Part shown: positions 1 to 57,362 of the stretch, in pieces
How the letters are laid out: every line of letters starts with the position of its first letter
Position numbering within the stretch: position 1 is the first letter of the stretch
Assembly (NCBI GenBank): GCA_947628895.1
Contig: CANRBS010000004.1
Span: 1 to 57,362 of the forward strand
Length of the DNA stretch: 57,362 nt
Reading direction: 5' to 3'
From: an uncultured Bacilli bacterium
Lineage (GTDB): Bacteria; Bacillota_I; Bacilli_A; RF39; UBA660
Program-made: the position numbers and the translations under genes
Notes under the pieces: generated by a model
What the model saw: the letters and a program-made list of their open reading frames with translations, nothing else
Told to the model about the DNA's origin: nothing
Database searches by the model: none

Positions 1-399
1 CTTCAACATATATATCATATCATATCTTTTCATATTTTTGTATTGTTTTATCACCTCATATCTAATACACAGCATAAAAAAATATAAAGATTATATAATT
101 ATAGTAAAGAATAAACCTAATATAGATAATTTAAATAATTTATTTGTTGAATCTTTTGATAATTTAATAGAATTAGCTATAATTAATAATACTAAAATAA
201 TTTTATATAAAAATAAAAAAGAAACTAATTTCTATATTATAATAAATAATTGTGTGTATATTTATACAAGTTATTAGAAATTAGTTTTTTCTTTGTACAA
301 ATTTTTAAATAATTTTGTCATAAAACCCCAATATTCTGTCGTTAAATGTTGTTGATTTATTTTTAAACTTATTTTATAATAAACGGTAATAAGAAAAAT

Positions 400-1062
400 A
401 TGCCCTATAAAAGGAGAAAGAAGGTTATTATGAAAGACAAAATTGAAGTAAATTTACAAAGTAGTATTAGAATTAAAGATAAGAGAAATACTATTTATTT
501 TGATCCATTTAAGATTAACAAAGAAAGACATGATGCTGATATGATATTAATTACACATGATCATTTTGATCATTTAGATATTGATTCAATTAATAACTTA
601 ATGCATGATGAAACTTTAGTAGTTGTACCAAATAGTATTATGAGTGAATGTATTAAAAAAGGAATTCCTACTAATCAATTAATAAGTGTATCTCCAAATA
701 AAAAGTATAATATTTTAGGTTACTTTATTGATACAATACCAAGTTATAATAAAAATAAAGAATTTCATCCAAAAGATAAAAATTATGTTGGATATTTAAT
801 TACAATGAATAATGAAAAAATATATGTATCTGGAGATACTGATATAACAAGTGAAAATAAAAAAGTTAAATGTGATATTGCACTTGTACCTATTGGTGGA
901 ACTTATACAATGGATTATACTGAAGCGGCTAAATTAATTAATATAATTAAACCTAAAACTGTAATTCCAACTCACTATAAAACTGTTGTTGGAAGTGATG
1001 AGGATGCTAAAAAGTTTAGTGAATTGTTAGATAAAGATATTGAATGTTTAATTAAATATTAG
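400..1062 (+). CDS. MBL-fold metallo-hydrolase
   Basis: THDHFDH metal-binding motif, later GDT and PTHY motifs; probable true start is ATG at 430 after an AGGAG/AAGG RBS. Confidence 0.85.
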   Translation: MPYKRRKKVIMKDKIEVNLQSSIRIKDKRNTIYFDPFKINKERHDADMILITHDHFDHLDIDSINNLMHDETLVVVPNSIMSECIKKGIPTNQLISVSPNKKYNILGYFIDTIPSYNKNKEFHPKDKNYVGYLITMNNEKIYVSGDTDITSENKKVKCDIALVPIGGTYTMDYTEAAKLINIIKPKTVIPTHYKTVVGSDEDAKKFSELLDKDIECLIKY

Positions 1063-1068
1063 GATATT

Positions 1069-1563
1069 ATGAAAGTTAAACACACATTAGATCCAATATA
1101 TGATAATAATTCAAAAGTATTAATTCTTGGTAGTATGCCATCTGTTAAATCAAGAGAAATAGGATTTTATTATGCTCATCCAAGAAATAGATTTTGGAGT
1201 GTACTTAAAAAAATTTATAATGAAAATAATTTAGAAACAATAGATGATAAAATTAACTTTTTACATTCACATCACATAGCTTTATTTGATGTGCTTGAGA
1301 GTTGTGATATTGATTCTTCCAAAGATTCATCAATTAAAAATATAGTTGTTAATGATTTATCACAAATACTTAATAATTCACAAATTAAAGTTATTTTTAC
1401 TACAGGTAAAACAGCATATAATTTATATAATAAATATACTTATCCAAAAACAAATATTAAAGCAATTTATTTACCTAGTACTAGTCCTGCTAATAGCCCA
1501 AAAGGCATAGATGAATTATTAGAAAAAGAATATAGTAAAATAAAGGAATATACAGATTTGTAA
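1069..1563 (+). CDS. Uracil-DNA glycosylase superfamily protein (DNA-deoxyinosine glycosylase-like)
   Basis: LILGSMPS...FYYAHPRNRFW and LPSTSPAN motifs. Confidence 0.85.
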   Translation: MKVKHTLDPIYDNNSKVLILGSMPSVKSREIGFYYAHPRNRFWSVLKKIYNENNLETIDDKINFLHSHHIALFDVLESCDIDSSKDSSIKNIVVNDLSQILNNSQIKVIFTTGKTAYNLYNKYTYPKTNIKAIYLPSTSPANSPKGIDELLEKEYSKIKEYTDL

Positions 1564-1625
1564 TTTCTTTTTTTATTGGATTAAATAATTAACTTATAAA
1601 TGAATATATTTTTATAGGTGATTAA

Positions 1626-2132
1626 ATGATTTATTCAATGAATAAAAAATATCCAGAAATAAAAGTAGAAAGAGAAAATATATATTATGCTAAATTATTA
1701 CTTGAAGATTATGCTGGAATTAATGGTGAACTTAGTGCAATAACTGAATATAGTTATCAACACTTTGATAAATTTAATGAAAATGAAATCTTAGCTAAAA
1801 GTTTATCTAGAATAGCAATGGTTGAAATGAAACATTTAGAAATACTTGGTAAATTAATTAAGTTATTAGGTTTAAATCCAGAGTATAAATATTATGATGA
1901 AAGTGAAAATGTTTATAAATATTGGAATAGTAATTCTATAAATTATACAAGTAACATAAAAGAAATGTTATATAATGACATTAGAATAGAAAAAATAGCT
2001 ATTGCAAATTATGAATATCATATTTCATTAATAAATGATAAATATATTAAAGAAATATTATATAGAATTATTGAAGATGAACTAGTACATATAGATTGTT
2101 TTAAGATGTTAATAAGTTGTGAAAATGACTAG
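1626..2132 (+). CDS. Ferritin-like / Mn-catalase-rubrerythrin family protein
   Basis: DYAG..GELSAI, EMKH, E..A and EDELVH helical-bundle ligand pattern. Confidence 0.75.
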   Translation: MIYSMNKKYPEIKVERENIYYAKLLLEDYAGINGELSAITEYSYQHFDKFNENEILAKSLSRIAMVEMKHLEILGKLIKLLGLNPEYKYYDESENVYKYWNSNSINYTSNIKEMLYNDIRIEKIAIANYEYHISLINDKYIKEILYRIIEDELVHIDCFKMLISCEND

Positions 2133-2156
2133 TAAAAATTTCCATTAATTTATCAC

Positions 2157-2194
2157 AAACAAATGTTTACATTTGTTTTTTATTTTGCTATAAT
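2157..2194 (+). promoter_or_regulatory. sigmaA-type promoter with palindromic operator over the -35
   Basis: TTTACA (2166-2171), 17 bp, TATAAT (2189-2194) with extended TG; perfect inverted repeat AAACAAATGT-TT-ACATTTGTTT at 2157-2178. Confidence 0.65.
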
Positions 2195-2211
2195 TATTAT
2201 GGTGATAAGAA

Positions 2212-3417
2212 ATGGACTTAAAAGAAAAACTTATTATTCTAGCTGATAGTGCTAAATATGATGCATCTTGTTCATCAAGTGGAAGTACTAGGAAAAATAA
2301 TGGTGGTATTGGTAATGCTTCTGTAAGTGGAATATGCCATTCTTTTACTAGTGATGGAAGATGTATTTCTCTTCTTAAAATTCTTATGACTAATTGTTGT
2401 ATTTTTGATTGTAAATATTGTATAAATAGAAGGAGTAATACCGTTAAAAGAGCAATATTTACAAAGGAAGAAATATGCAATATCACTATGAATTTTTATA
2501 GAAGAAATTATATAGAAGGTTTATTTTTAAGTTCAGGTATTATTAAAAGTCCAGATTACACAATGACTCTATTAATTGAAACAATTGAAATGCTTAGAAA
2601 CAAATATCATTTTGGTGGATATATTCATTGTAAAGCAATACCTGGAGCTAGTGAAAACTTATTAAAAAAATTAGGTAGTCTTGTAGATAGACTAAGTGCA
2701 AATATTGAACTTCCTACAAATGAAGGATTAAAATTACTTGCTCAAAATAAAGATGCTAATAAAATAGAAAAAATAATGTCTTATGTTAAAGATAATAGAA
2801 GTTCAAAATTTGTCCCAGCAGGTCAAAGTACTCAAATGATAATTGGTGCTACTAAAGAAAGTGATTTAGATATAATGACTAGAAGTAGTACCGTTTATAA
2901 TAACTATAAATTAAAAAGAGTATTTTATTCAGCATACATTCCAGTTAATAAAGATAAAATGTTACCTACTCTAGAAGTACCACCATTAAAACGAGAAAAC
3001 AGATTATATCAAGCAGACTGGCTACTTAGATATTATAACTTTAAAGTAAGTGATTTATTAAGCAAAGATAATCCTAATTTTAATTTACTTCTAGATCCAA
3101 AAGCAGATTGGGCACTTAGACATATGAATGAATTTCCAAAAGAAATAAATACTTGCTCATATTATGATTTATTAAAAATACCAGGTATTGGTGTTACTTC
3201 TGCCAAAAGAATTATAAAATCAAGAAAATTGTTTAAAATAAAATTTGATGATTTAAAAAGAATGGGAATAGTTTTAAAAAGAGCTAAATATTTTATAACT
3301 TGTAGTGGTAAATATTTTATTGATAAAGATAATATTAATTCTTCATTTATAGAAAGAAATTTATTACTTGAAGATAATACAAATAAAACCACTATAGAAC
3401 AATTAACATTATTTTAA
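2212..3417 (+). CDS. Putative DNA modification/repair radical SAM protein with C-terminal helix-hairpin-helix
   Basis: N-terminal LADSAKYDASCSSSG, GICHSF..DGRCISLLK, CxxxCxxC (CIFDCKYC), RENRLYQADWL, IPGIG HhH motif. Confidence 0.9.
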   Translation: MDLKEKLIILADSAKYDASCSSSGSTRKNNGGIGNASVSGICHSFTSDGRCISLLKILMTNCCIFDCKYCINRRSNTVKRAIFTKEEICNITMNFYRRNYIEGLFLSSGIIKSPDYTMTLLIETIEMLRNKYHFGGYIHCKAIPGASENLLKKLGSLVDRLSANIELPTNEGLKLLAQNKDANKIEKIMSYVKDNRSSKFVPAGQSTQMIIGATKESDLDIMTRSSTVYNNYKLKRVFYSAYIPVNKDKMLPTLEVPPLKRENRLYQADWLLRYYNFKVSDLLSKDNPNFNLLLDPKADWALRHMNEFPKEINTCSYYDLLKIPGIGVTSAKRIIKSRKLFKIKFDDLKRMGIVLKRAKYFITCSGKYFIDKDNINSSFIERNLLLEDNTNKTTIEQLTLF

Positions 3418-4182
3418 ATGAAAAATAAATCTGTATATTTATATGATGGTAGTTTTATAAATTTATTAAATTTAATTTATAAACTATATCAAAATAAAAT
3501 TATTCCTCTAGATATTAAAGATTATAATTATCAAGTTAATTTAATTGATACCGTTATAAATTTAAATATAGAAAATAATGAAAAAATAATAGATAAAATA
3601 ATTAGCAATTTAGGACTTCCTATATTTAATACTATATATAAATTATATTTATCAAGTAATGATGATAAAGAATTATTAATGTTTTACTTTTTTGGTTATA
3701 GTATCAAATATAAAAATAAAATATTTAATTTAAGAAATAATGAAATAATTACAAAAGTATTAAAAATAACTAAACATATAGGTAGTGAAAATCATAAATA
3801 CAAAGGTTTCTTAAGATTTAAAGAATTAAATAACAATGTTTTATATGCTGAAATATCACCTGATAATAATATACTTCCATTACTTGTTAATCACTTTAAA
3901 GAAAGACTTAAAAATGAACTATGGATAATTAAAGATACTAAAAGAGATATTATGGCTATTTATGATAAGATTAATGTTTATATAATTAATGCAGATGATA
4001 TTGATATTAATATAAAAGATTACTCAAATAATGAAAAACAAATACAAGATTTATGGAAAACATTTTATAAAACAGTATCTATTAAAGAAAGAAGAAATGA
4101 TAGATGTAGAATGACTTTTATGCCTAAAAAATATTGGAAATATATAATAGAAATGAGGGATGAAAATGAAAAAAGTAGTTAA
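3418..4182 (+). CDS. DUF4130 / TIGR03915-like putative DNA metabolism protein
   Basis: YDGSF N-terminus, H.YKGFLRF, LW.TFY..VSI.ERRN..C...FMPKKYW; abuts the radical SAM gene, the usual partner. Confidence 0.85.
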   Translation: MKNKSVYLYDGSFINLLNLIYKLYQNKIIPLDIKDYNYQVNLIDTVINLNIENNEKIIDKIISNLGLPIFNTIYKLYLSSNDDKELLMFYFFGYSIKYKNKIFNLRNNEIITKVLKITKHIGSENHKYKGFLRFKELNNNVLYAEISPDNNILPLLVNHFKERLKNELWIIKDTKRDIMAIYDKINVYIINADDIDINIKDYSNNEKQIQDLWKTFYKTVSIKERRNDRCRMTFMPKKYWKYIIEMRDENEKSS

Positions 4183-5692
4183 TGGTACTATATTAAGAGA
4201 TAAAATGAATGAAGCAATTGATTTACTATGTGATACAGTTAAAACTACAATTGGTCCAAAAGGAAGTAATGTTATTATTGATCATTCTGCATTTAGTCCA
4301 TTTATTACAAATGATGGAGTTACGATTGCTAATAACATTGAAAGTGAAGATGAAGTTATTAACACTATTTTAAATTTAGCAAAAGAATCTTCAATAAATA
4401 CAAATGATTTAGTTGGAGATGGAACAACTACTACTCTAGTATTATTACAAAGTATATATAAAAACGGGATTAAAGAGTTAAATAATATAAGCCCAATTAT
4501 ATTAAAGGATGAATTATTTTCATCTCTTGAAAATATAACTAATTTATTAAAGAACATTTCATTTAAAGCTAATAAAAAAGAATTATTAAGTATTGCTACT
4601 ACATCTTCTAATTCTTCTTCTATTGGTAAAATTGTTAGTGCCGTATACTCTAAAGTTAATAATAAAAATATGATTAAAGTTACTGAAAGTAATAATGAAA
4701 AAACAAATATTATATATAAAAAAGGATATATTATAGATTCACTTTTATCTTCTGCTTATTTTCTAAAAGATTTACAAAGTGTTAGTTTAAATAATGCTTA
4801 TGTCTTAATAGTAAATGATTACTTGGATAATGTCGATGATATAGCAAATATATTAAATGAAGTTATTAAAACTAAAACTCCACTTATAATTCTTTCAGAA
4901 GATTATAGTGACATGTTTACAGAAGAAATAGTTAGTTTAAATATGCAAGGAATATTAAATGCATATTTATTAAAACATCCTGGTTATGGATTTGAAAAAG
5001 TTGTTACATTAGAAGATATAGCTTTAATTACAACCGCTAGTATTACTAGTAAAGAAAACATTAAAATAAATCATTTAGGAAAAATTGATAATATCACTAT
5101 TAATAATAATGAAGTAATATTTAATTTTAAAGAAAATGATAAAATTAGCAAAAAAATAAATGAAATAAAAAAATTAGAAAATAATGACTTTAATAATAAA
5201 AGATTATCTATGTTTACATCTATGAGTGTTGAAATACAAGTTGGTGGTTTTACAACAACTGAAAAAAGAGAAAAGAAAATGAGGTATGATGATGCGGTAT
5301 GTGCTGTATTTTCTTCATCAAATGGAATACTTTTAGGAAGTGGAATTAGTTTATATCAAATAAGTGAGCAATTAGATGAAAGTACTATAGCAAATAAAAT
5401 ATTAAAAACTTCTCTTAAAAGTCCATTTGAACAAATTATTTTAAATGCAGGACTTGATGAAAATAAAATAATTAGCGAAATTAAAAAATCTAATTATAAA
5501 AAAGTATATAACATATTAAAAGAAAAATATGAAAATATTGATAATACTAGTGTAATTGATACTTATGATGTTGTTATTAATTCACTTAAAAATGCTATAT
5601 CAATATCATCTATGCTACTTACAACAACTAGTTTAGTAATAAATGAATATCAAAATAATTTAAATGAGCTAAAAGAATATGGTAATATTTAA
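4160..5692 (+). CDS. Divergent GroEL-like (Cpn60) chaperonin paralog
   Basis: TIGPKG, ITNDGVTIA and GDGTTT motifs; 510 aa; no GGM tail; no groES adjacent. Confidence 0.8.
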   Translation: MKMKKVVNGTILRDKMNEAIDLLCDTVKTTIGPKGSNVIIDHSAFSPFITNDGVTIANNIESEDEVINTILNLAKESSINTNDLVGDGTTTTLVLLQSIYKNGIKELNNISPIILKDELFSSLENITNLLKNISFKANKKELLSIATTSSNSSSIGKIVSAVYSKVNNKNMIKVTESNNEKTNIIYKKGYIIDSLLSSAYFLKDLQSVSLNNAYVLIVNDYLDNVDDIANILNEVIKTKTPLIILSEDYSDMFTEEIVSLNMQGILNAYLLKHPGYGFEKVVTLEDIALITTASITSKENIKINHLGKIDNITINNNEVIFNFKENDKISKKINEIKKLENNDFNNKRLSMFTSMSVEIQVGGFTTTEKREKKMRYDDAVCAVFSSSNGILLGSGISLYQISEQLDESTIANKILKTSLKSPFEQIILNAGLDENKIISEIKKSNYKKVYNILKEKYENIDNTSVIDTYDVVINSLKNAISISSMLLTTTSLVINEYQNNLNELKEYGNI

Positions 5693-5733
5693 ATAAATTA
5701 ATACTTTTTATCCATAATATTAATGGTGATATT

Positions 5734-7203
5734 ATGAAATACAAAAGTATATGGTTAGATAATGATTTAAATAAAAATATTCATAGTCTTGATAAAGATA
5801 TTTCTTTAGATGTATTAATTATTGGTGGTGGTCTTACTGGACTTAATACACTTTATCATCTAAAAGATACAAATCTTAATGTTGCACTTGTTGACTCATC
5901 ATTAGTTGGTAGTGGTGTTAGTGGTCACTCTACTGGTAAAATAACTTATTTACAAGAATTAATATATCAAGATCTAACTAAAACTTATAATAAAACCGTT
6001 GCTAAAAAATATTATCAAAGTCAAATTACAGGACTTAATAATCTTGTAAAAACAATTCAAAAAGAAAAAATAAAATGTGATTTAGATAAAGTAGATTCTT
6101 ATGTTTTTACAACTAATAAAGATGAAATTAAAAATATTAGAGCTGAAAAAGAAATACTTGAAAGTTTTAATGTTAAAGTAGAAGAAAGATTTGGTAATAT
6201 TGAAAATTTAAATAGTACTTATTCTATTAAAGTAAGTGATACTTATGTATTTCATCCTGTTAAATATTTATATACTCTTAAAAATATATGTTTAAAAGCA
6301 AAAAAAGAAATTTATGAAAATACTAAAATCGTTAATATTGAAAAAAATGATAATGAATATATTTGCAAGACTGATAAATATACTATAACTGCTAAAAAGG
6401 TTGTCTTTGCAGGACACTACCCTTTCTTTACTATTCCTTTTTTATCTCCACTTAAATTTAATATAGAAAAATCATATATTACAGCTTCTCTTAGTGAATA
6501 TAAAAAATATTCAGTCATTACTTCCAAAAATCCATGTAAATCTATAAGATTTCATAAAGATAAAAATGAATATAAAATATTTCTAACTAATTCAAATAAA
6601 ATATGTAATGAATTAGATGAAAAAAAGAATTTTGATAATTTAATTAATAAGTCACATTCATTAAATTTAAATCCAGAATATATTTGGAAAAATGATGATA
6701 TTATGTCAATTGATAAACTACCATATATAGGAAGATTAAAAAGTGATAATGATAATTTGTTAATTGCTACTGCTTATAATACTTGGGGAATGATTAATTC
6801 TTTTGTTGCAGGAGAAATTATAAGTGATATTATTTTAAATAAACATAATCAATTTGAAAATTTATTTAATCCACTTAGAATAAAAGGATTAAGTACGATA
6901 CCAAAGTATGCAGATAATATATTTAGTAATATAAAAGGATTTGTTGAAAGTAAAATTCAAAGAAATAAAAATTGGTATTCAAATAATGTAGAAATTAAAA
7001 ATATAAATGGTATTAATGTAGGAATATATAAAGAGAATAATAAAACTTATAAAGTTAATACAAAATGTCCACATTTAGGTTGTAGTTTAATATTTAATGA
7101 AAAAGAAAAAACATGGGATTGTCCATGTCATGCTTCAAGATTTGATATAAATGGTAAATGTATAAAAGGTCCTAGTAAGTATGATATTAGTTATAAAGAA
7201 TGA
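5734..7203 (+). CDS. FAD-dependent oxidoreductase with C-terminal Rieske [2Fe-2S] domain (YhfW-like)
   Basis: IIGGGLTG Rossmann motif, SGHSTGKIT, CPHLGC...WDCPCHASRF. Confidence 0.9.
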   Translation: MKYKSIWLDNDLNKNIHSLDKDISLDVLIIGGGLTGLNTLYHLKDTNLNVALVDSSLVGSGVSGHSTGKITYLQELIYQDLTKTYNKTVAKKYYQSQITGLNNLVKTIQKEKIKCDLDKVDSYVFTTNKDEIKNIRAEKEILESFNVKVEERFGNIENLNSTYSIKVSDTYVFHPVKYLYTLKNICLKAKKEIYENTKIVNIEKNDNEYICKTDKYTITAKKVVFAGHYPFFTIPFLSPLKFNIEKSYITASLSEYKKYSVITSKNPCKSIRFHKDKNEYKIFLTNSNKICNELDEKKNFDNLINKSHSLNLNPEYIWKNDDIMSIDKLPYIGRLKSDNDNLLIATAYNTWGMINSFVAGEIISDIILNKHNQFENLFNPLRIKGLSTIPKYADNIFSNIKGFVESKIQRNKNWYSNNVEIKNINGINVGIYKENNKTYKVNTKCPHLGCSLIFNEKEKTWDCPCHASRFDINGKCIKGPSKYDISYKE

Positions 7204-7206
7204 AAA

Positions 7207-7241
7207 AAAATAGGAAGTAATTTTTTGTTACTTTCTATTTT
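7207..7241. terminator. Bidirectional hairpin between convergent genes
   Basis: AAAATAGGAAGTAA / TTACTTTCTATTTT arms with one mismatch; overlaps the stop of the pilin-like gene. Confidence 0.65.
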
Positions 7242-8977
7242 GTTGGAGTAAGAACCAAACGAGTGCTACGAAGCTCAAAAGCAGTACCAGTATCCCTACT
7301 AAAATTGAATTGACCTGCAATTGTAGTATTAGTGTAGTTACCACCACGAGAAAACCAAGGAAAAGATAATTCAACAAAATATGCATAATCAGCATGCCAA
7401 GTGCTTATATTATAAACCTCTTTATAAAAAGGTCCCATTTCTCCTGTTGCATCTCCAAGTATTCTATATTTATATGACGTTTCATTACTAGATTTTGAAT
7501 ATTTATCTAAATATTTATTATATATTTCATTAGTTATTATATCGTCCATTCCACTATCTTTTGGATTTTCATCTATATATGAAGCCATATATTCAGAAGT
7601 TACTCCACTCATGTCATATATACCTGTTATATTTCCTGTTGTTGATGCAGTATACCCAGTTTCTGTATTCCATTTTGAATTATTTGTTTTACCTTCACTT
7701 GCATCTTTAGAATTTGCTGCATATCCTGTTAAACTATTACTATTATTGTTTATTCTTACCTCATCATTTATTCCATATTTTGAATGTGATAAATATGCTA
7801 CTGCTCCCCATTCTGTATTCTTCATCATATGACTATCTAAGTTTCTATTAAAATTGAATGTACTTTGAAAAAATGTTGAAACTGATTGATTTCTCCATGA
7901 ATATACATTCGGTTTTATTATTATTTTATTTTCTAGACTACTTTTGTATCCCTCTGTCACTTGTGCATTTGCTGTTGTCCAAGTAGAAATATTAGCATCT
8001 GTTATTGGTGCTGTTATGTCTAAATTTTGATTGTATCCTGTTTCAAATTTTCCTACCCAAAATCCATTTGAAGGTATTGATAAGAATGCAGGATGAGTCA
8101 TTAAGTCTCCAATATCACAGTCCCCAGTTTCCCCACTTATCATTGGACTTGCACACTCTTTTTTTATTTCATCATTTACTGTTGTTCTTGTTCCAAATTC
8201 TATCTCTATTTCTTTTATTTGACTTTCCGGTTTACTACTTTCTAATCCTTCATAATTTCCTAAATTAAATATTCTATAGCTATATTTTGGTATCCATACA
8301 AAATATGCCCTTATATCTGATTCAGCTATAGTGTCTCCTTCTTTATAATTAGGATTACTTGGCTTATCTACTAATATTACTGCATTTGCCCATTTCTTTT
8401 CAGTATATTTATACCACTCATCTTTATATACATCTGCATATGTTACTACTCCTGTATTTGATAACATTACTGGTATCATTGGAGCTTTTAACACTGGGTC
8501 AGTTCCATTTAATTCAATTTCTGTGTATAATACTTTTTCACCATCCACTAATAAATTTCCTTTACAATCTAATATTTGTGATTTTGCTTCACTTACTTTA
8601 TACTTTTTTCCTATATCTTCTCTTTCTATCCCTGTTGAATTATTTGCTATTAATTCATTTGCTTCATCTCTTGCCCTTACTTCTATTATCTTTCCTTTAT
8701 CGTTAAATTTAACTACATATAATATATTACTTCTTCCATCTAAATTTAATGCATTTGTACTACTATCAAAACAATTTGTATTTTTATTTCCAATAGACAA
8801 AGATACATATTTACTCTCTGCACTTCTCATTATATTTTGTACTTCACTTGTAAATGTATTTACTTTTGCTTCTCTAAACATTTTTAAAACATTAGGCAAA
8901 GCTATGATTACTAGTATTGCTAAAATAGCTATTACTGCGAGTAGCTCTACTAATGTAAATCCTTTTTTATCTTTCAT
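7235..8977 (-). CDS. Type IV pilin-like protein with large C-terminal C-type-lectin (FGE-like) domain, paralog 1
   Basis: Class III signal KKG|FTLVELLAVIAILAILVIIALP (E at +5); GFWVGKFE, EWGAVAYL, GIYDMSG, RGG and terminal RLVL motifs. Confidence 0.85.
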   Translation of the reverse strand: MKDKKGFTLVELLAVIAILAILVIIALPNVLKMFREAKVNTFTSEVQNIMRSAESKYVSLSIGNKNTNCFDSSTNALNLDGRSNILYVVKFNDKGKIIEVRARDEANELIANNSTGIEREDIGKKYKVSEAKSQILDCKGNLLVDGEKVLYTEIELNGTDPVLKAPMIPVMLSNTGVVTYADVYKDEWYKYTEKKWANAVILVDKPSNPNYKEGDTIAESDIRAYFVWIPKYSYRIFNLGNYEGLESSKPESQIKEIEIEFGTRTTVNDEIKKECASPMISGETGDCDIGDLMTHPAFLSIPSNGFWVGKFETGYNQNLDITAPITDANISTWTTANAQVTEGYKSSLENKIIIKPNVYSWRNQSVSTFFQSTFNFNRNLDSHMMKNTEWGAVAYLSHSKYGINDEVRINNNSNSLTGYAANSKDASEGKTNNSKWNTETGYTASTTGNITGIYDMSGVTSEYMASYIDENPKDSGMDDIITNEIYNKYLDKYSKSSNETSYKYRILGDATGEMGPFYKEVYNISTWHADYAYFVELSFPWFSRGGNYTNTTIAGQFNFSRDTGTAFELRSTRLVLTPTK

Positions 8978-9009
8978 TTTGATTACCTCTTCTCTATTTT
9001 TACTCCTTT

Positions 9010-9036
9010 ATTATAACCTATATATATATATATCAA
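9010..9036 (-). promoter_or_regulatory. Putative promoter with (TA)n tract in the spacer, paralog 1
   Basis: Minus strand TTGATA, 15 bp, TATAAT; alternating TA tract at 9019-9033. Confidence 0.5.
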
Positions 9037-9115
9037 GAGGCACTTTACTAATTTTACAAACTAACTTTGCTTAACAAACTTTTAATTATGGAAGCAAATA
9101 AAAAAGTGAAATTTA

Positions 9116-10003
9116 TTAAACTTCACTTATAAATATAGGTTGTCTTAAATGATTAGATTTTGTTCTTTCTAAATATTTAACCTTACATTTATATTTAGGA
9201 TTAATATAAGTATTATCTTCATTATAATTTTCAAATGGGCTTTTTGTAGATTTTAATTTCTTTAATTTTTGATAAAGCTCTTTTTTCTTTGCCATACTAA
9301 CTTTACCAACAAATTCAAATTTTTTATTTTTTATTTCACCTAAAACTAATGAAATAACATTACTATTCTTCTTTTCATTATATCCACAAATATAGAAGTT
9401 ACCACTTTTTAAATTCTTTATTTTAATCCAATTATAATTTCTATCATTTATTATATATTTACTATCTTTCTTTTTAGCAATAATTCCCTCTAGTCCAAGT
9501 TTAACTACTTTTTTAAATAAATCAATACCTTTTTCTTCTATATATTTATTTTTAATAAATACATCATTATTTTTATATTTACTAAGTATTTCTTTTCTCT
9601 TCATTAAATCTAAATTAGTTAAATCTTTATTTTCATAAAGTATATCAAAACATACAAATTCTACTTTCATTTTTTCACTATAAGTTTTAATAGTGTTTTC
9701 ATTTTTTAATCTAAATCTTTCTTGAAGTTTTTGAAATGATGGTTTATTATTATCAAATACTACTATTTCACCATCAAATATTACATTTTTATTAACAATA
9801 TTTTTAATTGATTGAAGTTCTGGATATAGATGTGTAATATCATAATAATTTCTACTTTTAATTATAACTTTATTTGGACTTGCAAAAACTATTGCTCTTT
9901 GTCCATCAAATTTTAGTTCAAATATATAATCTTTTGAGTTAAATGGTTTTTCTATTTCTTTAAGTAACATTGGAGACCATTTTTTATTTTTCCATATATT
10001 CAT
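9116..10003 (-). CDS. ligD: ATP-dependent DNA ligase (NHEJ LigD ligase domain only)
   Basis: FELKFDGQR adenylation motif, FDGE, FDIL, EGIIAK, WIKIK; follows ku. Confidence 0.88.
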   Translation of the reverse strand: MNIWKNKKWSPMLLKEIEKPFNSKDYIFELKFDGQRAIVFASPNKVIIKSRNYYDITHLYPELQSIKNIVNKNVIFDGEIVVFDNNKPSFQKLQERFRLKNENTIKTYSEKMKVEFVCFDILYENKDLTNLDLMKRKEILSKYKNNDVFIKNKYIEEKGIDLFKKVVKLGLEGIIAKKKDSKYIINDRNYNWIKIKNLKSGNFYICGYNEKKNSNVISLVLGEIKNKKFEFVGKVSMAKKKELYQKLKKLKSTKSPFENYNEDNTYINPKYKCKVKYLERTKSNHLRQPIFISEV

Positions 10004-10776
10004 TATTTCTGTTTTAAACTTTTTTCAAGTGCTTCAAATAAATCACTAACACTTTGTTTTTTACCTTTCCTTACACTTTTTATCTTTTTACCATCTAACT
10101 TATCTTTAATAGCGGTCTTTATATTATTTTGATATTCATCTTGATATTTATTAGGTTCAAACTTACCACTTCTTTGTTCAATTAATTTAATTGCTAAATC
10201 AAGTTCTTTTGGATCCACTTTTTCATCTATTACATCATCTGGCATAAATACTTCTTCATGAAAAAATAATGTAGTCATAATAATACCATGTTTAGTAAAT
10301 CTTAATATACAATAATAAAACTTACTACCAATAACAGTTTTAGCAAGTGCTACTTTCTTTACTTTTTTAAGTGCTTCACAAAAAAGATTATAAGCTTTAG
10401 ATGATTTTTCTGTTTCTAAAATATAACTTTTTTCATAATATACAGGATCTATTTGTGATATATCCACAAAAGATACTATTTCAATTTCTTTTTCATTTTC
10501 AGGTTTTAATTTTGATAATTCTTCTTTATCAAATATAATATATTTATCTTTTTCATATTCATATCCCTTAATAATATCTTTTTCTTTTAAATCACTTTTA
10601 CAATGAGTACAATACTTTATATATTTAACTCTATTCATACACTTTTTATGTAATTGATTAAAAGCAGTATCATTATTTCTAATTAATGGATTCATAATTA
10701 TAGGAATATTAACAAGTCCAAAAGAAATATTACTATGTACATTTGGCATAATCTTCACCATTTTTATTATTCTCAT
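10003..10776 (-). CDS. ku: NHEJ Ku protein
   Basis: ISFGLVNIP, FNQLH..C..RVKY, KGYEY, IDPVYYEK.Y motifs. Confidence 0.9.
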   Translation of the reverse strand: MRIIKMVKIMPNVHSNISFGLVNIPIIMNPLIRNNDTAFNQLHKKCMNRVKYIKYCTHCKSDLKEKDIIKGYEYEKDKYIIFDKEELSKLKPENEKEIEIVSFVDISQIDPVYYEKSYILETEKSSKAYNLFCEALKKVKKVALAKTVIGSKFYYCILRFTKHGIIMTTLFFHEEVFMPDDVIDEKVDPKELDLAIKLIEQRSGKFEPNKYQDEYQNNIKTAIKDKLDGKKIKSVRKGKKQSVSDLFEALEKSLKQK

Positions 10777-10827
10777 AATATGATGAAATATGTATTTTCA
10801 ATAAAAAAATAATCTAGAATTTCTAAA

Positions 10828-11262
10828 TTATTTTTTCTTATTATTCTTCTTTAATAAATCTCTTATTTCTTCAAGTAATAAAACTTCATCACTTTTTTTA
10901 GGCTCTTCTTTTTTCTCTTCTATTTTTTCTTTTATAAAGAATTTATTGATTAGTTTAACAAATATAAATACACAAAATGCCACTATTAAAAAGTCTATTA
11001 CATTTTGAATAAATGAACCATATTTAATTACAGCACTTCCAACAGTAATACTTAAATTAGAAAAATCATGTCCACCTATTATTACACCTACTATTGGCAT
11101 TAAAATATCATCTACAAGTGAAGATACTATTGTTCCAAAAGCACCACCTATAATTACTCCAACGGCTAAATCAAGAACATTACCTCTTTTAATAAATGTT
11201 TTAAATTCATTAATAAATCCTTTTGATTTTTTAAGTTCTTCTTTAATATCTGTTTTTTTCAT
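10828..11262 (-). CDS. mscL: Large-conductance mechanosensitive channel
   Basis: [37 protein letters not shown]. Confidence 0.95.
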
Positions 11263-11295
11263 ACTACACCTCTTTCATTAAAATTATAACATAAT

Positions 11296-12156
11296 TTAGA
11301 ATATAAGTATAATTGTTCCAATAACTATTGATAAAAGACCAAATATTTCTTTTTTATTAATTTTTTCTTTTAATAAAATGCATGAGAATATAACAGTGAA
11401 TACTATATTTAGTTTTTCAATTGGAAATACTAAACTAGCTTCTCCTTTTTGTAAAGCTGCATAATAACATAACCAAGAAAGTCCTGTAGTTAATCCTGAT
11501 AATATAATGTATTTAATATCATTTAATTTTAATTTTTTATAATCTTTATATTTTTTAGTAGATATTACGAATATCCAAATTATAATAAATACAATAACCG
11601 TTCTTATAAATGTAGATAATATGGTATTAATTTTTTCTAAACCAATTTTACCAAATATAGTTGTAGTACTTGTAAATATTGCTGTTAAAATTGCATAAAT
11701 TAACCATTTATTATCTTCTTCTTTACTTTCTTTTTTATTCATTATAAATGTACCACCAATTATTAATATACTTGAAATTATTTTAACTAAAGTTATTTTT
11801 TCACTTAAAAATATTGAAGATAATAATAGAGTTATAACTATACTAGTTTTATCAATAGAAGCAACTGAATTTACATTACCAAGTTTTAATGCTTTAAAAT
11901 AAAATATCCAAAGTAATGTTGTAGATATACCAGATAAAATTAAAAATATAAATGTTTTAATATCAATGTTAGTAACTTCAACAAATAAATTTTTAATCAT
12001 TACTAAAATTAAGAAAAATATAAGTATTATAATTGTTCTTAAGGAAGATGAGAAGCTAGAGTTAATATCACTAACTGACATCTTAGCAAACACAGCAGTT
12101 ATCCCTGCAAAAAAAGCCGCAAGTAACGCATATATTATCCACATAATATTCACCAA
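11296..12156 (-). CDS. EamA/DMT family transporter
   Basis: Two repeated five-helix hydrophobic halves, e.g. W.IYALL.A.F and YF.ALK.G. Confidence 0.85.
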   Translation of the reverse strand: MVNIMWIIYALLAAFFAGITAVFAKMSVSDINSSFSSSLRTIIILIFFLILVMIKNLFVEVTNIDIKTFIFLILSGISTTLLWIFYFKALKLGNVNSVASIDKTSIVITLLLSSIFLSEKITLVKIISSILIIGGTFIMNKKESKEEDNKWLIYAILTAIFTSTTTIFGKIGLEKINTILSTFIRTVIVFIIIWIFVISTKKYKDYKKLKLNDIKYIILSGLTTGLSWLCYYAALQKGEASLVFPIEKLNIVFTVIFSCILLKEKINKKEIFGLLSIVIGTIILIF

Positions 12157-12253
12157 TATTATTATTTACAAATTTACTTATCTTTACACTTAAAATAGTT
12201 AAAGAATTCATTTTAATGAGTTAGAGTGATATAATTTTTATAAGGGTGATGTT

Positions 12254-13612
12254 ATGTTTAAATATGAAACAGATTCAAGAAAAGTAGAAAAAGGACAAAC
12301 TTTTATAGCTATTAAAGGTCTTACTGTAGATGGGCATGATTTTATAGACTCAGCTATAGAAAAAGGTGCCAGTAAAATAATTAGTGAAAAAGATTTAGAT
12401 ATAAATGTTCCATATGAAAAAGTTAAAGATACTAGTGAATATTTAAAAGATATATTAAATAAGGAATATGGAAAAGAAATAAGTAAATTAAAATTAATTG
12501 GTGTTACTGGAACAAATGGTAAAACTACAAGTTGTTATTTAATTTATCAAATGCTTTTAAATTTAGGAGTAAATACGGCTTATATTGGTACTCTTGGATA
12601 TTATCATAAAGATGAATTTATTGAACTTAATAATACAACTCCAGATATATTAACAATTTATAAATTACTTATGCATGCTAAAGAAAGTGAATGTGAAAGT
12701 GTTGTTATGGAAGTTAGTTCTCAATCATTATCATATGATAGATTAAATGGAATTAATTTTTCAATTATAGCTTTCACTAATTTAACTGAAGATCATTTAG
12801 ACTATCATAAAACTATGGAAAATTATTTAAATGCTAAACTTTTAATATTAGATCATTTAAAGAAAGACACAATTATTATTGCAAATAAAGATGATAAAAA
12901 TTATATTAAATTTAAAAAAGATAATCACAAGTTCTTAACGATTGGATACAATGCTGATTATGAAATAGTTGATTTTAAAACTAGTCCAAGTGATACAGAT
13001 TTAACATTTAAATTTGATAATTGTGAATATACCGTTAATGTTCCTTTAACTAGTAAATTTAATGTTTATAATTATCTTACTATGTTATCAATTGTTAATA
13101 ATTATGGATTTGATATTAATAAAATTGTTGATAACACTAAAAAGTTAAAACAACCAAAAGGAAGATGTGAAGCTTATAAAGTTAATAATGGTACTGCGAT
13201 TATTGATTATGCTCATACACCTGATGCTGTTGAAAAAGTAATTAATGCTTACCTTGAACTTAAAAATAATAGAATTATTACACTAATTGGTTGTGGTGGA
13301 GATAGAGATCCTAAAAAAAGACCAATTATGGGAGAAATTGCTACAAGGTTAAGTGATTATGTTATTTTAACAAGTGATAATCCTAGAACTGAAGACCCAA
13401 TTTCTATAATAGATGATATGATTAAAGGTATTAAAAAAGATAATTATGAAGTTATTGTTGATAGAAAAGAAGCAATAAAAAAAGCAATTGATTTAATGGA
13501 AAAAGATGATATATTATTAATACTTGGTAAAGGCCATGAAAATTATCAAATAATTGGAAAAACTAAATATCATTTAGATGATAGTGAAGAAGTATTAAAT
13601 TATAAAAAATAA
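12254..13612 (+). CDS. murE: UDP-N-acetylmuramoyl-L-alanyl-D-glutamate--2,6-diaminopimelate ligase
   Basis: GVTGTNGKTT, NTTPD, MEVSS, DYAHTPDA, GCGGDRD, SDNPR (DNPR suggests meso-DAP), GKGHE. Confidence 0.92.
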   Translation: MFKYETDSRKVEKGQTFIAIKGLTVDGHDFIDSAIEKGASKIISEKDLDINVPYEKVKDTSEYLKDILNKEYGKEISKLKLIGVTGTNGKTTSCYLIYQMLLNLGVNTAYIGTLGYYHKDEFIELNNTTPDILTIYKLLMHAKESECESVVMEVSSQSLSYDRLNGINFSIIAFTNLTEDHLDYHKTMENYLNAKLLILDHLKKDTIIIANKDDKNYIKFKKDNHKFLTIGYNADYEIVDFKTSPSDTDLTFKFDNCEYTVNVPLTSKFNVYNYLTMLSIVNNYGFDINKIVDNTKKLKQPKGRCEAYKVNNGTAIIDYAHTPDAVEKVINAYLELKNNRIITLIGCGGDRDPKKRPIMGEIATRLSDYVILTSDNPRTEDPISIIDDMIKGIKKDNYEVIVDRKEAIKKAIDLMEKDDILLILGKGHENYQIIGKTKYHLDDSEEVLNYKK

Positions 13613-13646
13613 AAAGTATAGTTTCAAAAAGGAAATTATACTTTTT
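13611..13646. terminator. Bidirectional hairpin between murE and pilin-like paralog 2
   Basis: AAAAAGTATAGTTTC / GAAATTATACTTTTT arms with one wobble and a 6-nt loop. Confidence 0.7.
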
Positions 13647-13672
13647 AGTTATAATAAATAAAATCAATGAAG

Positions 13673-13850
13673 TTAAGGCTTTAGAACGAGACGAAAGCCG
13701 GTGTAGGAGTAGGCTTCGCCTGTTTGCCTGTTAAAGTAGAACTGACCAGCAGGAGTGGCATCACTGTAGTAGCCCCCACGAAAGAACCAAGGGTAAGTAG
13801 GCTCAACGAAGAGCGAGTTGTCGGCATACCATGTACTCTGGTAATATTCG
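13673..13850 (-). other. Putative DGR variable region (VR)
   Basis: Hand count 85/168 G+C (~51%) over 13673-13840 in an AT-rich gene; all six Tyr codons after GAC AAC are TAC and both Asn are AAC; ends GGC TTT CGT CTC GTT CTA. Confidence 0.7.
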
Positions 13851-15400
13851 TTATACCAAAAAGGTCCTAATTCTCCAGTTGCATCTCCTAATATTCTATA
13901 TTTATATGATCTGTTTGATGTAACTGATTTTGAATATTTATCTAGATATTTATTATAAGTAGAATTTGTTATTATACTATCCATTCCACTACTTTTAGCG
14001 GTTTCTTCTATATAAGCTGCCATGTACTCCCAAGACCCACCACTCATATCATATACTCCAGTTATATTTCCTGTTGTACTTGCTAAGTGTCCAGTAGTAG
14101 TATTCCATTTTGTATTTGCTGTTTCACTAGAAGCCCCGTCTTTAGAATTAGCTGCATATCCTGTTAAATATTTGCTATTATTATTTATTCTTACGGCATC
14201 TTGTATTCCATATTTTGAGTGTGATAAATAAGCAACAGCTCCCCATTCTGTATTTTTCATCATATGACTATCTAAACTTCTATTAAAATTATAAGCATTC
14301 ATAAATAAATTATATATCTTTGCACCTCTCCATGAGTATACGGTTGGTTTTACTATTATATTTGATGGTTTTTCACTATTTACTTGTGCATTTGCTGTCG
14401 TCCATGTAGCTACATTTTCATCAGTTATTGGTTGACTAGAGTCTCCATTTTGATTATATCCTGTTTCAAATTTTCCTACCCAAAATCCATTTGATGGAAT
14501 ACTCAAAAATGCTGGATGTGTCATTAAATCTCCTATATCACAATCCCCAGTTTCTCCACTTACCATTGGACTTGCACATTCTTTTTTTTCTTCATCATTT
14601 ACTGTTGTTCTTGTTCCAAATTCTATCTCTATTTCTTTTATTTGACTTTCTGGTTGACTACCTTCTAATCCTTCATAATTTCCTAAATTAAATATTCTAT
14701 AACTATATTTTGGTATCCATACAAAATATGCCCTTATATCACTTTCTAATATTGTATCTCCTTCAGTATATTCTTTACTTGGACTATCTACTAATATTAC
14801 TGCATTTGCCCATTTCTTTTCAGTATATTTATACCATTCATCATATTCGTGTGCATATGTTGCTACTCCTGTATCTGATAACATTATAGGTATCATTCCA
14901 CTCCCTAAAACTGGGTCAGCTCCATTTAATTCACTTTCTGTATATTTTGTTTTTGGTTTTTCTCCATCAATCAACTGATTTCCTTTACAATCAGTTATAC
15001 TTGTCTTAGCTGATTCTACTTTATATTTCTTTCCAATGTCTTCTCTTTCTATCCCATTTGTATTATTTGCTATTAATTCATTTGATTCATCTCTTGCGGA
15101 TATTTCTATTATTTGTCCTTTATCATTAAATTTAACTACATACGATATGTTACTTCTTCCATCTAAATTTAATACATTTGTACTACTATCAAAACATCTT
15201 ATTTCTTTATTTCCAATTGAAGAAGATACATATTTATCTTCAGCACTTCTTATTATATTTTGTACTTCACGAGTAAATGTATTTACTTTTGCTTCTCTAA
15301 ACATTTTTAAAACATTTGGAAGTGCTATGATTACTAGTATTGCTAAGATTGCTATTACTGCTAAAAGTTCTACTAATGTAAAACCATTTCTATTTTTCAT
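13673..15400 (-). CDS. Type IV pilin-like protein with C-terminal C-type-lectin (FGE-like) domain, paralog 2; probable DGR target
   Basis: RNG|FTLVELLAVIAILAILVIIALP; same architecture as 7235-8977; ends ...RGGYYSD...GFRLVLKP. Confidence 0.85.
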   Translation of the reverse strand: MKNRNGFTLVELLAVIAILAILVIIALPNVLKMFREAKVNTFTREVQNIIRSAEDKYVSSSIGNKEIRCFDSSTNVLNLDGRSNISYVVKFNDKGQIIEISARDESNELIANNTNGIEREDIGKKYKVESAKTSITDCKGNQLIDGEKPKTKYTESELNGADPVLGSGMIPIMLSDTGVATYAHEYDEWYKYTEKKWANAVILVDSPSKEYTEGDTILESDIRAYFVWIPKYSYRIFNLGNYEGLEGSQPESQIKEIEIEFGTRTTVNDEEKKECASPMVSGETGDCDIGDLMTHPAFLSIPSNGFWVGKFETGYNQNGDSSQPITDENVATWTTANAQVNSEKPSNIIVKPTVYSWRGAKIYNLFMNAYNFNRSLDSHMMKNTEWGAVAYLSHSKYGIQDAVRINNNSKYLTGYAANSKDGASSETANTKWNTTTGHLASTTGNITGVYDMSGGSWEYMAAYIEETAKSSGMDSIITNSTYNKYLDKYSKSVTSNRSYKYRILGDATGELGPFWYNEYYQSTWYADNSLFVEPTYPWFFRGGYYSDATPAGQFYFNRQTGEAYSYTGFRLVLKP

Positions 15401-15431
15401 TTTGGTTACCTCTTTCTATTTTTCATTTTTT

Positions 15432-15458
15432 ATTATATCGTATATATATATATATCAA
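15432..15458 (-). promoter_or_regulatory. Putative promoter with (TA)n tract in the spacer, paralog 2
   Basis: Minus strand TTGATA, 15 bp, TATAAT; TA tract at 15441-15455; flanking GTAAAATTAGTA..GTGCCTC shared with paralog 1. Confidence 0.5.
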
Positions 15459-15541
15459 GAGGCACCCTACTAATTTTACAAACAAGCATCGCATTTAGTC
15501 TATCTTTTATAACAAACTTTAAATCTATAGAAATACAAAAA

Positions 15542-15576
15542 AATAAGAATATACAATGAAATCGTATATTCTTATT
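15542..15576. terminator. Perfect 13-bp hairpin
   Basis: AATAAGAATATAC, 9-nt loop, GTATATTCTTATT. Confidence 0.7.
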
Positions 15577-15805
15577 AAAATATTTAAAGATAAAAGAGTG
15601 TATGTAGTAAGGTAGGAATAACTCTTTTTATTAAATATCTTTATGTAAAATGTTATTTTCACTTCTTGTATATTTTTTAAACTACTATATCACTTCTCCT
15701 TTCTTAATATTAATTTTACTTTCTAATTGTTAATAAATTGTGAAAATTAAGTATATATTTTTAAAAAGTGTAAACTAAAAAAGGATAACAATTAATATTA
15801 TCCTT

Positions 15806-18142
15806 TTATTCCCATTTCCAATCCCTTATTTCAGGCATATCTTCACCATATTCATGAATATATTCTTTATGTTCAATTAATTTATCTTTACACCATTCTA
15901 TTAAATAACTTCTTTTATCACCTAATTGTGGTAAATATTTAAGAGCATCCATTACTAAATGATATCTATCTAATTTATTTTGTACTTTCATATCAAATGT
16001 TGTAGTTATAGTACCTTCTTCAATATAACCATGAACATGTATATTTTTATTTGTTCTCTTATATGATAGTTGATGTATTAAATGTGGATAACCATGGAAT
16101 GCAAATATAACTGGCTTATTTTTAGTAAATAAACTATCAAATTCTTCATTATCAAGTCCATGTGGATGATTATCAGGACTTACTAATTTCATTAAATCAA
16201 CTACATTTACAAATCTAATTTTTAAATCTTTAAAGTTTTCTCTTAATATTTTAGTTGCAGCAAGTGCTTCTATTGTAGGAGTTTCACCTGCACAAGCCAT
16301 AACTAAATCAACTTCACCATTTACATCATTACTAGCAAATTCCCATCTTCCTAAGCCTTTAGTACAATGTTTTATTGCTTCATCCATATTAAGCCATTGA
16401 ACTCTTGGATGTTTTGATGCTACTATTACATTTATATAATTTTTGCTTCTAATACAATGATCAAAACATGAAAGTAATGTATTAGTATCTGGTGGTAAAT
16501 AAATTCTTACTGTATCTGCTTTTTTAGTTACTAAATGATTTAAGAATCCTGGGTCTTGATGTGTAAATCCATTATGATCTTGTTGCCATACATAAGAAGC
16601 TAAAATGTAATTTAATGAAGCAATTGGTCTTCTCCAAGGTAACTCTTTAGTAACTTTTAACCATTTAGCATGTTGAGATGCCATTGAATCAACAATTCTA
16701 ATAAATGCTTCATAACTATGGAAGAATCCATGTCTTCCTGTAAGTAAATATCCCTCTAACATGCCTTCACATAAATGTTCAGATAAAACTGAATCTATTA
16801 CTCTTCCGCTATTACTTAAATATTCATCATTATCATATGTAATTCCATTCCATTGTCTATTTGTAACTTCAAATACATGATTTAATCTGTTAGAAAGAGC
16901 TTCATCTGGTCCAAATATTCTAAAATTCTTTTTATCTTCATTTAATTTAATAATATCTCTTATAAATTTACCAAGTTCCATCATATCTTGAGCTACAACT
17001 TCTCCAGGTTTTTTAATATCAAGAGCATATTTTCTAAAATCTGGAATATTTAATTCTTCTAATAATTTTCCACCATTAGCATGTGGGTTCATTCCCATTC
17101 TTCTATTTCCAACTGGTGCTAGAGCTTTTAGTTCACTTTTTAATTTTCCATTTTCATCAAATAATTCTTCTGGTTTATAACTCTTAAGCCAAGCTTCTAA
17201 TATAGCTACATTATTAGGATGTGCTTTATCTACTAAAATTGGTACTTGATGTGATCTAAAACTTCCTTCTACTTCTTTATTATCAACCATTTTAGGTCCA
17301 GTCCAACCTTTTGGTGTTTTTAATATTATCATTGGAAATACTGCTCTTTTATTAAGTCTAGTTTTTGATTTAATTTCTTTTATTTCTTCAATACATTTGT
17401 CTAATGTTTTAGCCATAGTTTCATGATACTTCATAATTGTATCTTCACAAACTATATATGGCTTCCATCCACAACCTTCAAAAAATTTAATTAATTCTTC
17501 TTCTGGCATTCTTGCAAATATTGTAGGGTTTGCAATTTTAAATCCATTTAAATGAAGTATTGGTAAAACTACACCATCAGTAAGTGGATTTATTATTTTA
17601 TTTAAATGCCATGATGCTGCTAGAGGGCCTGTTTCTGCTTCACCATCTCCAACAACACAAGCAGCAATTAAATCTGGATTATCTAAAACTGCACCAAAAG
17701 CATGTGAAAGACTATATCCAAGTTCTCCACCTTCATTAATACTACCAGGAGTTTCAGGAGCTACATGTGAAGATATTCCACCTGGAAAACTAAATTGTTT
17801 AAATAATTTTTTAAGTCCATCTTCATCTTCAGTGATATTTGGATAAATTTCACTATAACTTCCTTCTAAATAAGTATTAGATACAATTGCTTGTCCACCA
17901 TGACCTGGTCCTGAAACATATATCATATCTAAATCATACTTTTTTATTATTCTATTTAAATGAACATATACAAAATTTTGTCCTGGAGCTGTTCCCCAAT
18001 GACCTACAACATTTGGTTTAATATGTTCTAACTTTAATGGTTCTTTTAATAATGGATTATCTTTTAAGTATAATTGACCTAAAGATAAGTAATTAGCTGC
18101 TCTAAAATAGGCATCTATTTTTTCTAAATCTTCCATAACCAT
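15806..18142 (-). CDS. xfp: Phosphoketolase (xylulose-5-P / fructose-6-P)
   Basis: [50 protein letters not shown]; true start probably ATG at 18136 after AGGAGG. Confidence 0.95.
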
Positions 18143-18196
18143 CCTCCTTATTCTTTATATACTTATTCTATCATTTTTTATAATTAAAAAAAAGAG

Positions 18197-18667
18197 TTAC
18201 AACACTCTTTCACATAAATCTTCATACTTACTACCATGTGGAGTAATAACAAATTGTCTAGTATTCTCATCTATAATTTTAATTCTAATATCTAATCTAT
18301 TTTTAGGTAAGATATCTTCAATTAAATCAGACCATTCAATTATACATACACCTTTTTTAGTAAAATATTCTTCAATTCCTATATCTTGCTTAACATCACT
18401 TAAACGATAAACATCCATATGAAATAATTTCATTTCTCCACCATCATATTCTTTTATTATATTAAATGTTGGAGATGTAATATTATCAGTTATTCCAAGA
18501 GCTAAAGCAAAAGCCTTAGCAAAAACTGTTTTACCACTTCCTAAGTCACCCTCTAAACATATTACCATATTAGGGAATTTCTCTGATTCAATATTTTGTG
18601 CTAACTCTATTGTTTCATCCTCATCGTAAGCTGTTATTTTGTATTGCATTATCATCACCATTATCAT
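18197..18667 (-). CDS. tsaE: tRNA threonylcarbamoyladenosine biosynthesis ATPase
   Basis: GDLGSGKT, TSPTFNI, HMDVYRL, IEW. Confidence 0.93.
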   Translation of the reverse strand: MIMVMIMQYKITAYDEDETIELAQNIESEKFPNMVICLEGDLGSGKTVFAKAFALALGITDNITSPTFNIIKEYDGGEMKLFHMDVYRLSDVKQDIGIEEYFTKKGVCIIEWSDLIEDILPKNRLDIRIKIIDENTRQFVITPHGSKYEDLCERVL

Positions 18668-18769
18668 TGTATCATTATTATAAAAACTTATACAAGTTTT
18701 TTTGTATAATTTACATTTTTTTGTTAACTTAAAGTAATTTAATTTATCATTTATCTAGTTAACTAGTCT

Positions 18770-18798
18770 ATACATAAGGCAAATGTCTTTCATACAAT
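18770..18798 (+). promoter_or_regulatory. Putative mother-cell sigmaE/sigmaK-type promoter of the cotJ operon
   Basis: ATA, 18 bp, CATACAAT (18791-18798), matching the B. subtilis sigmaE pattern ATa-N16-18-cATAcanT. Confidence 0.5.
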
Positions 18799-18810
18799 AG
18801 TCTAGAAAGG

Positions 18811-19311
18811 GTGATAAAAATGTATTTTGATGAAAATAACAATTATTATGATGTTCTAGCAAATGAAGAAAAATATGATATTGATCAATATAATACTACA
18901 AAAAATAGTATAAACAATTTTGATATTAATATTGATAGTATTAATTTTGATAGAACAAGTAAACTTTATTCAACTGAAGAAGGATTCAATAAAGGTAATA
19001 TGTTTGAAAATTTATACTCTAAATATAAAAATCATGTATATAAATTAAAAGTAAACAATGCAAAAGATGAATTATTATATAAAATTCAAATGTATACTTT
19101 TGCTATGAAAGATTTAAATTTATATTTAGACTTACATCCAGAAGATAAAGAAATGCTTTCAGAATATCAAAAATTAAGAAAAATGAATGAAGAATTAAAA
19201 AGCAAATATGAAAGGGAATATGGGCCATTATGTGCAAGTGCCGTAACTAGTACAACAAACTTTAATTGGATTAGTAATCCATGGCCATGGGATAAAGGAG
19301 GTAATTTATAA
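18811..19311 (+). CDS. cotJB: Spore coat protein CotJB with N-terminal CotJA-like extension
   Basis: C-half LL..IQ...FA..DLNLYLD.HPED...YE..YGPL...W...PWPWD; N-half YSTEEGFNKGNMFENLY is CotJA-like; probable start ATG at 18820. Confidence 0.85.
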   Translation: MIKMYFDENNNYYDVLANEEKYDIDQYNTTKNSINNFDINIDSINFDRTSKLYSTEEGFNKGNMFENLYSKYKNHVYKLKVNNAKDELLYKIQMYTFAMKDLNLYLDLHPEDKEMLSEYQKLRKMNEELKSKYEREYGPLCASAVTSTTNFNWISNPWPWDKGGNL

Positions 19312-19403
19312 TGTTTAAATATGAAAAAATGTTAGAATATCCTATTAATGTAAAGAAAAAAGATTTGAAAATGGCAAAATTATTAGTAGCTCAATTTGGT
19401 GGT
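19311..19403 (+). pseudogene. cotJC: cotJC 5' fragment (31 codons), interrupted by the prophage
   Basis: TAATG coupling to cotJB; reads MFKYEKMLEYPINVKKKDLKMAKLLVAQFGG, then runs into phage DNA and stops at 19424. Confidence 0.9.
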
Positions 19404-19426
19404 GCAAAGTGTAAAAGGGACTAATT
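19394..19426. other. attL
   Basis: Core ATTTGGTGGT (19394-19403) plus phage arm GGGACTAATT (19417-19426). Confidence 0.85.
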
Positions 19427-19448
19427 TATTATTTTTTTAAAAAATATA

Positions 19449-19477
19449 TTGACATATCGTACGATATGTGATAGAAT
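19449..19477 (+). promoter_or_regulatory. sigmaA promoter with perfect 18-bp palindromic operator
   Basis: TTGACA (19449-54), 17 bp, TAGAAT (19472-77); ACATATCGTACGATATGT at 19452-19469. Confidence 0.75.
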
Positions 19478-19501
19478 AATATATATAGAAAGGAGGTAGT
19501 G

Positions 19502-19600
19502 ATGAAACTTCAATTGACAATCTTTAAAATAAAAATCACTTTAATGGTTACTCATTTAAAGAAGACCAAAAAAGTGAAAAACATTAGGAATTGGGCTTAA
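19502..19600 (+). CDS. 32-aa small basic peptide, absent from the ORF track
   Basis: Strong GAAAGGAGG RBS; MKLQLTIFKIKITLMVTHLKKTKKVKNIRNWA; hairpin at 19586-19612 overlaps its end. Confidence 0.6.
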   Translation: MKLQLTIFKIKITLMVTHLKKTKKVKNIRNWA

Positions 19601-19632
19601 TGCTCAATTTCTAGTAAAGATTATATCAAAAA

Positions 19633-19833
19633 TTGAAGTTTAAGTCAAATATGAAAGAGAAATTTAATCAAATTAAATATCAACAAGAATTTAATAAGAA
19701 ACATTACAAAACATTTAAAGTTGATTTAAAGAAAGAAGAAATGTTAGAACTTGAAAATTTATTAAAAAAATTTAATTTAACAAAAGCTGAATTTTTAAGA
19801 AATTCAATAAAAGAACTAAAAACTAAAAATTAA
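19633..19833 (+). CDS. Small ribbon-helix-helix-like DNA-binding protein
   Basis: YQQEFNKKHYKTFKVDLKKEE...L....LTKAEFLR..I: strand-helix-helix pattern. Confidence 0.55.
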   Translation: MKFKSNMKEKFNQIKYQQEFNKKHYKTFKVDLKKEEMLELENLLKKFNLTKAEFLRNSIKELKTKN

Positions 19834-19906
19834 AAAAATCAATTAATAATTATTTGTAAAAATGAAAGGATGAAAATTGTCAATAAAAATTTTTTGCAAA
19901 CAAAAA

Positions 19907-19936
19907 GAGTGCTAACTCATTTAAGAATTAGCACTC
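19907..19936. terminator. Hairpin ending the lysis cassette
   Basis: GAGTGCTAA-N12-TTAGCACTC between convergent genes. Confidence 0.65.
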
Positions 19937-19939
19937 ATT

Positions 19940-20620
19940 TTATTTCTTTAATGTCTTAGATTTTGATAAAGTATTTTTCCCAAACAAACTATCTTGTTTT
20001 AATAATAATTTACTTTGAAGTTTTTTAACAGCAGATATAGTTTTATCTCCTATAATTCCATCAACAGATAATTTACTATCTACTGCCCAATTTAATAACT
20101 TTTGTAAATTTTTAACTTCATTTCCTTTATCACCTTTTTTAAAATATCCTCTACTTGGTAATTTTGGGAATGTTCCAGAATAAGATTTTTTTGATGTTGA
20201 ATTATTTATTTTTTTAGGTTTTATAGTAATGTGCATAACACTTCCTGATACATTATAATAATAAGATACATTTGATAATGTTTTAACATATGCTACTAAT
20301 TTCTTATAAGATACACCAGATACATAAAAATCACTTGCTGTAGTTCCTAATTCTTTATTATAAATATACCATGTATGATTTGATTTAATAGAACTATTTT
20401 TTTGCTTTGCATTATGTTTTACACATCTAGTTGGAGAAGTTATTGTTAATGATTTTCCAAAATGTGATCTTATTTTTTGCAAAGTTTCAGCTAATTCATA
20501 TGAATATGGAATTTCATGTGCTTTACAATATTTTCCATTACAGTGGCATGCAAATTCATTCCATTTAAAATTCTTAAAATCTTTTACATTATCTTTTGTT
20601 AAAATTTTAAAATCTACCAT
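19940..20620 (-). CDS. Endolysin: peptidase M15-like domain plus peptidoglycan-binding domain
   Basis: FKWNEFACHC, IRSHFG..LTITS..RC..HN, S.H; C-terminal KGDKGNEVKNLQKLL...VDGI.G.KT. Confidence 0.85.
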   Translation of the reverse strand: MVDFKILTKDNVKDFKNFKWNEFACHCNGKYCKAHEIPYSYELAETLQKIRSHFGKSLTITSPTRCVKHNAKQKNSSIKSNHTWYIYNKELGTTASDFYVSGVSYKKLVAYVKTLSNVSYYYNVSGSVMHITIKPKKINNSTSKKSYSGTFPKLPSRGYFKKGDKGNEVKNLQKLLNWAVDSKLSVDGIIGDKTISAVKKLQSKLLLKQDSLFGKNTLSKSKTLKK

Positions 20621-20622
20621 TA

Positions 20623-21003
20623 CTATACCTCTTCAGCTGCTTCATCTTCTTCTGGATCATTTTCTTCATATTCAGTTATATTTGCTTTTACATTTATTAA
20701 ATTAGCTAAATTCTTTAAGCATTTACAACCATATAGAACTATTCCTGCTGTGAATAAAATATTCATACCATCAAATAAATTTACACTTAGTCCATTTATT
20801 TCAGCTACCATTATATCTGGAGATAAATAACTACATAAATACATTAAGCTTATTGCTAGTATTATAAATATAGCTTTAAAAACTCCTTTTTTAAAGGTTT
20901 CTTTATCAAATTCTAATTTTAAACTAGCTAAACTAGTTCCAAGTAAAATATTAGCTACCATTAAAGCAACTAATGAAATTATTAATTTTATCATTTTTTT
21001 CAT
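20623..21003 (-). CDS. Holin-like membrane protein
   Basis: Three hydrophobic segments, acidic tail, immediately upstream of the endolysin. Confidence 0.7.
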   Translation of the reverse strand: MKKMIKLIISLVALMVANILLGTSLASLKLEFDKETFKKGVFKAIFIILAISLMYLCSYLSPDIMVAEINGLSVNLFDGMNILFTAGIVLYGCKCLKNLANLINVKANITEYEENDPEEDEAAEEV

Positions 21004-21015
21004 TCCTTCCTTTTT

Positions 21016-21408
21016 TTATTTTTTATTTCCCATAACTTTGTTCCATCTTGAATGTATATAGCTATTTCCGTGGTACAAATTGGTATATTTTTCGTAAGCA
21101 TCATATGCTCTTTCAATTTCTACTTCACTTAGTTTTTCACCATTTTCTACATCAGATAGAAACCTTACAATATAATTTTTGCATTGGTCTGCACCTAATG
21201 TATTTATTTTATTATTTAGATCTGATTGTAGATTCGTAATTTTTTCATCAAGTTCTTTTTTATTATTTTGAAGTAGGTCAGTTATAGGTTTTGTTATGAC
21301 TTTTGCAAATGCTGATTTAGTATATTTTATTAAAACTAAACATCCACCTATAAAGCCACCCAAAAAAAGAACATTTAAACTTAATGTTCCTAATGTTATA
21401 TCTTGCAT
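21016..21408 (-). CDS. Lysis-region membrane-anchored coiled-coil protein
   Basis: N-terminal TM, then coiled coil and YDAYEKY..LY.GNSY motif common in Firmicute phage lysis cassettes. Confidence 0.55.
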   Translation of the reverse strand: MQDITLGTLSLNVLFLGGFIGGCLVLIKYTKSAFAKVITKPITDLLQNNKKELDEKITNLQSDLNNKINTLGADQCKNYIVRFLSDVENGEKLSEVEIERAYDAYEKYTNLYHGNSYIHSRWNKVMGNKK

Positions 21409-21434
21409 TACTTCTCCTTTCTTTTATTTATAAC

Positions 21435-21611
21435 TTACTCTATAAGCAATTCATCATGGCTTTTATTTTTGTTTTTTTGTTTTGCAACAGGGCTAAACAA
21501 ATATTTAATTGCTTCAATAAATTTTTTGAGTCCTGCAACAAATCCTATCATTACACCAGCACAAAATAATAGTGCTAGTATAAATTTGCCTATAATTTCC
21601 AATGTTTCCAT
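21435..21611 (-). CDS. 58-aa single-TM protein, absent from the ORF track
   Basis: GAAAGGA RBS; METLEIIGKFILALLFCAGVMIGFVAGLKKF... Confidence 0.55.
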   Translation of the reverse strand: METLEIIGKFILALLFCAGVMIGFVAGLKKFIEAIKYLFSPVAKQKNKNKSHDELLIE

Positions 21612-21628
21612 TTTTGTTCCTTTCTTAT

Positions 21629-22141
21629 CTATATTTCAGTCCAACTATCATTGTATTCTATATTATTTTTTCTATCTAATATAAAATTTCCGAATTGTGT
21701 AGATAGTTCTTTTATATTCCAATAACCAAAACCATTGCCGCCATCAACATAAGCATAGATATAAATTCTTTTATTTGTTTCGTCTTTATAAAAATAGAAT
21801 TTGAAATTACCACCAATATTGACAATTTTTAATCTGTGAGCATTTACAACTTGTGTCCAAAATATAGTAATAATATCACTTGAATAATGTTGATTGTAAT
21901 AAAAATTATGACTTATTAATAATGTTGCAATGCCCCATTTTTCATTATTTGTAAACGCTTCAACATTTATATAACCCAATTGCATGTAATGGGTTGTATA
22001 TCCTGCACTTTGTGTTGATATATTAGTTTTGTATAAATTAGACTTTAAATTATCATTTAATTCATTAAAATTACCATTTAAATTTTTTGGATTTAAAGGT
22101 GTACTCGTATCTGGTAGAGCTTTAAATTCTGTTAATGCCAT
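21629..22141 (-). CDS. Putative tail fibre / receptor-binding protein A
   Basis: Position after tail genes; N-terminus LPDTSTPLNPKNLN shared with the upstream gene; beta-rich remainder. Confidence 0.5.
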   Translation of the reverse strand: MALTEFKALPDTSTPLNPKNLNGNFNELNDNLKSNLYKTNISTQSAGYTTHYMQLGYINVEAFTNNEKWGIATLLISHNFYYNQHYSSDIITIFWTQVVNAHRLKIVNIGGNFKFYFYKDETNKRIYIYAYVDGGNGFGYWNIKELSTQFGNFILDRKNNIEYNDSWTEI

Positions 22142-22195
22142 ATTTACGGCTAATTATTTTTGTTCTATATTATTTCATAATTTAACTTTTATTAA

Positions 22196-23011
22196 CTAAT
22201 AAATTAAAAAACATGGACGAACACCACCAGCTGCTGAAGCAGTAAAGCTATGTGCATAACCTGTGCCTGTAACATTACAAAACTCTTGAGGTTTAGATAC
22301 ATTTCTTAACCAATAGAATTGCCTTGATCCACTATCATCAAAAGCAATTATTTTACTTTTATCTAATCTAAATAAAGATAATTGTGAATTGTCCACTTCT
22401 TGATTAGTAGGTTTAATAGTTCCAGGAGATACATTGTGAAAAATATTAGATCCAAATACCATTAATTCATTCATTAATTCTATTGTTGAATTATACCAAC
22501 CAATATTAGATTCACAATTGTCATTAATAGCATTTGCAAATTGATTTTTATGACTTAAAATATGATCTATTCCAAAATCATTTTGAATAATCGTTTTAAA
22601 TGGATTTAAATTAGTTGTATACATTTCACTGCCTATATAAGCACCTGTTGCAATATCACTATTATTCATTTTTGCCATTCCCATAATTAAATCAGGAATC
22701 ATTAGAATGTGTTGTGTAGTACATTCTTGATCACCTTTATGAAGTCTATAGTTTATATCAGATACAAGATATTTTCTTCCACTTGATTTTCCAATTATGT
22801 AATCTCCAATAAATATATCATCAAATGTTCCATTAGCGATATTTTTTGATACAGTTCCATCATAAAATGATTTTGTGATATCTTTACCTCTGTAAATTGA
22901 GTTATGGAACCCTGCATTATTAGTTCCTAAAAGTTCAAAATTATTATTTAAATTTGTTGGGTTTAAAGGTGTACTTGTATCTGGAAGTCCTTTAAATTTT
23001 GTTATCGCCAT
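22196..23011 (-). CDS. Putative tail fibre / receptor-binding protein B with DUF6273-like lectin-type domain
   Basis: Shared N-terminus; IGDY, GAYIGSEM, YWLR and terminal GGVRP.F motifs. Confidence 0.6.
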   Translation of the reverse strand: MAITKFKGLPDTSTPLNPTNLNNNFELLGTNNAGFHNSIYRGKDITKSFYDGTVSKNIANGTFDDIFIGDYIIGKSSGRKYLVSDINYRLHKGDQECTTQHILMIPDLIMGMAKMNNSDIATGAYIGSEMYTTNLNPFKTIIQNDFGIDHILSHKNQFANAINDNCESNIGWYNSTIELMNELMVFGSNIFHNVSPGTIKPTNQEVDNSQLSLFRLDKSKIIAFDDSGSRQFYWLRNVSKPQEFCNVTGTGYAHSFTASAAGGVRPCFLIY

Positions 23012-23142
23012 ACAAGATCACCTTCATTCTTTAGAGAGCAAAAATAATTTTTATGCCTTGCCCCCTTTCCAAGCTCGTATATATATATATATGAGCAACC
23101 ATTATTTATAAAATTTGTTAAAATATTTTTTGCTTTTTTCAT
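23002..23142 (-). CDS. 46-aa ORF containing a TA tract, overlapping the start of the next gene
   Basis: GAAAGGA RBS; MKKAKNILTNFINNGCSYIYIYELGKGARHKNYFCSLKNEGDLVWR. Confidence 0.35.
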   Translation of the reverse strand: MKKAKNILTNFINNGCSYIYIYELGKGARHKNYFCSLKNEGDLVWR

Positions 23143-23159
23143 AATTTTCCTTTCTTTTT

Positions 23160-25649
23160 TTATTCTAATTCTTTTGTATAAATACCATTTACACCAAAAG
23201 CTGATAATAAATTATTATCAGAATTAACAATTCTTATTGGCATAAAACAATTTGATGTATCTAAAATTAATTTACCAGGGGATGATTTTTTTAAATTGTA
23301 ATAAATTAACTTTCGACAAACTAACATATCATCTATTCCTATTTTTCCATCTTTATTAAAGTCGTATTTTTCATAATCATTGCTTGTAGGAGTAATTTTA
23401 TTTTCACAAATTTGCTGTATTCTTTCTAAATCAGATTGTGTATAGTCATTAGGAGGAACGATTTCACACCATAGAGAATGATCTGTTATATGCCAACCTC
23501 CAATTGTTCCCCCAAGTGCAGTTATTAAACCATCTTTAGTTACTTTAAAATTATCACTCTCAATCGTTGTATTATCACTTGTTAAGTTGATTTCTTTGCC
23601 CTCTAAACTAATTTTGTCAGCATTAATTAAAATCTTTTCTGCACTTTGATTAATTTTAGAAATGATTTCATTATTTCCTACTTTTTTTAAAACTTCTGAA
23701 TTTATGCTTTCTGCTGTTTGAGTAATAGTTGAATTTAAATTTGATACTTCATTATTAAAATTCTTTTCAATTCTGCTAACTTCACTCTTAATAGATTCAT
23801 TAGTTAGTGTTATTGAACTTCTTAATTCAACTTTTGTTGCAAAATTATTTGTATAAGCATTTGAAGCCATTAATTTAACAAATAAATATGCTTCATCATA
23901 CCCTAATAAATAAACATTATAATCACCAGCACTTAAATTAATTGATGGATAATTATAATTATTTATTTTAGGTTCTGATAAAGCATGAGTTGTTCCATCA
24001 GCATTATAGCCAACTTTTTTAATAACTTGACATTGTTTGTTTTCATAATCTAATATAAATTCATCATATATTTCTTTGTTATAAATAAGTAAATCATCTG
24101 GTAATTCATAATCAAATATTTCTTTTGTTGTCGTATTCTCAAACCTTATTTTTCTGTTTTTTAAAAATAAGTCATCACTTGGAAATAAATTGTCATGCGG
24201 ATACAAATAAGAAATATTTTCATTAATAGGTTTAATTCTTATATATAAAGGTTCACTTTCACTAATTTTATTTAATGCTAATGAACCTTTATCAGTTTCA
24301 CCACTAATAATAAATTCTAAAATATTTTGAACTCTAGCAACAAGTTCATCATATCCTTCAATAAGATTTGTATTTATTTTTCCTGCAGAAATAAAATCTG
24401 CATTAAAACTTCCATCTTGTGTTAATGCATATTTAAATGGTCCTTCATATCCGTTTGAACTAAATCCTAATCCTCCTAAATTCCAACGCCAAACATTTTT
24501 TGCATTCTCAATTGGTAATTCATCTAAAATTAACAATTCATTTTTGGTTTGTACAATCTTACCATAACTTACCATTGAATTTATTATTTTAGTTTGAGCA
24601 TCTATTATTTCACTTTGTTTTGATATTTTGTCATTTGCTAAAACAATTTTTTCTTTTATTGAATTAAATTTGCTTTTTACACTTCTAACATAATTTCCAA
24701 AAACTAGTTTAATTATTCTATTAGTATTATGATTATATTCATATTCTTGAACTTCTGTTAACAGTTCAATTAAAGGATGCTTAACATGTATTAAATCTCC
24801 TATTTCTAATCGTTGATTTATATTTGAAACTATTTCATAACTTACATTTGGATATTTATTATTTTCTAAAAAAGCTAATGCTTTATTTCTTAATTCTGTT
24901 ATCAAGTTTTCTTCAGTTTGTTCATCTTCATCAAGCTCAGTTTCAAATGATTCAGTTATAGTATATGGTCTATCATACTGAATATCGCTTTCTAAAAACT
25001 TTTCAGGTAATAATAAACCATCTTTCCCAACAGGATATATTTTAGTACATACATTTGACCAATCTTCAAAGACTTTCAAACTCTCTAAATTTTTTTTATA
25101 AGAAATTACCTCACCATTATCATTGCCAATTTTTGTTAATAAAGATATATTCCAATTATCTGCATCAAAATAACCACCTATTTTTTCTTCAATTGTTTCC
25201 CAAGCTTCAAGTAAATTTTTTCTTATAAAATAATTAGTTGATATTGTTGTAACATCAGAATACACCCTAAATGGTGATTCTTTATCTGTCCTATCATTTA
25301 TGTAAGTTAATGCATTTATTCCATCTAATTTAGTTGGTCTTACATCTAATAAAAAATAATCTTTTGCAGTAAACATAACATGATTTGCTGTAAAGACTAT
25401 TGTTTTTGAAGTATATTCTATGTCATCAATTGTAAATGCTTGAGGATTTAATTTTGACTTTGTTTTTATAACAACAAGTTTATCCTTTAAAATATAGCTT
25501 TTAAATTTTATAGGTACTTCTATTTTAAGAAACCAACCATTTAAAGATTTTAATTTTGTTTCAATACAACTAATTGGATTAATACAAATGTTACCTAATG
25601 TTGAAAAATCTCTATCATCTGAATTAAAGATTTTTATCATAACCAACAA
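23160..25649 (-). CDS. Phage tail protein (Tal/endopeptidase-like) with C-terminal extension
   Basis: Follows Dit; G..ISYKKNL, TKIYPVGKDG, WRWNLGGLGFS..G..GP, ITQTAE.I motifs. Confidence 0.8.
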   Translation of the reverse strand: MLVMIKIFNSDDRDFSTLGNICINPISCIETKLKSLNGWFLKIEVPIKFKSYILKDKLVVIKTKSKLNPQAFTIDDIEYTSKTIVFTANHVMFTAKDYFLLDVRPTKLDGINALTYINDRTDKESPFRVYSDVTTISTNYFIRKNLLEAWETIEEKIGGYFDADNWNISLLTKIGNDNGEVISYKKNLESLKVFEDWSNVCTKIYPVGKDGLLLPEKFLESDIQYDRPYTITESFETELDEDEQTEENLITELRNKALAFLENNKYPNVSYEIVSNINQRLEIGDLIHVKHPLIELLTEVQEYEYNHNTNRIIKLVFGNYVRSVKSKFNSIKEKIVLANDKISKQSEIIDAQTKIINSMVSYGKIVQTKNELLILDELPIENAKNVWRWNLGGLGFSSNGYEGPFKYALTQDGSFNADFISAGKINTNLIEGYDELVARVQNILEFIISGETDKGSLALNKISESEPLYIRIKPINENISYLYPHDNLFPSDDLFLKNRKIRFENTTTKEIFDYELPDDLLIYNKEIYDEFILDYENKQCQVIKKVGYNADGTTHALSEPKINNYNYPSINLSAGDYNVYLLGYDEAYLFVKLMASNAYTNNFATKVELRSSITLTNESIKSEVSRIEKNFNNEVSNLNSTITQTAESINSEVLKKVGNNEIISKINQSAEKILINADKISLEGKEINLTSDNTTIESDNFKVTKDGLITALGGTIGGWHITDHSLWCEIVPPNDYTQSDLERIQQICENKITPTSNDYEKYDFNKDGKIGIDDMLVCRKLIYYNLKKSSPGKLILDTSNCFMPIRIVNSDNNLLSAFGVNGIYTKELE

Positions 25650-26311
25650 TCCTTTCTTTTTATATAAATAATAGAATCACCAGCTTTTATTTCTATATTA
25701 TTTTGTCCTGGATTTAATGTTGGAAAATCAAAACCCAATTTAATATTTCTATTTCTATTTAAATTTTTATATTGAACTGTGCAATTAAAACTGTCAATTT
25801 CAACATAATCTTCTTCATCAGGAAAATCATAAATTAATTCAATATCATTTATTAGTAATTTAACTTGTTTTTCAGTACCTTTAACAATTTTTATTATTGG
25901 ATACGATACATTATTTCCTTCATTATCAATAGTATCAGAAACTTCTACAAAGTCATCATTTGCTTTAAACCAAAAAGGTAACATTTTGAATGAAATATCT
26001 AATGTTCTAATTGTAACGGCTCTTATAGGATCTGCAGAATCTAAAAATCTAGCAATCGTATATTTACCATCATATTCAAATTCACCAGTACCATTTAGCC
26101 AAGATAAAATATCATTTATTTTGCTAACATCTTTTATATAAAGTTTCATTGTTTTATCTTTTGTAGCATATCCTAAATCGTTAAAAATTGAAATATTACT
26201 ACCATCAATTGTAATTTCTTCATATCTATGAGCTGCACGAGAAATAAATTGATTTTCTTCTTCACAAACAACATTCATTTGTTCACTTGAAATATTTTTA
26301 AATTTAAACAT
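25637..26311 (-). CDS. Distal tail protein (Dit-like)
   Basis: Directly after tape measure; FKFKNISS, IDGS, FP.L.PG.N.I. Confidence 0.75.
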   Translation of the reverse strand: MFKFKNISSEQMNVVCEEENQFISRAAHRYEEITIDGSNISIFNDLGYATKDKTMKLYIKDVSKINDILSWLNGTGEFEYDGKYTIARFLDSADPIRAVTIRTLDISFKMLPFWFKANDDFVEVSDTIDNEGNNVSYPIIKIVKGTEKQVKLLINDIELIYDFPDEEDYVEIDSFNCTVQYKNLNRNRNIKLGFDFPTLNPGQNNIEIKAGDSIIYIKRKDCWL

Positions 26312-28938
26312 TATACTACCTCCATCAATCTATCATCAATAATTCTTACAAATCCTTCTTTATCTAGAATAAATTTACAAGAGTTTAATGCTTTTAAAAA
26401 TGATAGATATAGTTTGTTATAATCGATAAAATTTGAAATTGGTGTGTTTGTACTTGAATTAGTTAATGGAACAACTTTTGTTGAAGATCCTTTTTGTAAT
26501 AATAATTCTGGTCCAGCTTCTGCAACAACAGCAGCTCCATTTAATAAATTACCACCTGAAGCCATATATTCAATTTTACCAACAGTTTTTAAATTAATTC
26601 CTTTTCCTGCTAATGGTCCTAATACATCCCAATCTGGAAGTTTTATTTTGTTTAATGCTTTGATTGCAACATTAATTCCAGAAATAAGACCATTTATTAT
26701 AGCAATCGCTGCATTTACATAAACTTTTACAAAGCTTGCTATTCCAGAAAAAATACCAGTAAATACATTTTTAACACCTTCTAATGCTTTTTTCCAATTA
26801 CCAGTAAAAACACCAGATATAAAATCTGCAATTCCTCCTATAATTTTTATAATAGAAGAAACTATATCACTTATAAATTTAAATGCAACTCTTAATAATT
26901 CACCTAAAATAGATAAAGCTGCTGAAATTTTAGCTATTATTACATCAATTGCACCTAATATAACTGGTCCTAATATTTCAATAATTGTATCAAAAATTGG
27001 TTTAATTTTAGACCAATTTTCTGAAATGGATAAAACAATATTACTTATCATTTCTTTAAAACTATTCCAAAGTGGTTCAATAGTTTCTGTCCATAAAGCA
27101 TTAAATGCTGCTTTTAACATTTCAATAATAGGTGATATTATATTTACCCAAATGTTATTTAAGGAGTCTTTAATTTCTTGAAACAATGTAGAAACAGCAG
27201 TTCTAAATCCTTCATTTGTATTCCATAATTCTTTAATAGCATTTGATACTAATACGATTGCAGCAACTATTCCAGCAATTATTGCAATAATTGGTCCTAC
27301 AGTTGTAATAATACCTGCAATAGTAGGTCCAATTGTCAATGCTAAATTTATAATACTACTTATTGATGTTGCCAATTTACCAATAATCAATAGAGCAGGT
27401 CCTAATGCTGCGACAACACCTCCAATAACTAATATTATTTTTTGAATACTAGGATTTAAATTGTTAATCCAATTTAAAACCACTTTAATTTTATCTAAGA
27501 ATTTTTGAATATAAGGTAAAATCAAATTTCCAATAGTTATTGCTAAATCATTTAAAGTATTTTTTATAATTTTAATTCTAGATTCAGTTGTCTGATACCT
27601 TTTGTTTGCTTCTTCAGTTAAAGCATTATTTTCTGTCCATGCAGTATTTCCTAATTTTAAAGCATCTTTAAATATATTACTTGCATTTGCTGATCTTAAC
27701 AATGAATCTCTTAATCTAGTTTCAGTTATTCCCATATCATCTAAAATTTTAATAGCACTTTTACCTGTTGTACCCGTTTTAGATAATCCACTAATAAATT
27801 CTAATATTGCTGATGCTGCATCTTCCTTAAATAATTTTGAAAATTCAGATGTTGACATTCCTGCAACTTTTGCAAAGTCTTTTAATTCATCTCCACCTTT
27901 TTCAACAGCTAATTGCATATTAACCATAACTTTACTAAATGCAGTACCACCTGCTTGTGCTTCTAAGCCAACACTTGAAAGAGCTGTTGCTAATGACATT
28001 ATTTCAGATTGACTCATACCAACTTGAGTTCCTGCTGAAGCAAGATTCATTCCCATTTGTGCTATTTCAGATTCTGTTGTAGCAAAATTATTTCCTAAAG
28101 CAACAATAACGGATCCTAATTTATCAAAATCACTTTGACTCATTTTTGTTACATTAGCAAATCTTGCTAATGTTGTTGCTGCTTCATCTGCTGAAAGGTT
28201 AGTGGCTTCTCCTAAATTTATCATAGTTTTTGTAAAACTCAATATATTTTCAGTTTGAATACCTAATTGTCCTGCAGATTCAGCAACACCACTAATTTCA
28301 GTTGTTGTTGCTGGTATTTCTTTTGATAAATCTTTTATGCCTTGTTTTAATTCTTCTAATTGTTCAGCAGTTCCATTAACAGTTTTTTCAACTCCCGCAA
28401 AAGCAGATTCAAATTCTATTGAAGATTTAGAAACCAATGTTAATGCACCAATATATGCAGCAGAAAATACCGACATCTTTTTTCCAACTGATGTTAGCTT
28501 ATCTCCTGACTCTTTCAAGCCGTTTGAATAATCTTTTAGTTTTGCTGTACCATTTTCTAATTCTTTACTAGTTTTATTTATTTGATTTTGATATCTTTGT
28601 AATGAAACTTCTGCTTCTTTTAATTGTGCAGATTTTTTTGCAATCTCTGTTTCATTTCTTTTTTCTGATTTTTCTGCTTCTTCTAATTCTGCTCTTAAAG
28701 TTGCAACTTTTTCTTTTTGAATATCGTATGCATTATTCAAATAATTTAACTTATCACTTAATTTTTGAGTAATAGTTGTAGATTTATCCCATTGTTCTTG
28801 AACCAATTTAAAATCTTGATAATTTTCTCTTAAATTAGAATTAATAACTTTTAAGGAATTTATAAAATCTACACTTCCATCAGCATTAAAAACTAATCCT
28901 ACTCTTTTTAAATCACTTGACATATTTGCTCCTTTCAA
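26311..28938 (-). CDS. Tail tape measure protein (TP901-type core)
   Basis: FESAFAGVEKT, LGNNFATTE.EI, AQAGGTAFSK, amphipathic repeats; probable start ATG at 28923. Confidence 0.92.
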   Translation of the reverse strand: MKGANMSSDLKRVGLVFNADGSVDFINSLKVINSNLRENYQDFKLVQEQWDKSTTITQKLSDKLNYLNNAYDIQKEKVATLRAELEEAEKSEKRNETEIAKKSAQLKEAEVSLQRYQNQINKTSKELENGTAKLKDYSNGLKESGDKLTSVGKKMSVFSAAYIGALTLVSKSSIEFESAFAGVEKTVNGTAEQLEELKQGIKDLSKEIPATTTEISGVAESAGQLGIQTENILSFTKTMINLGEATNLSADEAATTLARFANVTKMSQSDFDKLGSVIVALGNNFATTESEIAQMGMNLASAGTQVGMSQSEIMSLATALSSVGLEAQAGGTAFSKVMVNMQLAVEKGGDELKDFAKVAGMSTSEFSKLFKEDAASAILEFISGLSKTGTTGKSAIKILDDMGITETRLRDSLLRSANASNIFKDALKLGNTAWTENNALTEEANKRYQTTESRIKIIKNTLNDLAITIGNLILPYIQKFLDKIKVVLNWINNLNPSIQKIILVIGGVVAALGPALLIIGKLATSISSIINLALTIGPTIAGIITTVGPIIAIIAGIVAAIVLVSNAIKELWNTNEGFRTAVSTLFQEIKDSLNNIWVNIISPIIEMLKAAFNALWTETIEPLWNSFKEMISNIVLSISENWSKIKPIFDTIIEILGPVILGAIDVIIAKISAALSILGELLRVAFKFISDIVSSIIKIIGGIADFISGVFTGNWKKALEGVKNVFTGIFSGIASFVKVYVNAAIAIINGLISGINVAIKALNKIKLPDWDVLGPLAGKGINLKTVGKIEYMASGGNLLNGAAVVAEAGPELLLQKGSSTKVVPLTNSSTNTPISNFIDYNKLYLSFLKALNSCKFILDKEGFVRIIDDRLMEVV

Positions 28939-29094
28939 ATTCTAAATATTCTTCAATTAATTGGTAAAATAAAATAGGATTTAGTTTTTTAAATTCATTT
29001 CTACTAAGTCCTATTTTTAAAGCTGCAAACTCAATCTTTGCCCAATTTATTTCTTCTTTTTCTTCTTCTGAATAGATCTCACATCTTTTTTTTT
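28913..29094 (-). CDS. Tail assembly chaperone frameshift extension (-1 frame)
   Basis: -1 frame from the A9 run (plus-strand T9 at 29086-29094) reads RCEIYSEEKEEINWAKIEFAALKIGLSRNEFKKLNP...YVK. Confidence 0.7.
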
Positions 29095-29376
29095 AAATTC
29101 ATCCATTTTTTTAATTTCTTCTGATACAAAATTTATAATTCTTTCCATATCCTTTGTTTGAATTAAAGATATTGCTTCACGATATGTTAATACTTCATCC
29201 ATATTACATCTCAAAATTGAATATAATAAATGATTATGTAATTTCATTAAGTTATGTTTCGTATCCATATCTTTTTTTAATTCCTTGAAACCTCCAGGAT
29301 ATTCTTCTAAATATTCTAAAAATAAAAAATTATATTTAAGATCTATTTTTTTACCATTTTTTAAAATTATTATCAT
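29047..29376 (-). CDS. Tail assembly chaperone
   Basis: Between major tail and tape measure genes; carries the slippery A run near its end. Confidence 0.75.
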   Translation of the reverse strand: MIIILKNGKKIDLKYNFLFLEYLEEYPGGFKELKKDMDTKHNLMKLHNHLLYSILRCNMDEVLTYREAISLIQTKDMERIINFVSEEIKKMDEFKKKDVRSIQKKKKKK

Positions 29377-29423
29377 TTTTATTCCTTTCTATATGCAAAA
29401 AAAGGGCATATAGAATGCCCTAA

Positions 29424-30053
29424 TTACATTTCTTTTGCAGCTGCAGTTGTTAAATCTTCACCTGTGATTATAGGCTTTTCAAAGAAATCTTCTTCAGTTA
29501 ATGTTTCGGGGAAATTTGACATTTCACTATCAACATAATTTCTATAATCACCTTCTGCATTAAAAGCATATGCTTTAAATTTTATTGTTTCATTTTGCTC
29601 ACTGAAACTATCTTCTTGTGTTGCAGTTTCATCAGAATTCTCAACTAATTTGCATTTTGGATACCATTCATATCTTTTAAAATCACCTTTTTTAACAATT
29701 GGAAAACCAATTGCAACAAATGGTCTTGTTGTTGGCCTTCCTGTACTCATTAAACCTGAATTATCTTTATTATCAGATTTCATAATTGCTAAATCAGTTG
29801 GATCTATTGCAACAACTTCAAATTCTAATTCAGGACCTGATGATTGACTAATGGTATCATAATCAGTTCCACTTGCTTTTATAGAAACAGATTCTTCATT
29901 AGGAGTAATATTTACATTTTTTATAACGGGAGAATTAACTGTTGCCTCATATTTTTCTGGGTCAAATTCATTACCTTCAGTTGGTTTATTTATAGCATAA
30001 TATAACCCCCCTACTGTCAATTTAATTGCTGGTTTTTTTTGTGTTATTGTCAT
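29424..30053 (-). CDS. Major tail protein (phi13-like)
   Basis: GLYYA, RPFVAIGF, Y.WYPKCK, E...Q.ET motifs. Confidence 0.85.
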   Translation of the reverse strand: MTITQKKPAIKLTVGGLYYAINKPTEGNEFDPEKYEATVNSPVIKNVNITPNEESVSIKASGTDYDTISQSSGPELEFEVVAIDPTDLAIMKSDNKDNSGLMSTGRPTTRPFVAIGFPIVKKGDFKRYEWYPKCKLVENSDETATQEDSFSEQNETIKFKAYAFNAEGDYRNYVDSEMSNFPETLTEEDFFEKPIITGEDLTTAAAKEM

Positions 30054-30068
30054 TTTTTTCTTCCTTTC

Positions 30069-30425
30069 TTAATATATTTTTTCTATCATTTTTTGATAAT
30101 ATTTTTCTTTATTTCTTTCGAAAGTAGGTTTTAAGTGTGGATTGGATTTTTTTCCTTTTGTTCCATTTTCAACCATTCTTCCATAGTATTTACCCCAACC
30201 AACCTCTACATCATTGTGCTTTCCATAATCACAATAAAATGTATCAATCAAATGTGTATATCCACTTTTTTTAATTTTTGAAATTGGTTTAGGTAATTTT
30301 AATAAATCATTAACAAATTCTTTTGCACCCACCATTAAAATTTCGTTAGGTTTTTCAACATTTGTAATAATTTCTTCTAATTCATTACATAAATCATTGA
30401 AAGATTCATATTCATATCTCTTCAT
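30069..30425 (-). CDS. HK97 gp10-like tail component
   Basis: VGW...YGRMVE.GT.....PHL.P.FE. Confidence 0.75.
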   Translation of the reverse strand: MKRYEYESFNDLCNELEEIITNVEKPNEILMVGAKEFVNDLLKLPKPISKIKKSGYTHLIDTFYCDYGKHNDVEVGWGKYYGRMVENGTKGKKSNPHLKPTFERNKEKYYQKMIEKIY

Positions 30426-30754
30426 TAAAGATTCTCTAATAAATCAATTGAAAAATATGAATGAAAGTAATTTGATTCTTGAATATATTCGTGATAAATA
30501 GTTGGAAATATTTTATTTTCATTTAATATTTTTTTTAATTCTAATAATTTTTTATCTCTTGAATTACGAGAAAAAAATGAAGTTTGATAAGTAACTTGAG
30601 TATTATATACTTCATTGCTTGCTGTTTGTGGTGTCCAAGCAATATCCCAAAATACGATTCTCGGATAATTATTTTGGTTTTTATCATTTTGTATACCTTC
30701 ATTTACTGTAATATTTAATTTTTTTAATAAATTAACATAATCATCTTTTGTCAT
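30425..30754 (-). CDS. Putative tail terminator/completion protein
   Basis: Synteny; YP.IVF, YQ.SFFS motifs. Confidence 0.55.
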   Translation of the reverse strand: MTKDDYVNLLKKLNITVNEGIQNDKNQNNYPRIVFWDIAWTPQTASNEVYNTQVTYQTSFFSRNSRDKKLLELKKILNENKIFPTIYHEYIQESNYFHSYFSIDLLENL

Positions 30755-31134
30755 TCTTTTTCTTCAAATATCAATTCGTTTTTATATTCAGTAAGTGTAA
30801 TATCACTTTCTTTATAACCTTCCGAGTTAGTGAAATGATAAATATTATAAACACTATAATATTTATCATTTATTTTTAAAACATTTAAAGAATTTAAATT
30901 TTTATTTTGTCTAACTCTAATTTTACACAAATCATATATTTGCCTTTCTTCAGCTTCAAATTTTAATTTATCTGATACAGATATTTCATTATAATATAAA
31001 TAATTATTAGTATTTTTTAATTTATCAATTGGTTTTAAATCGTTATCATTTTGTATTATTTCATAAACATAAGCTTTACCATCCAAATAATTAGGAATCT
31101 CTGTTATATTTGATTTGTAATTCAACATAATCAC
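30751..31134 (-). CDS. Putative head-tail adaptor (head closure)
   Basis: Synteny after the connector; IN.KYY.VYNI. Confidence 0.55.
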   Translation of the reverse strand: MIMLNYKSNITEIPNYLDGKAYVYEIIQNDNDLKPIDKLKNTNNYLYYNEISVSDKLKFEAEERQIYDLCKIRVRQNKNLNSLNVLKINDKYYSVYNIYHFTNSEGYKESDITLTEYKNELIFEEKE

Positions 31135-31369
31135 CTATATATAGTTGCTTAAATTCATAAAGTCTTTTGTATATTGCATACAAAACATAATTTTCAAGTA
31201 ATGCTTGTGCTTTTAAATCATCCAAATAATTAATTTCGACACCAACTGAATTATTAATGTCATAAATTCCATTTCTTACATATTTATCTAAATCTTCTTT
31301 TGAATAAGAATCAAATTTAAAATTATTAAAAAATATTTCACATAATTTTTTAATATTTTCATCGTTCAT
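31091..31369 (-). CDS. Putative head-tail connector (gp6-like)
   Basis: Synteny; LLENYVLYA....L..F...Y...LQ. Confidence 0.65.
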   Translation of the reverse strand: MNDENIKKLCEIFFNNFKFDSYSKEDLDKYVRNGIYDINNSVGVEINYLDDLKAQALLENYVLYAIYKRLYEFKQLYIGDYVELQIKYNRDS

Positions 31370-31837
31370 TTATTTTTTACCTTTTTTATTAGTTCTTTTT
31401 AAATTATTTGAATCTTCAATTTCATTATTTTCTGAATCTTCTAGTTCATTTGATTCTTCATCTTCAGTATTTCCTGAATCTGAATTTTCTAGATCTTTTA
31501 ATTCTTCATCTTCAGTATTTCCTGAATCTAAATCTTCTGGATCTTTTGTTTCTTCATCTTCAGTATTTTCTGAATCTGAATTTTCTGGATCTTTTAATTC
31601 TTCATCTTCTGTACTTTCTGAATCTAAATCTTCTGGATCTTTTGTTTCTTCATCTTCAATATTTTCTGAATCTAAATCTGAATCATTAATATCAATTAAA
31701 ACTGGTTGACCTAATGAATTGTCCTTTGAAAGAAGAAATTCTAATCTTTCATTAGAAATTTCTTCTTCATATAAATCACCAGGTTTGTATATTTTTTTAG
31801 AATCTTTATCTCTAAATAATTTAATTACTTTAAGCAT
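31370..31837 (-). CDS. Capsid-adjacent protein with acidic tandem repeats
   Basis: KVIK.FRDK....IYKPGD.Y N-terminus followed by D/E-rich repeats. Confidence 0.7.
   Translation of the reverse strand: MLKVIKLFRDKDSKKIYKPGDLYEEEISNERLEFLLSKDNSLGQPVLIDINDSDLDSENIEDEETKDPEDLDSESTEDEELKDPENSDSENTEDEETKDPEDLDSGNTEDEELKDLENSDSGNTEDEESNELEDSENNEIEDSNNLKRTNKKGKK
31439..31678 (-). repeat. Five imperfect 48-bp (16-aa) tandem repeats
   Basis: DLDSENIEDEETKDPE / DLDSESTEDEELKDPE / NSDSENTEDEETKDPE / DLDSGNTEDEELKDLE / NSDSGNTEDEESNELE. Confidence 0.85.
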
Positions 31838-31854
31838 TTTTTATTCCTCCCATT

Positions 31855-33021
31855 TTATATAACTGGTGCACTTGCTTCACTAATATTAACAACTTTAACA
31901 GATGGAACATATTCTTCTAATTTTGTTACATCAAAAACATAAGCAGTATTATCATCAACAGCTCTTCCATTACCGTAAACTTTTGCAATAATAACATCTG
32001 CATCATCCATTGCTAAAGTTTGATCATATTCTTTAATATTTAATCCACTAAATCCCATAGTATATTTTTTAGGTAAAAGTAAAGCTGCTTTTCCTTTTGG
32101 ATTTTCTGAATGTGTATAAACTGTCAAATTTTTAAATGAACTAATTAATCTTCCTTCTGCATCGTATAATGCTGGAGCTACATAATCAGCTTCATCACTT
32201 GGATTACAAACTAATATTAATCTATCAATAGATCTTTTTCCATCGTTAGTTAAATATTTTTTTGCAGCTGCTAAACCTTTTGGACTAAAGTTTGTTAACT
32301 CAGTAGCAACATCTTTATCTTTATTTTCTCCATCTTCTGATTTATCTATTTTTTTATAAATTCCAATTGGAGCATTTTTACCATTACCAACTAAAACTCC
32401 ATTTACAATTCCATCTTCCATAACTTCTTTTAATACAGCTCTAAAATATTTATCAACATAAGGTAATTCTAAATCCCTAATTGATTTTGGAATTATAAGA
32501 AATGTTGATAATTTTCCTAATTCTACATTTAATCCTTTTAATGTAAGTTTTAAATCATTTTCATTAATAAATTTAGAAGTTAATTCACCCCAAATAAATG
32601 TTCCATTTTTAGATGCTGTAATCCATCTAGCAACATTTGCTGGAGCAAATTCTACAATGTCATTTATTATTGAATTTGATTCTTTAATATCTTCCATTGT
32701 AACATCAATTATTGTGGTTGGTATTGCGTCAATTTGATTAGTTGTAATTGCTTGTTTAATATCTTTAAATTTTTCATAAAAACTTTTTTCTTCTTTTGAT
32801 AAAGTTCTTAATTTTAATTTTTTAGCAAACTCAGAATCAATTTCTGCTCTTTCTGCTTCCTCTCTTAATTCATCAATTATTTTTGAATATTTTAGTTCAA
32901 CTATTTCATTAATAGTTTCAACAATTGCAGAAGACTTATCTTCTGCTTTTTGTAATTTTTCAATTACATCATTATAATTTGTTTTTTCTTCTTCCAATTT
33001 CATATTGGTCCTTCCTTTCAT
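31855..33021 (-). CDS. Major capsid protein (HK97 fold)
   Basis: After the Clp protease; N-terminal coiled scaffold, IPTTII..., V.G.GK..PIGI, YG.G.A.DD. Confidence 0.85.
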   Translation of the reverse strand: MKGRTNMKLEEEKTNYNDVIEKLQKAEDKSSAIVETINEIVELKYSKIIDELREEAERAEIDSEFAKKLKLRTLSKEEKSFYEKFKDIKQAITTNQIDAIPTTIIDVTMEDIKESNSIINDIVEFAPANVARWITASKNGTFIWGELTSKFINENDLKLTLKGLNVELGKLSTFLIIPKSIRDLELPYVDKYFRAVLKEVMEDGIVNGVLVGNGKNAPIGIYKKIDKSEDGENKDKDVATELTNFSPKGLAAAKKYLTNDGKRSIDRLILVCNPSDEADYVAPALYDAEGRLISSFKNLTVYTHSENPKGKAALLLPKKYTMGFSGLNIKEYDQTLAMDDADVIIAKVYGNGRAVDDNTAYVFDVTKLEEYVPSVKVVNISEASAPVI

Positions 33022-33746
33022 TAATTTTTTTTATTAAAAAAAGATGCCCAAGCATCATTTTTTAAACTATTATTTTGTGATATACTACTTTCTTGTATAA
33101 TTTTTTCAAGTTCTTTATTTTTAATAATTAATTTTCTTATTGATTGTATTTCAAATGATTGATTTATTTTGGTATCATTTTCAACTGATGTAGCAAACTT
33201 CATTTCTAATGCTTCTTTAGAAGTTATCCAAGTTTCATTATCCATCATTTCTTTTATTTTATTTTCAGGTAGCCCTGTAACAGAACAATATATATTTACA
33301 CTTGGTTGCGTAATTTTTTCTAGATCATCAGCTGCTTTTCTTAATGCATTAAAATCACCTTCTGCATTAGACCAAGCATTATGAATCATAAGTAATGATG
33401 ATTCTGGAACTATTCTTTCATTGCCTGCCATAAAAATTACACTTGCAGCAGAGCATGCAAAACCATCAACTATTGTTTTTAGATTACCTTTATAACTTTT
33501 TAATAAATTATAAATTGCTAATCCTTCACTAACCACACCACCATATGAATTAATTCTAACCGTTAAATTAGGTGTATCTATTTGATCTAATATTTCAGAC
33601 AATTCTAATGCTGAAATTCTTCCTTCATCAGTATCTTCTCCCAAAAACACTTCAAAAAGATTCTTTTTTCTAATTTCACCATAAATCAATAATTCAGAAT
33701 TATTTTCATCAATTTTTTTAAATTGCATTATTCTTTCTGGATTCAT
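33021..33746 (-). CDS. ClpP-like prohead protease
   Basis: VRINSYGG.V, DGFACSAASVI, MIHNAW, ETWIT..EA. Confidence 0.9.
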   Translation of the reverse strand: MNPERIMQFKKIDENNSELLIYGEIRKKNLFEVFLGEDTDEGRISALELSEILDQIDTPNLTVRINSYGGVVSEGLAIYNLLKSYKGNLKTIVDGFACSAASVIFMAGNERIVPESSLLMIHNAWSNAEGDFNALRKAADDLEKITQPSVNIYCSVTGLPENKIKEMMDNETWITSKEALEMKFATSVENDTKINQSFEIQSIRKLIIKNKELEKIIQESSISQNNSLKNDAWASFFNKKN

Positions 33747-34903
33747 TGTTCACCTCCTTCCATCTCTACATCACTATAATTCTTTGTTACATAATGTTTA
33801 TTTGCCCAATCATCAAGTAGAGTAGGGATATCTAAAAATTCTCTTAAATCATTATGTGAAAATCCATCACTAAATAATTTATCTAATCCACTTGCACAAT
33901 CAAAAATATCAAAATGTTTTATATTTAATTTATTTATTACGATTTTTGTACCATTTAAATATTTATCTTTTTCAATCAATTTAGAATTCATTCCATCTTC
34001 TAAAATTGAAATAATTGGATTAATTGCAAATGTAATAAAATCATTTGTTGATGTGGATTTATCTGTTTTATTTCCATAAAAAATATCAAGTGGGATATTA
34101 AATGCATTTGCAACTTCATCAGACCATTTTTTCAAAAGTTCTCTATAATCATTAGAAGTGGTAGAATCTTGATTACCTAATTGATCTAATTTAAAAAATT
34201 CTGATAACATTATAATTGTATTTTCATCATTAAATAATCCAGAAGTAATTTTGCTTTTATAATCTTCATAACTTATAGAATTTCCTGTTTTAGGATCTTT
34301 TAAAGCAGGTTGATTACTAGGAATAGTTAATCTCCATTTTATTGAATTTTTTTGCTTATAAAAGTTATTAGATATTTCTAATAACTCACCATATTCTTTA
34401 TAAAAATCATCTAAACATTGTTTTATTTTTTTATTTCCTAATCTTAAATGTAATACTTTACTACTTTTAAATGATTTTATTAATGAATATTCATAACTTG
34501 TATCATCTGGATCACTTAAAGTAATATTAGAGTATATTTTTTCATTAATTATATCATTTGAAACATCAAAATCACTTGCTAAAAATAATTGTGAACCTAA
34601 ATTAATTATTAATGATCCTTCTTCTTTTTCTAATAAATTTGAAATTACATTATAAAAAAATGAAGTTGCATCTTCATTTTTATTTGGTTTAATATTTAAT
34701 ATATAATATAATTCACCTTTTTCAGATTTTCCATTTTTATAAGTTTTTATTTCACATTTTGAAATAGTCCTTGAAATTAAATCAATTGCATGAGTTATAG
34801 CCATTGATTTAATTTTTAATTGTTTTTCTTTTTGTTCAAAAATATAATCTAAATAATCAATTAATTCACCTTTTTTATTTTGAGTTAAAAATTTAAATGC
34901 CAT
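33743..34903 (-). CDS. Portal protein
   Basis: AIDLIS.TISKCE, LN.KPNKN, VA.AFNIP, S.NDLRE. Confidence 0.85.
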   Translation of the reverse strand: MAFKFLTQNKKGELIDYLDYIFEQKEKQLKIKSMAITHAIDLISRTISKCEIKTYKNGKSEKGELYYILNIKPNKNEDATSFFYNVISNLLEKEEGSLIINLGSQLFLASDFDVSNDIINEKIYSNITLSDPDDTSYEYSLIKSFKSSKVLHLRLGNKKIKQCLDDFYKEYGELLEISNNFYKQKNSIKWRLTIPSNQPALKDPKTGNSISYEDYKSKITSGLFNDENTIIMLSEFFKLDQLGNQDSTTSNDYRELLKKWSDEVANAFNIPLDIFYGNKTDKSTSTNDFITFAINPIISILEDGMNSKLIEKDKYLNGTKIVINKLNIKHFDIFDCASGLDKLFSDGFSHNDLREFLDIPTLLDDWANKHYVTKNYSDVEMEGGEQ

Positions 34904-34914
34904 TTTTTCCTCCT

Positions 34915-36594
34915 TTAAATATATACATATATTTCTTCTTCATCAAGTAAATCTTCTCCACTTACAGCACAAACAAATGCCATAAATGGATCGTTTTTTC
35001 TAAGCTTTGGTTCAATTTTTTCATAAACTTTATTTCCATCTTTCTTGGTCTTCACACATGTATTATTAATAGACCATCTCATCAATGCACTGTCTCCAAT
35101 ATTCAATAAACCATCTGAAAAATACATTTCTATTTTTGGTGCATAGATTGATGCAATTGATGCAGGATATCTTATCATTCTAATTAATCCATTTGGATTT
35201 TGTTTACTTTCAATTGATATATTGGCTTCCATAAATGCTTTTTTTAACAATTGAAATCTGTAATTATCCAAAATAATTTTTTTAACATTAAAAATTTCCA
35301 TAACTGATTTAACCCAATTAACAATTAAATCTTCTGAAATACTATTTGCATCTACTATCTCAAAATCTTCAAATCCTGGTGTACCTATTTTATCAAAAGG
35401 AAATTTAATATATTTAAAATCTTTTCCATTTTTACATATCCAAGTTTTCTGTCTCCATATAATTTCATTCCCATTTTTTATTACAAAACCTGCTGATGCA
35501 AAATCATTTAAAGATGCATAATCTATTCCAATTATTGCTAGTTTTCCATTAATTTTTTCTGGTAATTTTCTAGGAATTTTTTCTTTAATGTCAGAATATG
35601 AAGCTCTTAAAATATTTTTCCAACTTGTTACAACTTCTGCTTCATCTCTTGATGGAATATTCATTCTTTTTACCAAAAATTCTGCTTTTTTTGATGGAAA
35701 TTTTTTCTGTTCATAGTAATCCATTGTTATTGCTTCTAGTAAATCAGGTAAATATTTAATGCTAGGATTTGCTTTTTCCCATAAATCAGGATTATCTATT
35801 TCATCTATTGAATCCATCCTACAAATGAAAGGAAAATATTTTAATACATTTTCTTTTCCATCTAAAATATCTTTACAAATTTCTTCTGTTTCATCAAGTG
35901 GTCCTTCTCTAACATAACCATTTGTTGTAATAATAAACATACGAGAATGTTTTGTTTTTCCAAGTCCACTCTGAAATACATTTATGTTTTTATAATTTTG
36001 ATATGCATGGTATTCATTAAATACTATTAATCCCGATTTTTTTCCATCCTTTGTACTTGCATTTGCCGTGTAGTACTTAATTCTGGATCTAGTTCTTCTG
36101 TTATAGCATTCTTCTTTATTCCAATAAAAATGTTTAAACATAGTACCTTTATTTGATTCTTTCATCTCATAAATAATTTTATAAGTATCTTCTGCCTGTT
36201 CTTCACTATTTGCTACAATATCTATATTATAATTATTTATGCCATAGTATTGTGAACTTAAAAAATCAACTAATGGTGCTATGAATCCATCTTTTCCATT
36301 TCCTCTTCCCATTTCAATAAAAAATGTCCTAAAAATAGGAACATCATCTTTATACATAAATATAAATGCTGAAATAAATTTTTGATATGGAAATAAGGGA
36401 TAATACCATCTTTCAGAATAATTTAAGAATCTATAATAAGTTATTGAATCAAAATATATATCTGTTCTTTTTAATGTAGGTTTTATAATATTTTCAATCA
36501 ACAATTTTCTTTCAACATTAAATAATTCAGGATTATTATTATAATATTCTAAATAATCATCAATTTCCTTAGCATAAATCAACATCTGGTTCAC
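34915..36594 (-). CDS. Terminase large subunit
   Basis: EMGRGNGK Walker A, IVFNEYH, ITTNG..REG, WEKANP, GID, K.D...A. Confidence 0.92.
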   Translation of the reverse strand: MNQMLIYAKEIDDYLEYYNNNPELFNVERKLLIENIIKPTLKRTDIYFDSITYYRFLNYSERWYYPLFPYQKFISAFIFMYKDDVPIFRTFFIEMGRGNGKDGFIAPLVDFLSSQYYGINNYNIDIVANSEEQAEDTYKIIYEMKESNKGTMFKHFYWNKEECYNRRTRSRIKYYTANASTKDGKKSGLIVFNEYHAYQNYKNINVFQSGLGKTKHSRMFIITTNGYVREGPLDETEEICKDILDGKENVLKYFPFICRMDSIDEIDNPDLWEKANPSIKYLPDLLEAITMDYYEQKKFPSKKAEFLVKRMNIPSRDEAEVVTSWKNILRASYSDIKEKIPRKLPEKINGKLAIIGIDYASLNDFASAGFVIKNGNEIIWRQKTWICKNGKDFKYIKFPFDKIGTPGFEDFEIVDANSISEDLIVNWVKSVMEIFNVKKIILDNYRFQLLKKAFMEANISIESKQNPNGLIRMIRYPASIASIYAPKIEMYFSDGLLNIGDSALMRWSINNTCVKTKKDGNKVYEKIEPKLRKNDPFMAFVCAVSGEDLLDEEEIYVYI

Positions 36595-36907
36595 CTGTTG
36601 GATTAATTGTTGGTGACTTTAAATCAAGATCACTTAAAATTTTAAGCATTTGAGAATTTACTTTAGTTAAATTTATTATGCTTTCATTTGGTTTTTCAGA
36701 TTCAATACCATTTCCATTAATTACTTTATATCTTAAGCCCCTTTTATTTATATCTGTTTTTAATTTATTTTTTAATCTGTAAAAAGCAATATAATCTTCA
36801 ACCATATCATAATAGTGCTGTCCATATTTCATTTGAGATTCAAGTTGATCATATAAATCCTTTCTAATTTCTGAAATTGATATTTTTTTTTTATCCATAT
36901 TTACCAC
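36569..36907 (-). CDS. Terminase small subunit (P27-like)
   Basis: I.K.G.......NG....K.NES...L.K...QMLKIL.DL.L; directly upstream of the large subunit. Confidence 0.8.
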   Translation of the reverse strand: MVNMDKKKISISEIRKDLYDQLESQMKYGQHYYDMVEDYIAFYRLKNKLKTDINKRGLRYKVINGNGIESEKPNESIINLTKVNSQMLKILSDLDLKSPTINPTGEPDVDLC

Positions 36908-36939
36908 CCTTTATCATTTTTTTTTCACCTTTTCTTTCT

Positions 36940-37045
36940 TTTTAACCCTTTTTCACGCGTGCACGCGAGATTTTTGAAAAGTAATGAACACACGCCCGCT
37001 CTCTTTAATAAAAAAAACCACTTTAGAATTTAGTGGGGGGTATTA
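36940..37045. other. Probable cos region
   Basis: GC-rich non-coding island upstream of terS with palindrome CGCGTGCACGCG (36956-36967) and a G6 run. Confidence 0.45.
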
Positions 37046-37048
37046 CTT

Positions 37049-37501
37049 TTAATTTATTGATAAAGTAAACAATAATAATCCATTATTAGTGCTAATTTTT
37101 AATAAATAATTATTATAATTTATTTCTTTTCCAGCAATAAATTTTTCATTAAATAATCCTAATTCAGATAACAAATTATTAATTGTTTTATCATCAAAAT
37201 CACTTAAAATCATTATAGTATTTTTTATTATTTTTAATATATCAGTTGTATGACTAATTTGATTTGCTAAATTTATTTCTTTAGTTGAAATTGCTGATGC
37301 AATTATTTGAATACTCTTAACATATTTTTCCTTTTTATCAATATAAAATACTGCAAATATATCTTCTGTAAATTTTAAAATACCTGCCATTTCTTTTTCA
37401 GAATATTTTGTTAATAAATTTTTAATTCCAAAATTAGTATACGATAATTGCAAATTATTTATATTCATATTACCACCTCTCATCACTATTAAAAGTTTCA
37501 A
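37049..37501 (-). CDS. Hypothetical protein
   Basis: Open frame; probable start ATG at 37468 after GAGGTGG. Confidence 0.55.
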   Translation of the reverse strand: MKLLIVMRGGNMNINNLQLSYTNFGIKNLLTKYSEKEMAGILKFTEDIFAVFYIDKKEKYVKSIQIIASAISTKEINLANQISHTTDILKIIKNTIMILSDFDDKTINNLLSELGLFNEKFIAGKEINYNNYLLKISTNNGLLLFTLSIN

Positions 37502-37913
37502 TTATATTGTATTTTATATTATTGCTATTAATGTAATAATTGTTATATATTTTTTTGTTTTTAGCTATTAAATTATCAAGTTCTTTAAGTTCATTAGATC
37601 TATTTCTTTTGATAATATTTTTTATACATTGATTTTCTGTGGTGTTTATCCATATAAATTCTATGTTTCCTATTTTTTCTAATAATTCATATTCTTTACT
37701 ACCAATAAATGTTGTAACATACCAAATACTATAACCTTTTTTAGAAAAATATATTAATAAATCATCTTGTAATTCTTTAATCAATTTTGGATTATTAATT
37801 TTAAATGTTTCTTTCAAAATATCAAAATCTAATAATACATCATCACTTTTTTTATTCTCAATAGCATATGTAGTTTTACCACTTCCAATCATTCCACAGA
37901 TAACTTTAATCAT
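37470..37913 (-). CDS. Small P-loop NTPase/kinase-like protein
   Basis: N-terminal ICGMIGSGKTT and LDFD. Confidence 0.7.
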   Translation of the reverse strand: MIKVICGMIGSGKTTYAIENKKSDDVLLDFDILKETFKINNPKLIKELQDDLLIYFSKKGYSIWYVTTFIGSKEYELLEKIGNIEFIWINTTENQCIKNIIKRNRSNELKELDNLIAKNKKIYNNYYINSNNIKYNIIETFNSDERW

Positions 37914-38276
37914 TTACCACATCTCCCTGGTTAATAATTTTTTTTGTTTATTTTTGAACTTTTTTCTATCTGAAATAATTTCATGTGCTTCAAATGATAA
38001 TGCAACACCATTATTAACATCTAAACATAAATCAGGTCTTAATTTTATTGGTTCAATATGATGTGCTGTATTAGCTTTAACTAATTTTATTTTATTTGGC
38101 TTATGAATTCCATCATCCCATTTTCCTGCAAAAAATTGACATTCATAATGATCTCTTTCTAAAACTTGTTCTCTCCAAATATCATAATCAGTTGAATTAT
38201 AAAATTGATTTGTATGACCTAATGCAATCTCTTTTACCCAGTCATGACAAGTTCTTCTTTTTCTTCTTTTTTTCAT
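37914..38276 (-). CDS. HNH-like endonuclease (packaging-associated)
   Basis: W...REQVLERDHYECQ, AHHIEPIK.RPDL.L...N...L...H; typical position upstream of cos/terS. Confidence 0.8.
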   Translation of the reverse strand: MKKRRKRRTCHDWVKEIALGHTNQFYNSTDYDIWREQVLERDHYECQFFAGKWDDGIHKPNKIKLVKANTAHHIEPIKLRPDLCLDVNNGVALSFEAHEIISDRKKFKNKQKKLLTREMW

Positions 38277-38435
38277 AATATATTAAACCTTTTTTATTTC
38301 TAATTAATAGTATAGAAAATAATAATTCAATTATCTTTGTTATTTTCTACACTATCAATTAGATAGTGTGAATTGAGGAAAAATAATATATGATAACTAT
38401 TTTAAATTACCACGATAACATATTAACACATTTTA

Positions 38436-38590
38436 TCTCGCCAAATCCCGCCAAAATTATTTTTTTAAATTTCCCTAAATTTAGGGAAATTCTTAAATTT
38501 ATTAATTTTTTTATTTTTATTTTTTTATAAAATAAATACATTTTTCCTTTTATTTTCAGTGCAAAATTAGGTTGGCGGGATTTGGCGGGA
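38436..38590. repeat. 19-bp inverted repeats flanking a perfect 24-bp palindrome
   Basis: TCTCGCCAAATCCCGCCAA (38436-54) vs TTGGCGGGATTTGGCGGGA (38572-90); AATTTCCCTAAATTTAGGGAAATT (38468-91). Confidence 0.85.
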
Positions 38591-38592
38591 TT

Positions 38593-39045
38593 TTATTCTT
38601 TTAACCAAGAATTATCTTTATCAGTTCTACCTTTGTATTGATTGTATAATCTTTGAACACTTCTTTCAGATACAAATAATTTTTTTGAAATTTGTTTATC
38701 AGTAAGATGATAAAGTTCTTTTAATATAGCAACACATATTTCTCTATCAGTAAATTTTTGAACTTCAATTTGATTATAAATATATGTTTCTAAAATATTT
38801 TTTAATTGATATAACTGTAACAAATCTTCTTTTATTTTATCATTTGCTATAATAATATTTATCATTGAATCATCTATAATTGATGTTGAAACTAAAATTT
38901 CTTTTAATTGATTTGGTTTAACACCTAATTTAGTTGATAATAAATTCTCTTTATAAATAATATTATTATTAATTTGTTTTAATTTATTATAAGCATCTGT
39001 CAAATTTAAATATGATATCTTATTAAATAATTCAGTTATATTCAT
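38593..39045 (-). CDS. Putative late transcriptional activator with C-terminal HTH
   Basis: Last early gene before the packaging module; LTDKQISKKLFVSERSVQR HTH. Confidence 0.65.
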   Translation of the reverse strand: MNITELFNKISYLNLTDAYNKLKQINNNIIYKENLLSTKLGVKPNQLKEILVSTSIIDDSMINIIIANDKIKEDLLQLYQLKNILETYIYNQIEVQKFTDREICVAILKELYHLTDKQISKKLFVSERSVQRLYNQYKGRTDKDNSWLKE

Positions 39046-39063
39046 TTTTCCTCCTTTTTACTT

Positions 39064-39159
39064 TTATTTTTTATCTTGTTTTGATGCAATATAACATATA
39101 ACAATAAGTGTTAAACATATAATTGAAATAATTGCTATTAAAAAATTATAAAAATTCAT
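39064..39159 (-). CDS. 31-aa single-TM peptide, absent from the ORF track
   Basis: AGGAGG RBS; MNFYNFLIAIISIICLTLIVICYIASKQDKK. Confidence 0.55.
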   Translation of the reverse strand: MNFYNFLIAIISIICLTLIVICYIASKQDKK

Positions 39160-39168
39160 TTTTTCCTC

Positions 39169-40014
39169 CTATTTATACATTTTATCTAAAATTTGTTTTT
39201 TATCTTTGATAGATGTTCTTAGGTATATTCTTGTAGTTTCAACATTACCATGTCCTAAAAAATCTGATATTTCTGTTGTAGCAACACCTATTTTGCTTAA
39301 TTCAATAGCATACAGATGTCTCCAAGCATGCGGGTGTATTTTATCTTTATTAATTCTTGCTGCACCAGCTATCTTTTTTAAATTTCTCCAAATAGTAGAT
39401 GGATCTATTACTTTATTTTTATTTATCTTCTGATGAAAGATAATTCCAGATTCAATATTATTATCTTTACAATAGTGAAGTATTTCTCTTTTTAAATCGT
39501 TTCTAACAATAATATCTCTTTGTTTTCCTTTATTATAAGTTTTAAAATTTCCTAATTTAACATTTTCAACTGTAAAATCTTTTAATTCAATAACTCTTAT
39601 TCCACACAGTGCAAATATTTTAAGTATTAAATACATATCATATCTATTTAACTGCTTAGCCCATCTTAACATTCTTTTATGTTCTTGCTCATAAATAAGA
39701 TCATTAATTGAAGTCTGCAGTTGGGATTTAAATTTTTTAATTTTACAATTTTCTATTCCTAAAAACCTAATAAATTTATTAACCACAACTATATTTAAAT
39801 TAATGGATGTTATTTTAAATTGACCTTTATTTAATTGTTCTTCTAAATAATCTTTATAATCTAACAATACAAATTTATCAATAGGTTTATCTGATAACCA
39901 ATCAATAAATTTATTCAGTTGATTTTTATAAGTCGTTATTGTCTTTCTAGTTTTTTCGTTTAATCTTAATTGTATTAAAAATTCATCTATTTGTTTTATT
40001 CTTTCTTCTTTCAT
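39169..40014 (-). CDS. Tyrosine recombinase (Xer-like)
   Basis: CGIRV.EL, KGK.R, HPHAWRH, LGH....TTRIY: full catalytic set. Confidence 0.9.
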   Translation of the reverse strand: MKEERIKQIDEFLIQLRLNEKTRKTITTYKNQLNKFIDWLSDKPIDKFVLLDYKDYLEEQLNKGQFKITSINLNIVVVNKFIRFLGIENCKIKKFKSQLQTSINDLIYEQEHKRMLRWAKQLNRYDMYLILKIFALCGIRVIELKDFTVENVKLGNFKTYNKGKQRDIIVRNDLKREILHYCKDNNIESGIIFHQKINKNKVIDPSTIWRNLKKIAGAARINKDKIHPHAWRHLYAIELSKIGVATTEISDFLGHGNVETTRIYLRTSIKDKKQILDKMYK

Positions 40015-40147
40015 TTTAATACCTCACTATATTTTTTCTATGCAAGATAACCTTTATATTATATTGCACATATGTAAGATTAATTTTTGTTTGATTTTAT
40101 AAAGGTTTTATCAACATTTGTTATTTAAAATACTTTTTGCAATTTTC

Positions 40148-41539
40148 TTATCCACCAACATAAACACCATTTTTATGTGTTATTCCTTCAATTTGTGGAA
40201 TTATATTATATATTTCATCATTTTCAATACTATTTATCACATCACATACATATTTACTAGATTCTGCTAAATATTCTGAAACTTCTTGAATATTACCAAT
40301 GAAATCAAGTTTATTTGTCTTTTTATTTATACAACACACATTCCCTTTATATTTATTAGTAAAAGAAACTTTTTCATCTTGACTTTTAAACATAGAATTA
40401 AATTTTTCTATTGCTTTTAATTTTGCTTGTTGAGATGTATGAGTATAAGTTTTTAAGGTGATAGAAATATCAGAATGCCCTAAAATGTCACTAATTGTTT
40501 TTACATCAGTTCCATTTTCAATATTAATGCTAGCAAACGTATGTCTTAAAGCATGAAATTTTATAGGTTCTACTCCTGCTTTTTTCATAAAACTATTATA
40601 AAATTTTCTATATGTTCTTGGCTCAATTGGTTTATGTGAACTACTTAATACATAATCACTTTCATCTTTTTTTATTGTTTTTAATATTTCTATAATTTCA
40701 TTTAGAATTGGTATTTGTCTAATTGAATTTTTAGTTTTTCCTGGAGTAATAATTATCTTTGTAGGTTCTAATTCATCTAGTGGATTATATACTCTTTGAA
40801 TTGTTTTATTAACATTTATAATCTTTTCCTCAAAATCAATATCTTTAAATTGTAATGCACATATTTCACCAATTCTCATACCCGTATAAATTCCCAATAA
40901 TATTCCGACACTTTTTGAAGATATATTTTTTAAAATATAATCAATTATTTTTTTATATTCTTTTTCAGTATAAACTTTCTTTTGTGTTTCAATTTGTAAT
41001 GTTTGCGGTATTTTGATTTGTTTAAATGAAAAATCAGGAAATATATGTTCTTCTTGCCCATCTCGTATAACGGCTTTAACTAACAATAAAGAATCTCTTA
41101 TATAATGTTCTGAAATACCTTTCCCTTCTTTGCCACCTTTTTCTTTACACCAATATGCAAATGTTTGAAGTAATTTATTATTAAATCGTTCACAGGGTAT
41201 ATCACCTAAACAAGGTATTATATTATACATAAATAAATTGACATAATTAGCATAAGTGCTTTCTCTTATCTCGTATTTCTTTTTTTCTAACCAATATCCT
41301 GCATAATATTTAAATATTTTTGTATTTACATCTGTTGACAATTCATATTTAATTATTTTGTTTGGATTATCAATAAGATCTATTCCTAAATAATCAAATA
41401 ACTTTTGTAAATCATCTAAACATACCATTCCAGTATTATTTAATATTTCTTCTAATCCCCATTCACTTGTATTTAATATTTGAGCAATATCTTTAAAATG
41501 ATTATCAATTTTTTTAATTAATAATTCTTTTATTTTCAT
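40148..41539 (-). CDS. Tyrosine recombinase with N- and C-terminal extensions
   Basis: TGMRIGE..AL, KT.NS.R, FHALRHTFA, LGH......TY. Confidence 0.9.
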   Translation of the reverse strand: MKIKELLIKKIDNHFKDIAQILNTSEWGLEEILNNTGMVCLDDLQKLFDYLGIDLIDNPNKIIKYELSTDVNTKIFKYYAGYWLEKKKYEIRESTYANYVNLFMYNIIPCLGDIPCERFNNKLLQTFAYWCKEKGGKEGKGISEHYIRDSLLLVKAVIRDGQEEHIFPDFSFKQIKIPQTLQIETQKKVYTEKEYKKIIDYILKNISSKSVGILLGIYTGMRIGEICALQFKDIDFEEKIINVNKTIQRVYNPLDELEPTKIIITPGKTKNSIRQIPILNEIIEILKTIKKDESDYVLSSSHKPIEPRTYRKFYNSFMKKAGVEPIKFHALRHTFASINIENGTDVKTISDILGHSDISITLKTYTHTSQQAKLKAIEKFNSMFKSQDEKVSFTNKYKGNVCCINKKTNKLDFIGNIQEVSEYLAESSKYVCDVINSIENDEIYNIIPQIEGITHKNGVYVGG

Positions 41540-41708
41540 TTTTCAATTTTTTAATATCCTCTTCTATATTTTCAATTTGTATTTTTTTATAACCAAAACC
41601 ATTATCACCGGTTTCTTTAATATCTTTTTGAATTCTTTTAATGCATTCTTCTTTAAATTTAATTTGATTTTCAGTAGTTGAATTATCAATTATTTCTTTA
41701 AATTTCAT
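41514..41708 (-). CDS. Phage hypothetical protein
   Basis: Open frame with AGGAGG RBS in the early-gene run. Confidence 0.55.
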   Translation of the reverse strand: MKFKEIIDNSTTENQIKFKEECIKRIQKDIKETGDNGFGYKKIQIENIEEDIKKLKNENKRIIN

Positions 41709-41719
41709 TTTCTCCTCCT

Positions 41720-42022
41720 TTATTCTTGGGGCATTTCATAAGTATTCATTTGTTTAAACAATTCTTGCTGTTCATTTCGCGAAAATGTTTCTTGGGTTGA
41801 TTTTGTAAAAATATTTATATCCAAGCTAGCCATGTATTTATAAAACTTTATTTCATCTATATTGTTTAAAACTTCTATTGCCCTTTCTTCTGATTTATAT
41901 TTCCCAATATGTCCTATCATAGTATCACCTATGTATGAATAACCATCTTTACTTGTTGCGATATATAAATTAGGGTTGGGAATTAATCTTTTTTTATCTT
42001 GACTTCTTATCCAAAAATTCAT
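41720..42022 (-). CDS. Phage hypothetical protein
   Basis: GGAGG RBS; WIRSQDK...G.Y.SEERA.EVL..I motif. Confidence 0.65.
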   Translation of the reverse strand: MNFWIRSQDKKRLIPNPNLYIATSKDGYSYIGDTMIGHIGKYKSEERAIEVLNNIDEIKFYKYMASLDINIFTKSTQETFSRNEQQELFKQMNTYEMPQE

Positions 42023-42039
42023 ATTATTTACCTCCTATA

Positions 42040-42213
42040 TTAAATAAACTTTTTTCTTGAAGTAGTATCTTTTTTATCTATCAAATATTGATTGTTATTT
42101 GTAATATGTTTTATTACATATTTTCCATCGTGAATATTTAATATAACTCCTACTTTCTTTTTGTTAGATGATTCAGTTTTAAATTCAATTATATCTCCTG
42201 GTTTAAACTTCAT
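42040..42213 (-). CDS. 57-aa hypothetical protein, absent from the ORF track
   Basis: ATGA coupling to the upstream gene; MKFKPGDIIEF...VGVIL (KOW/SH3-like start). Confidence 0.5.
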   Translation of the reverse strand: MKFKPGDIIEFKTESSNKKKVGVILNIHDGKYVIKHITNNNQYLIDKKDTTSRKKFI

Positions 42214-42617
42214 AAATTAAGTTCCTCTAGTGAATATACTTTATTTAATTCCATATTTTTGTACATTGTACCTTTTTTAAATAATGGCAAATGTGTCATT
42301 TGATTACAGTTATATTCTGCACAGCTATCTATTGCTATTTCTTCATAATTGCTTAAAACACTACTATATTTATATATTCCAACTACCATTTCTCTAAAAG
42401 GTTTAATAACACCACTTAAATATTTTCTTTCTGCATCATTAAGTATTGGCTCTTCTAATTCTAAAGTTATCTTTATTTTTTTATTAACAAAATTAGATAT
42501 TTTTTTAAATTCTTCATGAGATAACGCTTCATTTAATGTTATTTCAGTATAATTATCTTCTAAAACATTGTGAAAACTTTCAATTCTTTTAATTTTTACA
42601 ATTTTTTCTAATTTCAT
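42210..42617 (-). CDS. Phage hypothetical protein
   Basis: ILNDAERKYL..VIKPF, LP.F...MYK.ME.NK.Y.LEEL.L motif. Confidence 0.65.
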   Translation of the reverse strand: MKLEKIVKIKRIESFHNVLEDNYTEITLNEALSHEEFKKISNFVNKKIKITLELEEPILNDAERKYLSGVIKPFREMVVGIYKYSSVLSNYEEIAIDSCAEYNCNQMTHLPLFKKGTMYKNMELNKVYSLEELNL

Positions 42618-42955
42618 TTTTTATCTACCTCTTTTTCTCTTATATTAACAATATTTTGGCATCCACATTTAGGGCAGTCAAAGCATTCATAATATTTATA
42701 ACCTTGAAATCCATTATTTTCAACAGCAATATATTTATTTTCTTTTAATAATTCAAAATTTGTTTTACAAACTTTACAAATATGTAATTTATTCTTTTTT
42801 ATCATACTATTTTTTTCCTCCAATTTAGATTTGATTTTATTAATGATATTACTAAATGTATTTGCTATTGTATGATTTAATAATAAATCATCTATAGTAA
42901 TTAAAAATACTATATACATGATACTCATACATAAAAATATTATAAAAATTGTCAT
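42614..42955 (-). CDS. Membrane-anchored zinc-ribbon protein
   Basis: N-terminal TM; CKVC...DCPKCGC. Confidence 0.6.
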   Translation of the reverse strand: MTIFIIFLCMSIMYIVFLITIDDLLLNHTIANTFSNIINKIKSKLEEKNSMIKKNKLHICKVCKTNFELLKENKYIAVENNGFQGYKYYECFDCPKCGCQNIVNIREKEVDKK

Positions 42956-42965
42956 TTTTTATCAC

Positions 42966-43234
42966 CTATTTAATTTTTCCTAATGGTTCATAATTTCCAT
43001 TTTCATTTTTAATTGTTAATGTTGGATATAATTTGCCGCATAATTCACAAAATTTTTTACCATTATCATCTGTAATAAAAATTGTTTTGTTATTGCAATT
43101 AGGACACATAATAGCATTTTTAATATGTTTATGTTGTTTTATATATTCTCTTTTTTTTTGCGATTATAACTAGTTATAGTTGATTTCCCGTTAAAAATTC
43201 CATAATCACTATAATCAAATTCATATCCTGTCAT
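42966..43234 (-). pseudogene. Zinc-ribbon gene split by a -1 frameshift at an A9 run
   Basis: ATGA-coupled start at 43234 stops after 31 codons; the -1 frame after plus-strand T9 (43151-43159) continues with CPNC...CELC to TAG at 42966. Confidence 0.45.
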
Positions 43235-43542
43235 TCTTTATCACCTCTTACAAAATTTAGGACTTCCTGATAAGTGTCATAAGTTGCTTTTTCTAATGAA
43301 TACTCATCATATATATAATTGCCATAATCTTCTTTACATTCTTTTATCTTATCTTTCAAAAAAGTAATAAGTTGTTTTTTTTCCATTTCTTTATCAAGTT
43401 TACCTTGTTCTAACCCTTTTATATATTCTTCTTTTAACATCTGATTTATAATAGGTACAATTTTATCTAAATATATGCAATCTTGACATATACCTTGTAT
43501 TTTATCTTTAATAATGCTTTCATTTAATTCTTCTTCTGTCAT
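43231..43542 (-). CDS. Phage hypothetical protein
   Basis: AGGAGG RBS; open 103-aa frame. Confidence 0.6.
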   Translation of the reverse strand: MTEEELNESIIKDKIQGICQDCIYLDKIVPIINQMLKEEYIKGLEQGKLDKEMEKKQLITFLKDKIKECKEDYGNYIYDEYSLEKATYDTYQEVLNFVRGDKE

Positions 43543-43555
43543 TTTATTTTTCCTC

Positions 43556-43726
43556 CTACCACATAATTACAATAGCTATAAAACTACCTATCATAAATAA
43601 AACTGAAATTGTTTTTACTATTACCCAAAAATTATAAGTACCATCTAACACATCTAATAAATCAAGTTTTTCCTTTTTAAATGTAATTAATGCACTAATT
43701 CCAAATATAATTATTGCTAGTTTCAT
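43556..43726 (-). CDS. 56-aa membrane protein, absent from the ORF track
   Basis: GAAAGGA RBS; two hydrophobic segments. Confidence 0.45.
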   Translation of the reverse strand: MKLAIIIFGISALITFKKEKLDLLDVLDGTYNFWVIVKTISVLFMIGSFIAIVIMW

Positions 43727-43740
43727 TTTATTTTTCCTTT

Positions 43741-43917
43741 CTAGTATTCTAAACTTACAACTAATTTATCATCTTCTACATTTATATTCCATATTGGGAA
43801 TTTTTTATAATTTTCTAGTCCTTTATCATTTTTTGAAAAAATTCCAATTCTATCTCCATAAAATAATTCAAATTCTAATTCACTATCAATTATTTCTAAT
43901 AAATCTTCTAACTTCAT
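43741..43917 (-). CDS. 58-aa hypothetical protein, absent from the ORF track
   Basis: GGAGG RBS; MKLEDLLEII... Confidence 0.5.
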   Translation of the reverse strand: MKLEDLLEIIDSELEFELFYGDRIGIFSKNDKGLENYKKFPIWNINVEDDKLVVSLEY

Positions 43918-43918
43918 T

Positions 43919-44278
43919 TTATTTTTCCTCCAATTTTTCTATTATTTTTCGTTGATTTTTAATAAGTTGATTAATATGATTACTTATATATTTTTCAGTG
44001 CCACTCATATTTAATATACCTAAATTAATATCTATTTCTTCTATATCTTCCCACTCATCATTTTCTTTTGGTAGAATTTCAACTGTATCATTTAAAATGT
44101 GTCTATTCATTACTAAATAAAATAAATTATAACCATTTTTGTCAAAGTATCCGTTTATATTTTTGTCATATTCATAGGTTGTATCTTGAAGTTTAATTTT
44201 TTTAGGTGCTTTGTCATCTTTAATAAGCCCCATTAATTCATATATTGTTATTTCTTTATTTTTCATTTTTTTTCTCAC
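43919..44278 (-). CDS. Phage hypothetical protein
   Basis: ITIYELMGLIKD.KAPKKI...; open frame. Confidence 0.6.
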   Translation of the reverse strand: MRKKMKNKEITIYELMGLIKDDKAPKKIKLQDTTYEYDKNINGYFDKNGYNLFYLVMNRHILNDTVEILPKENDEWEDIEEIDINLGILNMSGTEKYISNHINQLIKNQRKIIEKLEEK

Positions 44279-44280
44279 AA

Positions 44281-44604
44281 TTAATCATTATCTATAATTC
44301 TTCTAGGTATTTTACCTTCTGGAAAAATAAATATATAATCTTCATCTATTATTTTTTTTATTTCATCTTTAGTTAATAATTCTTTTGCAATCTCTAACTT
44401 GTAAATATTCTTTTTTGCAGCATAATATCTATTCATAACTTCAGAAGCTTCGTTCTTTGAATAATAAGATGCGAGAGCTAGATTTGAATCTAATGGTCTT
44501 ATTTCAATTTCTTGATTTTGTGGCGATCCTTTAATGATCATTATTAATTCAGTATCTTTTATAGTTCTTGTTTTATTTTGGGATACTAACAGCATCTTTA
44601 TCAT
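44281..44604 (-). CDS. Phage hypothetical protein
   Basis: LLVSQ.K...LA.Y...EA.EV motif similar to 41720-42022. Confidence 0.55.
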   Translation of the reverse strand: MIKMLLVSQNKTRTIKDTELIMIIKGSPQNQEIEIRPLDSNLALASYYSKNEASEVMNRYYAAKKNIYKLEIAKELLTKDEIKKIIDEDYIFIFPEGKIPRRIIDND

Positions 44605-45034
44605 ATCCTTTCTTTTTTAGATCTATCAATTTTTGTTTTAAAAACACTCTCGTATCTTGTGTCATTTTAACTTCTCTAAATAACACCCTTAATGCAAAAT
44701 AATAATCTTGTTCTTTTTTCTTCAAGAGTTTTTTTAAATCTTCATTTTCAAATTTTAATTTATTATTTTCTTTCGTTAAGCCACCACATTTTGCTGCATT
44801 TGTTTGTCTTCTTTTTTCAGTATCAGTTAATTGTTCTGTCAATTTATCAATTTCTTTACTTTTATCATTACTTTCTTTTCTTAAAATATGAATTGTTCTA
44901 CTGTCTATTTTTGCATTATTTTGTAATCTTTGAATTAATTCTCTATTCTCCTTATTTGTAACAACTAATGTATTAATTAATTTTTTATTTTCTTCAATTT
45001 CTTTATCTTTTTTTGTTTTTATTCCTAATATCAC
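44573..45034 (-). CDS. Coiled-coil phage protein
   Basis: Heptad-rich open frame. Confidence 0.55.
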   Translation of the reverse strand: MILGIKTKKDKEIEENKKLINTLVVTNKENRELIQRLQNNAKIDSRTIHILRKESNDKSKEIDKLTEQLTDTEKRRQTNAAKCGGLTKENNKLKFENEDLKKLLKKKEQDYYFALRVLFREVKMTQDTRVFLKQKLIDLKKKGYDKDAVSIPK

Positions 45035-45038
45035 TTTT

Positions 45039-45962
45039 TTATTCTCCTTCTTTTCTAAAATTATTTATAAAATCTTTAAATTCTTTATCATCAATTTTTT
45101 CTCCTGATTTTTTAATTTCTTCATTAACCCAATCAGGAACAGGTACAACCCTTTTACCTTTATTATTCTTTTTTTCAAACTTATCCTCAAAATTAATTAT
45201 TTCTTTTAACGTTTCCAAATTATCTTGTTTCCAATTTTTTAAAATACCTTTTGTGTAATTCAAGCTTTGTTTTCCAGCTTCTAAAGTTTTTTTAAAAGCA
45301 TATAATGTAATATCTGGATGATATTTTTCTATCAATAGTTCTATTTGCTCATATTCATATGAACTAATAGTTCTATTAAAATTATTTTCTATAAAAGAAA
45401 CTATATTATTAATATCAATATTATTTAAATTATTATCTAAATTATTAATATTACTATTTAATTTATTATTAATATTTTTATTATTATTTTTATTATTATT
45501 TATATTATTATTAACATTAACATTAACAACTTGTTGTGCATACTCGTTTGCATACCCATTTGCATTATCGTTTGCATACTTGTTTGCATTATCGTTTGCA
45601 TACTCGTTTGCATTATCGTTTGCATACTCGTTTGCATACTCGTTTGCATTATCATTTGCATACCCGTTTGCATTATCATTTGCATACCCGTTTGCATTAT
45701 CATTTGTATGCCATCTAGTATTTGCAGCTTTTGATCTTTTAATATATTTTTCTATTGGTCTTTTTAAATTTACAAAGACAGCCATTTGTCTAGGGTTTAA
45801 ATTATCTGGTGGTTCTTCGTTTAATCCAAATTTTACGAGTGCAAGTAATAATTCTCCTTGTTCTTTATCACTTAAAACGGATATTAAATCAAAGTATTCT
45901 CTATAAATTGTAAATGATTTTATCATTTTCCCTCCTAAAATTTTTAACACAAAATAATCCAT
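45039..45962 (-). CDS. Replication initiator (DUF6291-like N-terminus, DnaD-like C-terminus)
   Basis: KSF..Y..Y...I..LSD..QGELL; FIENNFNR.IS..E...I, Y..GILKNW, VPDW; probable start ATG at 45926. Confidence 0.82.
   Translation of the reverse strand: MDYFVLKILGGKMIKSFTIYREYFDLISVLSDKEQGELLLALVKFGLNEEPPDNLNPRQMAVFVNLKRPIEKYIKRSKAANTRWHTNDNANGYANDNANGYANDNANEYANEYANDNANEYANDNANKYANDNANGYANEYAQQVVNVNVNNNINNNKNNNKNINNKLNSNINNLDNNLNNIDINNIVSFIENNFNRTISSYEYEQIELLIEKYHPDITLYAFKKTLEAGKQSLNYTKGILKNWKQDNLETLKEIINFEDKFEKKNNKGKRVVPVPDWVNEEIKKSGEKIDDKEFKDFINNFRKEGE
45537..45704. repeat. Fourteen tandem 12-bp iteron-like repeats (probable phage origin)
   Basis: Units TGCATACTCGTT / TGCATTATCRTT / TGCATACCCRTT counted by hand; adjacent to an extremely AT-rich tract at ~45400-45530. 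Confidence 0.85.
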
Positions 45963-46128
45963 AATATAATTATTAATTTATATTTAGACCAAACCCCTGA
46001 ATAATAGTTGTATTTGCTCCCCAAACATTTCCAAAAAGAGCAAAATACAATAATAAAATAAAGAAAGAAGTTAAATTAGTTTTATAAGTAGGAGTGTAAA
46101 TGGTTTTGAAATGTTTGTTTTAGAAAAA

Positions 46129-46446
46129 TTAAATTATCTTATTTTTATTAACATCTTGTAAATCGTTTTCAAGTTTTAAAATTTTCAATCTATAATCTTT
46201 AATTTCATTTTGATATTCGTGCTTTTGTTTACGATATTTTTGTAATAAAAATTCTGCATCATCTATTTTCTGATTAATAAAATCAGAATTTACATATATT
46301 TCTAGATCTTTTATTTTTTGATTTGCAAGATCTAGTTCATTTTTGTATTTTTCATTTAGCATTTCTAGATTGTTTAATAATTTTATTAATTTAGACTGTT
46401 TATACACATATCTTGCTATTTTTTTTATTTTATCTTTTACTTTCAT
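46129..46446 (-). CDS. Coiled-coil hypothetical protein
   Basis: GGAGG RBS; heptad pattern. Confidence 0.55.
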   Translation of the reverse strand: MKVKDKIKKIARYVYKQSKLIKLLNNLEMLNEKYKNELDLANQKIKDLEIYVNSDFINQKIDDAEFLLQKYRKQKHEYQNEIKDYRLKILKLENDLQDVNKNKII

Positions 46447-46543
46447 TTTTCCTCCAATTGTTTAAAAAAAGTTGTATTTTTTTCTCCACATTTGATATAA
46501 TATATTGCAGAGAAAAAACAATGCTATGTTTATTTCTCTCTTT

Positions 46544-46759
46544 TTATTTCCATAATTTTAGAACTTCGTGTCTAAAATTTTTAATATTTTGATACCCTAT
46601 AATAGTTACTATAAATAATGCAGTTGAAATTAATGTAATAACAAGCATTCTCCAATCTTTTAAATCACAACCTGATTCATAAAGACTCCAAGCAATTATT
46701 GTTACAATTCCAACTAATATTGCTATTATTGTTTCCCATTTAATTTTAAATAGTTTCAT
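46544..46759 (-). CDS. Two-TM membrane protein
   Basis: GAGGTG RBS; two hydrophobic helices. Confidence 0.55.
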   Translation of the reverse strand: MKLFKIKWETIIAILVGIVTIIAWSLYESGCDLKDWRMLVITLISTALFIVTIIGYQNIKNFRHEVLKLWK

Positions 46760-47082
46760 TATTATTCACCTCACTTCCTAATACTTTCTTTAAATGATCT
46801 TCTAACTCTTTTATCATTTCTTTTGCTTTATCTTCATCTGGTTTATTTATTACAATAACTTTATAATCATTCATATAAATAACCTCCTAATAAATGATAT
46901 TTAATTGTCGTGGTAATTTGTTTTTTTATTTTATTTAATAATTTCTTTCTAACACTTTTTGAATTGAATATTAGCTGTATTCAATTCTTTTTTATTTATT
47001 TCTTTAATAATTAAATTAATAAATTCTTCTTTTTCTTTTTCTGTTAAGTTTTTAAATAATTCTAATAAATTCATAATTTCTC

Positions 47083-47310
47083 CTAACAATCATTTTTACT
47101 GTAACTTTTTTCAGTTACATCATTTTCAAAAAAAATATTTTCATATTTATCATTTAATATTTTCAATATTTTTTTTACTTCAACTAAATTAAAATCAAGT
47201 TTTCCATTTTCTTTTAAATTATAATTATTTTTAGAAATTCCTAATAATTCTGCCATTTTTTCTTGTGTAATTTTTAGTTCATTCCTTTTTCCAATTAATT
47301 TTGGATACAT
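47083..47310 (-). CDS. Cro-like XRE-family HTH regulator
   Basis: ITQEKMAELLGIS...Y..KENG; divergent from the repressor. Confidence 0.85.
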   Translation of the reverse strand: MYPKLIGKRNELKITQEKMAELLGISKNNYNLKENGKLDFNLVEVKKILKILNDKYENIFFENDVTEKSYSKNDC

Positions 47311-47431
47311 TTTTATATTCTCCTTTCTTGTAACTTATTTCAGTTACAATTTTATGATAGCATAAAGAAATTTTGTTGTCAACAATAAAAGTTACAAAAA
47401 TATTGATTTTTTCACTTTATTTGGTTATAAT
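47100..47431. promoter_or_regulatory. Lysis-lysogeny switch: divergent promoters and operators
   Basis: TGTAACT-N6-AGTTACA at 47100-47119 and 47329-47348, partial site at 47377-47396; minus-strand TTGACA-17-TATCAT; plus-strand TTGATT-17-TATAAT (47403-47431). Confidence 0.75.
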
Positions 47432-47454
47432 ATTATTTGAAAGGAGAATAATAT

Positions 47455-48174
47455 ATGAATTTTGATAATGAAGAAAATTTAGATTATCAATTAAATAAGG
47501 TAGCTTCAATTATCATTAAAGAAAAAAGAAATAAAAAAGGTATAAGTTTAGATGAACTTGCAAATAGACTAAATAATGTCGTAACTAAACAATCTCTTTA
47601 CAGATATGAAAACAATGAAGCAAGAATGAAAAATAAAATTTTTAAAAAAATATGTTTAGCATTAAACGAAAATCCATCAGATGTATGGGAAGAAATAAAT
47701 AATCGTTTTATAAGCCATTTAGATTTTGATAATGCTAACTTTTTAGATATAGAAAGTGATACAATACAAATACCTGTATTAGGAACAATTAAAGCAGGTA
47801 TACCTATTGAAGCACAAGCAGATATATTAGAATATATAGATATACCTAAAAATTGGTTAAAAGGTGGAAAAAAATTCTATGGACTAAAAATATCTGGTGA
47901 TAGTATGTTTCCAAAATATAGTGAAAACGATATTGTTATATTTGAACAAACTAATGATTACACATTAGCAAATAATAAAGATTGTGCTGTTATGGTTAAT
48001 GGATTTGATGCTACATTTAAAAATGTTACTTTAAACGAAAATGGCATAACTCTTGTACCATTAAATTTAAATAATCAAGATAATTATTTACCAACTTTTT
48101 ATAATAAGGAAGAAATTGAAAAATTACCTGTTAAAATTATTGGAATAGCAAGAGAAAAAAGAACAAGATTATAG
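47455..48174 (+). CDS. CI-like repressor (XRE HTH + S24 peptidase)
   Basis: HTH, IKAG.P Ala-Gly cleavage site, GDSM.P catalytic Ser, ATFK Lys. Confidence 0.92.
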   Translation: MNFDNEENLDYQLNKVASIIIKEKRNKKGISLDELANRLNNVVTKQSLYRYENNEARMKNKIFKKICLALNENPSDVWEEINNRFISHLDFDNANFLDIESDTIQIPVLGTIKAGIPIEAQADILEYIDIPKNWLKGGKKFYGLKISGDSMFPKYSENDIVIFEQTNDYTLANNKDCAVMVNGFDATFKNVTLNENGITLVPLNLNNQDNYLPTFYNKEEIEKLPVKIIGIAREKRTRL

Positions 48175-48198
48175 GAAATTGAAGGAAGAGGTAGTATT

Positions 48199-48912
48199 AT
48201 GGTTGACTATGAGATTAAAAATAAAAAAATTACTTTGTTATTATGTATATTTGGTGGTTATTTAGGATTACATCACTTTTATAATAAACAATATAAAAAA
48301 GGTATTTTATATATATTTACAGTTGGTTTATTTTATATAGGTTGGATCGTTGATATCATATTAATATGGCAAAAAAAAGAAAATGAAAATGAAATAACAC
48401 AAAATATTGAAACAATTAATAAAAATGATGAAGAAATAAAAAATAAAGCAATCATATTTGACTGTGTAGGCGAGTCATTTGATAATGATGATGGTGTTAA
48501 TAGACAAACAAGAATAAAGCAAATTCTTAAAAATTATAAAGAAAGTGATGATTACATAAAAGAAAAAGCATTTAAAGGATATACTAACGAAGAAATTTTA
48601 AAATATGATGCTAATATAAGTGAATTTGAAGATATAGCTTTTAAAGGAAACTTTAAAGAATTTAACTACAAAGGAGAAAGAGCATTTGCAATATATATGA
48701 ATGATTTTAAAAATAATGAATATCAAATTGGTAATATTGCTAGAAAAGATATTCCTAAATTTTTAGAAATAATTGAAAATCATAAAATAATTAATTTAAA
48801 ATTATATGTTATAGGTGGAACTTATAAATATTCTAATACCAATGGAGGTAAACAATCTGTTGCTACAAAAACATTTGATTATGGAATAAAAATGAAAATC
48901 ATTTATGAATAA
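48199..48912 (+). CDS. TM2-domain membrane protein with soluble C-terminal domain
   Basis: LLCIFGGYLGLHHFY....KGILY.FT.GLF.IGW.VD. Confidence 0.75.
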   Translation: MVDYEIKNKKITLLLCIFGGYLGLHHFYNKQYKKGILYIFTVGLFYIGWIVDIILIWQKKENENEITQNIETINKNDEEIKNKAIIFDCVGESFDNDDGVNRQTRIKQILKNYKESDDYIKEKAFKGYTNEEILKYDANISEFEDIAFKGNFKEFNYKGERAFAIYMNDFKNNEYQIGNIARKDIPKFLEIIENHKIINLKLYVIGGTYKYSNTNGGKQSVATKTFDYGIKMKIIYE

Positions 48913-48932
48913 TAAATTAGAGGAGATTTAAA

Positions 48933-49862
48933 ATGAAAAACGAAATAATATTGTTTGAAAATCAAAATGTTAAATTAGAAGTAAATATGCAAGATGAAAC
49001 TGTATGGCTTACACAGGAGCAAATGGGAACTTTATTTGATAAGTCAAGATCAACAATAAATGAACATATTAAGAACATTTATAGTGAAAAGGAATTAGAA
49101 GAAAAAGAAACCTTAAGAAAATTCGGAAATTCCGAATTTAGTTCAAAGCCAACAAATTATTACAATTTGGATGTAATTATTAGTGTTGGATATAGAGTCA
49201 GATCCAAAAATGGTATTATATTCCGTAAATGGGCAAATAATGTATTAAAAGATTATATGATTAAAGGTTATGCTATTAATCAAAAAAGATTAACATCTTT
49301 GGAAAAAACTGTTAAATTGTTAGATATTGCCAATAGAACTAATAAATTAACAGGTGGCGAAACAAAAGAAATACTAAAAGTAATTAATGAATATTCAAAA
49401 GCATTAAATCTATTAGATGATTATGATCATCAAAAAATAGAAAAAGTAAAAGGACAAAAAAGTGAAAAAATAATTACATATGAAGAATGTATGGAAATTA
49501 TTAACAAATTAAAATTTAACAATAATAGCAGTTTATTTGCATTAGAAAAAAATGGTAGTTTTAAATCAATTATTAATGATATATACATTTCTTTTGATAA
49601 TAAAGACATGTATCCAACTATTGAAGAAAAAGCAGCTAATCTATTATATTTAATTGTTAAAAATCATTCATTTATTGATGGTAATAAAAGAATAGCAGCA
49701 ACAATATTTATTTATTTTTTACAAGTAAATGGTATACTTTACAAAGATGATAGAAAAGTAATAGATAATAATACTCTTACAGCTATTACTATTCTAATAG
49801 CAGAATCTAATCCAAAGGAAAAAGAAATTATGATAGATTTAATTATGAATTTTCTTAAATAA
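48933..49862 (+). CDS. RhuM-like N-terminal domain fused to Fic/Doc domain
   Basis: ETVWLTQ.QM..LF, YNLDVIISVGYRV.S....FR.WA; KAA.LLY..VKNHSFIDGNKRIA. Confidence 0.88.
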   Translation: MKNEIILFENQNVKLEVNMQDETVWLTQEQMGTLFDKSRSTINEHIKNIYSEKELEEKETLRKFGNSEFSSKPTNYYNLDVIISVGYRVRSKNGIIFRKWANNVLKDYMIKGYAINQKRLTSLEKTVKLLDIANRTNKLTGGETKEILKVINEYSKALNLLDDYDHQKIEKVKGQKSEKIITYEECMEIINKLKFNNNSSLFALEKNGSFKSIINDIYISFDNKDMYPTIEEKAANLLYLIVKNHSFIDGNKRIAATIFIYFLQVNGILYKDDRKVIDNNTLTAITILIAESNPKEKEIMIDLIMNFLK

Positions 49863-49863
49863 A

Positions 49864-49890
49864 AAGATCTCGTACTACGAATACGAGATC
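49864..49890 (+). terminator. Hairpin between fic and integrase
   Basis: GATCTCGTA, 7-nt loop, TACGAGATC. Confidence 0.55.
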
Positions 49891-49978
49891 AAGTAGAAAA
49901 CAAATTATGTCCACCACGACAATTAATGAGTTTTCTACTGCAATTTTATCATAAAATTAAAAGAAAGGAAAGTTTTTT

Positions 49979-51418
49979 ATGAGAAATGGAGCAGTATATA
50001 TAAGAGTTTCAACAGGTGAACAAACAGAGTATTCACCTGATGCACAATTAAAAGATATAAAAAAATATGCAAAGGCAAATAACATATTAATAACAAAAGA
50101 ATTTACATTTATTGAACCTGGTGTAACAGGAAGAAGTGTTGAAAAAAGAGAGCAATTTAAAAGAATGATAGCAATTGCTAAAAAGAAACCTAAACCTTTT
50201 GATGTTGTTTTAATTCATGCTTATGATAGATTTGCTCGTAATGTAAAAGAGAGTAGAATTTATAAAGAATTATTAAGAAATGATTTAGGTATTGAATTAA
50301 TATCTATTACAGAAGATTTTGGCAATGATAAAAATAGTTTTTTGATGGAAGGCATAAAAGATGTTCTTAATGAATATTATTCTTTAAATTTAAGAGATGA
50401 AGTTTTAAAAGGAATGAAAGAAAAAGCTTCAAGAGGTGAATTACAAAGTAGTGCATCATTTGGTTATAAAGTTGTTAATAATATGTTAGAAATTGTTGAA
50501 GAAGAGGCTAATATAGTTAGATTAATATATGATAAATATGCTAATTCAAATTTAAATTATACTGATATAACTAAATTAATTAATAGACTAGGTGTAAAAA
50601 CTAAAAGAGGAAATAAATGGGAAACTAGAACTATAAAATATGTTTTACATAATCCAGTTTATATTGGCAAATTAAGATGGTCTACAAATGGTAGAGTTGA
50701 TTATCATATGTTCAATTCAAATGATAAAACTACAATTACAGATAGCAAACACAAACCTATAATAGATCTAAATACTTGGAATAAAGTCCAAGAAAAAGCA
50801 CAAATTAATAATAAATTTTCTAAACAACATCAGGCAGCATCCAATGAATGTTGGCACTGGATAAAAGGATTAATCAAATGTCCATTTTGTAATCATACAT
50901 ATACTAAATTAAATAAAAATAAGATTCGTTGCAATGGTTATAATAAAGGAATCTGTGATAATAATATTTCATTTAAAGTCAGTGATGTTGAAGAACTCAT
51001 TTTAGAGCAAATTAAAGAAGACTTTAAATCAAAGGTACAAATTAATATAAATGTTAAAAAAACTTCTGAAAACATAGAAAAATCACTTCTAATAAAGGAA
51101 TTAGAAAGTTTACAAATAAAAAAAGAAAGAATAAAAGAAAGTTATATATCAGGAATTGATACACTAGAAGAATATAAATCAAATAAAGAATTAATTTTAA
51201 ATGAAGAGAACAAATTAAGACAAGAATTGGAAAAATATAAAGATGATAATTTAGATAACATACAAAAACAAATTAAAATAAATGCTAAAAGTATTTATGA
51301 AATGTTAAAAGATGAAAAAATAGGTATGGATCTAAAAAGAAATGCTATAAATAAATTAATTGATAAAGTGGAAATAAACCCTAAAACAAAGGAAATTTCT
51401 ATATATTATAATAATTAG
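49979..51418 (+). CDS. Large serine recombinase (prophage integrase)
   Basis: YIRVST catalytic Ser, DRFARN, FGY, NPVYIG recombinase domain, CPFC zinc ribbon, coiled coil; stop codon lies in the att arm. Confidence 0.95.
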   Translation: MRNGAVYIRVSTGEQTEYSPDAQLKDIKKYAKANNILITKEFTFIEPGVTGRSVEKREQFKRMIAIAKKKPKPFDVVLIHAYDRFARNVKESRIYKELLRNDLGIELISITEDFGNDKNSFLMEGIKDVLNEYYSLNLRDEVLKGMKEKASRGELQSSASFGYKVVNNMLEIVEEEANIVRLIYDKYANSNLNYTDITKLINRLGVKTKRGNKWETRTIKYVLHNPVYIGKLRWSTNGRVDYHMFNSNDKTTITDSKHKPIIDLNTWNKVQEKAQINNKFSKQHQAASNECWHWIKGLIKCPFCNHTYTKLNKNKIRCNGYNKGICDNNISFKVSDVEELILEQIKEDFKSKVQININVKKTSENIEKSLLIKELESLQIKKERIKESYISGIDTLEEYKSNKELILNEENKLRQELEKYKDDNLDNIQKQIKINAKSIYEMLKDEKIGMDLKRNAINKLIDKVEINPKTKEISIYYNN

Positions 51419-51439
51419 TCCCATTTGATATTTGGTGGT
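51413..51439. other. attR
   Basis: Phage arm AATTAGTCCC (51413-51422) plus core ATTTGGTGGT (51430-51439). Confidence 0.85.
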
Positions 51440-51904
51440 CCTGATGGTGAACTTTCAGCGGCTTTAAGATATTTAACTCAAAGATTTAGTATGCCAGATG
51501 ATAAAGGTAAAGCTTTACTTTCAGATATTGGTACAGAAGAATTAGGTCATGTAGAAATGATTTGTACTATGATTAATCAATTAATAAAGAATGCTACTGT
51601 TGAAGAATTAAAGAAAGCTGGTTTAGATGCTTGGTATACACAGCATAATAAAGGTTTATACCCAATGGATGCTAATGGTGTTCCATATACTGCTGCATAT
51701 ATTCAATCTACTGGTAATCCAATAGTGGATTTACAAGAAGACTTAGCTGCTGAAGAAAAAGCAAGAGCAACTTATGAAAACTTAATGGATTTAACAGATG
51801 ATGAAACGATTCTAGCTCCACTTAGTTTTTTAAGACAAAGAGAAGTTGTTCACTTTGCTAGATTTAAAGAATTATTAGAATATTATAAAAGAAAAGGATA
51901 TTAA
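51431..51904 (+). pseudogene. cotJC: cotJC 3' fragment (Mn-catalase domain)
   Basis: FGGPDGELSAALRYLTQR, DIGTEELGHVE, DL.AEE.AR, RQRE..H; in frame with the 5' fragment across the core. Confidence 0.92.
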
Positions 51905-51925
51905 GCTAGGCCTTAATATCTTTTT
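51897..51925. terminator. Hairpin after cotJC
   Basis: GATATTAAG, 6-nt loop, CTTAATATC, then a T run. Confidence 0.65.
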
Positions 51926-52619
51926 TTATGAATTTTCTATTACCTAAAAAATAAAGTATAAACATTGTAGCTAAATCAATAATAATACCTCTATATATAT
52001 TTAAATTAATACCAAGTTCATTATTCATATTATTAAGTACAATTTTATCATTAAATAAAGAAAAATCTAAATAAGGTAAAACCGTATATTCTATAATATT
52101 AACATTTATTCCAAAAAACAATTGAGATATTATTAATGAAAATGATAATGTAAAAATAGATATACCAACACAAAGAGAAACACTTTTAAATTTAGTAGAT
52201 AAATAAAGAGTAAAAACTCCAATAAAATAAACTGGTATACTATATACAAAATATTTGATTATATGTCTTAAACTAATTGTTTTAGATAATAAAAATGTAA
52301 ATAATATAATTAGTATTATAGTTAATGTAATATAAATAAATATACTAATTAATTTAGATAAATATATTTTATATCTTTTAACAGGTTTAGTTAAATATTG
52401 TCTAAATGTTCCATTTTCTATTTCAGAAGATATAATACCACCAAAGAATATACTAACAATAACACCTATAAAAGGAATTAAATTATATGAAAGAGATAAT
52501 AAATCATTATCACTTACTTTTTTCATAATAAATAAAGATAGAATAAATAATATTTGTGAAAAAAATAATTTACTTTTTTTAATTTTATTAAATTCATTAT
52601 TAATTAGTTTTATCATCAT
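51906..52619 (-). CDS. ABC-2 type permease
   Basis: E.ENGT.R..LTKP..R..I..SK; six hydrophobic segments. Confidence 0.85.
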   Translation of the reverse strand: MMIKLINNEFNKIKKSKLFFSQILFILSLFIMKKVSDNDLLSLSYNLIPFIGVIVSIFFGGIISSEIENGTFRQYLTKPVKRYKIYLSKLISIFIYITLTIILIILFTFLLSKTISLRHIIKYFVYSIPVYFIGVFTLYLSTKFKSVSLCVGISIFTLSFSLIISQLFFGINVNIIEYTVLPYLDFSLFNDKIVLNNMNNELGINLNIYRGIIIDLATMFILYFLGNRKFIKKDIKA

Positions 52620-53484
52620 TACCTACTAAATCAAAAAATTCTCTTTCTAAATTATTTTTATTTTCGTATATTCTATATACATTTATATTATTAAGTATTA
52701 ATTCTTTATTTAATTTACTAATTGTATCATCACTTTCATATACTTCTAATTCTTCATTTATACAATAATTATTTAATAATAATTTTGCTTTTGAAAAATC
52801 ATCTACTTCAAACATAACATTTTTCTTTTGTACATCATTGTCTAAATGTTTAATATTTATGATTTCCCCGTTGTTTATAAATACAATTTTATTACATAAA
52901 CCTTCTATTTCACTTAACATATGAGAAGATATAATAATTGTTGTGTCTTTCATATTCTTTAATATTCCTAGTATTTTTTTAATTCCAATTGGATCAAGTC
53001 CATTAGTAGGTTCATCTAATATTAATATTTTTGGTTTATTTATTAAAGCAGTAGCAATACCAAGTCTTTCTTTCATACCAAGTGAATAAGTTTTTACTTT
53101 TTTACCTAAATATTTTTCTAGTTCTACTATTCTTACTATTTCTTTAATTTGTTCTTCATCAATATCTTTAAACATAGACTTAAATATTTTTAAATTATTT
53201 TTACCTGATAAATTCTTATATAAATCAGGTGATTCTATTAAAGTTCCAACCATAGATAAACACTTTTCAAAATCATCTTTTAAATTATATTCATAATAAA
53301 ATATTTCACCTTCATCATAAGAATATAATCCAGTCATAATTTTCATTAATGTACTTTTACCCGCACCATTTGGACCTACTAAACCAATTATTTCACCCTC
53401 ATAAGCATCAAAACTAATATTTTTAAGTATCTTTTTTCCATTAATAGATTTACTAACATTTCTAATTTTAATTGATTTTATCAT
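52600..53484 (-). CDS. ABC transporter ATP-binding protein
   Basis: GPNGAGKS, YSLGM, LILDEP.NGLDP, SSH. Confidence 0.92.
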   Translation of the reverse strand: MIKSIKIRNVSKSINGKKILKNISFDAYEGEIIGLVGPNGAGKSTLMKIMTGLYSYDEGEIFYYEYNLKDDFEKCLSMVGTLIESPDLYKNLSGKNNLKIFKSMFKDIDEEQIKEIVRIVELEKYLGKKVKTYSLGMKERLGIATALINKPKILILDEPTNGLDPIGIKKILGILKNMKDTTIIISSHMLSEIEGLCNKIVFINNGEIINIKHLDNDVQKKNVMFEVDDFSKAKLLLNNYCINEELEVYESDDTISKLNKELILNNINVYRIYENKNNLEREFFDLVGNDDKTN

Positions 53485-53678
53485 AACTATTTCCTTTCTT
53501 TTAAAAAAGTATAGTAAATTATGTTTTAACTTTCAAATCAATAAAATTAAATTATTAATATAAATTTAGTAGTAATTTAACAATTTTTATCTAAAGGAAA
53601 ATTAGCTAATTAATATAAATTTTATACTAAAAAAGTAATAATTAGTAAAAAATAAAAAACTTATTTTTTATAAGTTTC

Positions 53679-54716
53679 CTATATATCATTTAAATCAACA
53701 TTTTCTTCTGCTATTAAATCTTTAAATAATTCTTTAAATCTAGCTATTTCTTTAACTTTACTATCTTCATAAACAACTTTTGTTCTATTTATTGCTTTAT
53801 AGAAATGTTTTATTTTTACTTCAGTCGCATTTTCATATAATGCCATTGAAAAAGCACTCATTACAATTGTTAAAGCAATATCTGGATATCTATTACCTAT
53901 TTCATATATTCTTTTATATTCATCAGTCATTTCAACAATAAATCTAAATAATTTTTCTTTAATAAAATTAGTATATCCTATTTTAATACCCGTTCTTTTT
54001 TCATATTTTGGATATGTTCCCATAAGTATTTGTATACATTGATCTTGTGTTGGTTCTGCAACATCAACTTTTAAAAATCTTCTTAAGAAAGCTCTATCTC
54101 TTAATATGTATGCTTCATATTCTTCATAAGTTGTAGCACCTATCATTTTAATATCTCCACGATCAAGTCCTGGTTTTAACATATTAGCAAAGTCTATACT
54201 CATATTTGATGTATTTCTATTTACTAGTAAGTGAACTTCATCAATAAATAATATGATATTTTTTTTAGTTTTAAGTTCATCTACTAATAATTGAAGTCTA
54301 TTTTCACTTTGTCCATCAGTTACAGTTTCACCAAGTAAACTAGATACATTTATTTTAATTAATTCATAATTTTTTAAAGCATTTGGAATAGTACCATTTA
54401 CCATTCTATAACCTATTCCTTCAACAATAGCAGTTTTACCTACACCAGCTTTACCTACAAGTAATGCACTTTTTTCTGGAGTTAAAAGTATTTCAATGGT
54501 TTGTTCAATTTCACTATCTCTTCCAATTGCAGGATTAGTAACATATTCTTTTTTACTTAAATTTTCACCATATGTATCTAAAATACTAACTTTTTTAATA
54601 TTATTAGTTGAATTATTTTCATTTTCATCTATAATATTTACTACATTGGGCATACTATTAGTAGGAGTATTGTTCACGGTATTAGGTATATCAATAAATT
54701 CAAATTTATCATTCAT
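53679..54716 (-). CDS. ClpA/ClpB-type AAA+ ATPase, first module only
   Basis: [37 protein letters not shown]; no Clp-N domain, no second NBD. Confidence 0.8.
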
Positions 54717-54777
54717 AATAATTCCCTCTTTACTAAAATAATTTTAACAATTTTATTAAAAAAAGTCTACATATTTG

Positions 54778-54806
54778 TTGACAAATGTAAATTGATATCA
54801 TATAAT
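54778..54806 (+). promoter_or_regulatory. Consensus sigmaA promoter of the tRNA gene
   Basis: TTGACA, 17 bp, TATAAT. Confidence 0.85.
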
Positions 54807-54819
54807 ATTTATTGAAATT

Positions 54820-54895
54820 GCCCAATTAGCTCAGTCGGTAGAGCGCACGGCTGTTAACCGTTAGGTCGTAGGTTCGAGTCCTACATTGGGCGCCA
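54820..54895 (+). tRNA. tRNA-Asn (GTT)
   Basis: 76-nt cloverleaf; acceptor GCCCAAT/ATTGGGC; anticodon loop CT-GTT-AA; GTTCGA T-loop; encoded CCA. Confidence 0.96.
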
Positions 54896-54905
54896 TTAAG
54901 ATAAT

Positions 54906-54930
54906 AACTCAGAAGTAATTCTGAGTTTTA
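54906..54930 (+). terminator. tRNA terminator
   Basis: AACTCAGAA-GTAA-TTCTGAGTT followed by Ts. Confidence 0.8.
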
Positions 54931-55148
54931 TTATATATCAATCACTTGAAAAAATAATGAATATATGCTATTATGTATATATCAAGTGAAACTTGAATAA
55001 AATAAAAAAGAGAAACATTTATTGCAGTGAATGTCTTCTCCAAAAATAATTTGTTGATAGACACTTGTTAATGTCAATATAATTTTGTACAAAAAATGGA
55101 AAATAAGTGTGTACAAAAAGTGGAATATTGTGATACTAATTTTTAGTA

Positions 55149-55913
55149 TCATTTTTCATTACTTGAATCTTCCCAATGTTCTAGTTTATCTTTTATTCTA
55201 TATGATGTTCCTTTAATATTAATTATTGTAGAATGGTGAAGTAATCTATCTAAAATTGCATTTGCTAAAACATTATCACTGAATACTTCTCCCCATTTAT
55301 TAAATGTTTGATTAGTTGTAACTATTGTAGAATGTTTTTCATATCTTTTAGCTATTAATTGAAAGAATAAATTTGCTCCTTGTTTATCAACAGGCAAATA
55401 TCCTATTTCATCGATTATAAGTAATTCATATCTGCAAAAATGTTTTATTCTTGCATCTAATTTATTTTCAAAATGCGCTTTGTTTAACTGTGTAATTAAA
55501 TCATGACATGATATAAAATACACTGAATATCTTTTCTTTGCTGCTGTTATTCCTATGGATGTAGCCAAGTGGGTTTTTCCAACCCCACTTGGCCCTACAA
55601 ATAAAATGTTCTCATGTTTACTTATAAAACCTAGATTATTTAATTCTAATATTTGTTGTTTGTTTATTGATGGTTGATAATCAAAATCAAAATCTTCGAT
55701 TTCTTTTTTAAACGGGAAAGCTGATACTGTTATTTGTATCTCACTTGCTCTTTCGTCTCTGTATTTTATTTCTTTATTAGTTAATTCTAATAATGATTCT
55801 GTTAATGTTTTATTTTTCTTAATTGCTGTATCAACATAGTTTGGATAGCATTCTTTTATTTTATCTAATTTTAATATTTCTAAATTGTTTAATAATTTAT
55901 TATAATCGTTCAT
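55149..55913 (-). CDS. istB: IS21 helper ATPase
   Basis: FDFDYQPSI, GPSGVGKTHLA, LLIIDEIGY, TTN..F..W, AILDRLLHH, G.SYR. Confidence 0.95.
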   Translation of the reverse strand: MNDYNKLLNNLEILKLDKIKECYPNYVDTAIKKNKTLTESLLELTNKEIKYRDERASEIQITVSAFPFKKEIEDFDFDYQPSINKQQILELNNLGFISKHENILFVGPSGVGKTHLATSIGITAAKKRYSVYFISCHDLITQLNKAHFENKLDARIKHFCRYELLIIDEIGYLPVDKQGANLFFQLIAKRYEKHSTIVTTNQTFNKWGEVFSDNVLANAILDRLLHHSTIINIKGTSYRIKDKLEHWEDSSNEK

Positions 55914-56148
55914 TCATTAACTCCTCTATATCATTTTCGTATTCGTTTTCTATTTTCATTATTAATTCGGATACATTATTTACACACTCTTCTACACATG
56001 ATAAATACATTATTATTTCTTCTTTATCTAATTTATCAGATGGATTAGTTAAATAAAGTAATGCACCATTCGAATACTCTTTTATATCATTTAAATAGTT
56101 ATTAATTTCTGTTTCTAACATAAATTTTTTCATATATTTTTCTTTCAT
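55900..56148 (-). CDS. 82-aa acidic ORF between istA and istB
   Basis: GAAAGGA RBS; helical, acidic; overlaps the istB start. Confidence 0.55.
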   Translation of the reverse strand: MKEKYMKKFMLETEINNYLNDIKEYSNGALLYLTNPSDKLDKEEIIMYLSCVEECVNNVSELIMKIENEYENDIEELMNERL

Positions 56149-56164
56149 TTTATTTTATTCCTTT

Positions 56165-57358
56165 CTATTTTGTTATTTTGTTTAATAATTCGAGATTATG
56201 TTTAGCTAAATTTTCTATTTCTTCTTGTGTTTTATTAAATATAGTAGTAGAAAGACCTTCTACATAATCATCTGAAGTATAATTTATTTTTTTGTCAGTT
56301 ATGTCGTGAATTTTTACTAAATTTTTGTTATAATATACATAAAGTTTATTATCAATTTCTTTAACTTTTAAAGTTTTGTTAATATACTTTTTTGGTACTG
56401 AATATTTACAACCTTTATAATGAAATAACATTGTATTTTGAACTTTAACTGCAATTAATGAATCTAAATACTTTTCTATTATTATTTCATTAGGAAGAGG
56501 TTGTAGATGTTCTTTTTCTTTTTCAAATAACATTACTGGTGGCATATTTGTTGTTTGATTTACTTCTTTATTAATTTCTTTATTAAGTCTATGTATTATT
56601 TTAATAAGTTCTTCTTCATCACTAAATTCATAATCATATGGTAATAGCCAATTCATAAACCTATTACAAGACTCATCTTTTCCTTTTGTTTCAGGAGAAT
56701 TAATTTTACAATGTTTAGGTTTAAAACCCATATCTTTACTAAAAATTTTAAATTCAGTTGTAAAAGCATGTTGTGAATAATTAATAATTGATGACATATT
56801 ATCAGTCAAACATTCTATAGGTATACCACCTATTATTTGAAAAGATTCAATTAAACATCTTTCTACAGATTCTAAAGTCATAAACTTACTATAAATAAAT
56901 GTATGAAATCTAGAAGCTCCTAAAGTAGTAGAAAATATATAGAAATTTATAGTTATTCCGTCTCTTGTATGTAAGGTAATCGGGCCTTTCCAGTCAAACT
57001 GAAGCTGAAAACCATAATCAGTTTCATATAACACATGGGCTTTTTTATTTTTAATAAATATTATTTCATCATTCTTATTTATATATTTATTAAAATTAGA
57101 ATATGTGCCAATATCTTTGTCTATATTCATTTGAATAAACTTATATACTGATTTTTTTGTTGTACCTGGAATATTGCATTTTTCTTTAATAATATCTATA
57201 TATTGATCTAAATATGAATGCTTTACTCGTTGTACTTTGTTTTCAATACCATTATATTTTTTCTTTGCTGTTCTTCTATCAATTCCATAAATTCTTCCTA
57301 ATTCTGAATAATTAGGTTTCATATTTAATGTTTCCAAACATGTCCTCACTCCTTTCAA
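56165..57358 (-). CDS. istA: IS21 DDE transposase
   Basis: QFDW, LG.SR, TDNM, KGK.E catalytic motifs; C-terminal YSVP beta-barrel. Confidence 0.93.
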   Translation of the reverse strand: MKGVRTCLETLNMKPNYSELGRIYGIDRRTAKKKYNGIENKVQRVKHSYLDQYIDIIKEKCNIPGTTKKSVYKFIQMNIDKDIGTYSNFNKYINKNDEIIFIKNKKAHVLYETDYGFQLQFDWKGPITLHTRDGITINFYIFSTTLGASRFHTFIYSKFMTLESVERCLIESFQIIGGIPIECLTDNMSSIINYSQHAFTTEFKIFSKDMGFKPKHCKINSPETKGKDESCNRFMNWLLPYDYEFSDEEELIKIIHRLNKEINKEVNQTTNMPPVMLFEKEKEHLQPLPNEIIIEKYLDSLIAVKVQNTMLFHYKGCKYSVPKKYINKTLKVKEIDNKLYVYYNKNLVKIHDITDKKINYTSDDYVEGLSTTIFNKTQEEIENLAKHNLELLNKITK

Positions 57359-57362
57359 ATTA

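Follow-up and report, generated by a model that had tools for sequence, protein, structure and literature searches.

Candidate phase-variable TA-tract promoters upstream of pilin-like adhesin genes in an uncultured gut Bacilli bacterium

The stretch of DNA analysed here (57,362 nt, hereafter the window) comes from the reduced genome of an uncultured rabbit-gut Bacilli bacterium (1.46 Mb, 23.7% GC). Two paralogous genes for pilin-like adhesins lie within it, each preceded by a promoter whose spacer is made up largely of alternating TA dinucleotides, and this raises the question of whether the length of the tract could decide whether the adhesin is expressed. We consider it likely that the promoters form a promoter-spacer contingency switch of the hif/Vmm type, in which slippage moves the spacer between 15 and 17 bp. 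Random on/off switching of this proposed kind is already known; the lineage and the gene family are new to it. The promoters, genes and cassettes are laid out as follows.

9031..9036, minus strand: promoter A -35 hexamer, TTGATA, a 5/6 match to TTGACA (family pattern CCTCTTG..TATAAT)
9030-9016, minus strand: promoter A spacer, 15 nt, tatatatatataggt
9019..9033, no strand: TA tract A, (AT)7A, 15 nt, which sets the 15-bp spacer
9010..9015, minus strand: promoter A -10 hexamer, TATAAT
7235..8977, minus strand: gene A, encoding a pilin-like adhesin of 580 aa with a prepilin N-terminus and a large C-terminal domain
7205..9109, minus strand: cassette A (gene and promoter), an indel, missing at the exactly syntenic site of G058 and G059
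15453..15458, minus strand: promoter B -35 hexamer, TTGATA
15452-15438, minus strand: promoter B spacer, 15 nt, tatatatatatacga
15441..15455, no strand: TA tract B, (AT)7A, 15 nt, which sets the 15-bp spacer
15432..15437, minus strand: promoter B -10 hexamer, TATAAT
13673..15400, minus strand: gene B, encoding a pilin-like adhesin of 575 aa with a prepilin N-terminus; weak match to the FGE-sulfatase/C-type-lectin fold
13613..15533, minus strand: cassette B (gene and promoter), an indel, missing at the syntenic site of G058 and G006 and present in G059

The original prediction had placed TTGATA, a 15-bp spacer and TATAAT, with a 15-nt TA tract, on the minus strand at both sites, and this arrangement is confirmed from the sequence; the flanks, also predicted to be conserved, align over 78 nt at 85% identity. 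At both sites the repeat tract therefore stands between a recognisable -35 and -10, as in repeat-spacer phase variation, and at promoter A the final three bases of the -35 are shared with the tract. The promoters lie 33-35 nt 5' of the ATG of the paralogous genes, and gene A has a GAGG at 8989-8986, 8 nt ahead of its ATG. The encoded proteins are 75% identical, and both begin with a prepilin cleavage/methylation motif followed by a hydrophobic helix (sequences MKDKKGFTLVELLAVIAILAILVIIA and MKNRNGFTLVELLAV), where PF07963, the prepilin methylation motif, is matched with E values of 3e-08 and 4e-08. In the sister species G006 cassette A is present, but under another TA-tract promoter.

Several other roles for these sites were considered. 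An invertible promoter (fimS, hin or Bacteroides type) came into view on account of the self-complementary tract and of a 53-bp element, described below as element E, that occurs in both orientations; it was rejected because no inverted repeats were found around the two window promoters and all paralogs, orthologs and assemblies have the same orientation. A cruciform or supercoil sensor seems less probable, as 15 nt is short for extrusion. A consensus scan with 16-18-bp spacers, by which the 15-bp promoters themselves are not called, gave no upstream bypass promoter avoiding the tract that was better than in shuffled sequences.

The pilin promoter family comprises 34 copies in three sister species (G000, G006 and G059), with identical flanks and spacers of 15 bp (23/34) or 17 bp (11/34) and no other length. 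Among the TA-tract spacers of this genome, 12 are 15 bp and 9 are 17 bp, with none at 14, 16 or 18 bp. Its non-repeat promoters of the form TTGAC[AT]-N-TATAAT have a 17-bp spacer in 38 cases and a 15-bp spacer in 4 (background 1-11), and since they peak so sharply at 17 bp, the 15-bp state of both window copies is off-optimum. The argument that 17 bp is the optimal spacing is therefore valid in this organism, and the 17-bp form that one extra TA unit was expected to give exists in four paralogous promoters of the same genome with identical flanks, namely those at C1:26297, C5:14194, C5:26749 and C32:12346. Equal length of the two window copies had been thought to weaken the case; this reservation loses its force, as 15 is merely the commoner of two states. 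Two family members without a repeat (C5:6525 and C36:2007) have an 18-bp spacer, and the G059 ortholog of one of them has a TA tract and a 17-bp spacer. A scan of metagenome contigs with the promoter pattern returned three unrelated matches, none from this clade.

The same counts bear on whether the tract could instead be a fixed, lineage-specific structural spacer that works at either length, its length differences being near-neutral and without a switching role. We regard this as unlikely, although 15 bp predominates in each of the three species and 15-bp tracts also stand ahead of non-adhesin envelope genes, because the non-repeat promoters of the genome avoid 15 bp and just two lengths, one unit apart, are tolerated in all the family copies.

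Long TA tracts are a feature of the whole genome. Their number falls from 361 at 8 nt to 93 at 9 nt, 17 at 10 nt and 16 in total at 11-14 nt, and then stands at 21 for 15 nt, 5 for 16 nt and 7 for 17 nt. This bimodal distribution indicates that long tracts are maintained and not random, and the 33 tracts of 15-17 nt are mostly in surface or envelope gene promoters. TA runs in the window also exceed chance: for a length of 12 nt the expectation is 0.14 per window, against three tracts observed, the third being a 15-nt tract within a prophage (23078-23092) that the first inspection had missed and at which no -10 was recognisable. All genes behind TA-tract promoters encode surface-exposed or envelope products. 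At least 16 are pilin-like (N_methyl), and the others comprise an EPS-priming sugar transferase (Bac_transf), three DUF6020 proteins, a DUF975 and a DUF805 protein, a lipoprotein and a secreted protein. The genome encodes MutS, so slippage is not boosted by a loss of mismatch repair, and this was rejected as a driver of tract change.

Comparison with other assemblies of the same species, which have only 3-5x coverage, gives 99.3-100% identity to this genome across 43.6 kb. All four gap openings in this alignment are the loss of one TA unit, and all fall in pilin promoter tracts at two sister loci: at C1:26297 the tract is 17/17/17 versus 15, and at C5:14194 it is 17 versus 15/15/15. One variant contig has 0 mismatches in 2284 nt besides the TA gap. 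Repeat number in this promoter family thus varies by whole units within the species. Moreover, since the only indels in near-clonal sequence are tract indels, the tracts mutate at a rate far above that of their flanks; selection would act against such a rate in an element with a purely structural role. Heterogeneity across strains, the check proposed with the original prediction, was accordingly seen as one-unit differences at the two sister loci and not at site A, where the tract is 15 in 4/4 assemblies (this one and three further). For a within-species comparison at site B, pilin B, XFP and TsaE were looked up as exact proteins and gave no matches, and the MurC contigs stop within the pilin gene. 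Most locus comparisons are invariant, as a fixed spacer would have it; with 10/14 locus-by-assembly comparisons unchanged, any switching is too slow to scramble the consensus states.

Differences of the same kind are found between species. The site B ortholog in G059 (C19:54-86) has 17 where the window has 15, and the state differs in two of four orthologous promoter pairs between G000 and G059, site B included, with changes in both directions (15 to 17 and 17 to 15). This recurrence of the same two states speaks against reading the between-assembly differences as artefacts of low coverage, polymerase stutter in TA runs or short-read mixing of paralogs. Such an origin would suit the shallow contigs and a promoter and 5' coding region that are repeated among paralogs, and it could apply to variant contig L176, whose sequence downstream of the promoter departs from the reference, perhaps through mixing of paralogs in assembly. 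The length of 15 at C5:14194 recurs, however, in three independent assemblies, the tract is joined to a unique upstream flank of more than 370 nt, and the gene downstream in contig L174 is the same as in the reference, so that we consider artefacts a very improbable source of the differences.

The favoured slippage switch would operate as follows. Each pilin-like adhesin cassette has its own sigma-A-type promoter, in which the alternating TA tract supplies the end of the -35 hexamer and nearly the whole spacer. Slipped-strand mispairing would add or remove one TA unit, and the spacer would toggle between 15 bp (15-nt tract) and 17 bp (17-nt tract) with both hexamers untouched. With 17 bp as the optimum for this organism's RNA polymerase, the 17-bp form would be 'on' (strong) and the 15-bp form 'off' or weak; both window genes are now in the short, 15-bp state. 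Judged from sequence, a change in tract length is predicted to alter transcription and thereby to switch expression; switching may be reversible and frequent, and the two window copies would be expected to switch as their sister loci do. With about 20 such genes and other envelope genes, each having one tract, a population could show changing combinations of surface proteins. As the 15-bp form is the majority in three species and also precedes the EPS-priming transferase gene, it may keep useful activity, and the short state may be a dial instead of a full off.

A second layer, diversification by a diversity-generating retroelement (DGR), had been suggested on top of the switch. A DGR is present on contig C23, where a template repeat accompanies a 343-aa reverse transcriptase (PF00078), and four variable regions elsewhere in the genome have 12/12 to 17/18 adenine-specific mismatches relative to that repeat. 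The corresponding feature in the window is the following.

13682..13826, minus strand: variable-region-like 3' end of gene B, 84.8% identity to the C23 DGR template repeat

Of its 22 mismatches, 13 coincide with adenines of the template, which read as T on the compared strand, so that gene B looks at least partly decayed as a target. Gene A matches the template repeat at 76% identity over 75 nt only, and on its sequence is not a credible DGR target. The suggested layering is borne out in part, in that the C23 DGR partly overlaps the gene family. If the switch is real, two layers would act on about 20 pilin-anchored lectin-fold adhesins, some of them hypermutated by the retroelement: slippage would pick the adhesins displayed and the DGR would set their binding target.

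Most known cases of phase variation through repeat slippage come from culturable pathogens. The promoters described here would extend this logic to a rabbit-gut commensal that is uncultured and has a reduced genome. In the Vmc family of M. capricolum, as here, every gene has its own tract. In Haemophilus influenzae, the -35 and -10 of hifA/hifB are separated by a (TA)9-11 repeat (van Ham 1993, as described in PMC2651432 and PMC3899988), and these descriptions bear out the precedent originally invoked, namely that hif fimbriae are phase-varied by TA repeats in the promoter spacer. As far as hif is described there, the likeness lies in a TA repeat between -35 and -10, in one-unit changes that alter spacing and in a surface filament or adhesin encoded downstream. 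On the same descriptions, one bidirectional promoter serves the single hif fimbrial operon, whereas about 20 or more one-directional promoters, each with its own cassette, are found here. At 7.5-8.5 units the tract here is shorter, and it contributes to the -35 hexamer as well. The host is of Gram-positive type, and on/off expression is known for hif and predicted here.

In Mycoplasma mycoides, dinucleotide insertions or deletions in a promoter repeat switch the surface protein Vmm on and off (Persson 2002, as described in PMC2628566). The hosts of Vmm and of the Vmm-like genes in related mycoplasmas share with ours low-GC, reduced genomes of the same class (Bacilli in GTDB terms), but their products are small lipoproteins, unlike the 575-586-aa type-IV-pilin-like proteins here with a C-type-lectin-fold domain of the DGR-diversified kind. 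Homopolymers in the -35/-10 spacer set promoter strength and serve as switches in Mycoplasma hyorhinis vlp (poly-A), Neisseria meningitidis porA (poly-G) and Bordetella fim (poly-C) (PMC3899988). In vlp and fim several family members have their own tract, which gives combinatorial expression (PMC3899988), and the tracts here would do the same. Homopolymers change in 1-bp steps with graded states, in contrast to the 2-bp unit and the only two observed states (15 and 17) here.

A separate observation concerns the 53-bp element E, which splits some TA tracts and is probably the end of a mobile element. This genome has 8 copies and G006 more than 12, whereas none was found in G059. TA tracts flank every copy, and each is attached to one or the other half of a TA-tract promoter. 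At the yabQ/divIC locus the pilin promoter is split at the tract, and the orthologous promoter in G059 is intact. The E junctions fit the two ends of an inserted element better than an inversion. It could be supposed from them that TA tracts are mainly landing or recombination sites of a mobile element that carries E and an outward promoter, with insertion and not slippage varying expression. This we hold to be improbable: G059 is rich in TA-tract promoters and has no E, so the tracts exist independently of the element; E is absent from both window promoters; its junctions are identical in every assembly examined; and the one-unit length changes occur at intact promoters.

Small elements of the Correia and IS630 types target TA, lie beside genes and bring or break promoter parts. 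Element E resembles them as a small repeated element at TA next to genes that brings or breaks promoter parts, but lacks terminal inverted repeats of its own. A known RNA was rejected for E, with no match in Rfam and a hairpin, (AU)4GG..CC(AU)4, that is not consistently beyond shuffles (z -2.65, 0.35 and -1.65). A search of 50 genomes of the genus for the interior of the presumed element gave contig-end fragments only, with no transposase or complete element recovered. E seems to form the terminus of a larger entity, one equipped with a complete outward promoter. Tentatively, and with more doubt than for the slippage switch, the TA tracts may have a dual role, as slippage switches and as specific landing sites of an undescribed mobile 'promoter swapper' that is itself phase-variable. 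At each of its ends such an element would have a complete TA-tract promoter facing outward, TTGACTtttc-(TA)n-TATAAT, with the 53-bp E after it; insertion would split the host contingency promoter at the tract, and the repeat-containing promoter of the element would replace the host -35 half. If true, the swapper would rewire the choice of expressed surface genes. The 77-nt sequence adjoining the interior of the element is a generic hairpin repeat that also occurs beside unrelated genes.

Both pilin-like adhesin genes of the window are preceded by TTGATA and TATAAT hexamers 15 bp apart, as predicted originally, and the 15-nt alternating tract, (AT)7A, begins within the -35 hexamer and covers 12 of the 15 spacer positions at each promoter (sites A and B). 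Conservation of the flanks, also predicted, amounts to 85% identity across 78 nt, and the two paralogous proteins are 75% identical.

TTGATA 9036-9031, 15-nt spacer, TATAAT 9015-9010, minus strand: site A promoter, read from the sequence
7235-8977, minus strand: pilin-like gene A, 580 aa, prepilin N-terminal methylation motif
7205-9109: cassette A (gene and promoter), a clean indel, absent at exactly syntenic sites in sister species G058 and G059
TTGATA 15458-15453, 15-nt spacer, TATAAT 15437-15432, minus strand: site B promoter, read from the sequence
13673-15400, minus strand: pilin-like gene B, 575 aa, prepilin N-terminal methylation motif
13613-15533: cassette B (gene and promoter), a clean indel, absent at exactly syntenic sites in G058 and sister species G006
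~20000-46500: prophage with large terminase, portal, major head, tape measure, tail protein and integrase (PHROGs)

Runs of 12 nt of TA have an expectation of 0.14 in the window and are present at three tracts. The third, (AT)7A at 23078-23092, is prophage-borne with GCTC/GAGC flanks, and its neighbours are the gene of the tail protein (23160-25649) and, on the other side, a DUF6273 gene of 271 aa (22196-23011); a -10 hexamer was sought there and none was recognisable, so this tract does not count as a promoter tract. The next gene opens (22067-22142) with an 86% repeat of the initial 76 nt of the DUF6273 gene, and the prophage also carries a 12-nt tandem array within an ORF (45501-45728) and a 24-nt array (31364-31679).

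The TA-tract promoters are best read as a promoter-spacer contingency switch: at about 20 adhesin genes and several envelope genes, slippage would shift each spacer independently between a 17-bp form (strong) and a 15-bp form (weak or off). Directly observed are the anatomy of these promoters, their two length classes, their polymorphism and the 17-bp norm. In the genome under study, G000 (1.46 Mb in 76 contigs, 23.7% GC, the window being contig C4), alternating-TA tract lengths are bimodal, dropping from 361 tracts of 8 nt to 2 of 14 nt, with an upper mode of 21, 5 and 7 tracts at 15, 16 and 17 nt. Nearly all long tracts lie between a TTG-type -35 and TATAAT, or complete one. The genes downstream of them comprise at least 16 pilin-like ones and those for an EPS-priming sugar transferase, three DUF6020 membrane proteins, DUF975 and DUF805 proteins, a lipoprotein, a secreted protein, an ABC ATPase and a membrane-bound XRE protein. 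In a comparison of 50 species of the genus, many such tracts occur only in G000, G006 and G059; the nearest species, G058, has few, and remoter pilin-gene homologs have ordinary promoters. Homologous loci were found in MAGs of uncultured Bacilli bacterium from rabbit, Hadza and mouse guts.

Two spacer lengths account for the TA-tract promoters of the pilin family, collected in three species by the pattern CCTCTTG-N-TATAAT; spacers of 13, 19 or 21 bp were absent among them.

Spacer lengths of TA-tract family promoters
G000: 7 with 15 bp, 4 with 17 bp
G006: 7 with 15 bp, 1 with 17 bp
G059: 9 with 15 bp, 6 with 17 bp
All three species: 23 with 15 bp, 11 with 17 bp

Across G000, 12 TA-tract spacers measure 15 bp and nine 17 bp, lengths of 14, 16 and 18 bp do not occur, and all tract length change is in TA units. 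The proposed optimum of 17 bp, reached by adding one TA, is supported by non-repeat TTGAC[AT]-N-TATAAT promoters of G000, which peak sharply at 17 bp (n=38, against n=4 at 15 bp). The polymerase thus has the usual 17-bp optimum, which places both window promoters exactly one TA unit off. A consensus scan allowing 16-18 bp neither called the 15-bp promoters nor found a better promoter nearby. Two pilin family promoters of G000 (C5:6525-6558 and C36:2007-2040) have a non-repeat 18-bp spacer, TTGATA-ATATTTGAGTATATAAGA-TATAAT, and look like 'locked' versions; the G059 ortholog of the former has a TA tract giving a 17-bp spacer. The 15-bp state is the commoner and is present even at the EPS-priming transferase, so 'low' may describe the short state better than 'off'. 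An effect of the spacer on transcription, and the reversibility and rate of switching, are what we infer.

Length variation in relatives, which the original prediction had proposed as a check, was found in two of the four promoter pairs that are orthologous between G000 and G059 and have a tract in both, the other two being in the same state; site B, downstream of a phosphoketolase gene, is among the differing pairs (15 in G000, 17 in G059). No obvious target-site duplication was seen at cassettes A and B. Many G059 cassettes likewise lack a counterpart in G000. Directly upstream of cassette A is a pair of end-joining genes, Ku and ATP-dependent DNA ligase (9116-10776), in what is a reduced genome.

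Near-clonal assemblies (ENA ERZ27249363, ERZ27249368, ERZ27249370 and ERZ27249377; Logan ERR10663774-7), whose contigs were retrieved through exact-protein matches to neighbouring genes, are 99.3-100% identical to G000 across 43.6 kb, in which 32 mismatches and four gap openings were counted. Each of these gaps removes a single TA unit from a pilin promoter tract; the contigs have 3-5x coverage, and one variant contig differs downstream, which possibly reflects paralog mixing. Compared with the flanks, the tract therefore appears far more mutable. The expected variation across strains was seen as one-unit changes at C1:26297 (17 in G000 and two assemblies; 15 in ERZ27249370, with the downstream gene unchanged) and at C5:14194 (17 in G000, 15 in three assemblies, one variant contig having 0 mismatches over 2284 nt), but site A is constant, at 15 in three other assemblies as in G000. 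In all, ten comparisons agree with G000, counting site A in three assemblies and C1:26297 in two; C1:65631 (15) and C5:26749 (17) are each unchanged in the compared assembly, and tracts split by a 53-bp element, E, have the same junctions in two assemblies (C26) and one (C40). The instability is too low to scramble consensus states. MutS is encoded in G000.

Element E occurs in two variants, E1 and E2, always has TA tracts as its flanks, and is absent from G059 and G058.

G000, eight copies, all outside the window: C10:1-77, C13:3-77, C26:23032-23110, C36:1-59, C38:172-263, C40:3-78, C52:8884-8960, C65:1-77
G006, more than 12 copies: loci L013-L018 and L137-L145

One end of E starts with ATT, which together with the tract completes TATAAT. 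In the sole complete copy (C38:172-263), TTGACTtttc-(AT)8A precedes this end, giving a perfect outward TTGACT-17-TATAAT promoter reading through E; the opposite end joins, at a TA-tract junction, either the -35 or the -10 half of a host TA-tract promoter. Paired up, the eight ends give four insertions, every one of which combines an E1 with an inverted E2. Three sister species have yabP-yabQ and divIC as neighbours, and in G000 a pilin cassette lies between them, its promoter split in the tract by an inverted E1...E2 pair. Similarly, an ABC-transporter locus is split in G000, and G059 has it unbroken with a TA15 tract. This fits a mobile element, so far undescribed, that would target TA tracts and carry outward promoters, E probably being an end of it; no transposase was identified for it, and the assembly lacks its interior.

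The diversity-generating retroelement (DGR) of G000 is as follows.

C23:21499-23930: reverse transcriptase (343 aa, PF00078), two small accessory ORFs and template repeat
C23:23474-23618: template repeat, 145 nt

At least four variable regions (on C23, C15, C53 and C35) have mismatches almost solely at template adenines (12/12 to 17/18), and the C15 and C35 genes have TTGTAA-(AT)7A-TACAAT promoters, whose spacer is 15 bp. A slippage switch and a DGR really do appear to be layered in part of the family, as had been suggested for the window genes; the suggestion holds for the C15 and C35 genes, but gene A is not credible as a target and gene B looks like a decaying one, since its 3' end (13682-13826) is 84.8% identical to the template and 13 of its 22 mismatches fall at adenines. 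Gene B also has a weak FGE-sulfatase/C-type-lectin-fold match.

The nearest precedents are the (TA)9-11 switch of the Haemophilus influenzae hifA/hifB promoter (as described in PMC2651432 and PMC3899988) and a dinucleotide-repeat switch in the Vmm promoter of Mycoplasma mycoides (PMC2628566). The pilin promoters share with them the defining anatomy and within-species unit-length polymorphism; this candidate switch is of a kind already known, and the lineage and gene family are new. As a minor observation, G007, another genome of the genus, is a single 1.5-Mb contig with a completeness score of only 45%, which could reflect an unusual genetic code or a marker-gene problem.

Follow-up and report, generated by a model that had tools for sequence, protein, structure and literature searches.

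The prophage SPbeta splits the B. subtilis gene spsM; its integrase gene, sprA, is located at the 3' piece of the interrupted gene, and the 58-aa sprB, which encodes its recombination directionality factor (RDF), just downstream of the 5' piece (PMC4191935, PMC5499854). SPbeta excises both upon mitomycin C treatment and in the mother cell (PMC4191935, PMC5595907). The skin element, carried within sigK, relies on a serine recombinase (SpoIVCA/Skr in B. subtilis, CD1231/CD1234 in C. difficile; PMC5025042), as does the prophage-like element yin in yabG of C. botulinum, whose RDF was found only by structure modelling and whose circularisation was shown in culture (PMC10747680). The gene cotJC is itself already known in silico as a target, having been reported by Abe et al. 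2013, as cited in bioRxiv 10.1101/2021.11.22.469490, and a skin-like element has been described in cotJC of Laceyella sacchari (bioRxiv 10.1101/2022.02.25.481979). The element analysed here is thus a further case of the arrangement known from SPbeta and skin.

The host is a small-genome, AT-rich spore-former (1.46 Mb) of a 24% GC lineage, and its genome encodes SpoIVA. In the window, that is, the whole 57,362-nt stretch of DNA analysed, cotJB (18811..19311, + strand; Pfam CotJB PF12652, E=1.2e-26) forms an ORF from the GTG at 18811, although its true start is likely the ATG at 18820, ahead of which lies the RBS AAAGGGTG. The cotJB stop is overlapped by the ATG start of cotJC at 19311. The 5' piece of cotJC (19311..19403, +) comprises 31 codons (MFKYEK...VAQFGG) matching positions 1-31 of the Mn_catalase profile; past 19403 the frame continues into phage DNA (AKCKRD) until a stop codon at 19424. 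The 3' piece (51440..51904, +), with 154 codons plus the stop (PDGELSAALRY...KRKGY), matches positions 33-194 of the same Pfam profile (E=9e-49), so that the two pieces, separated by 32,036 bp, abut in the profile. When joined in silico they produced a stop-free 185-aa ORF, with the insertion point between codons 31 and 32 (QFGG and PDGEL), that was 96% identical over 185/185 residues to the uninterrupted cotJC of a sister species. No second true cotJC, which would make the split copy dispensable, was found in the assembly. Upstream of the operon, a pattern scan detected a predicted mother-cell-type (sigmaK/sigmaE-like) promoter, AC-N17-CATACAATA (18772..18799, +), one of only 7 such matches across the window; the -35 AC and the -10 CATACAATA were kept in 11 of 13 same-genus upstream regions, in agreement with the sigmaE-like promoter proposed in the first-pass annotation. 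The cotJ operon of B. subtilis is expressed in the mother cell and, by analogy, cotJC would also be a mother-cell-expressed sporulation gene in this host.

Large serine recombinases (LSRs) act on att sites with imperfect inverted arms, a short core and a 2-bp crossover, the identity between attB and attP being limited to the core. At this locus, the attL core ATTTGGTGGT (19394..19403, +) is followed by the phage-side arm GCAAAGTGTAAAAGGGACTAATT (19404-19426), and the attR core, also ATTTGGTGGT (51430..51439, +), is preceded by the phage-side arm AATTAGTCCCATTTGAT (51413-51429); the repeat is 10 bp long and identity ends there on both sides. The inverted arms AATTAGTCCC (51413-51422) and GGGACTAATT (19417-19426) lie 30 bp apart in the rebuilt attP, whose best centre of symmetry, with 17/26 positions complementary, is between core positions G8 and G9. 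These features fit att sites of the LSR type, with the central GG as the predicted crossover, and the same geometry (10-bp core, arms and GG centre) was found in the elements of the related genomes G161, G126 and G235 and at the free attP sites that IMG/VR relatives carry. The genome contains 13 copies of the 10-mer by itself; the splitting of cotJC by the insert is nevertheless not a matter of chance, judging from the 96% identity of the joined protein to its intact ortholog and the colinearity of the joined flanks with sister genomes (gap-free alignment across the junction, ~3.1 kb, to at least 10 genomes of the genus). The first-pass annotation had claimed the 31- and 154-codon pieces at this distance, the duplicated 10-mer, the restored reading frame and the GG-centred attP arms, and all of these were confirmed at their coordinates. 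Integration in cotJC and its in-frame reversibility can, on these grounds, be taken as close to certain.

The gene ending 11 nt before the attR core (49979..51418, +) encodes a 479-aa protein with the Pfam domains Resolvase, Recombinase and Zn_ribbon_recom. Its catalytic domain spans residues 5-154 (PF00239, E=1.7e-27) and is followed by a C-terminal part with PF07508 (E=5.5e-21) and PF13408 (E=2.6e-6, above the Pfam cut-off). Ser11, in the YIRVS motif, and the zinc-ribbon Cys residues were invariant across six homologs, and the PDB matches were serine recombinase catalytic domains, that of TP901-1 integrase among them. By its domains and motifs, the protein is a large serine recombinase, i.e. 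a phage-type serine integrase. It is distant from the GenBank phage integrases, with a best match of 38% and only ~25% to Bacillus and Streptococcus integrases. Comparison of the sites indicates that the attP of this LSR lineage is a copy of the cotJC sequence CAA-T(T/A)(T/C)-GGN-GGN flanked by palindromic arms.

The 32,036-bp insert has a GC content of 23.9%, the same as the DNA outside it. Next to attL, and in the same direction as cotJ, lies a small cassette (19449..19833, +) identified from ORF translations, with a predicted sigmaA-like promoter (TTGACA-17-TAGAAT, +) over the palindrome ATATCGTACGATAT, an ORF for a 33-aa peptide (19499-19600, +) and an RHH-like ORF of 60-66 aa (19633/19651-19833, +). 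The minus strand then carries a lysis module (19940..21408), with a PHROG-assigned endolysin (19940-20620) and two membrane proteins judged by eye to be holin-like, and a tail module (21629..31369; PHROG) comprising fibre-like proteins, a tail protein (23160-25649), Dit (25637-26311), the tape measure (26311-28938), the major tail protein (29424-30053), and neck, terminator and adaptor proteins. Also on the minus strand are a head and packaging module (31855..36907; PHROG) encoding the major head protein, maturation protease, portal and large and small terminases, two tyrosine recombinase genes of 281 and 463 aa (39169..41539; Pfam Phage_integrase, E=4.6e-18 and 8.6e-34; PHROG integrase), and an early region of small ORFs (41514..47310) that includes a DnaD-like replication protein (45039-45962) and a Cro-like HTH protein (47083-47310). 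On the plus strand, a CI/LexA-like repressor with HTH_3 and Peptidase_S24 domains (47455..48174; Pfam) precedes lysogeny-side cargo, a TM2-domain and a RhuM/Fic-domain protein (48199..49862; Pfam). Since PHROGs, Pfam and the ORFs revealed packaging, head, tail, lysis, replication and lysogeny modules and no broken genes, the insert is apparently a complete temperate siphovirus prophage with an SOS-type repressor; the first-pass annotation had also described the phage as apparently intact.

Excision driven by an LSR requires a phage-encoded RDF. None was recognised in the element by PHROGs and Pfam, and a search for a conserved small gene across six site-1 elements (see below) and beside attP in IMG/VR relatives found none. 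The RHH-like ORF at 19651-19833 is one candidate by position, albeit a weak one: a homolog of 47-51% identity occupies the same spot in G324, and the family also occurs in non-integrating phi29-like phage contigs. As for sporulation control, a pattern scan found no AC-N16-17-CATANNNTA or sigmaE-type match ahead of int or ahead of any of the element's small ORFs; of the matches within it, three of sigmaE/sigmaK type run antisense to late genes, and a loose sigmaE match at 42895(-) falls within an ORF. Between 19424 and 19833 no plus-strand terminator was found, so that transcripts starting at the cotJ promoter may extend into the attL cassette. The assembly contained neither an attB nor an attP contig. 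The attP junction of the phage was absent from a public viral contig collection, and its single match in public metagenome contigs was a chance one, on an unrelated high-GC contig, such absences being weak evidence.

Among the 24 other species of the genus, 21 carried one uninterrupted copy of cotJC and none carried the phage, which points to recent acquisition and not to a domesticated switch. In the family, whose genomes are strongly reduced (~1 Mb), cotJC was retained in 337/401 genomes (84%), and ~7% of those 337 cotJC-bearing species had it split, some copies carrying two splits; both pieces were still open in every split copy examined. In the assemblies G044, G294 and G370, only the 3' piece was present, beside the LSR of a second site. 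The first site (Gly-Gly codons 30-31) is also used in six other genera by LSRs of 40-50% identity. The site-1 elements in relatives (G126, 36.8 kb; G235, 36.4 kb; G324, ~28 kb; G161, 3.7 kb; G073; G077) conserve the arms GTCCC...GGGAC, their phage bodies being otherwise unrelated. Site 2 corresponds to codons ~64-67 (TEELGH) and is used by a different LSR type. The two hot sites, QFGGP and TEELGH, are the two most conserved motifs of cotJC. Two 3.7-kb elements, in G161 and G113, are not phages and have the LSR and both gene halves intact and clean att sites. IMG/VR contained at least 499 relatives; among the best 80, 20 had pieces of cotJC on their flanks, and in at least 14 a free attP with the core T(A/T)(T/C)GGNGG directly followed int (background, 5.7%).

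Our best explanation for these data, to which we assign a probability of roughly 0.55, is that a temperate siphovirus was recently put in cotJC by its own LSR and behaves like SPbeta. Recombination of attP with attB at the central GG would split cotJC, and in the reverse reaction, between attL and attR, exactly 32,036 bp would be lost and the 185-aa Mn-catalase-type coat protein regained. The LSR would probably be made in the lysogen, given the position of int behind cI and the cargo in the lysogeny-side part of the element, and a small, postulated RDF would gate excision. Excision would follow cleavage of the S24-type repressor at prophage induction and would most likely also occur in the terminal mother cell during sporulation, where the cotJ operon would be transcribed and where loss of the prophage would have no cost to the germ line. 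Taken separately, the coupling of excision to sporulation, raised in the first-pass annotation as a possible developmental switch for cotJC, is evenly poised. In its favour we counted SpoIVA, the conserved cotJ promoter, the lack of a second cotJC, the retention of cotJC in the family with ~7% of copies split and both pieces open, the preserved LSR, att sites and gene halves of the two 3.7-kb elements, and the precedent of SPbeta. Counted against the best explanation were the lack of a recognised RDF, of a usefully placed sigmaE/sigmaK match and of the attP of the phage, together with its recent arrival and the presence of the family of the RHH-like candidate in phi29-like phages.

It is also possible, if rather doubtful, that cotJC is just a passive safe harbour, an invariant and widely shared attB whose loss is tolerated, from which the phage excises only with lytic induction upon repressor cleavage, with no developmental timing. 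Genes of the cotJC type are dispensable in laboratory tests, their loss causing no clear phenotype in B. subtilis and only lowered catalase activity in C. difficile (PMC12122855, PMC11222575), so simple tolerance of the insertion is conceivable. The repressor is of the ordinary CI/LexA-like S24 type, neither a sporulation promoter nor an RDF was found in this recently acquired element, and insertion in the most conserved motifs would be expected if a conserved landing site were sought. However, mere tolerance sits poorly with the persistence of cotJC in 84% of the family's genomes despite their strong reduction, with halves that remain open in every split copy examined, with non-phage elements of 3.7 kb that retain the LSR and exact att sites, and with the finding that the LSR elements tested so far in genes of the mother cell (skin, SPbeta, vfbin, vrin and gin; PMC4191935, PMC5595907) excise at sporulation. 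We consider it improbable that the prophage is locked or defective, e.g. by loss of its RDF or by a fault invisible by eye, leaving cotJC permanently inactive in this strain. The failure to recognise an RDF or to find a free attP of this phage in the assembly or in public contig collections and the three assemblies with only a 3' piece would agree with such a state, but every structural, lysis, replication and lysogeny module is complete and has open reading frames, the full-length LSR retains the invariant Ser of its active site, the two att sites are perfect, and the undamaged gene halves, once joined, encode a protein with 96% identity to an intact ortholog. That the phage and the two cotJC halves were brought together from different molecules during assembly or binning is hardly credible, since, even in a draft genome of 76 contigs with 4.6% contamination, both junctions lie within one 57-kb contig with host flanks of 19 kb and 6 kb, these flanks are colinear with sister genomes, GC is equal in and outside the insert, and relatives with closed or nearly closed genomes (G235, one contig; G126, four) show the same architecture.

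A more speculative and, in our view, unlikely proposal is that cotJC of these small-genome gut spore-formers is a shared multi-site landing pad for at least two orthogonal LSR lineages, one per motif. Were this true, making the coat catalase would require mother-cell excision of every insert. Integration itself may then wire excision to sporulation in phages built like this one and that of G324, because small attP-proximal genes (here the RHH-like ORF) land immediately behind cotJB-cotJC', whose transcript would be driven by sigmaE/K, and no terminator was found between the two.

Among the known systems, the locus resembles SPbeta in spsM, in that a prophage that looks active interrupts a spore-envelope gene expressed in the mother cell, the large serine integrase is encoded beside the 3' piece, the 5' junction has small genes immediately on its phage side, and excision would restore the frame exactly. 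It differs from SPbeta in its target, in an LSR far from those of GenBank phages, in having neither a detected SprB-like RDF nor a sigmaE/K promoter in the element, and in being known from sequence alone, a point that also sets it apart from yin, which likewise is prophage-like, encodes a serine recombinase and interrupts a sporulation gene in a clostridial host. Like skin, it is a serine-recombinase element within a mother-cell sporulation gene, and the 3.7-kb elements of G161 and G113 resemble skin-type remnants, with a recombinase and few genes. Unlike skin, the cotJC element is a full phage rather than a remnant, and its target is a structural coat enzyme rather than a regulator, which means that no developmental checkpoint hinges on this gene. 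The phi027 prophage of Clostridioides difficile is likewise tied to a gene of the CotJC family, although it sits beside that gene, cotG, and not inside it (PMC11222575, PMC12122855). The earlier in silico elements (Abe et al. 2013; Laceyella sacchari) share the target gene and the element class and are single cases in Bacilli, whereas the elements reported here occupy two fixed sites, through two LSR types, in ~7% of the species of a small-genome, 24% GC lineage.

On the forward strand, the ATG of cotJC overlaps the end of cotJB (Pfam CotJB, E = 1.2e-26) at 19311. Only 31 codons of cotJC follow on the forward strand (MFKYEK...VAQFGG, to 19403), after which the frame continues with AKCKRD and stops at 19424. 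The rest of the gene (PDGELSAALRY...) occupies 51440-51904 on the same strand and begins directly after the stop of the gene for a 479-aa large serine recombinase (LSR), the integrase of a prophage. The sequence ATTTGGTGGT is present at both 19394-19403 and 51430-51439, with identity ending there on either side, and 32,036 bp of DNA separate the two pieces of cotJC. When 19311-19403 and 51440-51904 were joined in silico, a frame open over 185 codons was obtained, and in the Pfam Mn_catalase profile the 5' piece covered positions 1-31 and the 3' piece positions 33-194. The first-pass annotation had described cotJC as split into 31 and 154 codons at this distance around a duplicated core, and these coordinates and frames were confirmed in the sequence; its further claim that excision would restore a 185-aa protein in frame held as well, the joined frame being open and the two pieces consecutive in the profile. 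The corresponding junction sequences are GCTCAATTTGGTGGTCCTGATGG for attB and TTTGATATTTGGTGGTGCAAAGTG for attP.

The survey of relatives that the same annotation proposed supplied the uninterrupted state. A single unbroken cotJC, with 183-185 aligned residues, was found in 21 of the 24 other species of the genus, while the remaining three lacked any cotJC match. The best match among these 24 species shares 96% of its residues with the joined protein. The flanks, joined as a model in a script, could be aligned gap-free through the junction to at least 10 same-genus genomes, for about 3.1 kb. The window is an entire contig of a 1.46-Mb genome assembled in 76 contigs, and the insert has the same GC content as the DNA around it, 23.9%. 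The insertion is genuine; it is confined to this species representative and hence recent.

The element has the content of a phage, and no broken genes were seen in it. A small cassette lies just inside attL, the junction with the 5' piece (19449-19833, forward strand), followed on the reverse strand by genes for an endolysin, membrane proteins, fibre-like proteins, a large tail protein, Dit, the tape measure and the major tail protein, and then for neck, terminator, adaptor, major head protein, maturation protease, portal and the large and small terminase subunits. The early region encodes a Cro-like HTH protein and a DnaD-like protein (45039-45962, reverse strand); the latter contains an extended low-complexity insertion made up of NDNANGYA/NEYA repeats, with an N-rich tract after them. 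On the forward strand stand a CI/LexA-like repressor (HTH_3 and Peptidase_S24) and, next to attR, the junction with the 3' piece, the LSR (Resolvase, Recombinase and Zn_ribbon_recom domains). The products of two cargo genes between these (48199-49862, forward strand), a membrane protein with a TM2 domain and a protein with a RhuM/Fic domain, might have a role in superinfection exclusion or in abortive infection. Two adjacent tyrosine recombinase genes (39169-41539, reverse strand; 281 aa, XerC/D-like, and 463 aa, phage-integrase-like) occupy the middle of the prophage between early and packaging genes, in addition to its serine integrase; they could form an element nested in the prophage, or serve in resolving dimers or in inversion. 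Among GenBank phages no DNA relative of the element was matched, and its integrase reached at most 38% identity, the best match being bajarodcaudo virus 3, in which no cotJC-type attP was found after the integrase gene.

The rebuilt attP reads AATTAGTCCC-N30-GGGACTAATT, which bears out the inverted arms 30 bp apart reported in the first-pass annotation, and also their centring on the core GG: symmetry is best about a point between core bases G8 and G9, around which 17 of 26 positions are complementary. Since the centre lies there, GG fits this geometry as the predicted crossover dinucleotide. Among 200 genomes of the host's family, LSRs 38-46% identical to that of the element were found in seven other genera, five of which have part of cotJC directly beside the LSR gene. 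Whole-genome searches and junction sequences showed that in six other genomes, too, the insertion follows the GG codons 30-31 (site 1, QFGG|PDGEL). The elements measure 36.8 kb in G126, 36.4 kb in G235, about 28 kb in G324 and only 3,715 bp in G161 (locus L036, C6:22800-31100); in G073 the pieces lie on two contigs. The sixth, G077, has an attL contig (C51) together with an intact cotJC on contig C25, which departs from it at 3 of 60 bases close to the insertion site; this MAG therefore holds a mixed population, in which lysogenic and non-lysogenic strains were probably binned together. The phage-side arms GTCCC...GGGAC are conserved among site-1 elements and the remaining phage sequence is unrelated; the recombination module is what they have in common. 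Apart from two ORFs of no assigned function, the G161 mini element consists of its LSR gene and a PemK/MazF-like toxin gene. That toxin gene, which recurs close to attL in the 36-kb prophage of G235 and is common to these two only, could be an addiction module holding the mini element in place.

A related-locus search of genome contigs with the single integrase returned no relatives. An alignment query of IMG/VR gave at least 499, of which the best 80 were kept for analysis of attP and cotJC. Within these 80, cotJC pieces flank 20, and 26 stop within 60 nt of the integrase gene. Of the 34 remaining loci, 14 carry a T(A/T)(T/C)GGNGG core with palindromic arms, in either orientation, directly after the integrase gene (5.7% in background windows); in several more the core was recognised by eye, and a minority have clearly different sites. 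Because such free attP sites were found, phages of the site-1 LSR lineage exist off the chromosome. The exact attP junction of the element had no match in the viral contig collection and no true match among those in metagenome contigs, the single one being a chance match on an unrelated high-GC contig of 162 kb without similarity to the window. The genome's own assembly contained no attB or attP contig.

Across the family, cotJC was found in 337 of 401 genomes (195 of 214 genera), and 26 genomes with weak or multiple matches were searched again. This revealed that insertions also occur at codons ~64-67, in the TEEL(G/A)H motif (site 2), with both pieces present in 14 genomes (G381, G167, G137, G113, G313, G190, G413, G074, G081, G108, G403, G305, G362 and G304) and one piece only in four (G044, G294, G370 and G277); junction DNA or protein was checked in six. 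Site-2 elements (loci L045-L055) range from 3.7 kb (the G113 mini element) to about 37 kb and use a different LSR type, ~30% identical to that of site 1. In eight IMG/VR contigs (L109, L140, L094, L145, L141, L137, L126 and L077) the cotJC 3' pieces adjoining a site-1 integrase end at about residue 63-72, near site 2, and the gene has therefore been split twice there. Counting both sites, cotJC is split in about 25 of 337 species (7%), a lower bound because only flagged genomes were re-examined.

The host encodes SpoIVA (E = 9e-103, an open frame of 498 aa) and therefore very probably forms endospores. The sequence AC-N17-CATACAATA at 18772-18799, upstream of cotJB, fits the sigmaK pattern, and its -10 element also fits that of sigmaE, in line with the sigmaE-like promoter predicted in the first-pass annotation. 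Both predicted elements persist in 11 of 13 genus members within otherwise diverging sequence, and matches of this type number only seven within the 57-kb window. A second intact cotJC, which would make the split copy dispensable, was absent from the 92%-complete assembly. The sole other Mn-catalase-like gene (1626-2132, forward strand; 168 aa, weak Mn-catalase N-terminal match) was rejected as a spare copy, being 29% identical, rubrerythrin/ferritin-like, unlinked to cotJB and a separate family in relatives.

The structure is supported by these data. For the timing of excision two readings were weighed: excision coupled to sporulation, or passive tolerance of an insertion in cotJC. A recombination directionality factor (RDF) was sought for the former. 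PHROGs and Pfam searches of ten small ORFs gave only Cro-like, HTH or RHH matches; across six site-1 elements the integrase alone was common to all; no small gene was conserved next to the free attP of the IMG/VR relatives; and a pattern scan found no sporulation-type promoter in a useful place inside the element. These negative results, together with a repressor of the ordinary SOS-cleavable type, count against sporulation-coupled excision.

In the attL cassette, a near-consensus sigmaA promoter (TTGACA-17-TAGAAT) overlies a perfect palindrome, ATATCGTACGATAT. Downstream are an ORF for a 33-aa hydrophobic and basic peptide, with a strong RBS, and then an RHH-like ORF of 60-66 aa (19651-19833). 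An opposite-strand promoter match (11/12, TTGACT-17-TATAAT, 19648-19620, reverse strand) is directed at the peptide ORF, and the arrangement recalls a small toxin/antitoxin or moron cassette. The RHH-like ORF has a 47-51% identical homolog in the same position in G324; it was downgraded to a weak RDF candidate, as the family also occurs in contigs of phi29-like podoviruses, which are non-integrating phages, and at other phage positions, and has no counterpart beside the IMG/VR attP sites. In G324 (contig C1, locus L056) the ATG of this homolog, ~70-100 nt after attL, is out of the conserved frame across a run of eight A, which may be a homopolymer assembly error or a slippery tract. No forward-strand terminator was found between 19424 and 19833, and read-through from the cotJ promoter into the cassette could possibly wire excision to sporulation.

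Passive tolerance draws on the dispensability of CotJC-type proteins in laboratory tests (PMC11222575, PMC12122855). Decayed cotJC remnants, sought as a sign of such dispensability, came down to three genomes in which only the 3' piece stands beside a site-2 LSR (G044:C1, G370:C1 and G294:C115; loci L149-L151), and these are either assembly gaps, where the 5' piece could lie, or decaying elements. The LSR matches at these three loci are broken into two or three separate segments. Against tolerance and in favour of sporulation-coupled excision, most members of this very-small-genome family retain cotJC, both halves are always open in the 7% that have it split, and mini elements without any phage genes still have an LSR and exact att sites. 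We regard tolerance as a tentative alternative, with odds appreciably short of even.

The window is a clean and complete example of a prophage splitting a mother-cell sporulation gene, from an uncultured-looking host lineage (~1.5-Mb genome, 24% GC). The wider survey is more useful, with one coat gene, two fixed codons, two integrase types and ~7% of species, elements from 3.7-kb minis to 37-kb phages, and hundreds of related virome integrases with attP copying the cotJC core; interest rests mainly on the frequency and site-specificity of cotJC splitting in the host's family. It provides a natural set of related yet distinct serine integrases with known attB/attP pairs, and a concrete system in which to ask if "active lysogeny" at sporulation genes is under selection or simply put up with by the host. 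Annotation pipelines will miss cotJC in such genomes or label it a pseudogene.

Splitting of sporulation genes by prophages and related elements is an established class (PMC4191935, PMC5499854, PMC5025042, PMC5595907, PMC10747680). The targets already listed include cotJC (Abe et al. 2013, cited in bioRxiv 10.1101/2021.11.22.469490), and a skin-like element in cotJC of Laceyella sacchari is mentioned (bioRxiv 10.1101/2022.02.25.481979); no experimental study of a cotJC element was found in the literature. We put the probability of sporulation-coupled excision at roughly 0.5. Excision of the prophage in the mother cell would rebuild cotJC, and the spore DNA would stay in the attL/attR state. 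The elements skin, SPbeta, vfbin, vrin and gin all excise in sporulating cells (PMC4191935, PMC5595907), and the present prophage is arranged like SPbeta: the integrase gene adjoins the 3' piece, and small genes lie immediately within the junction with the 5' piece.
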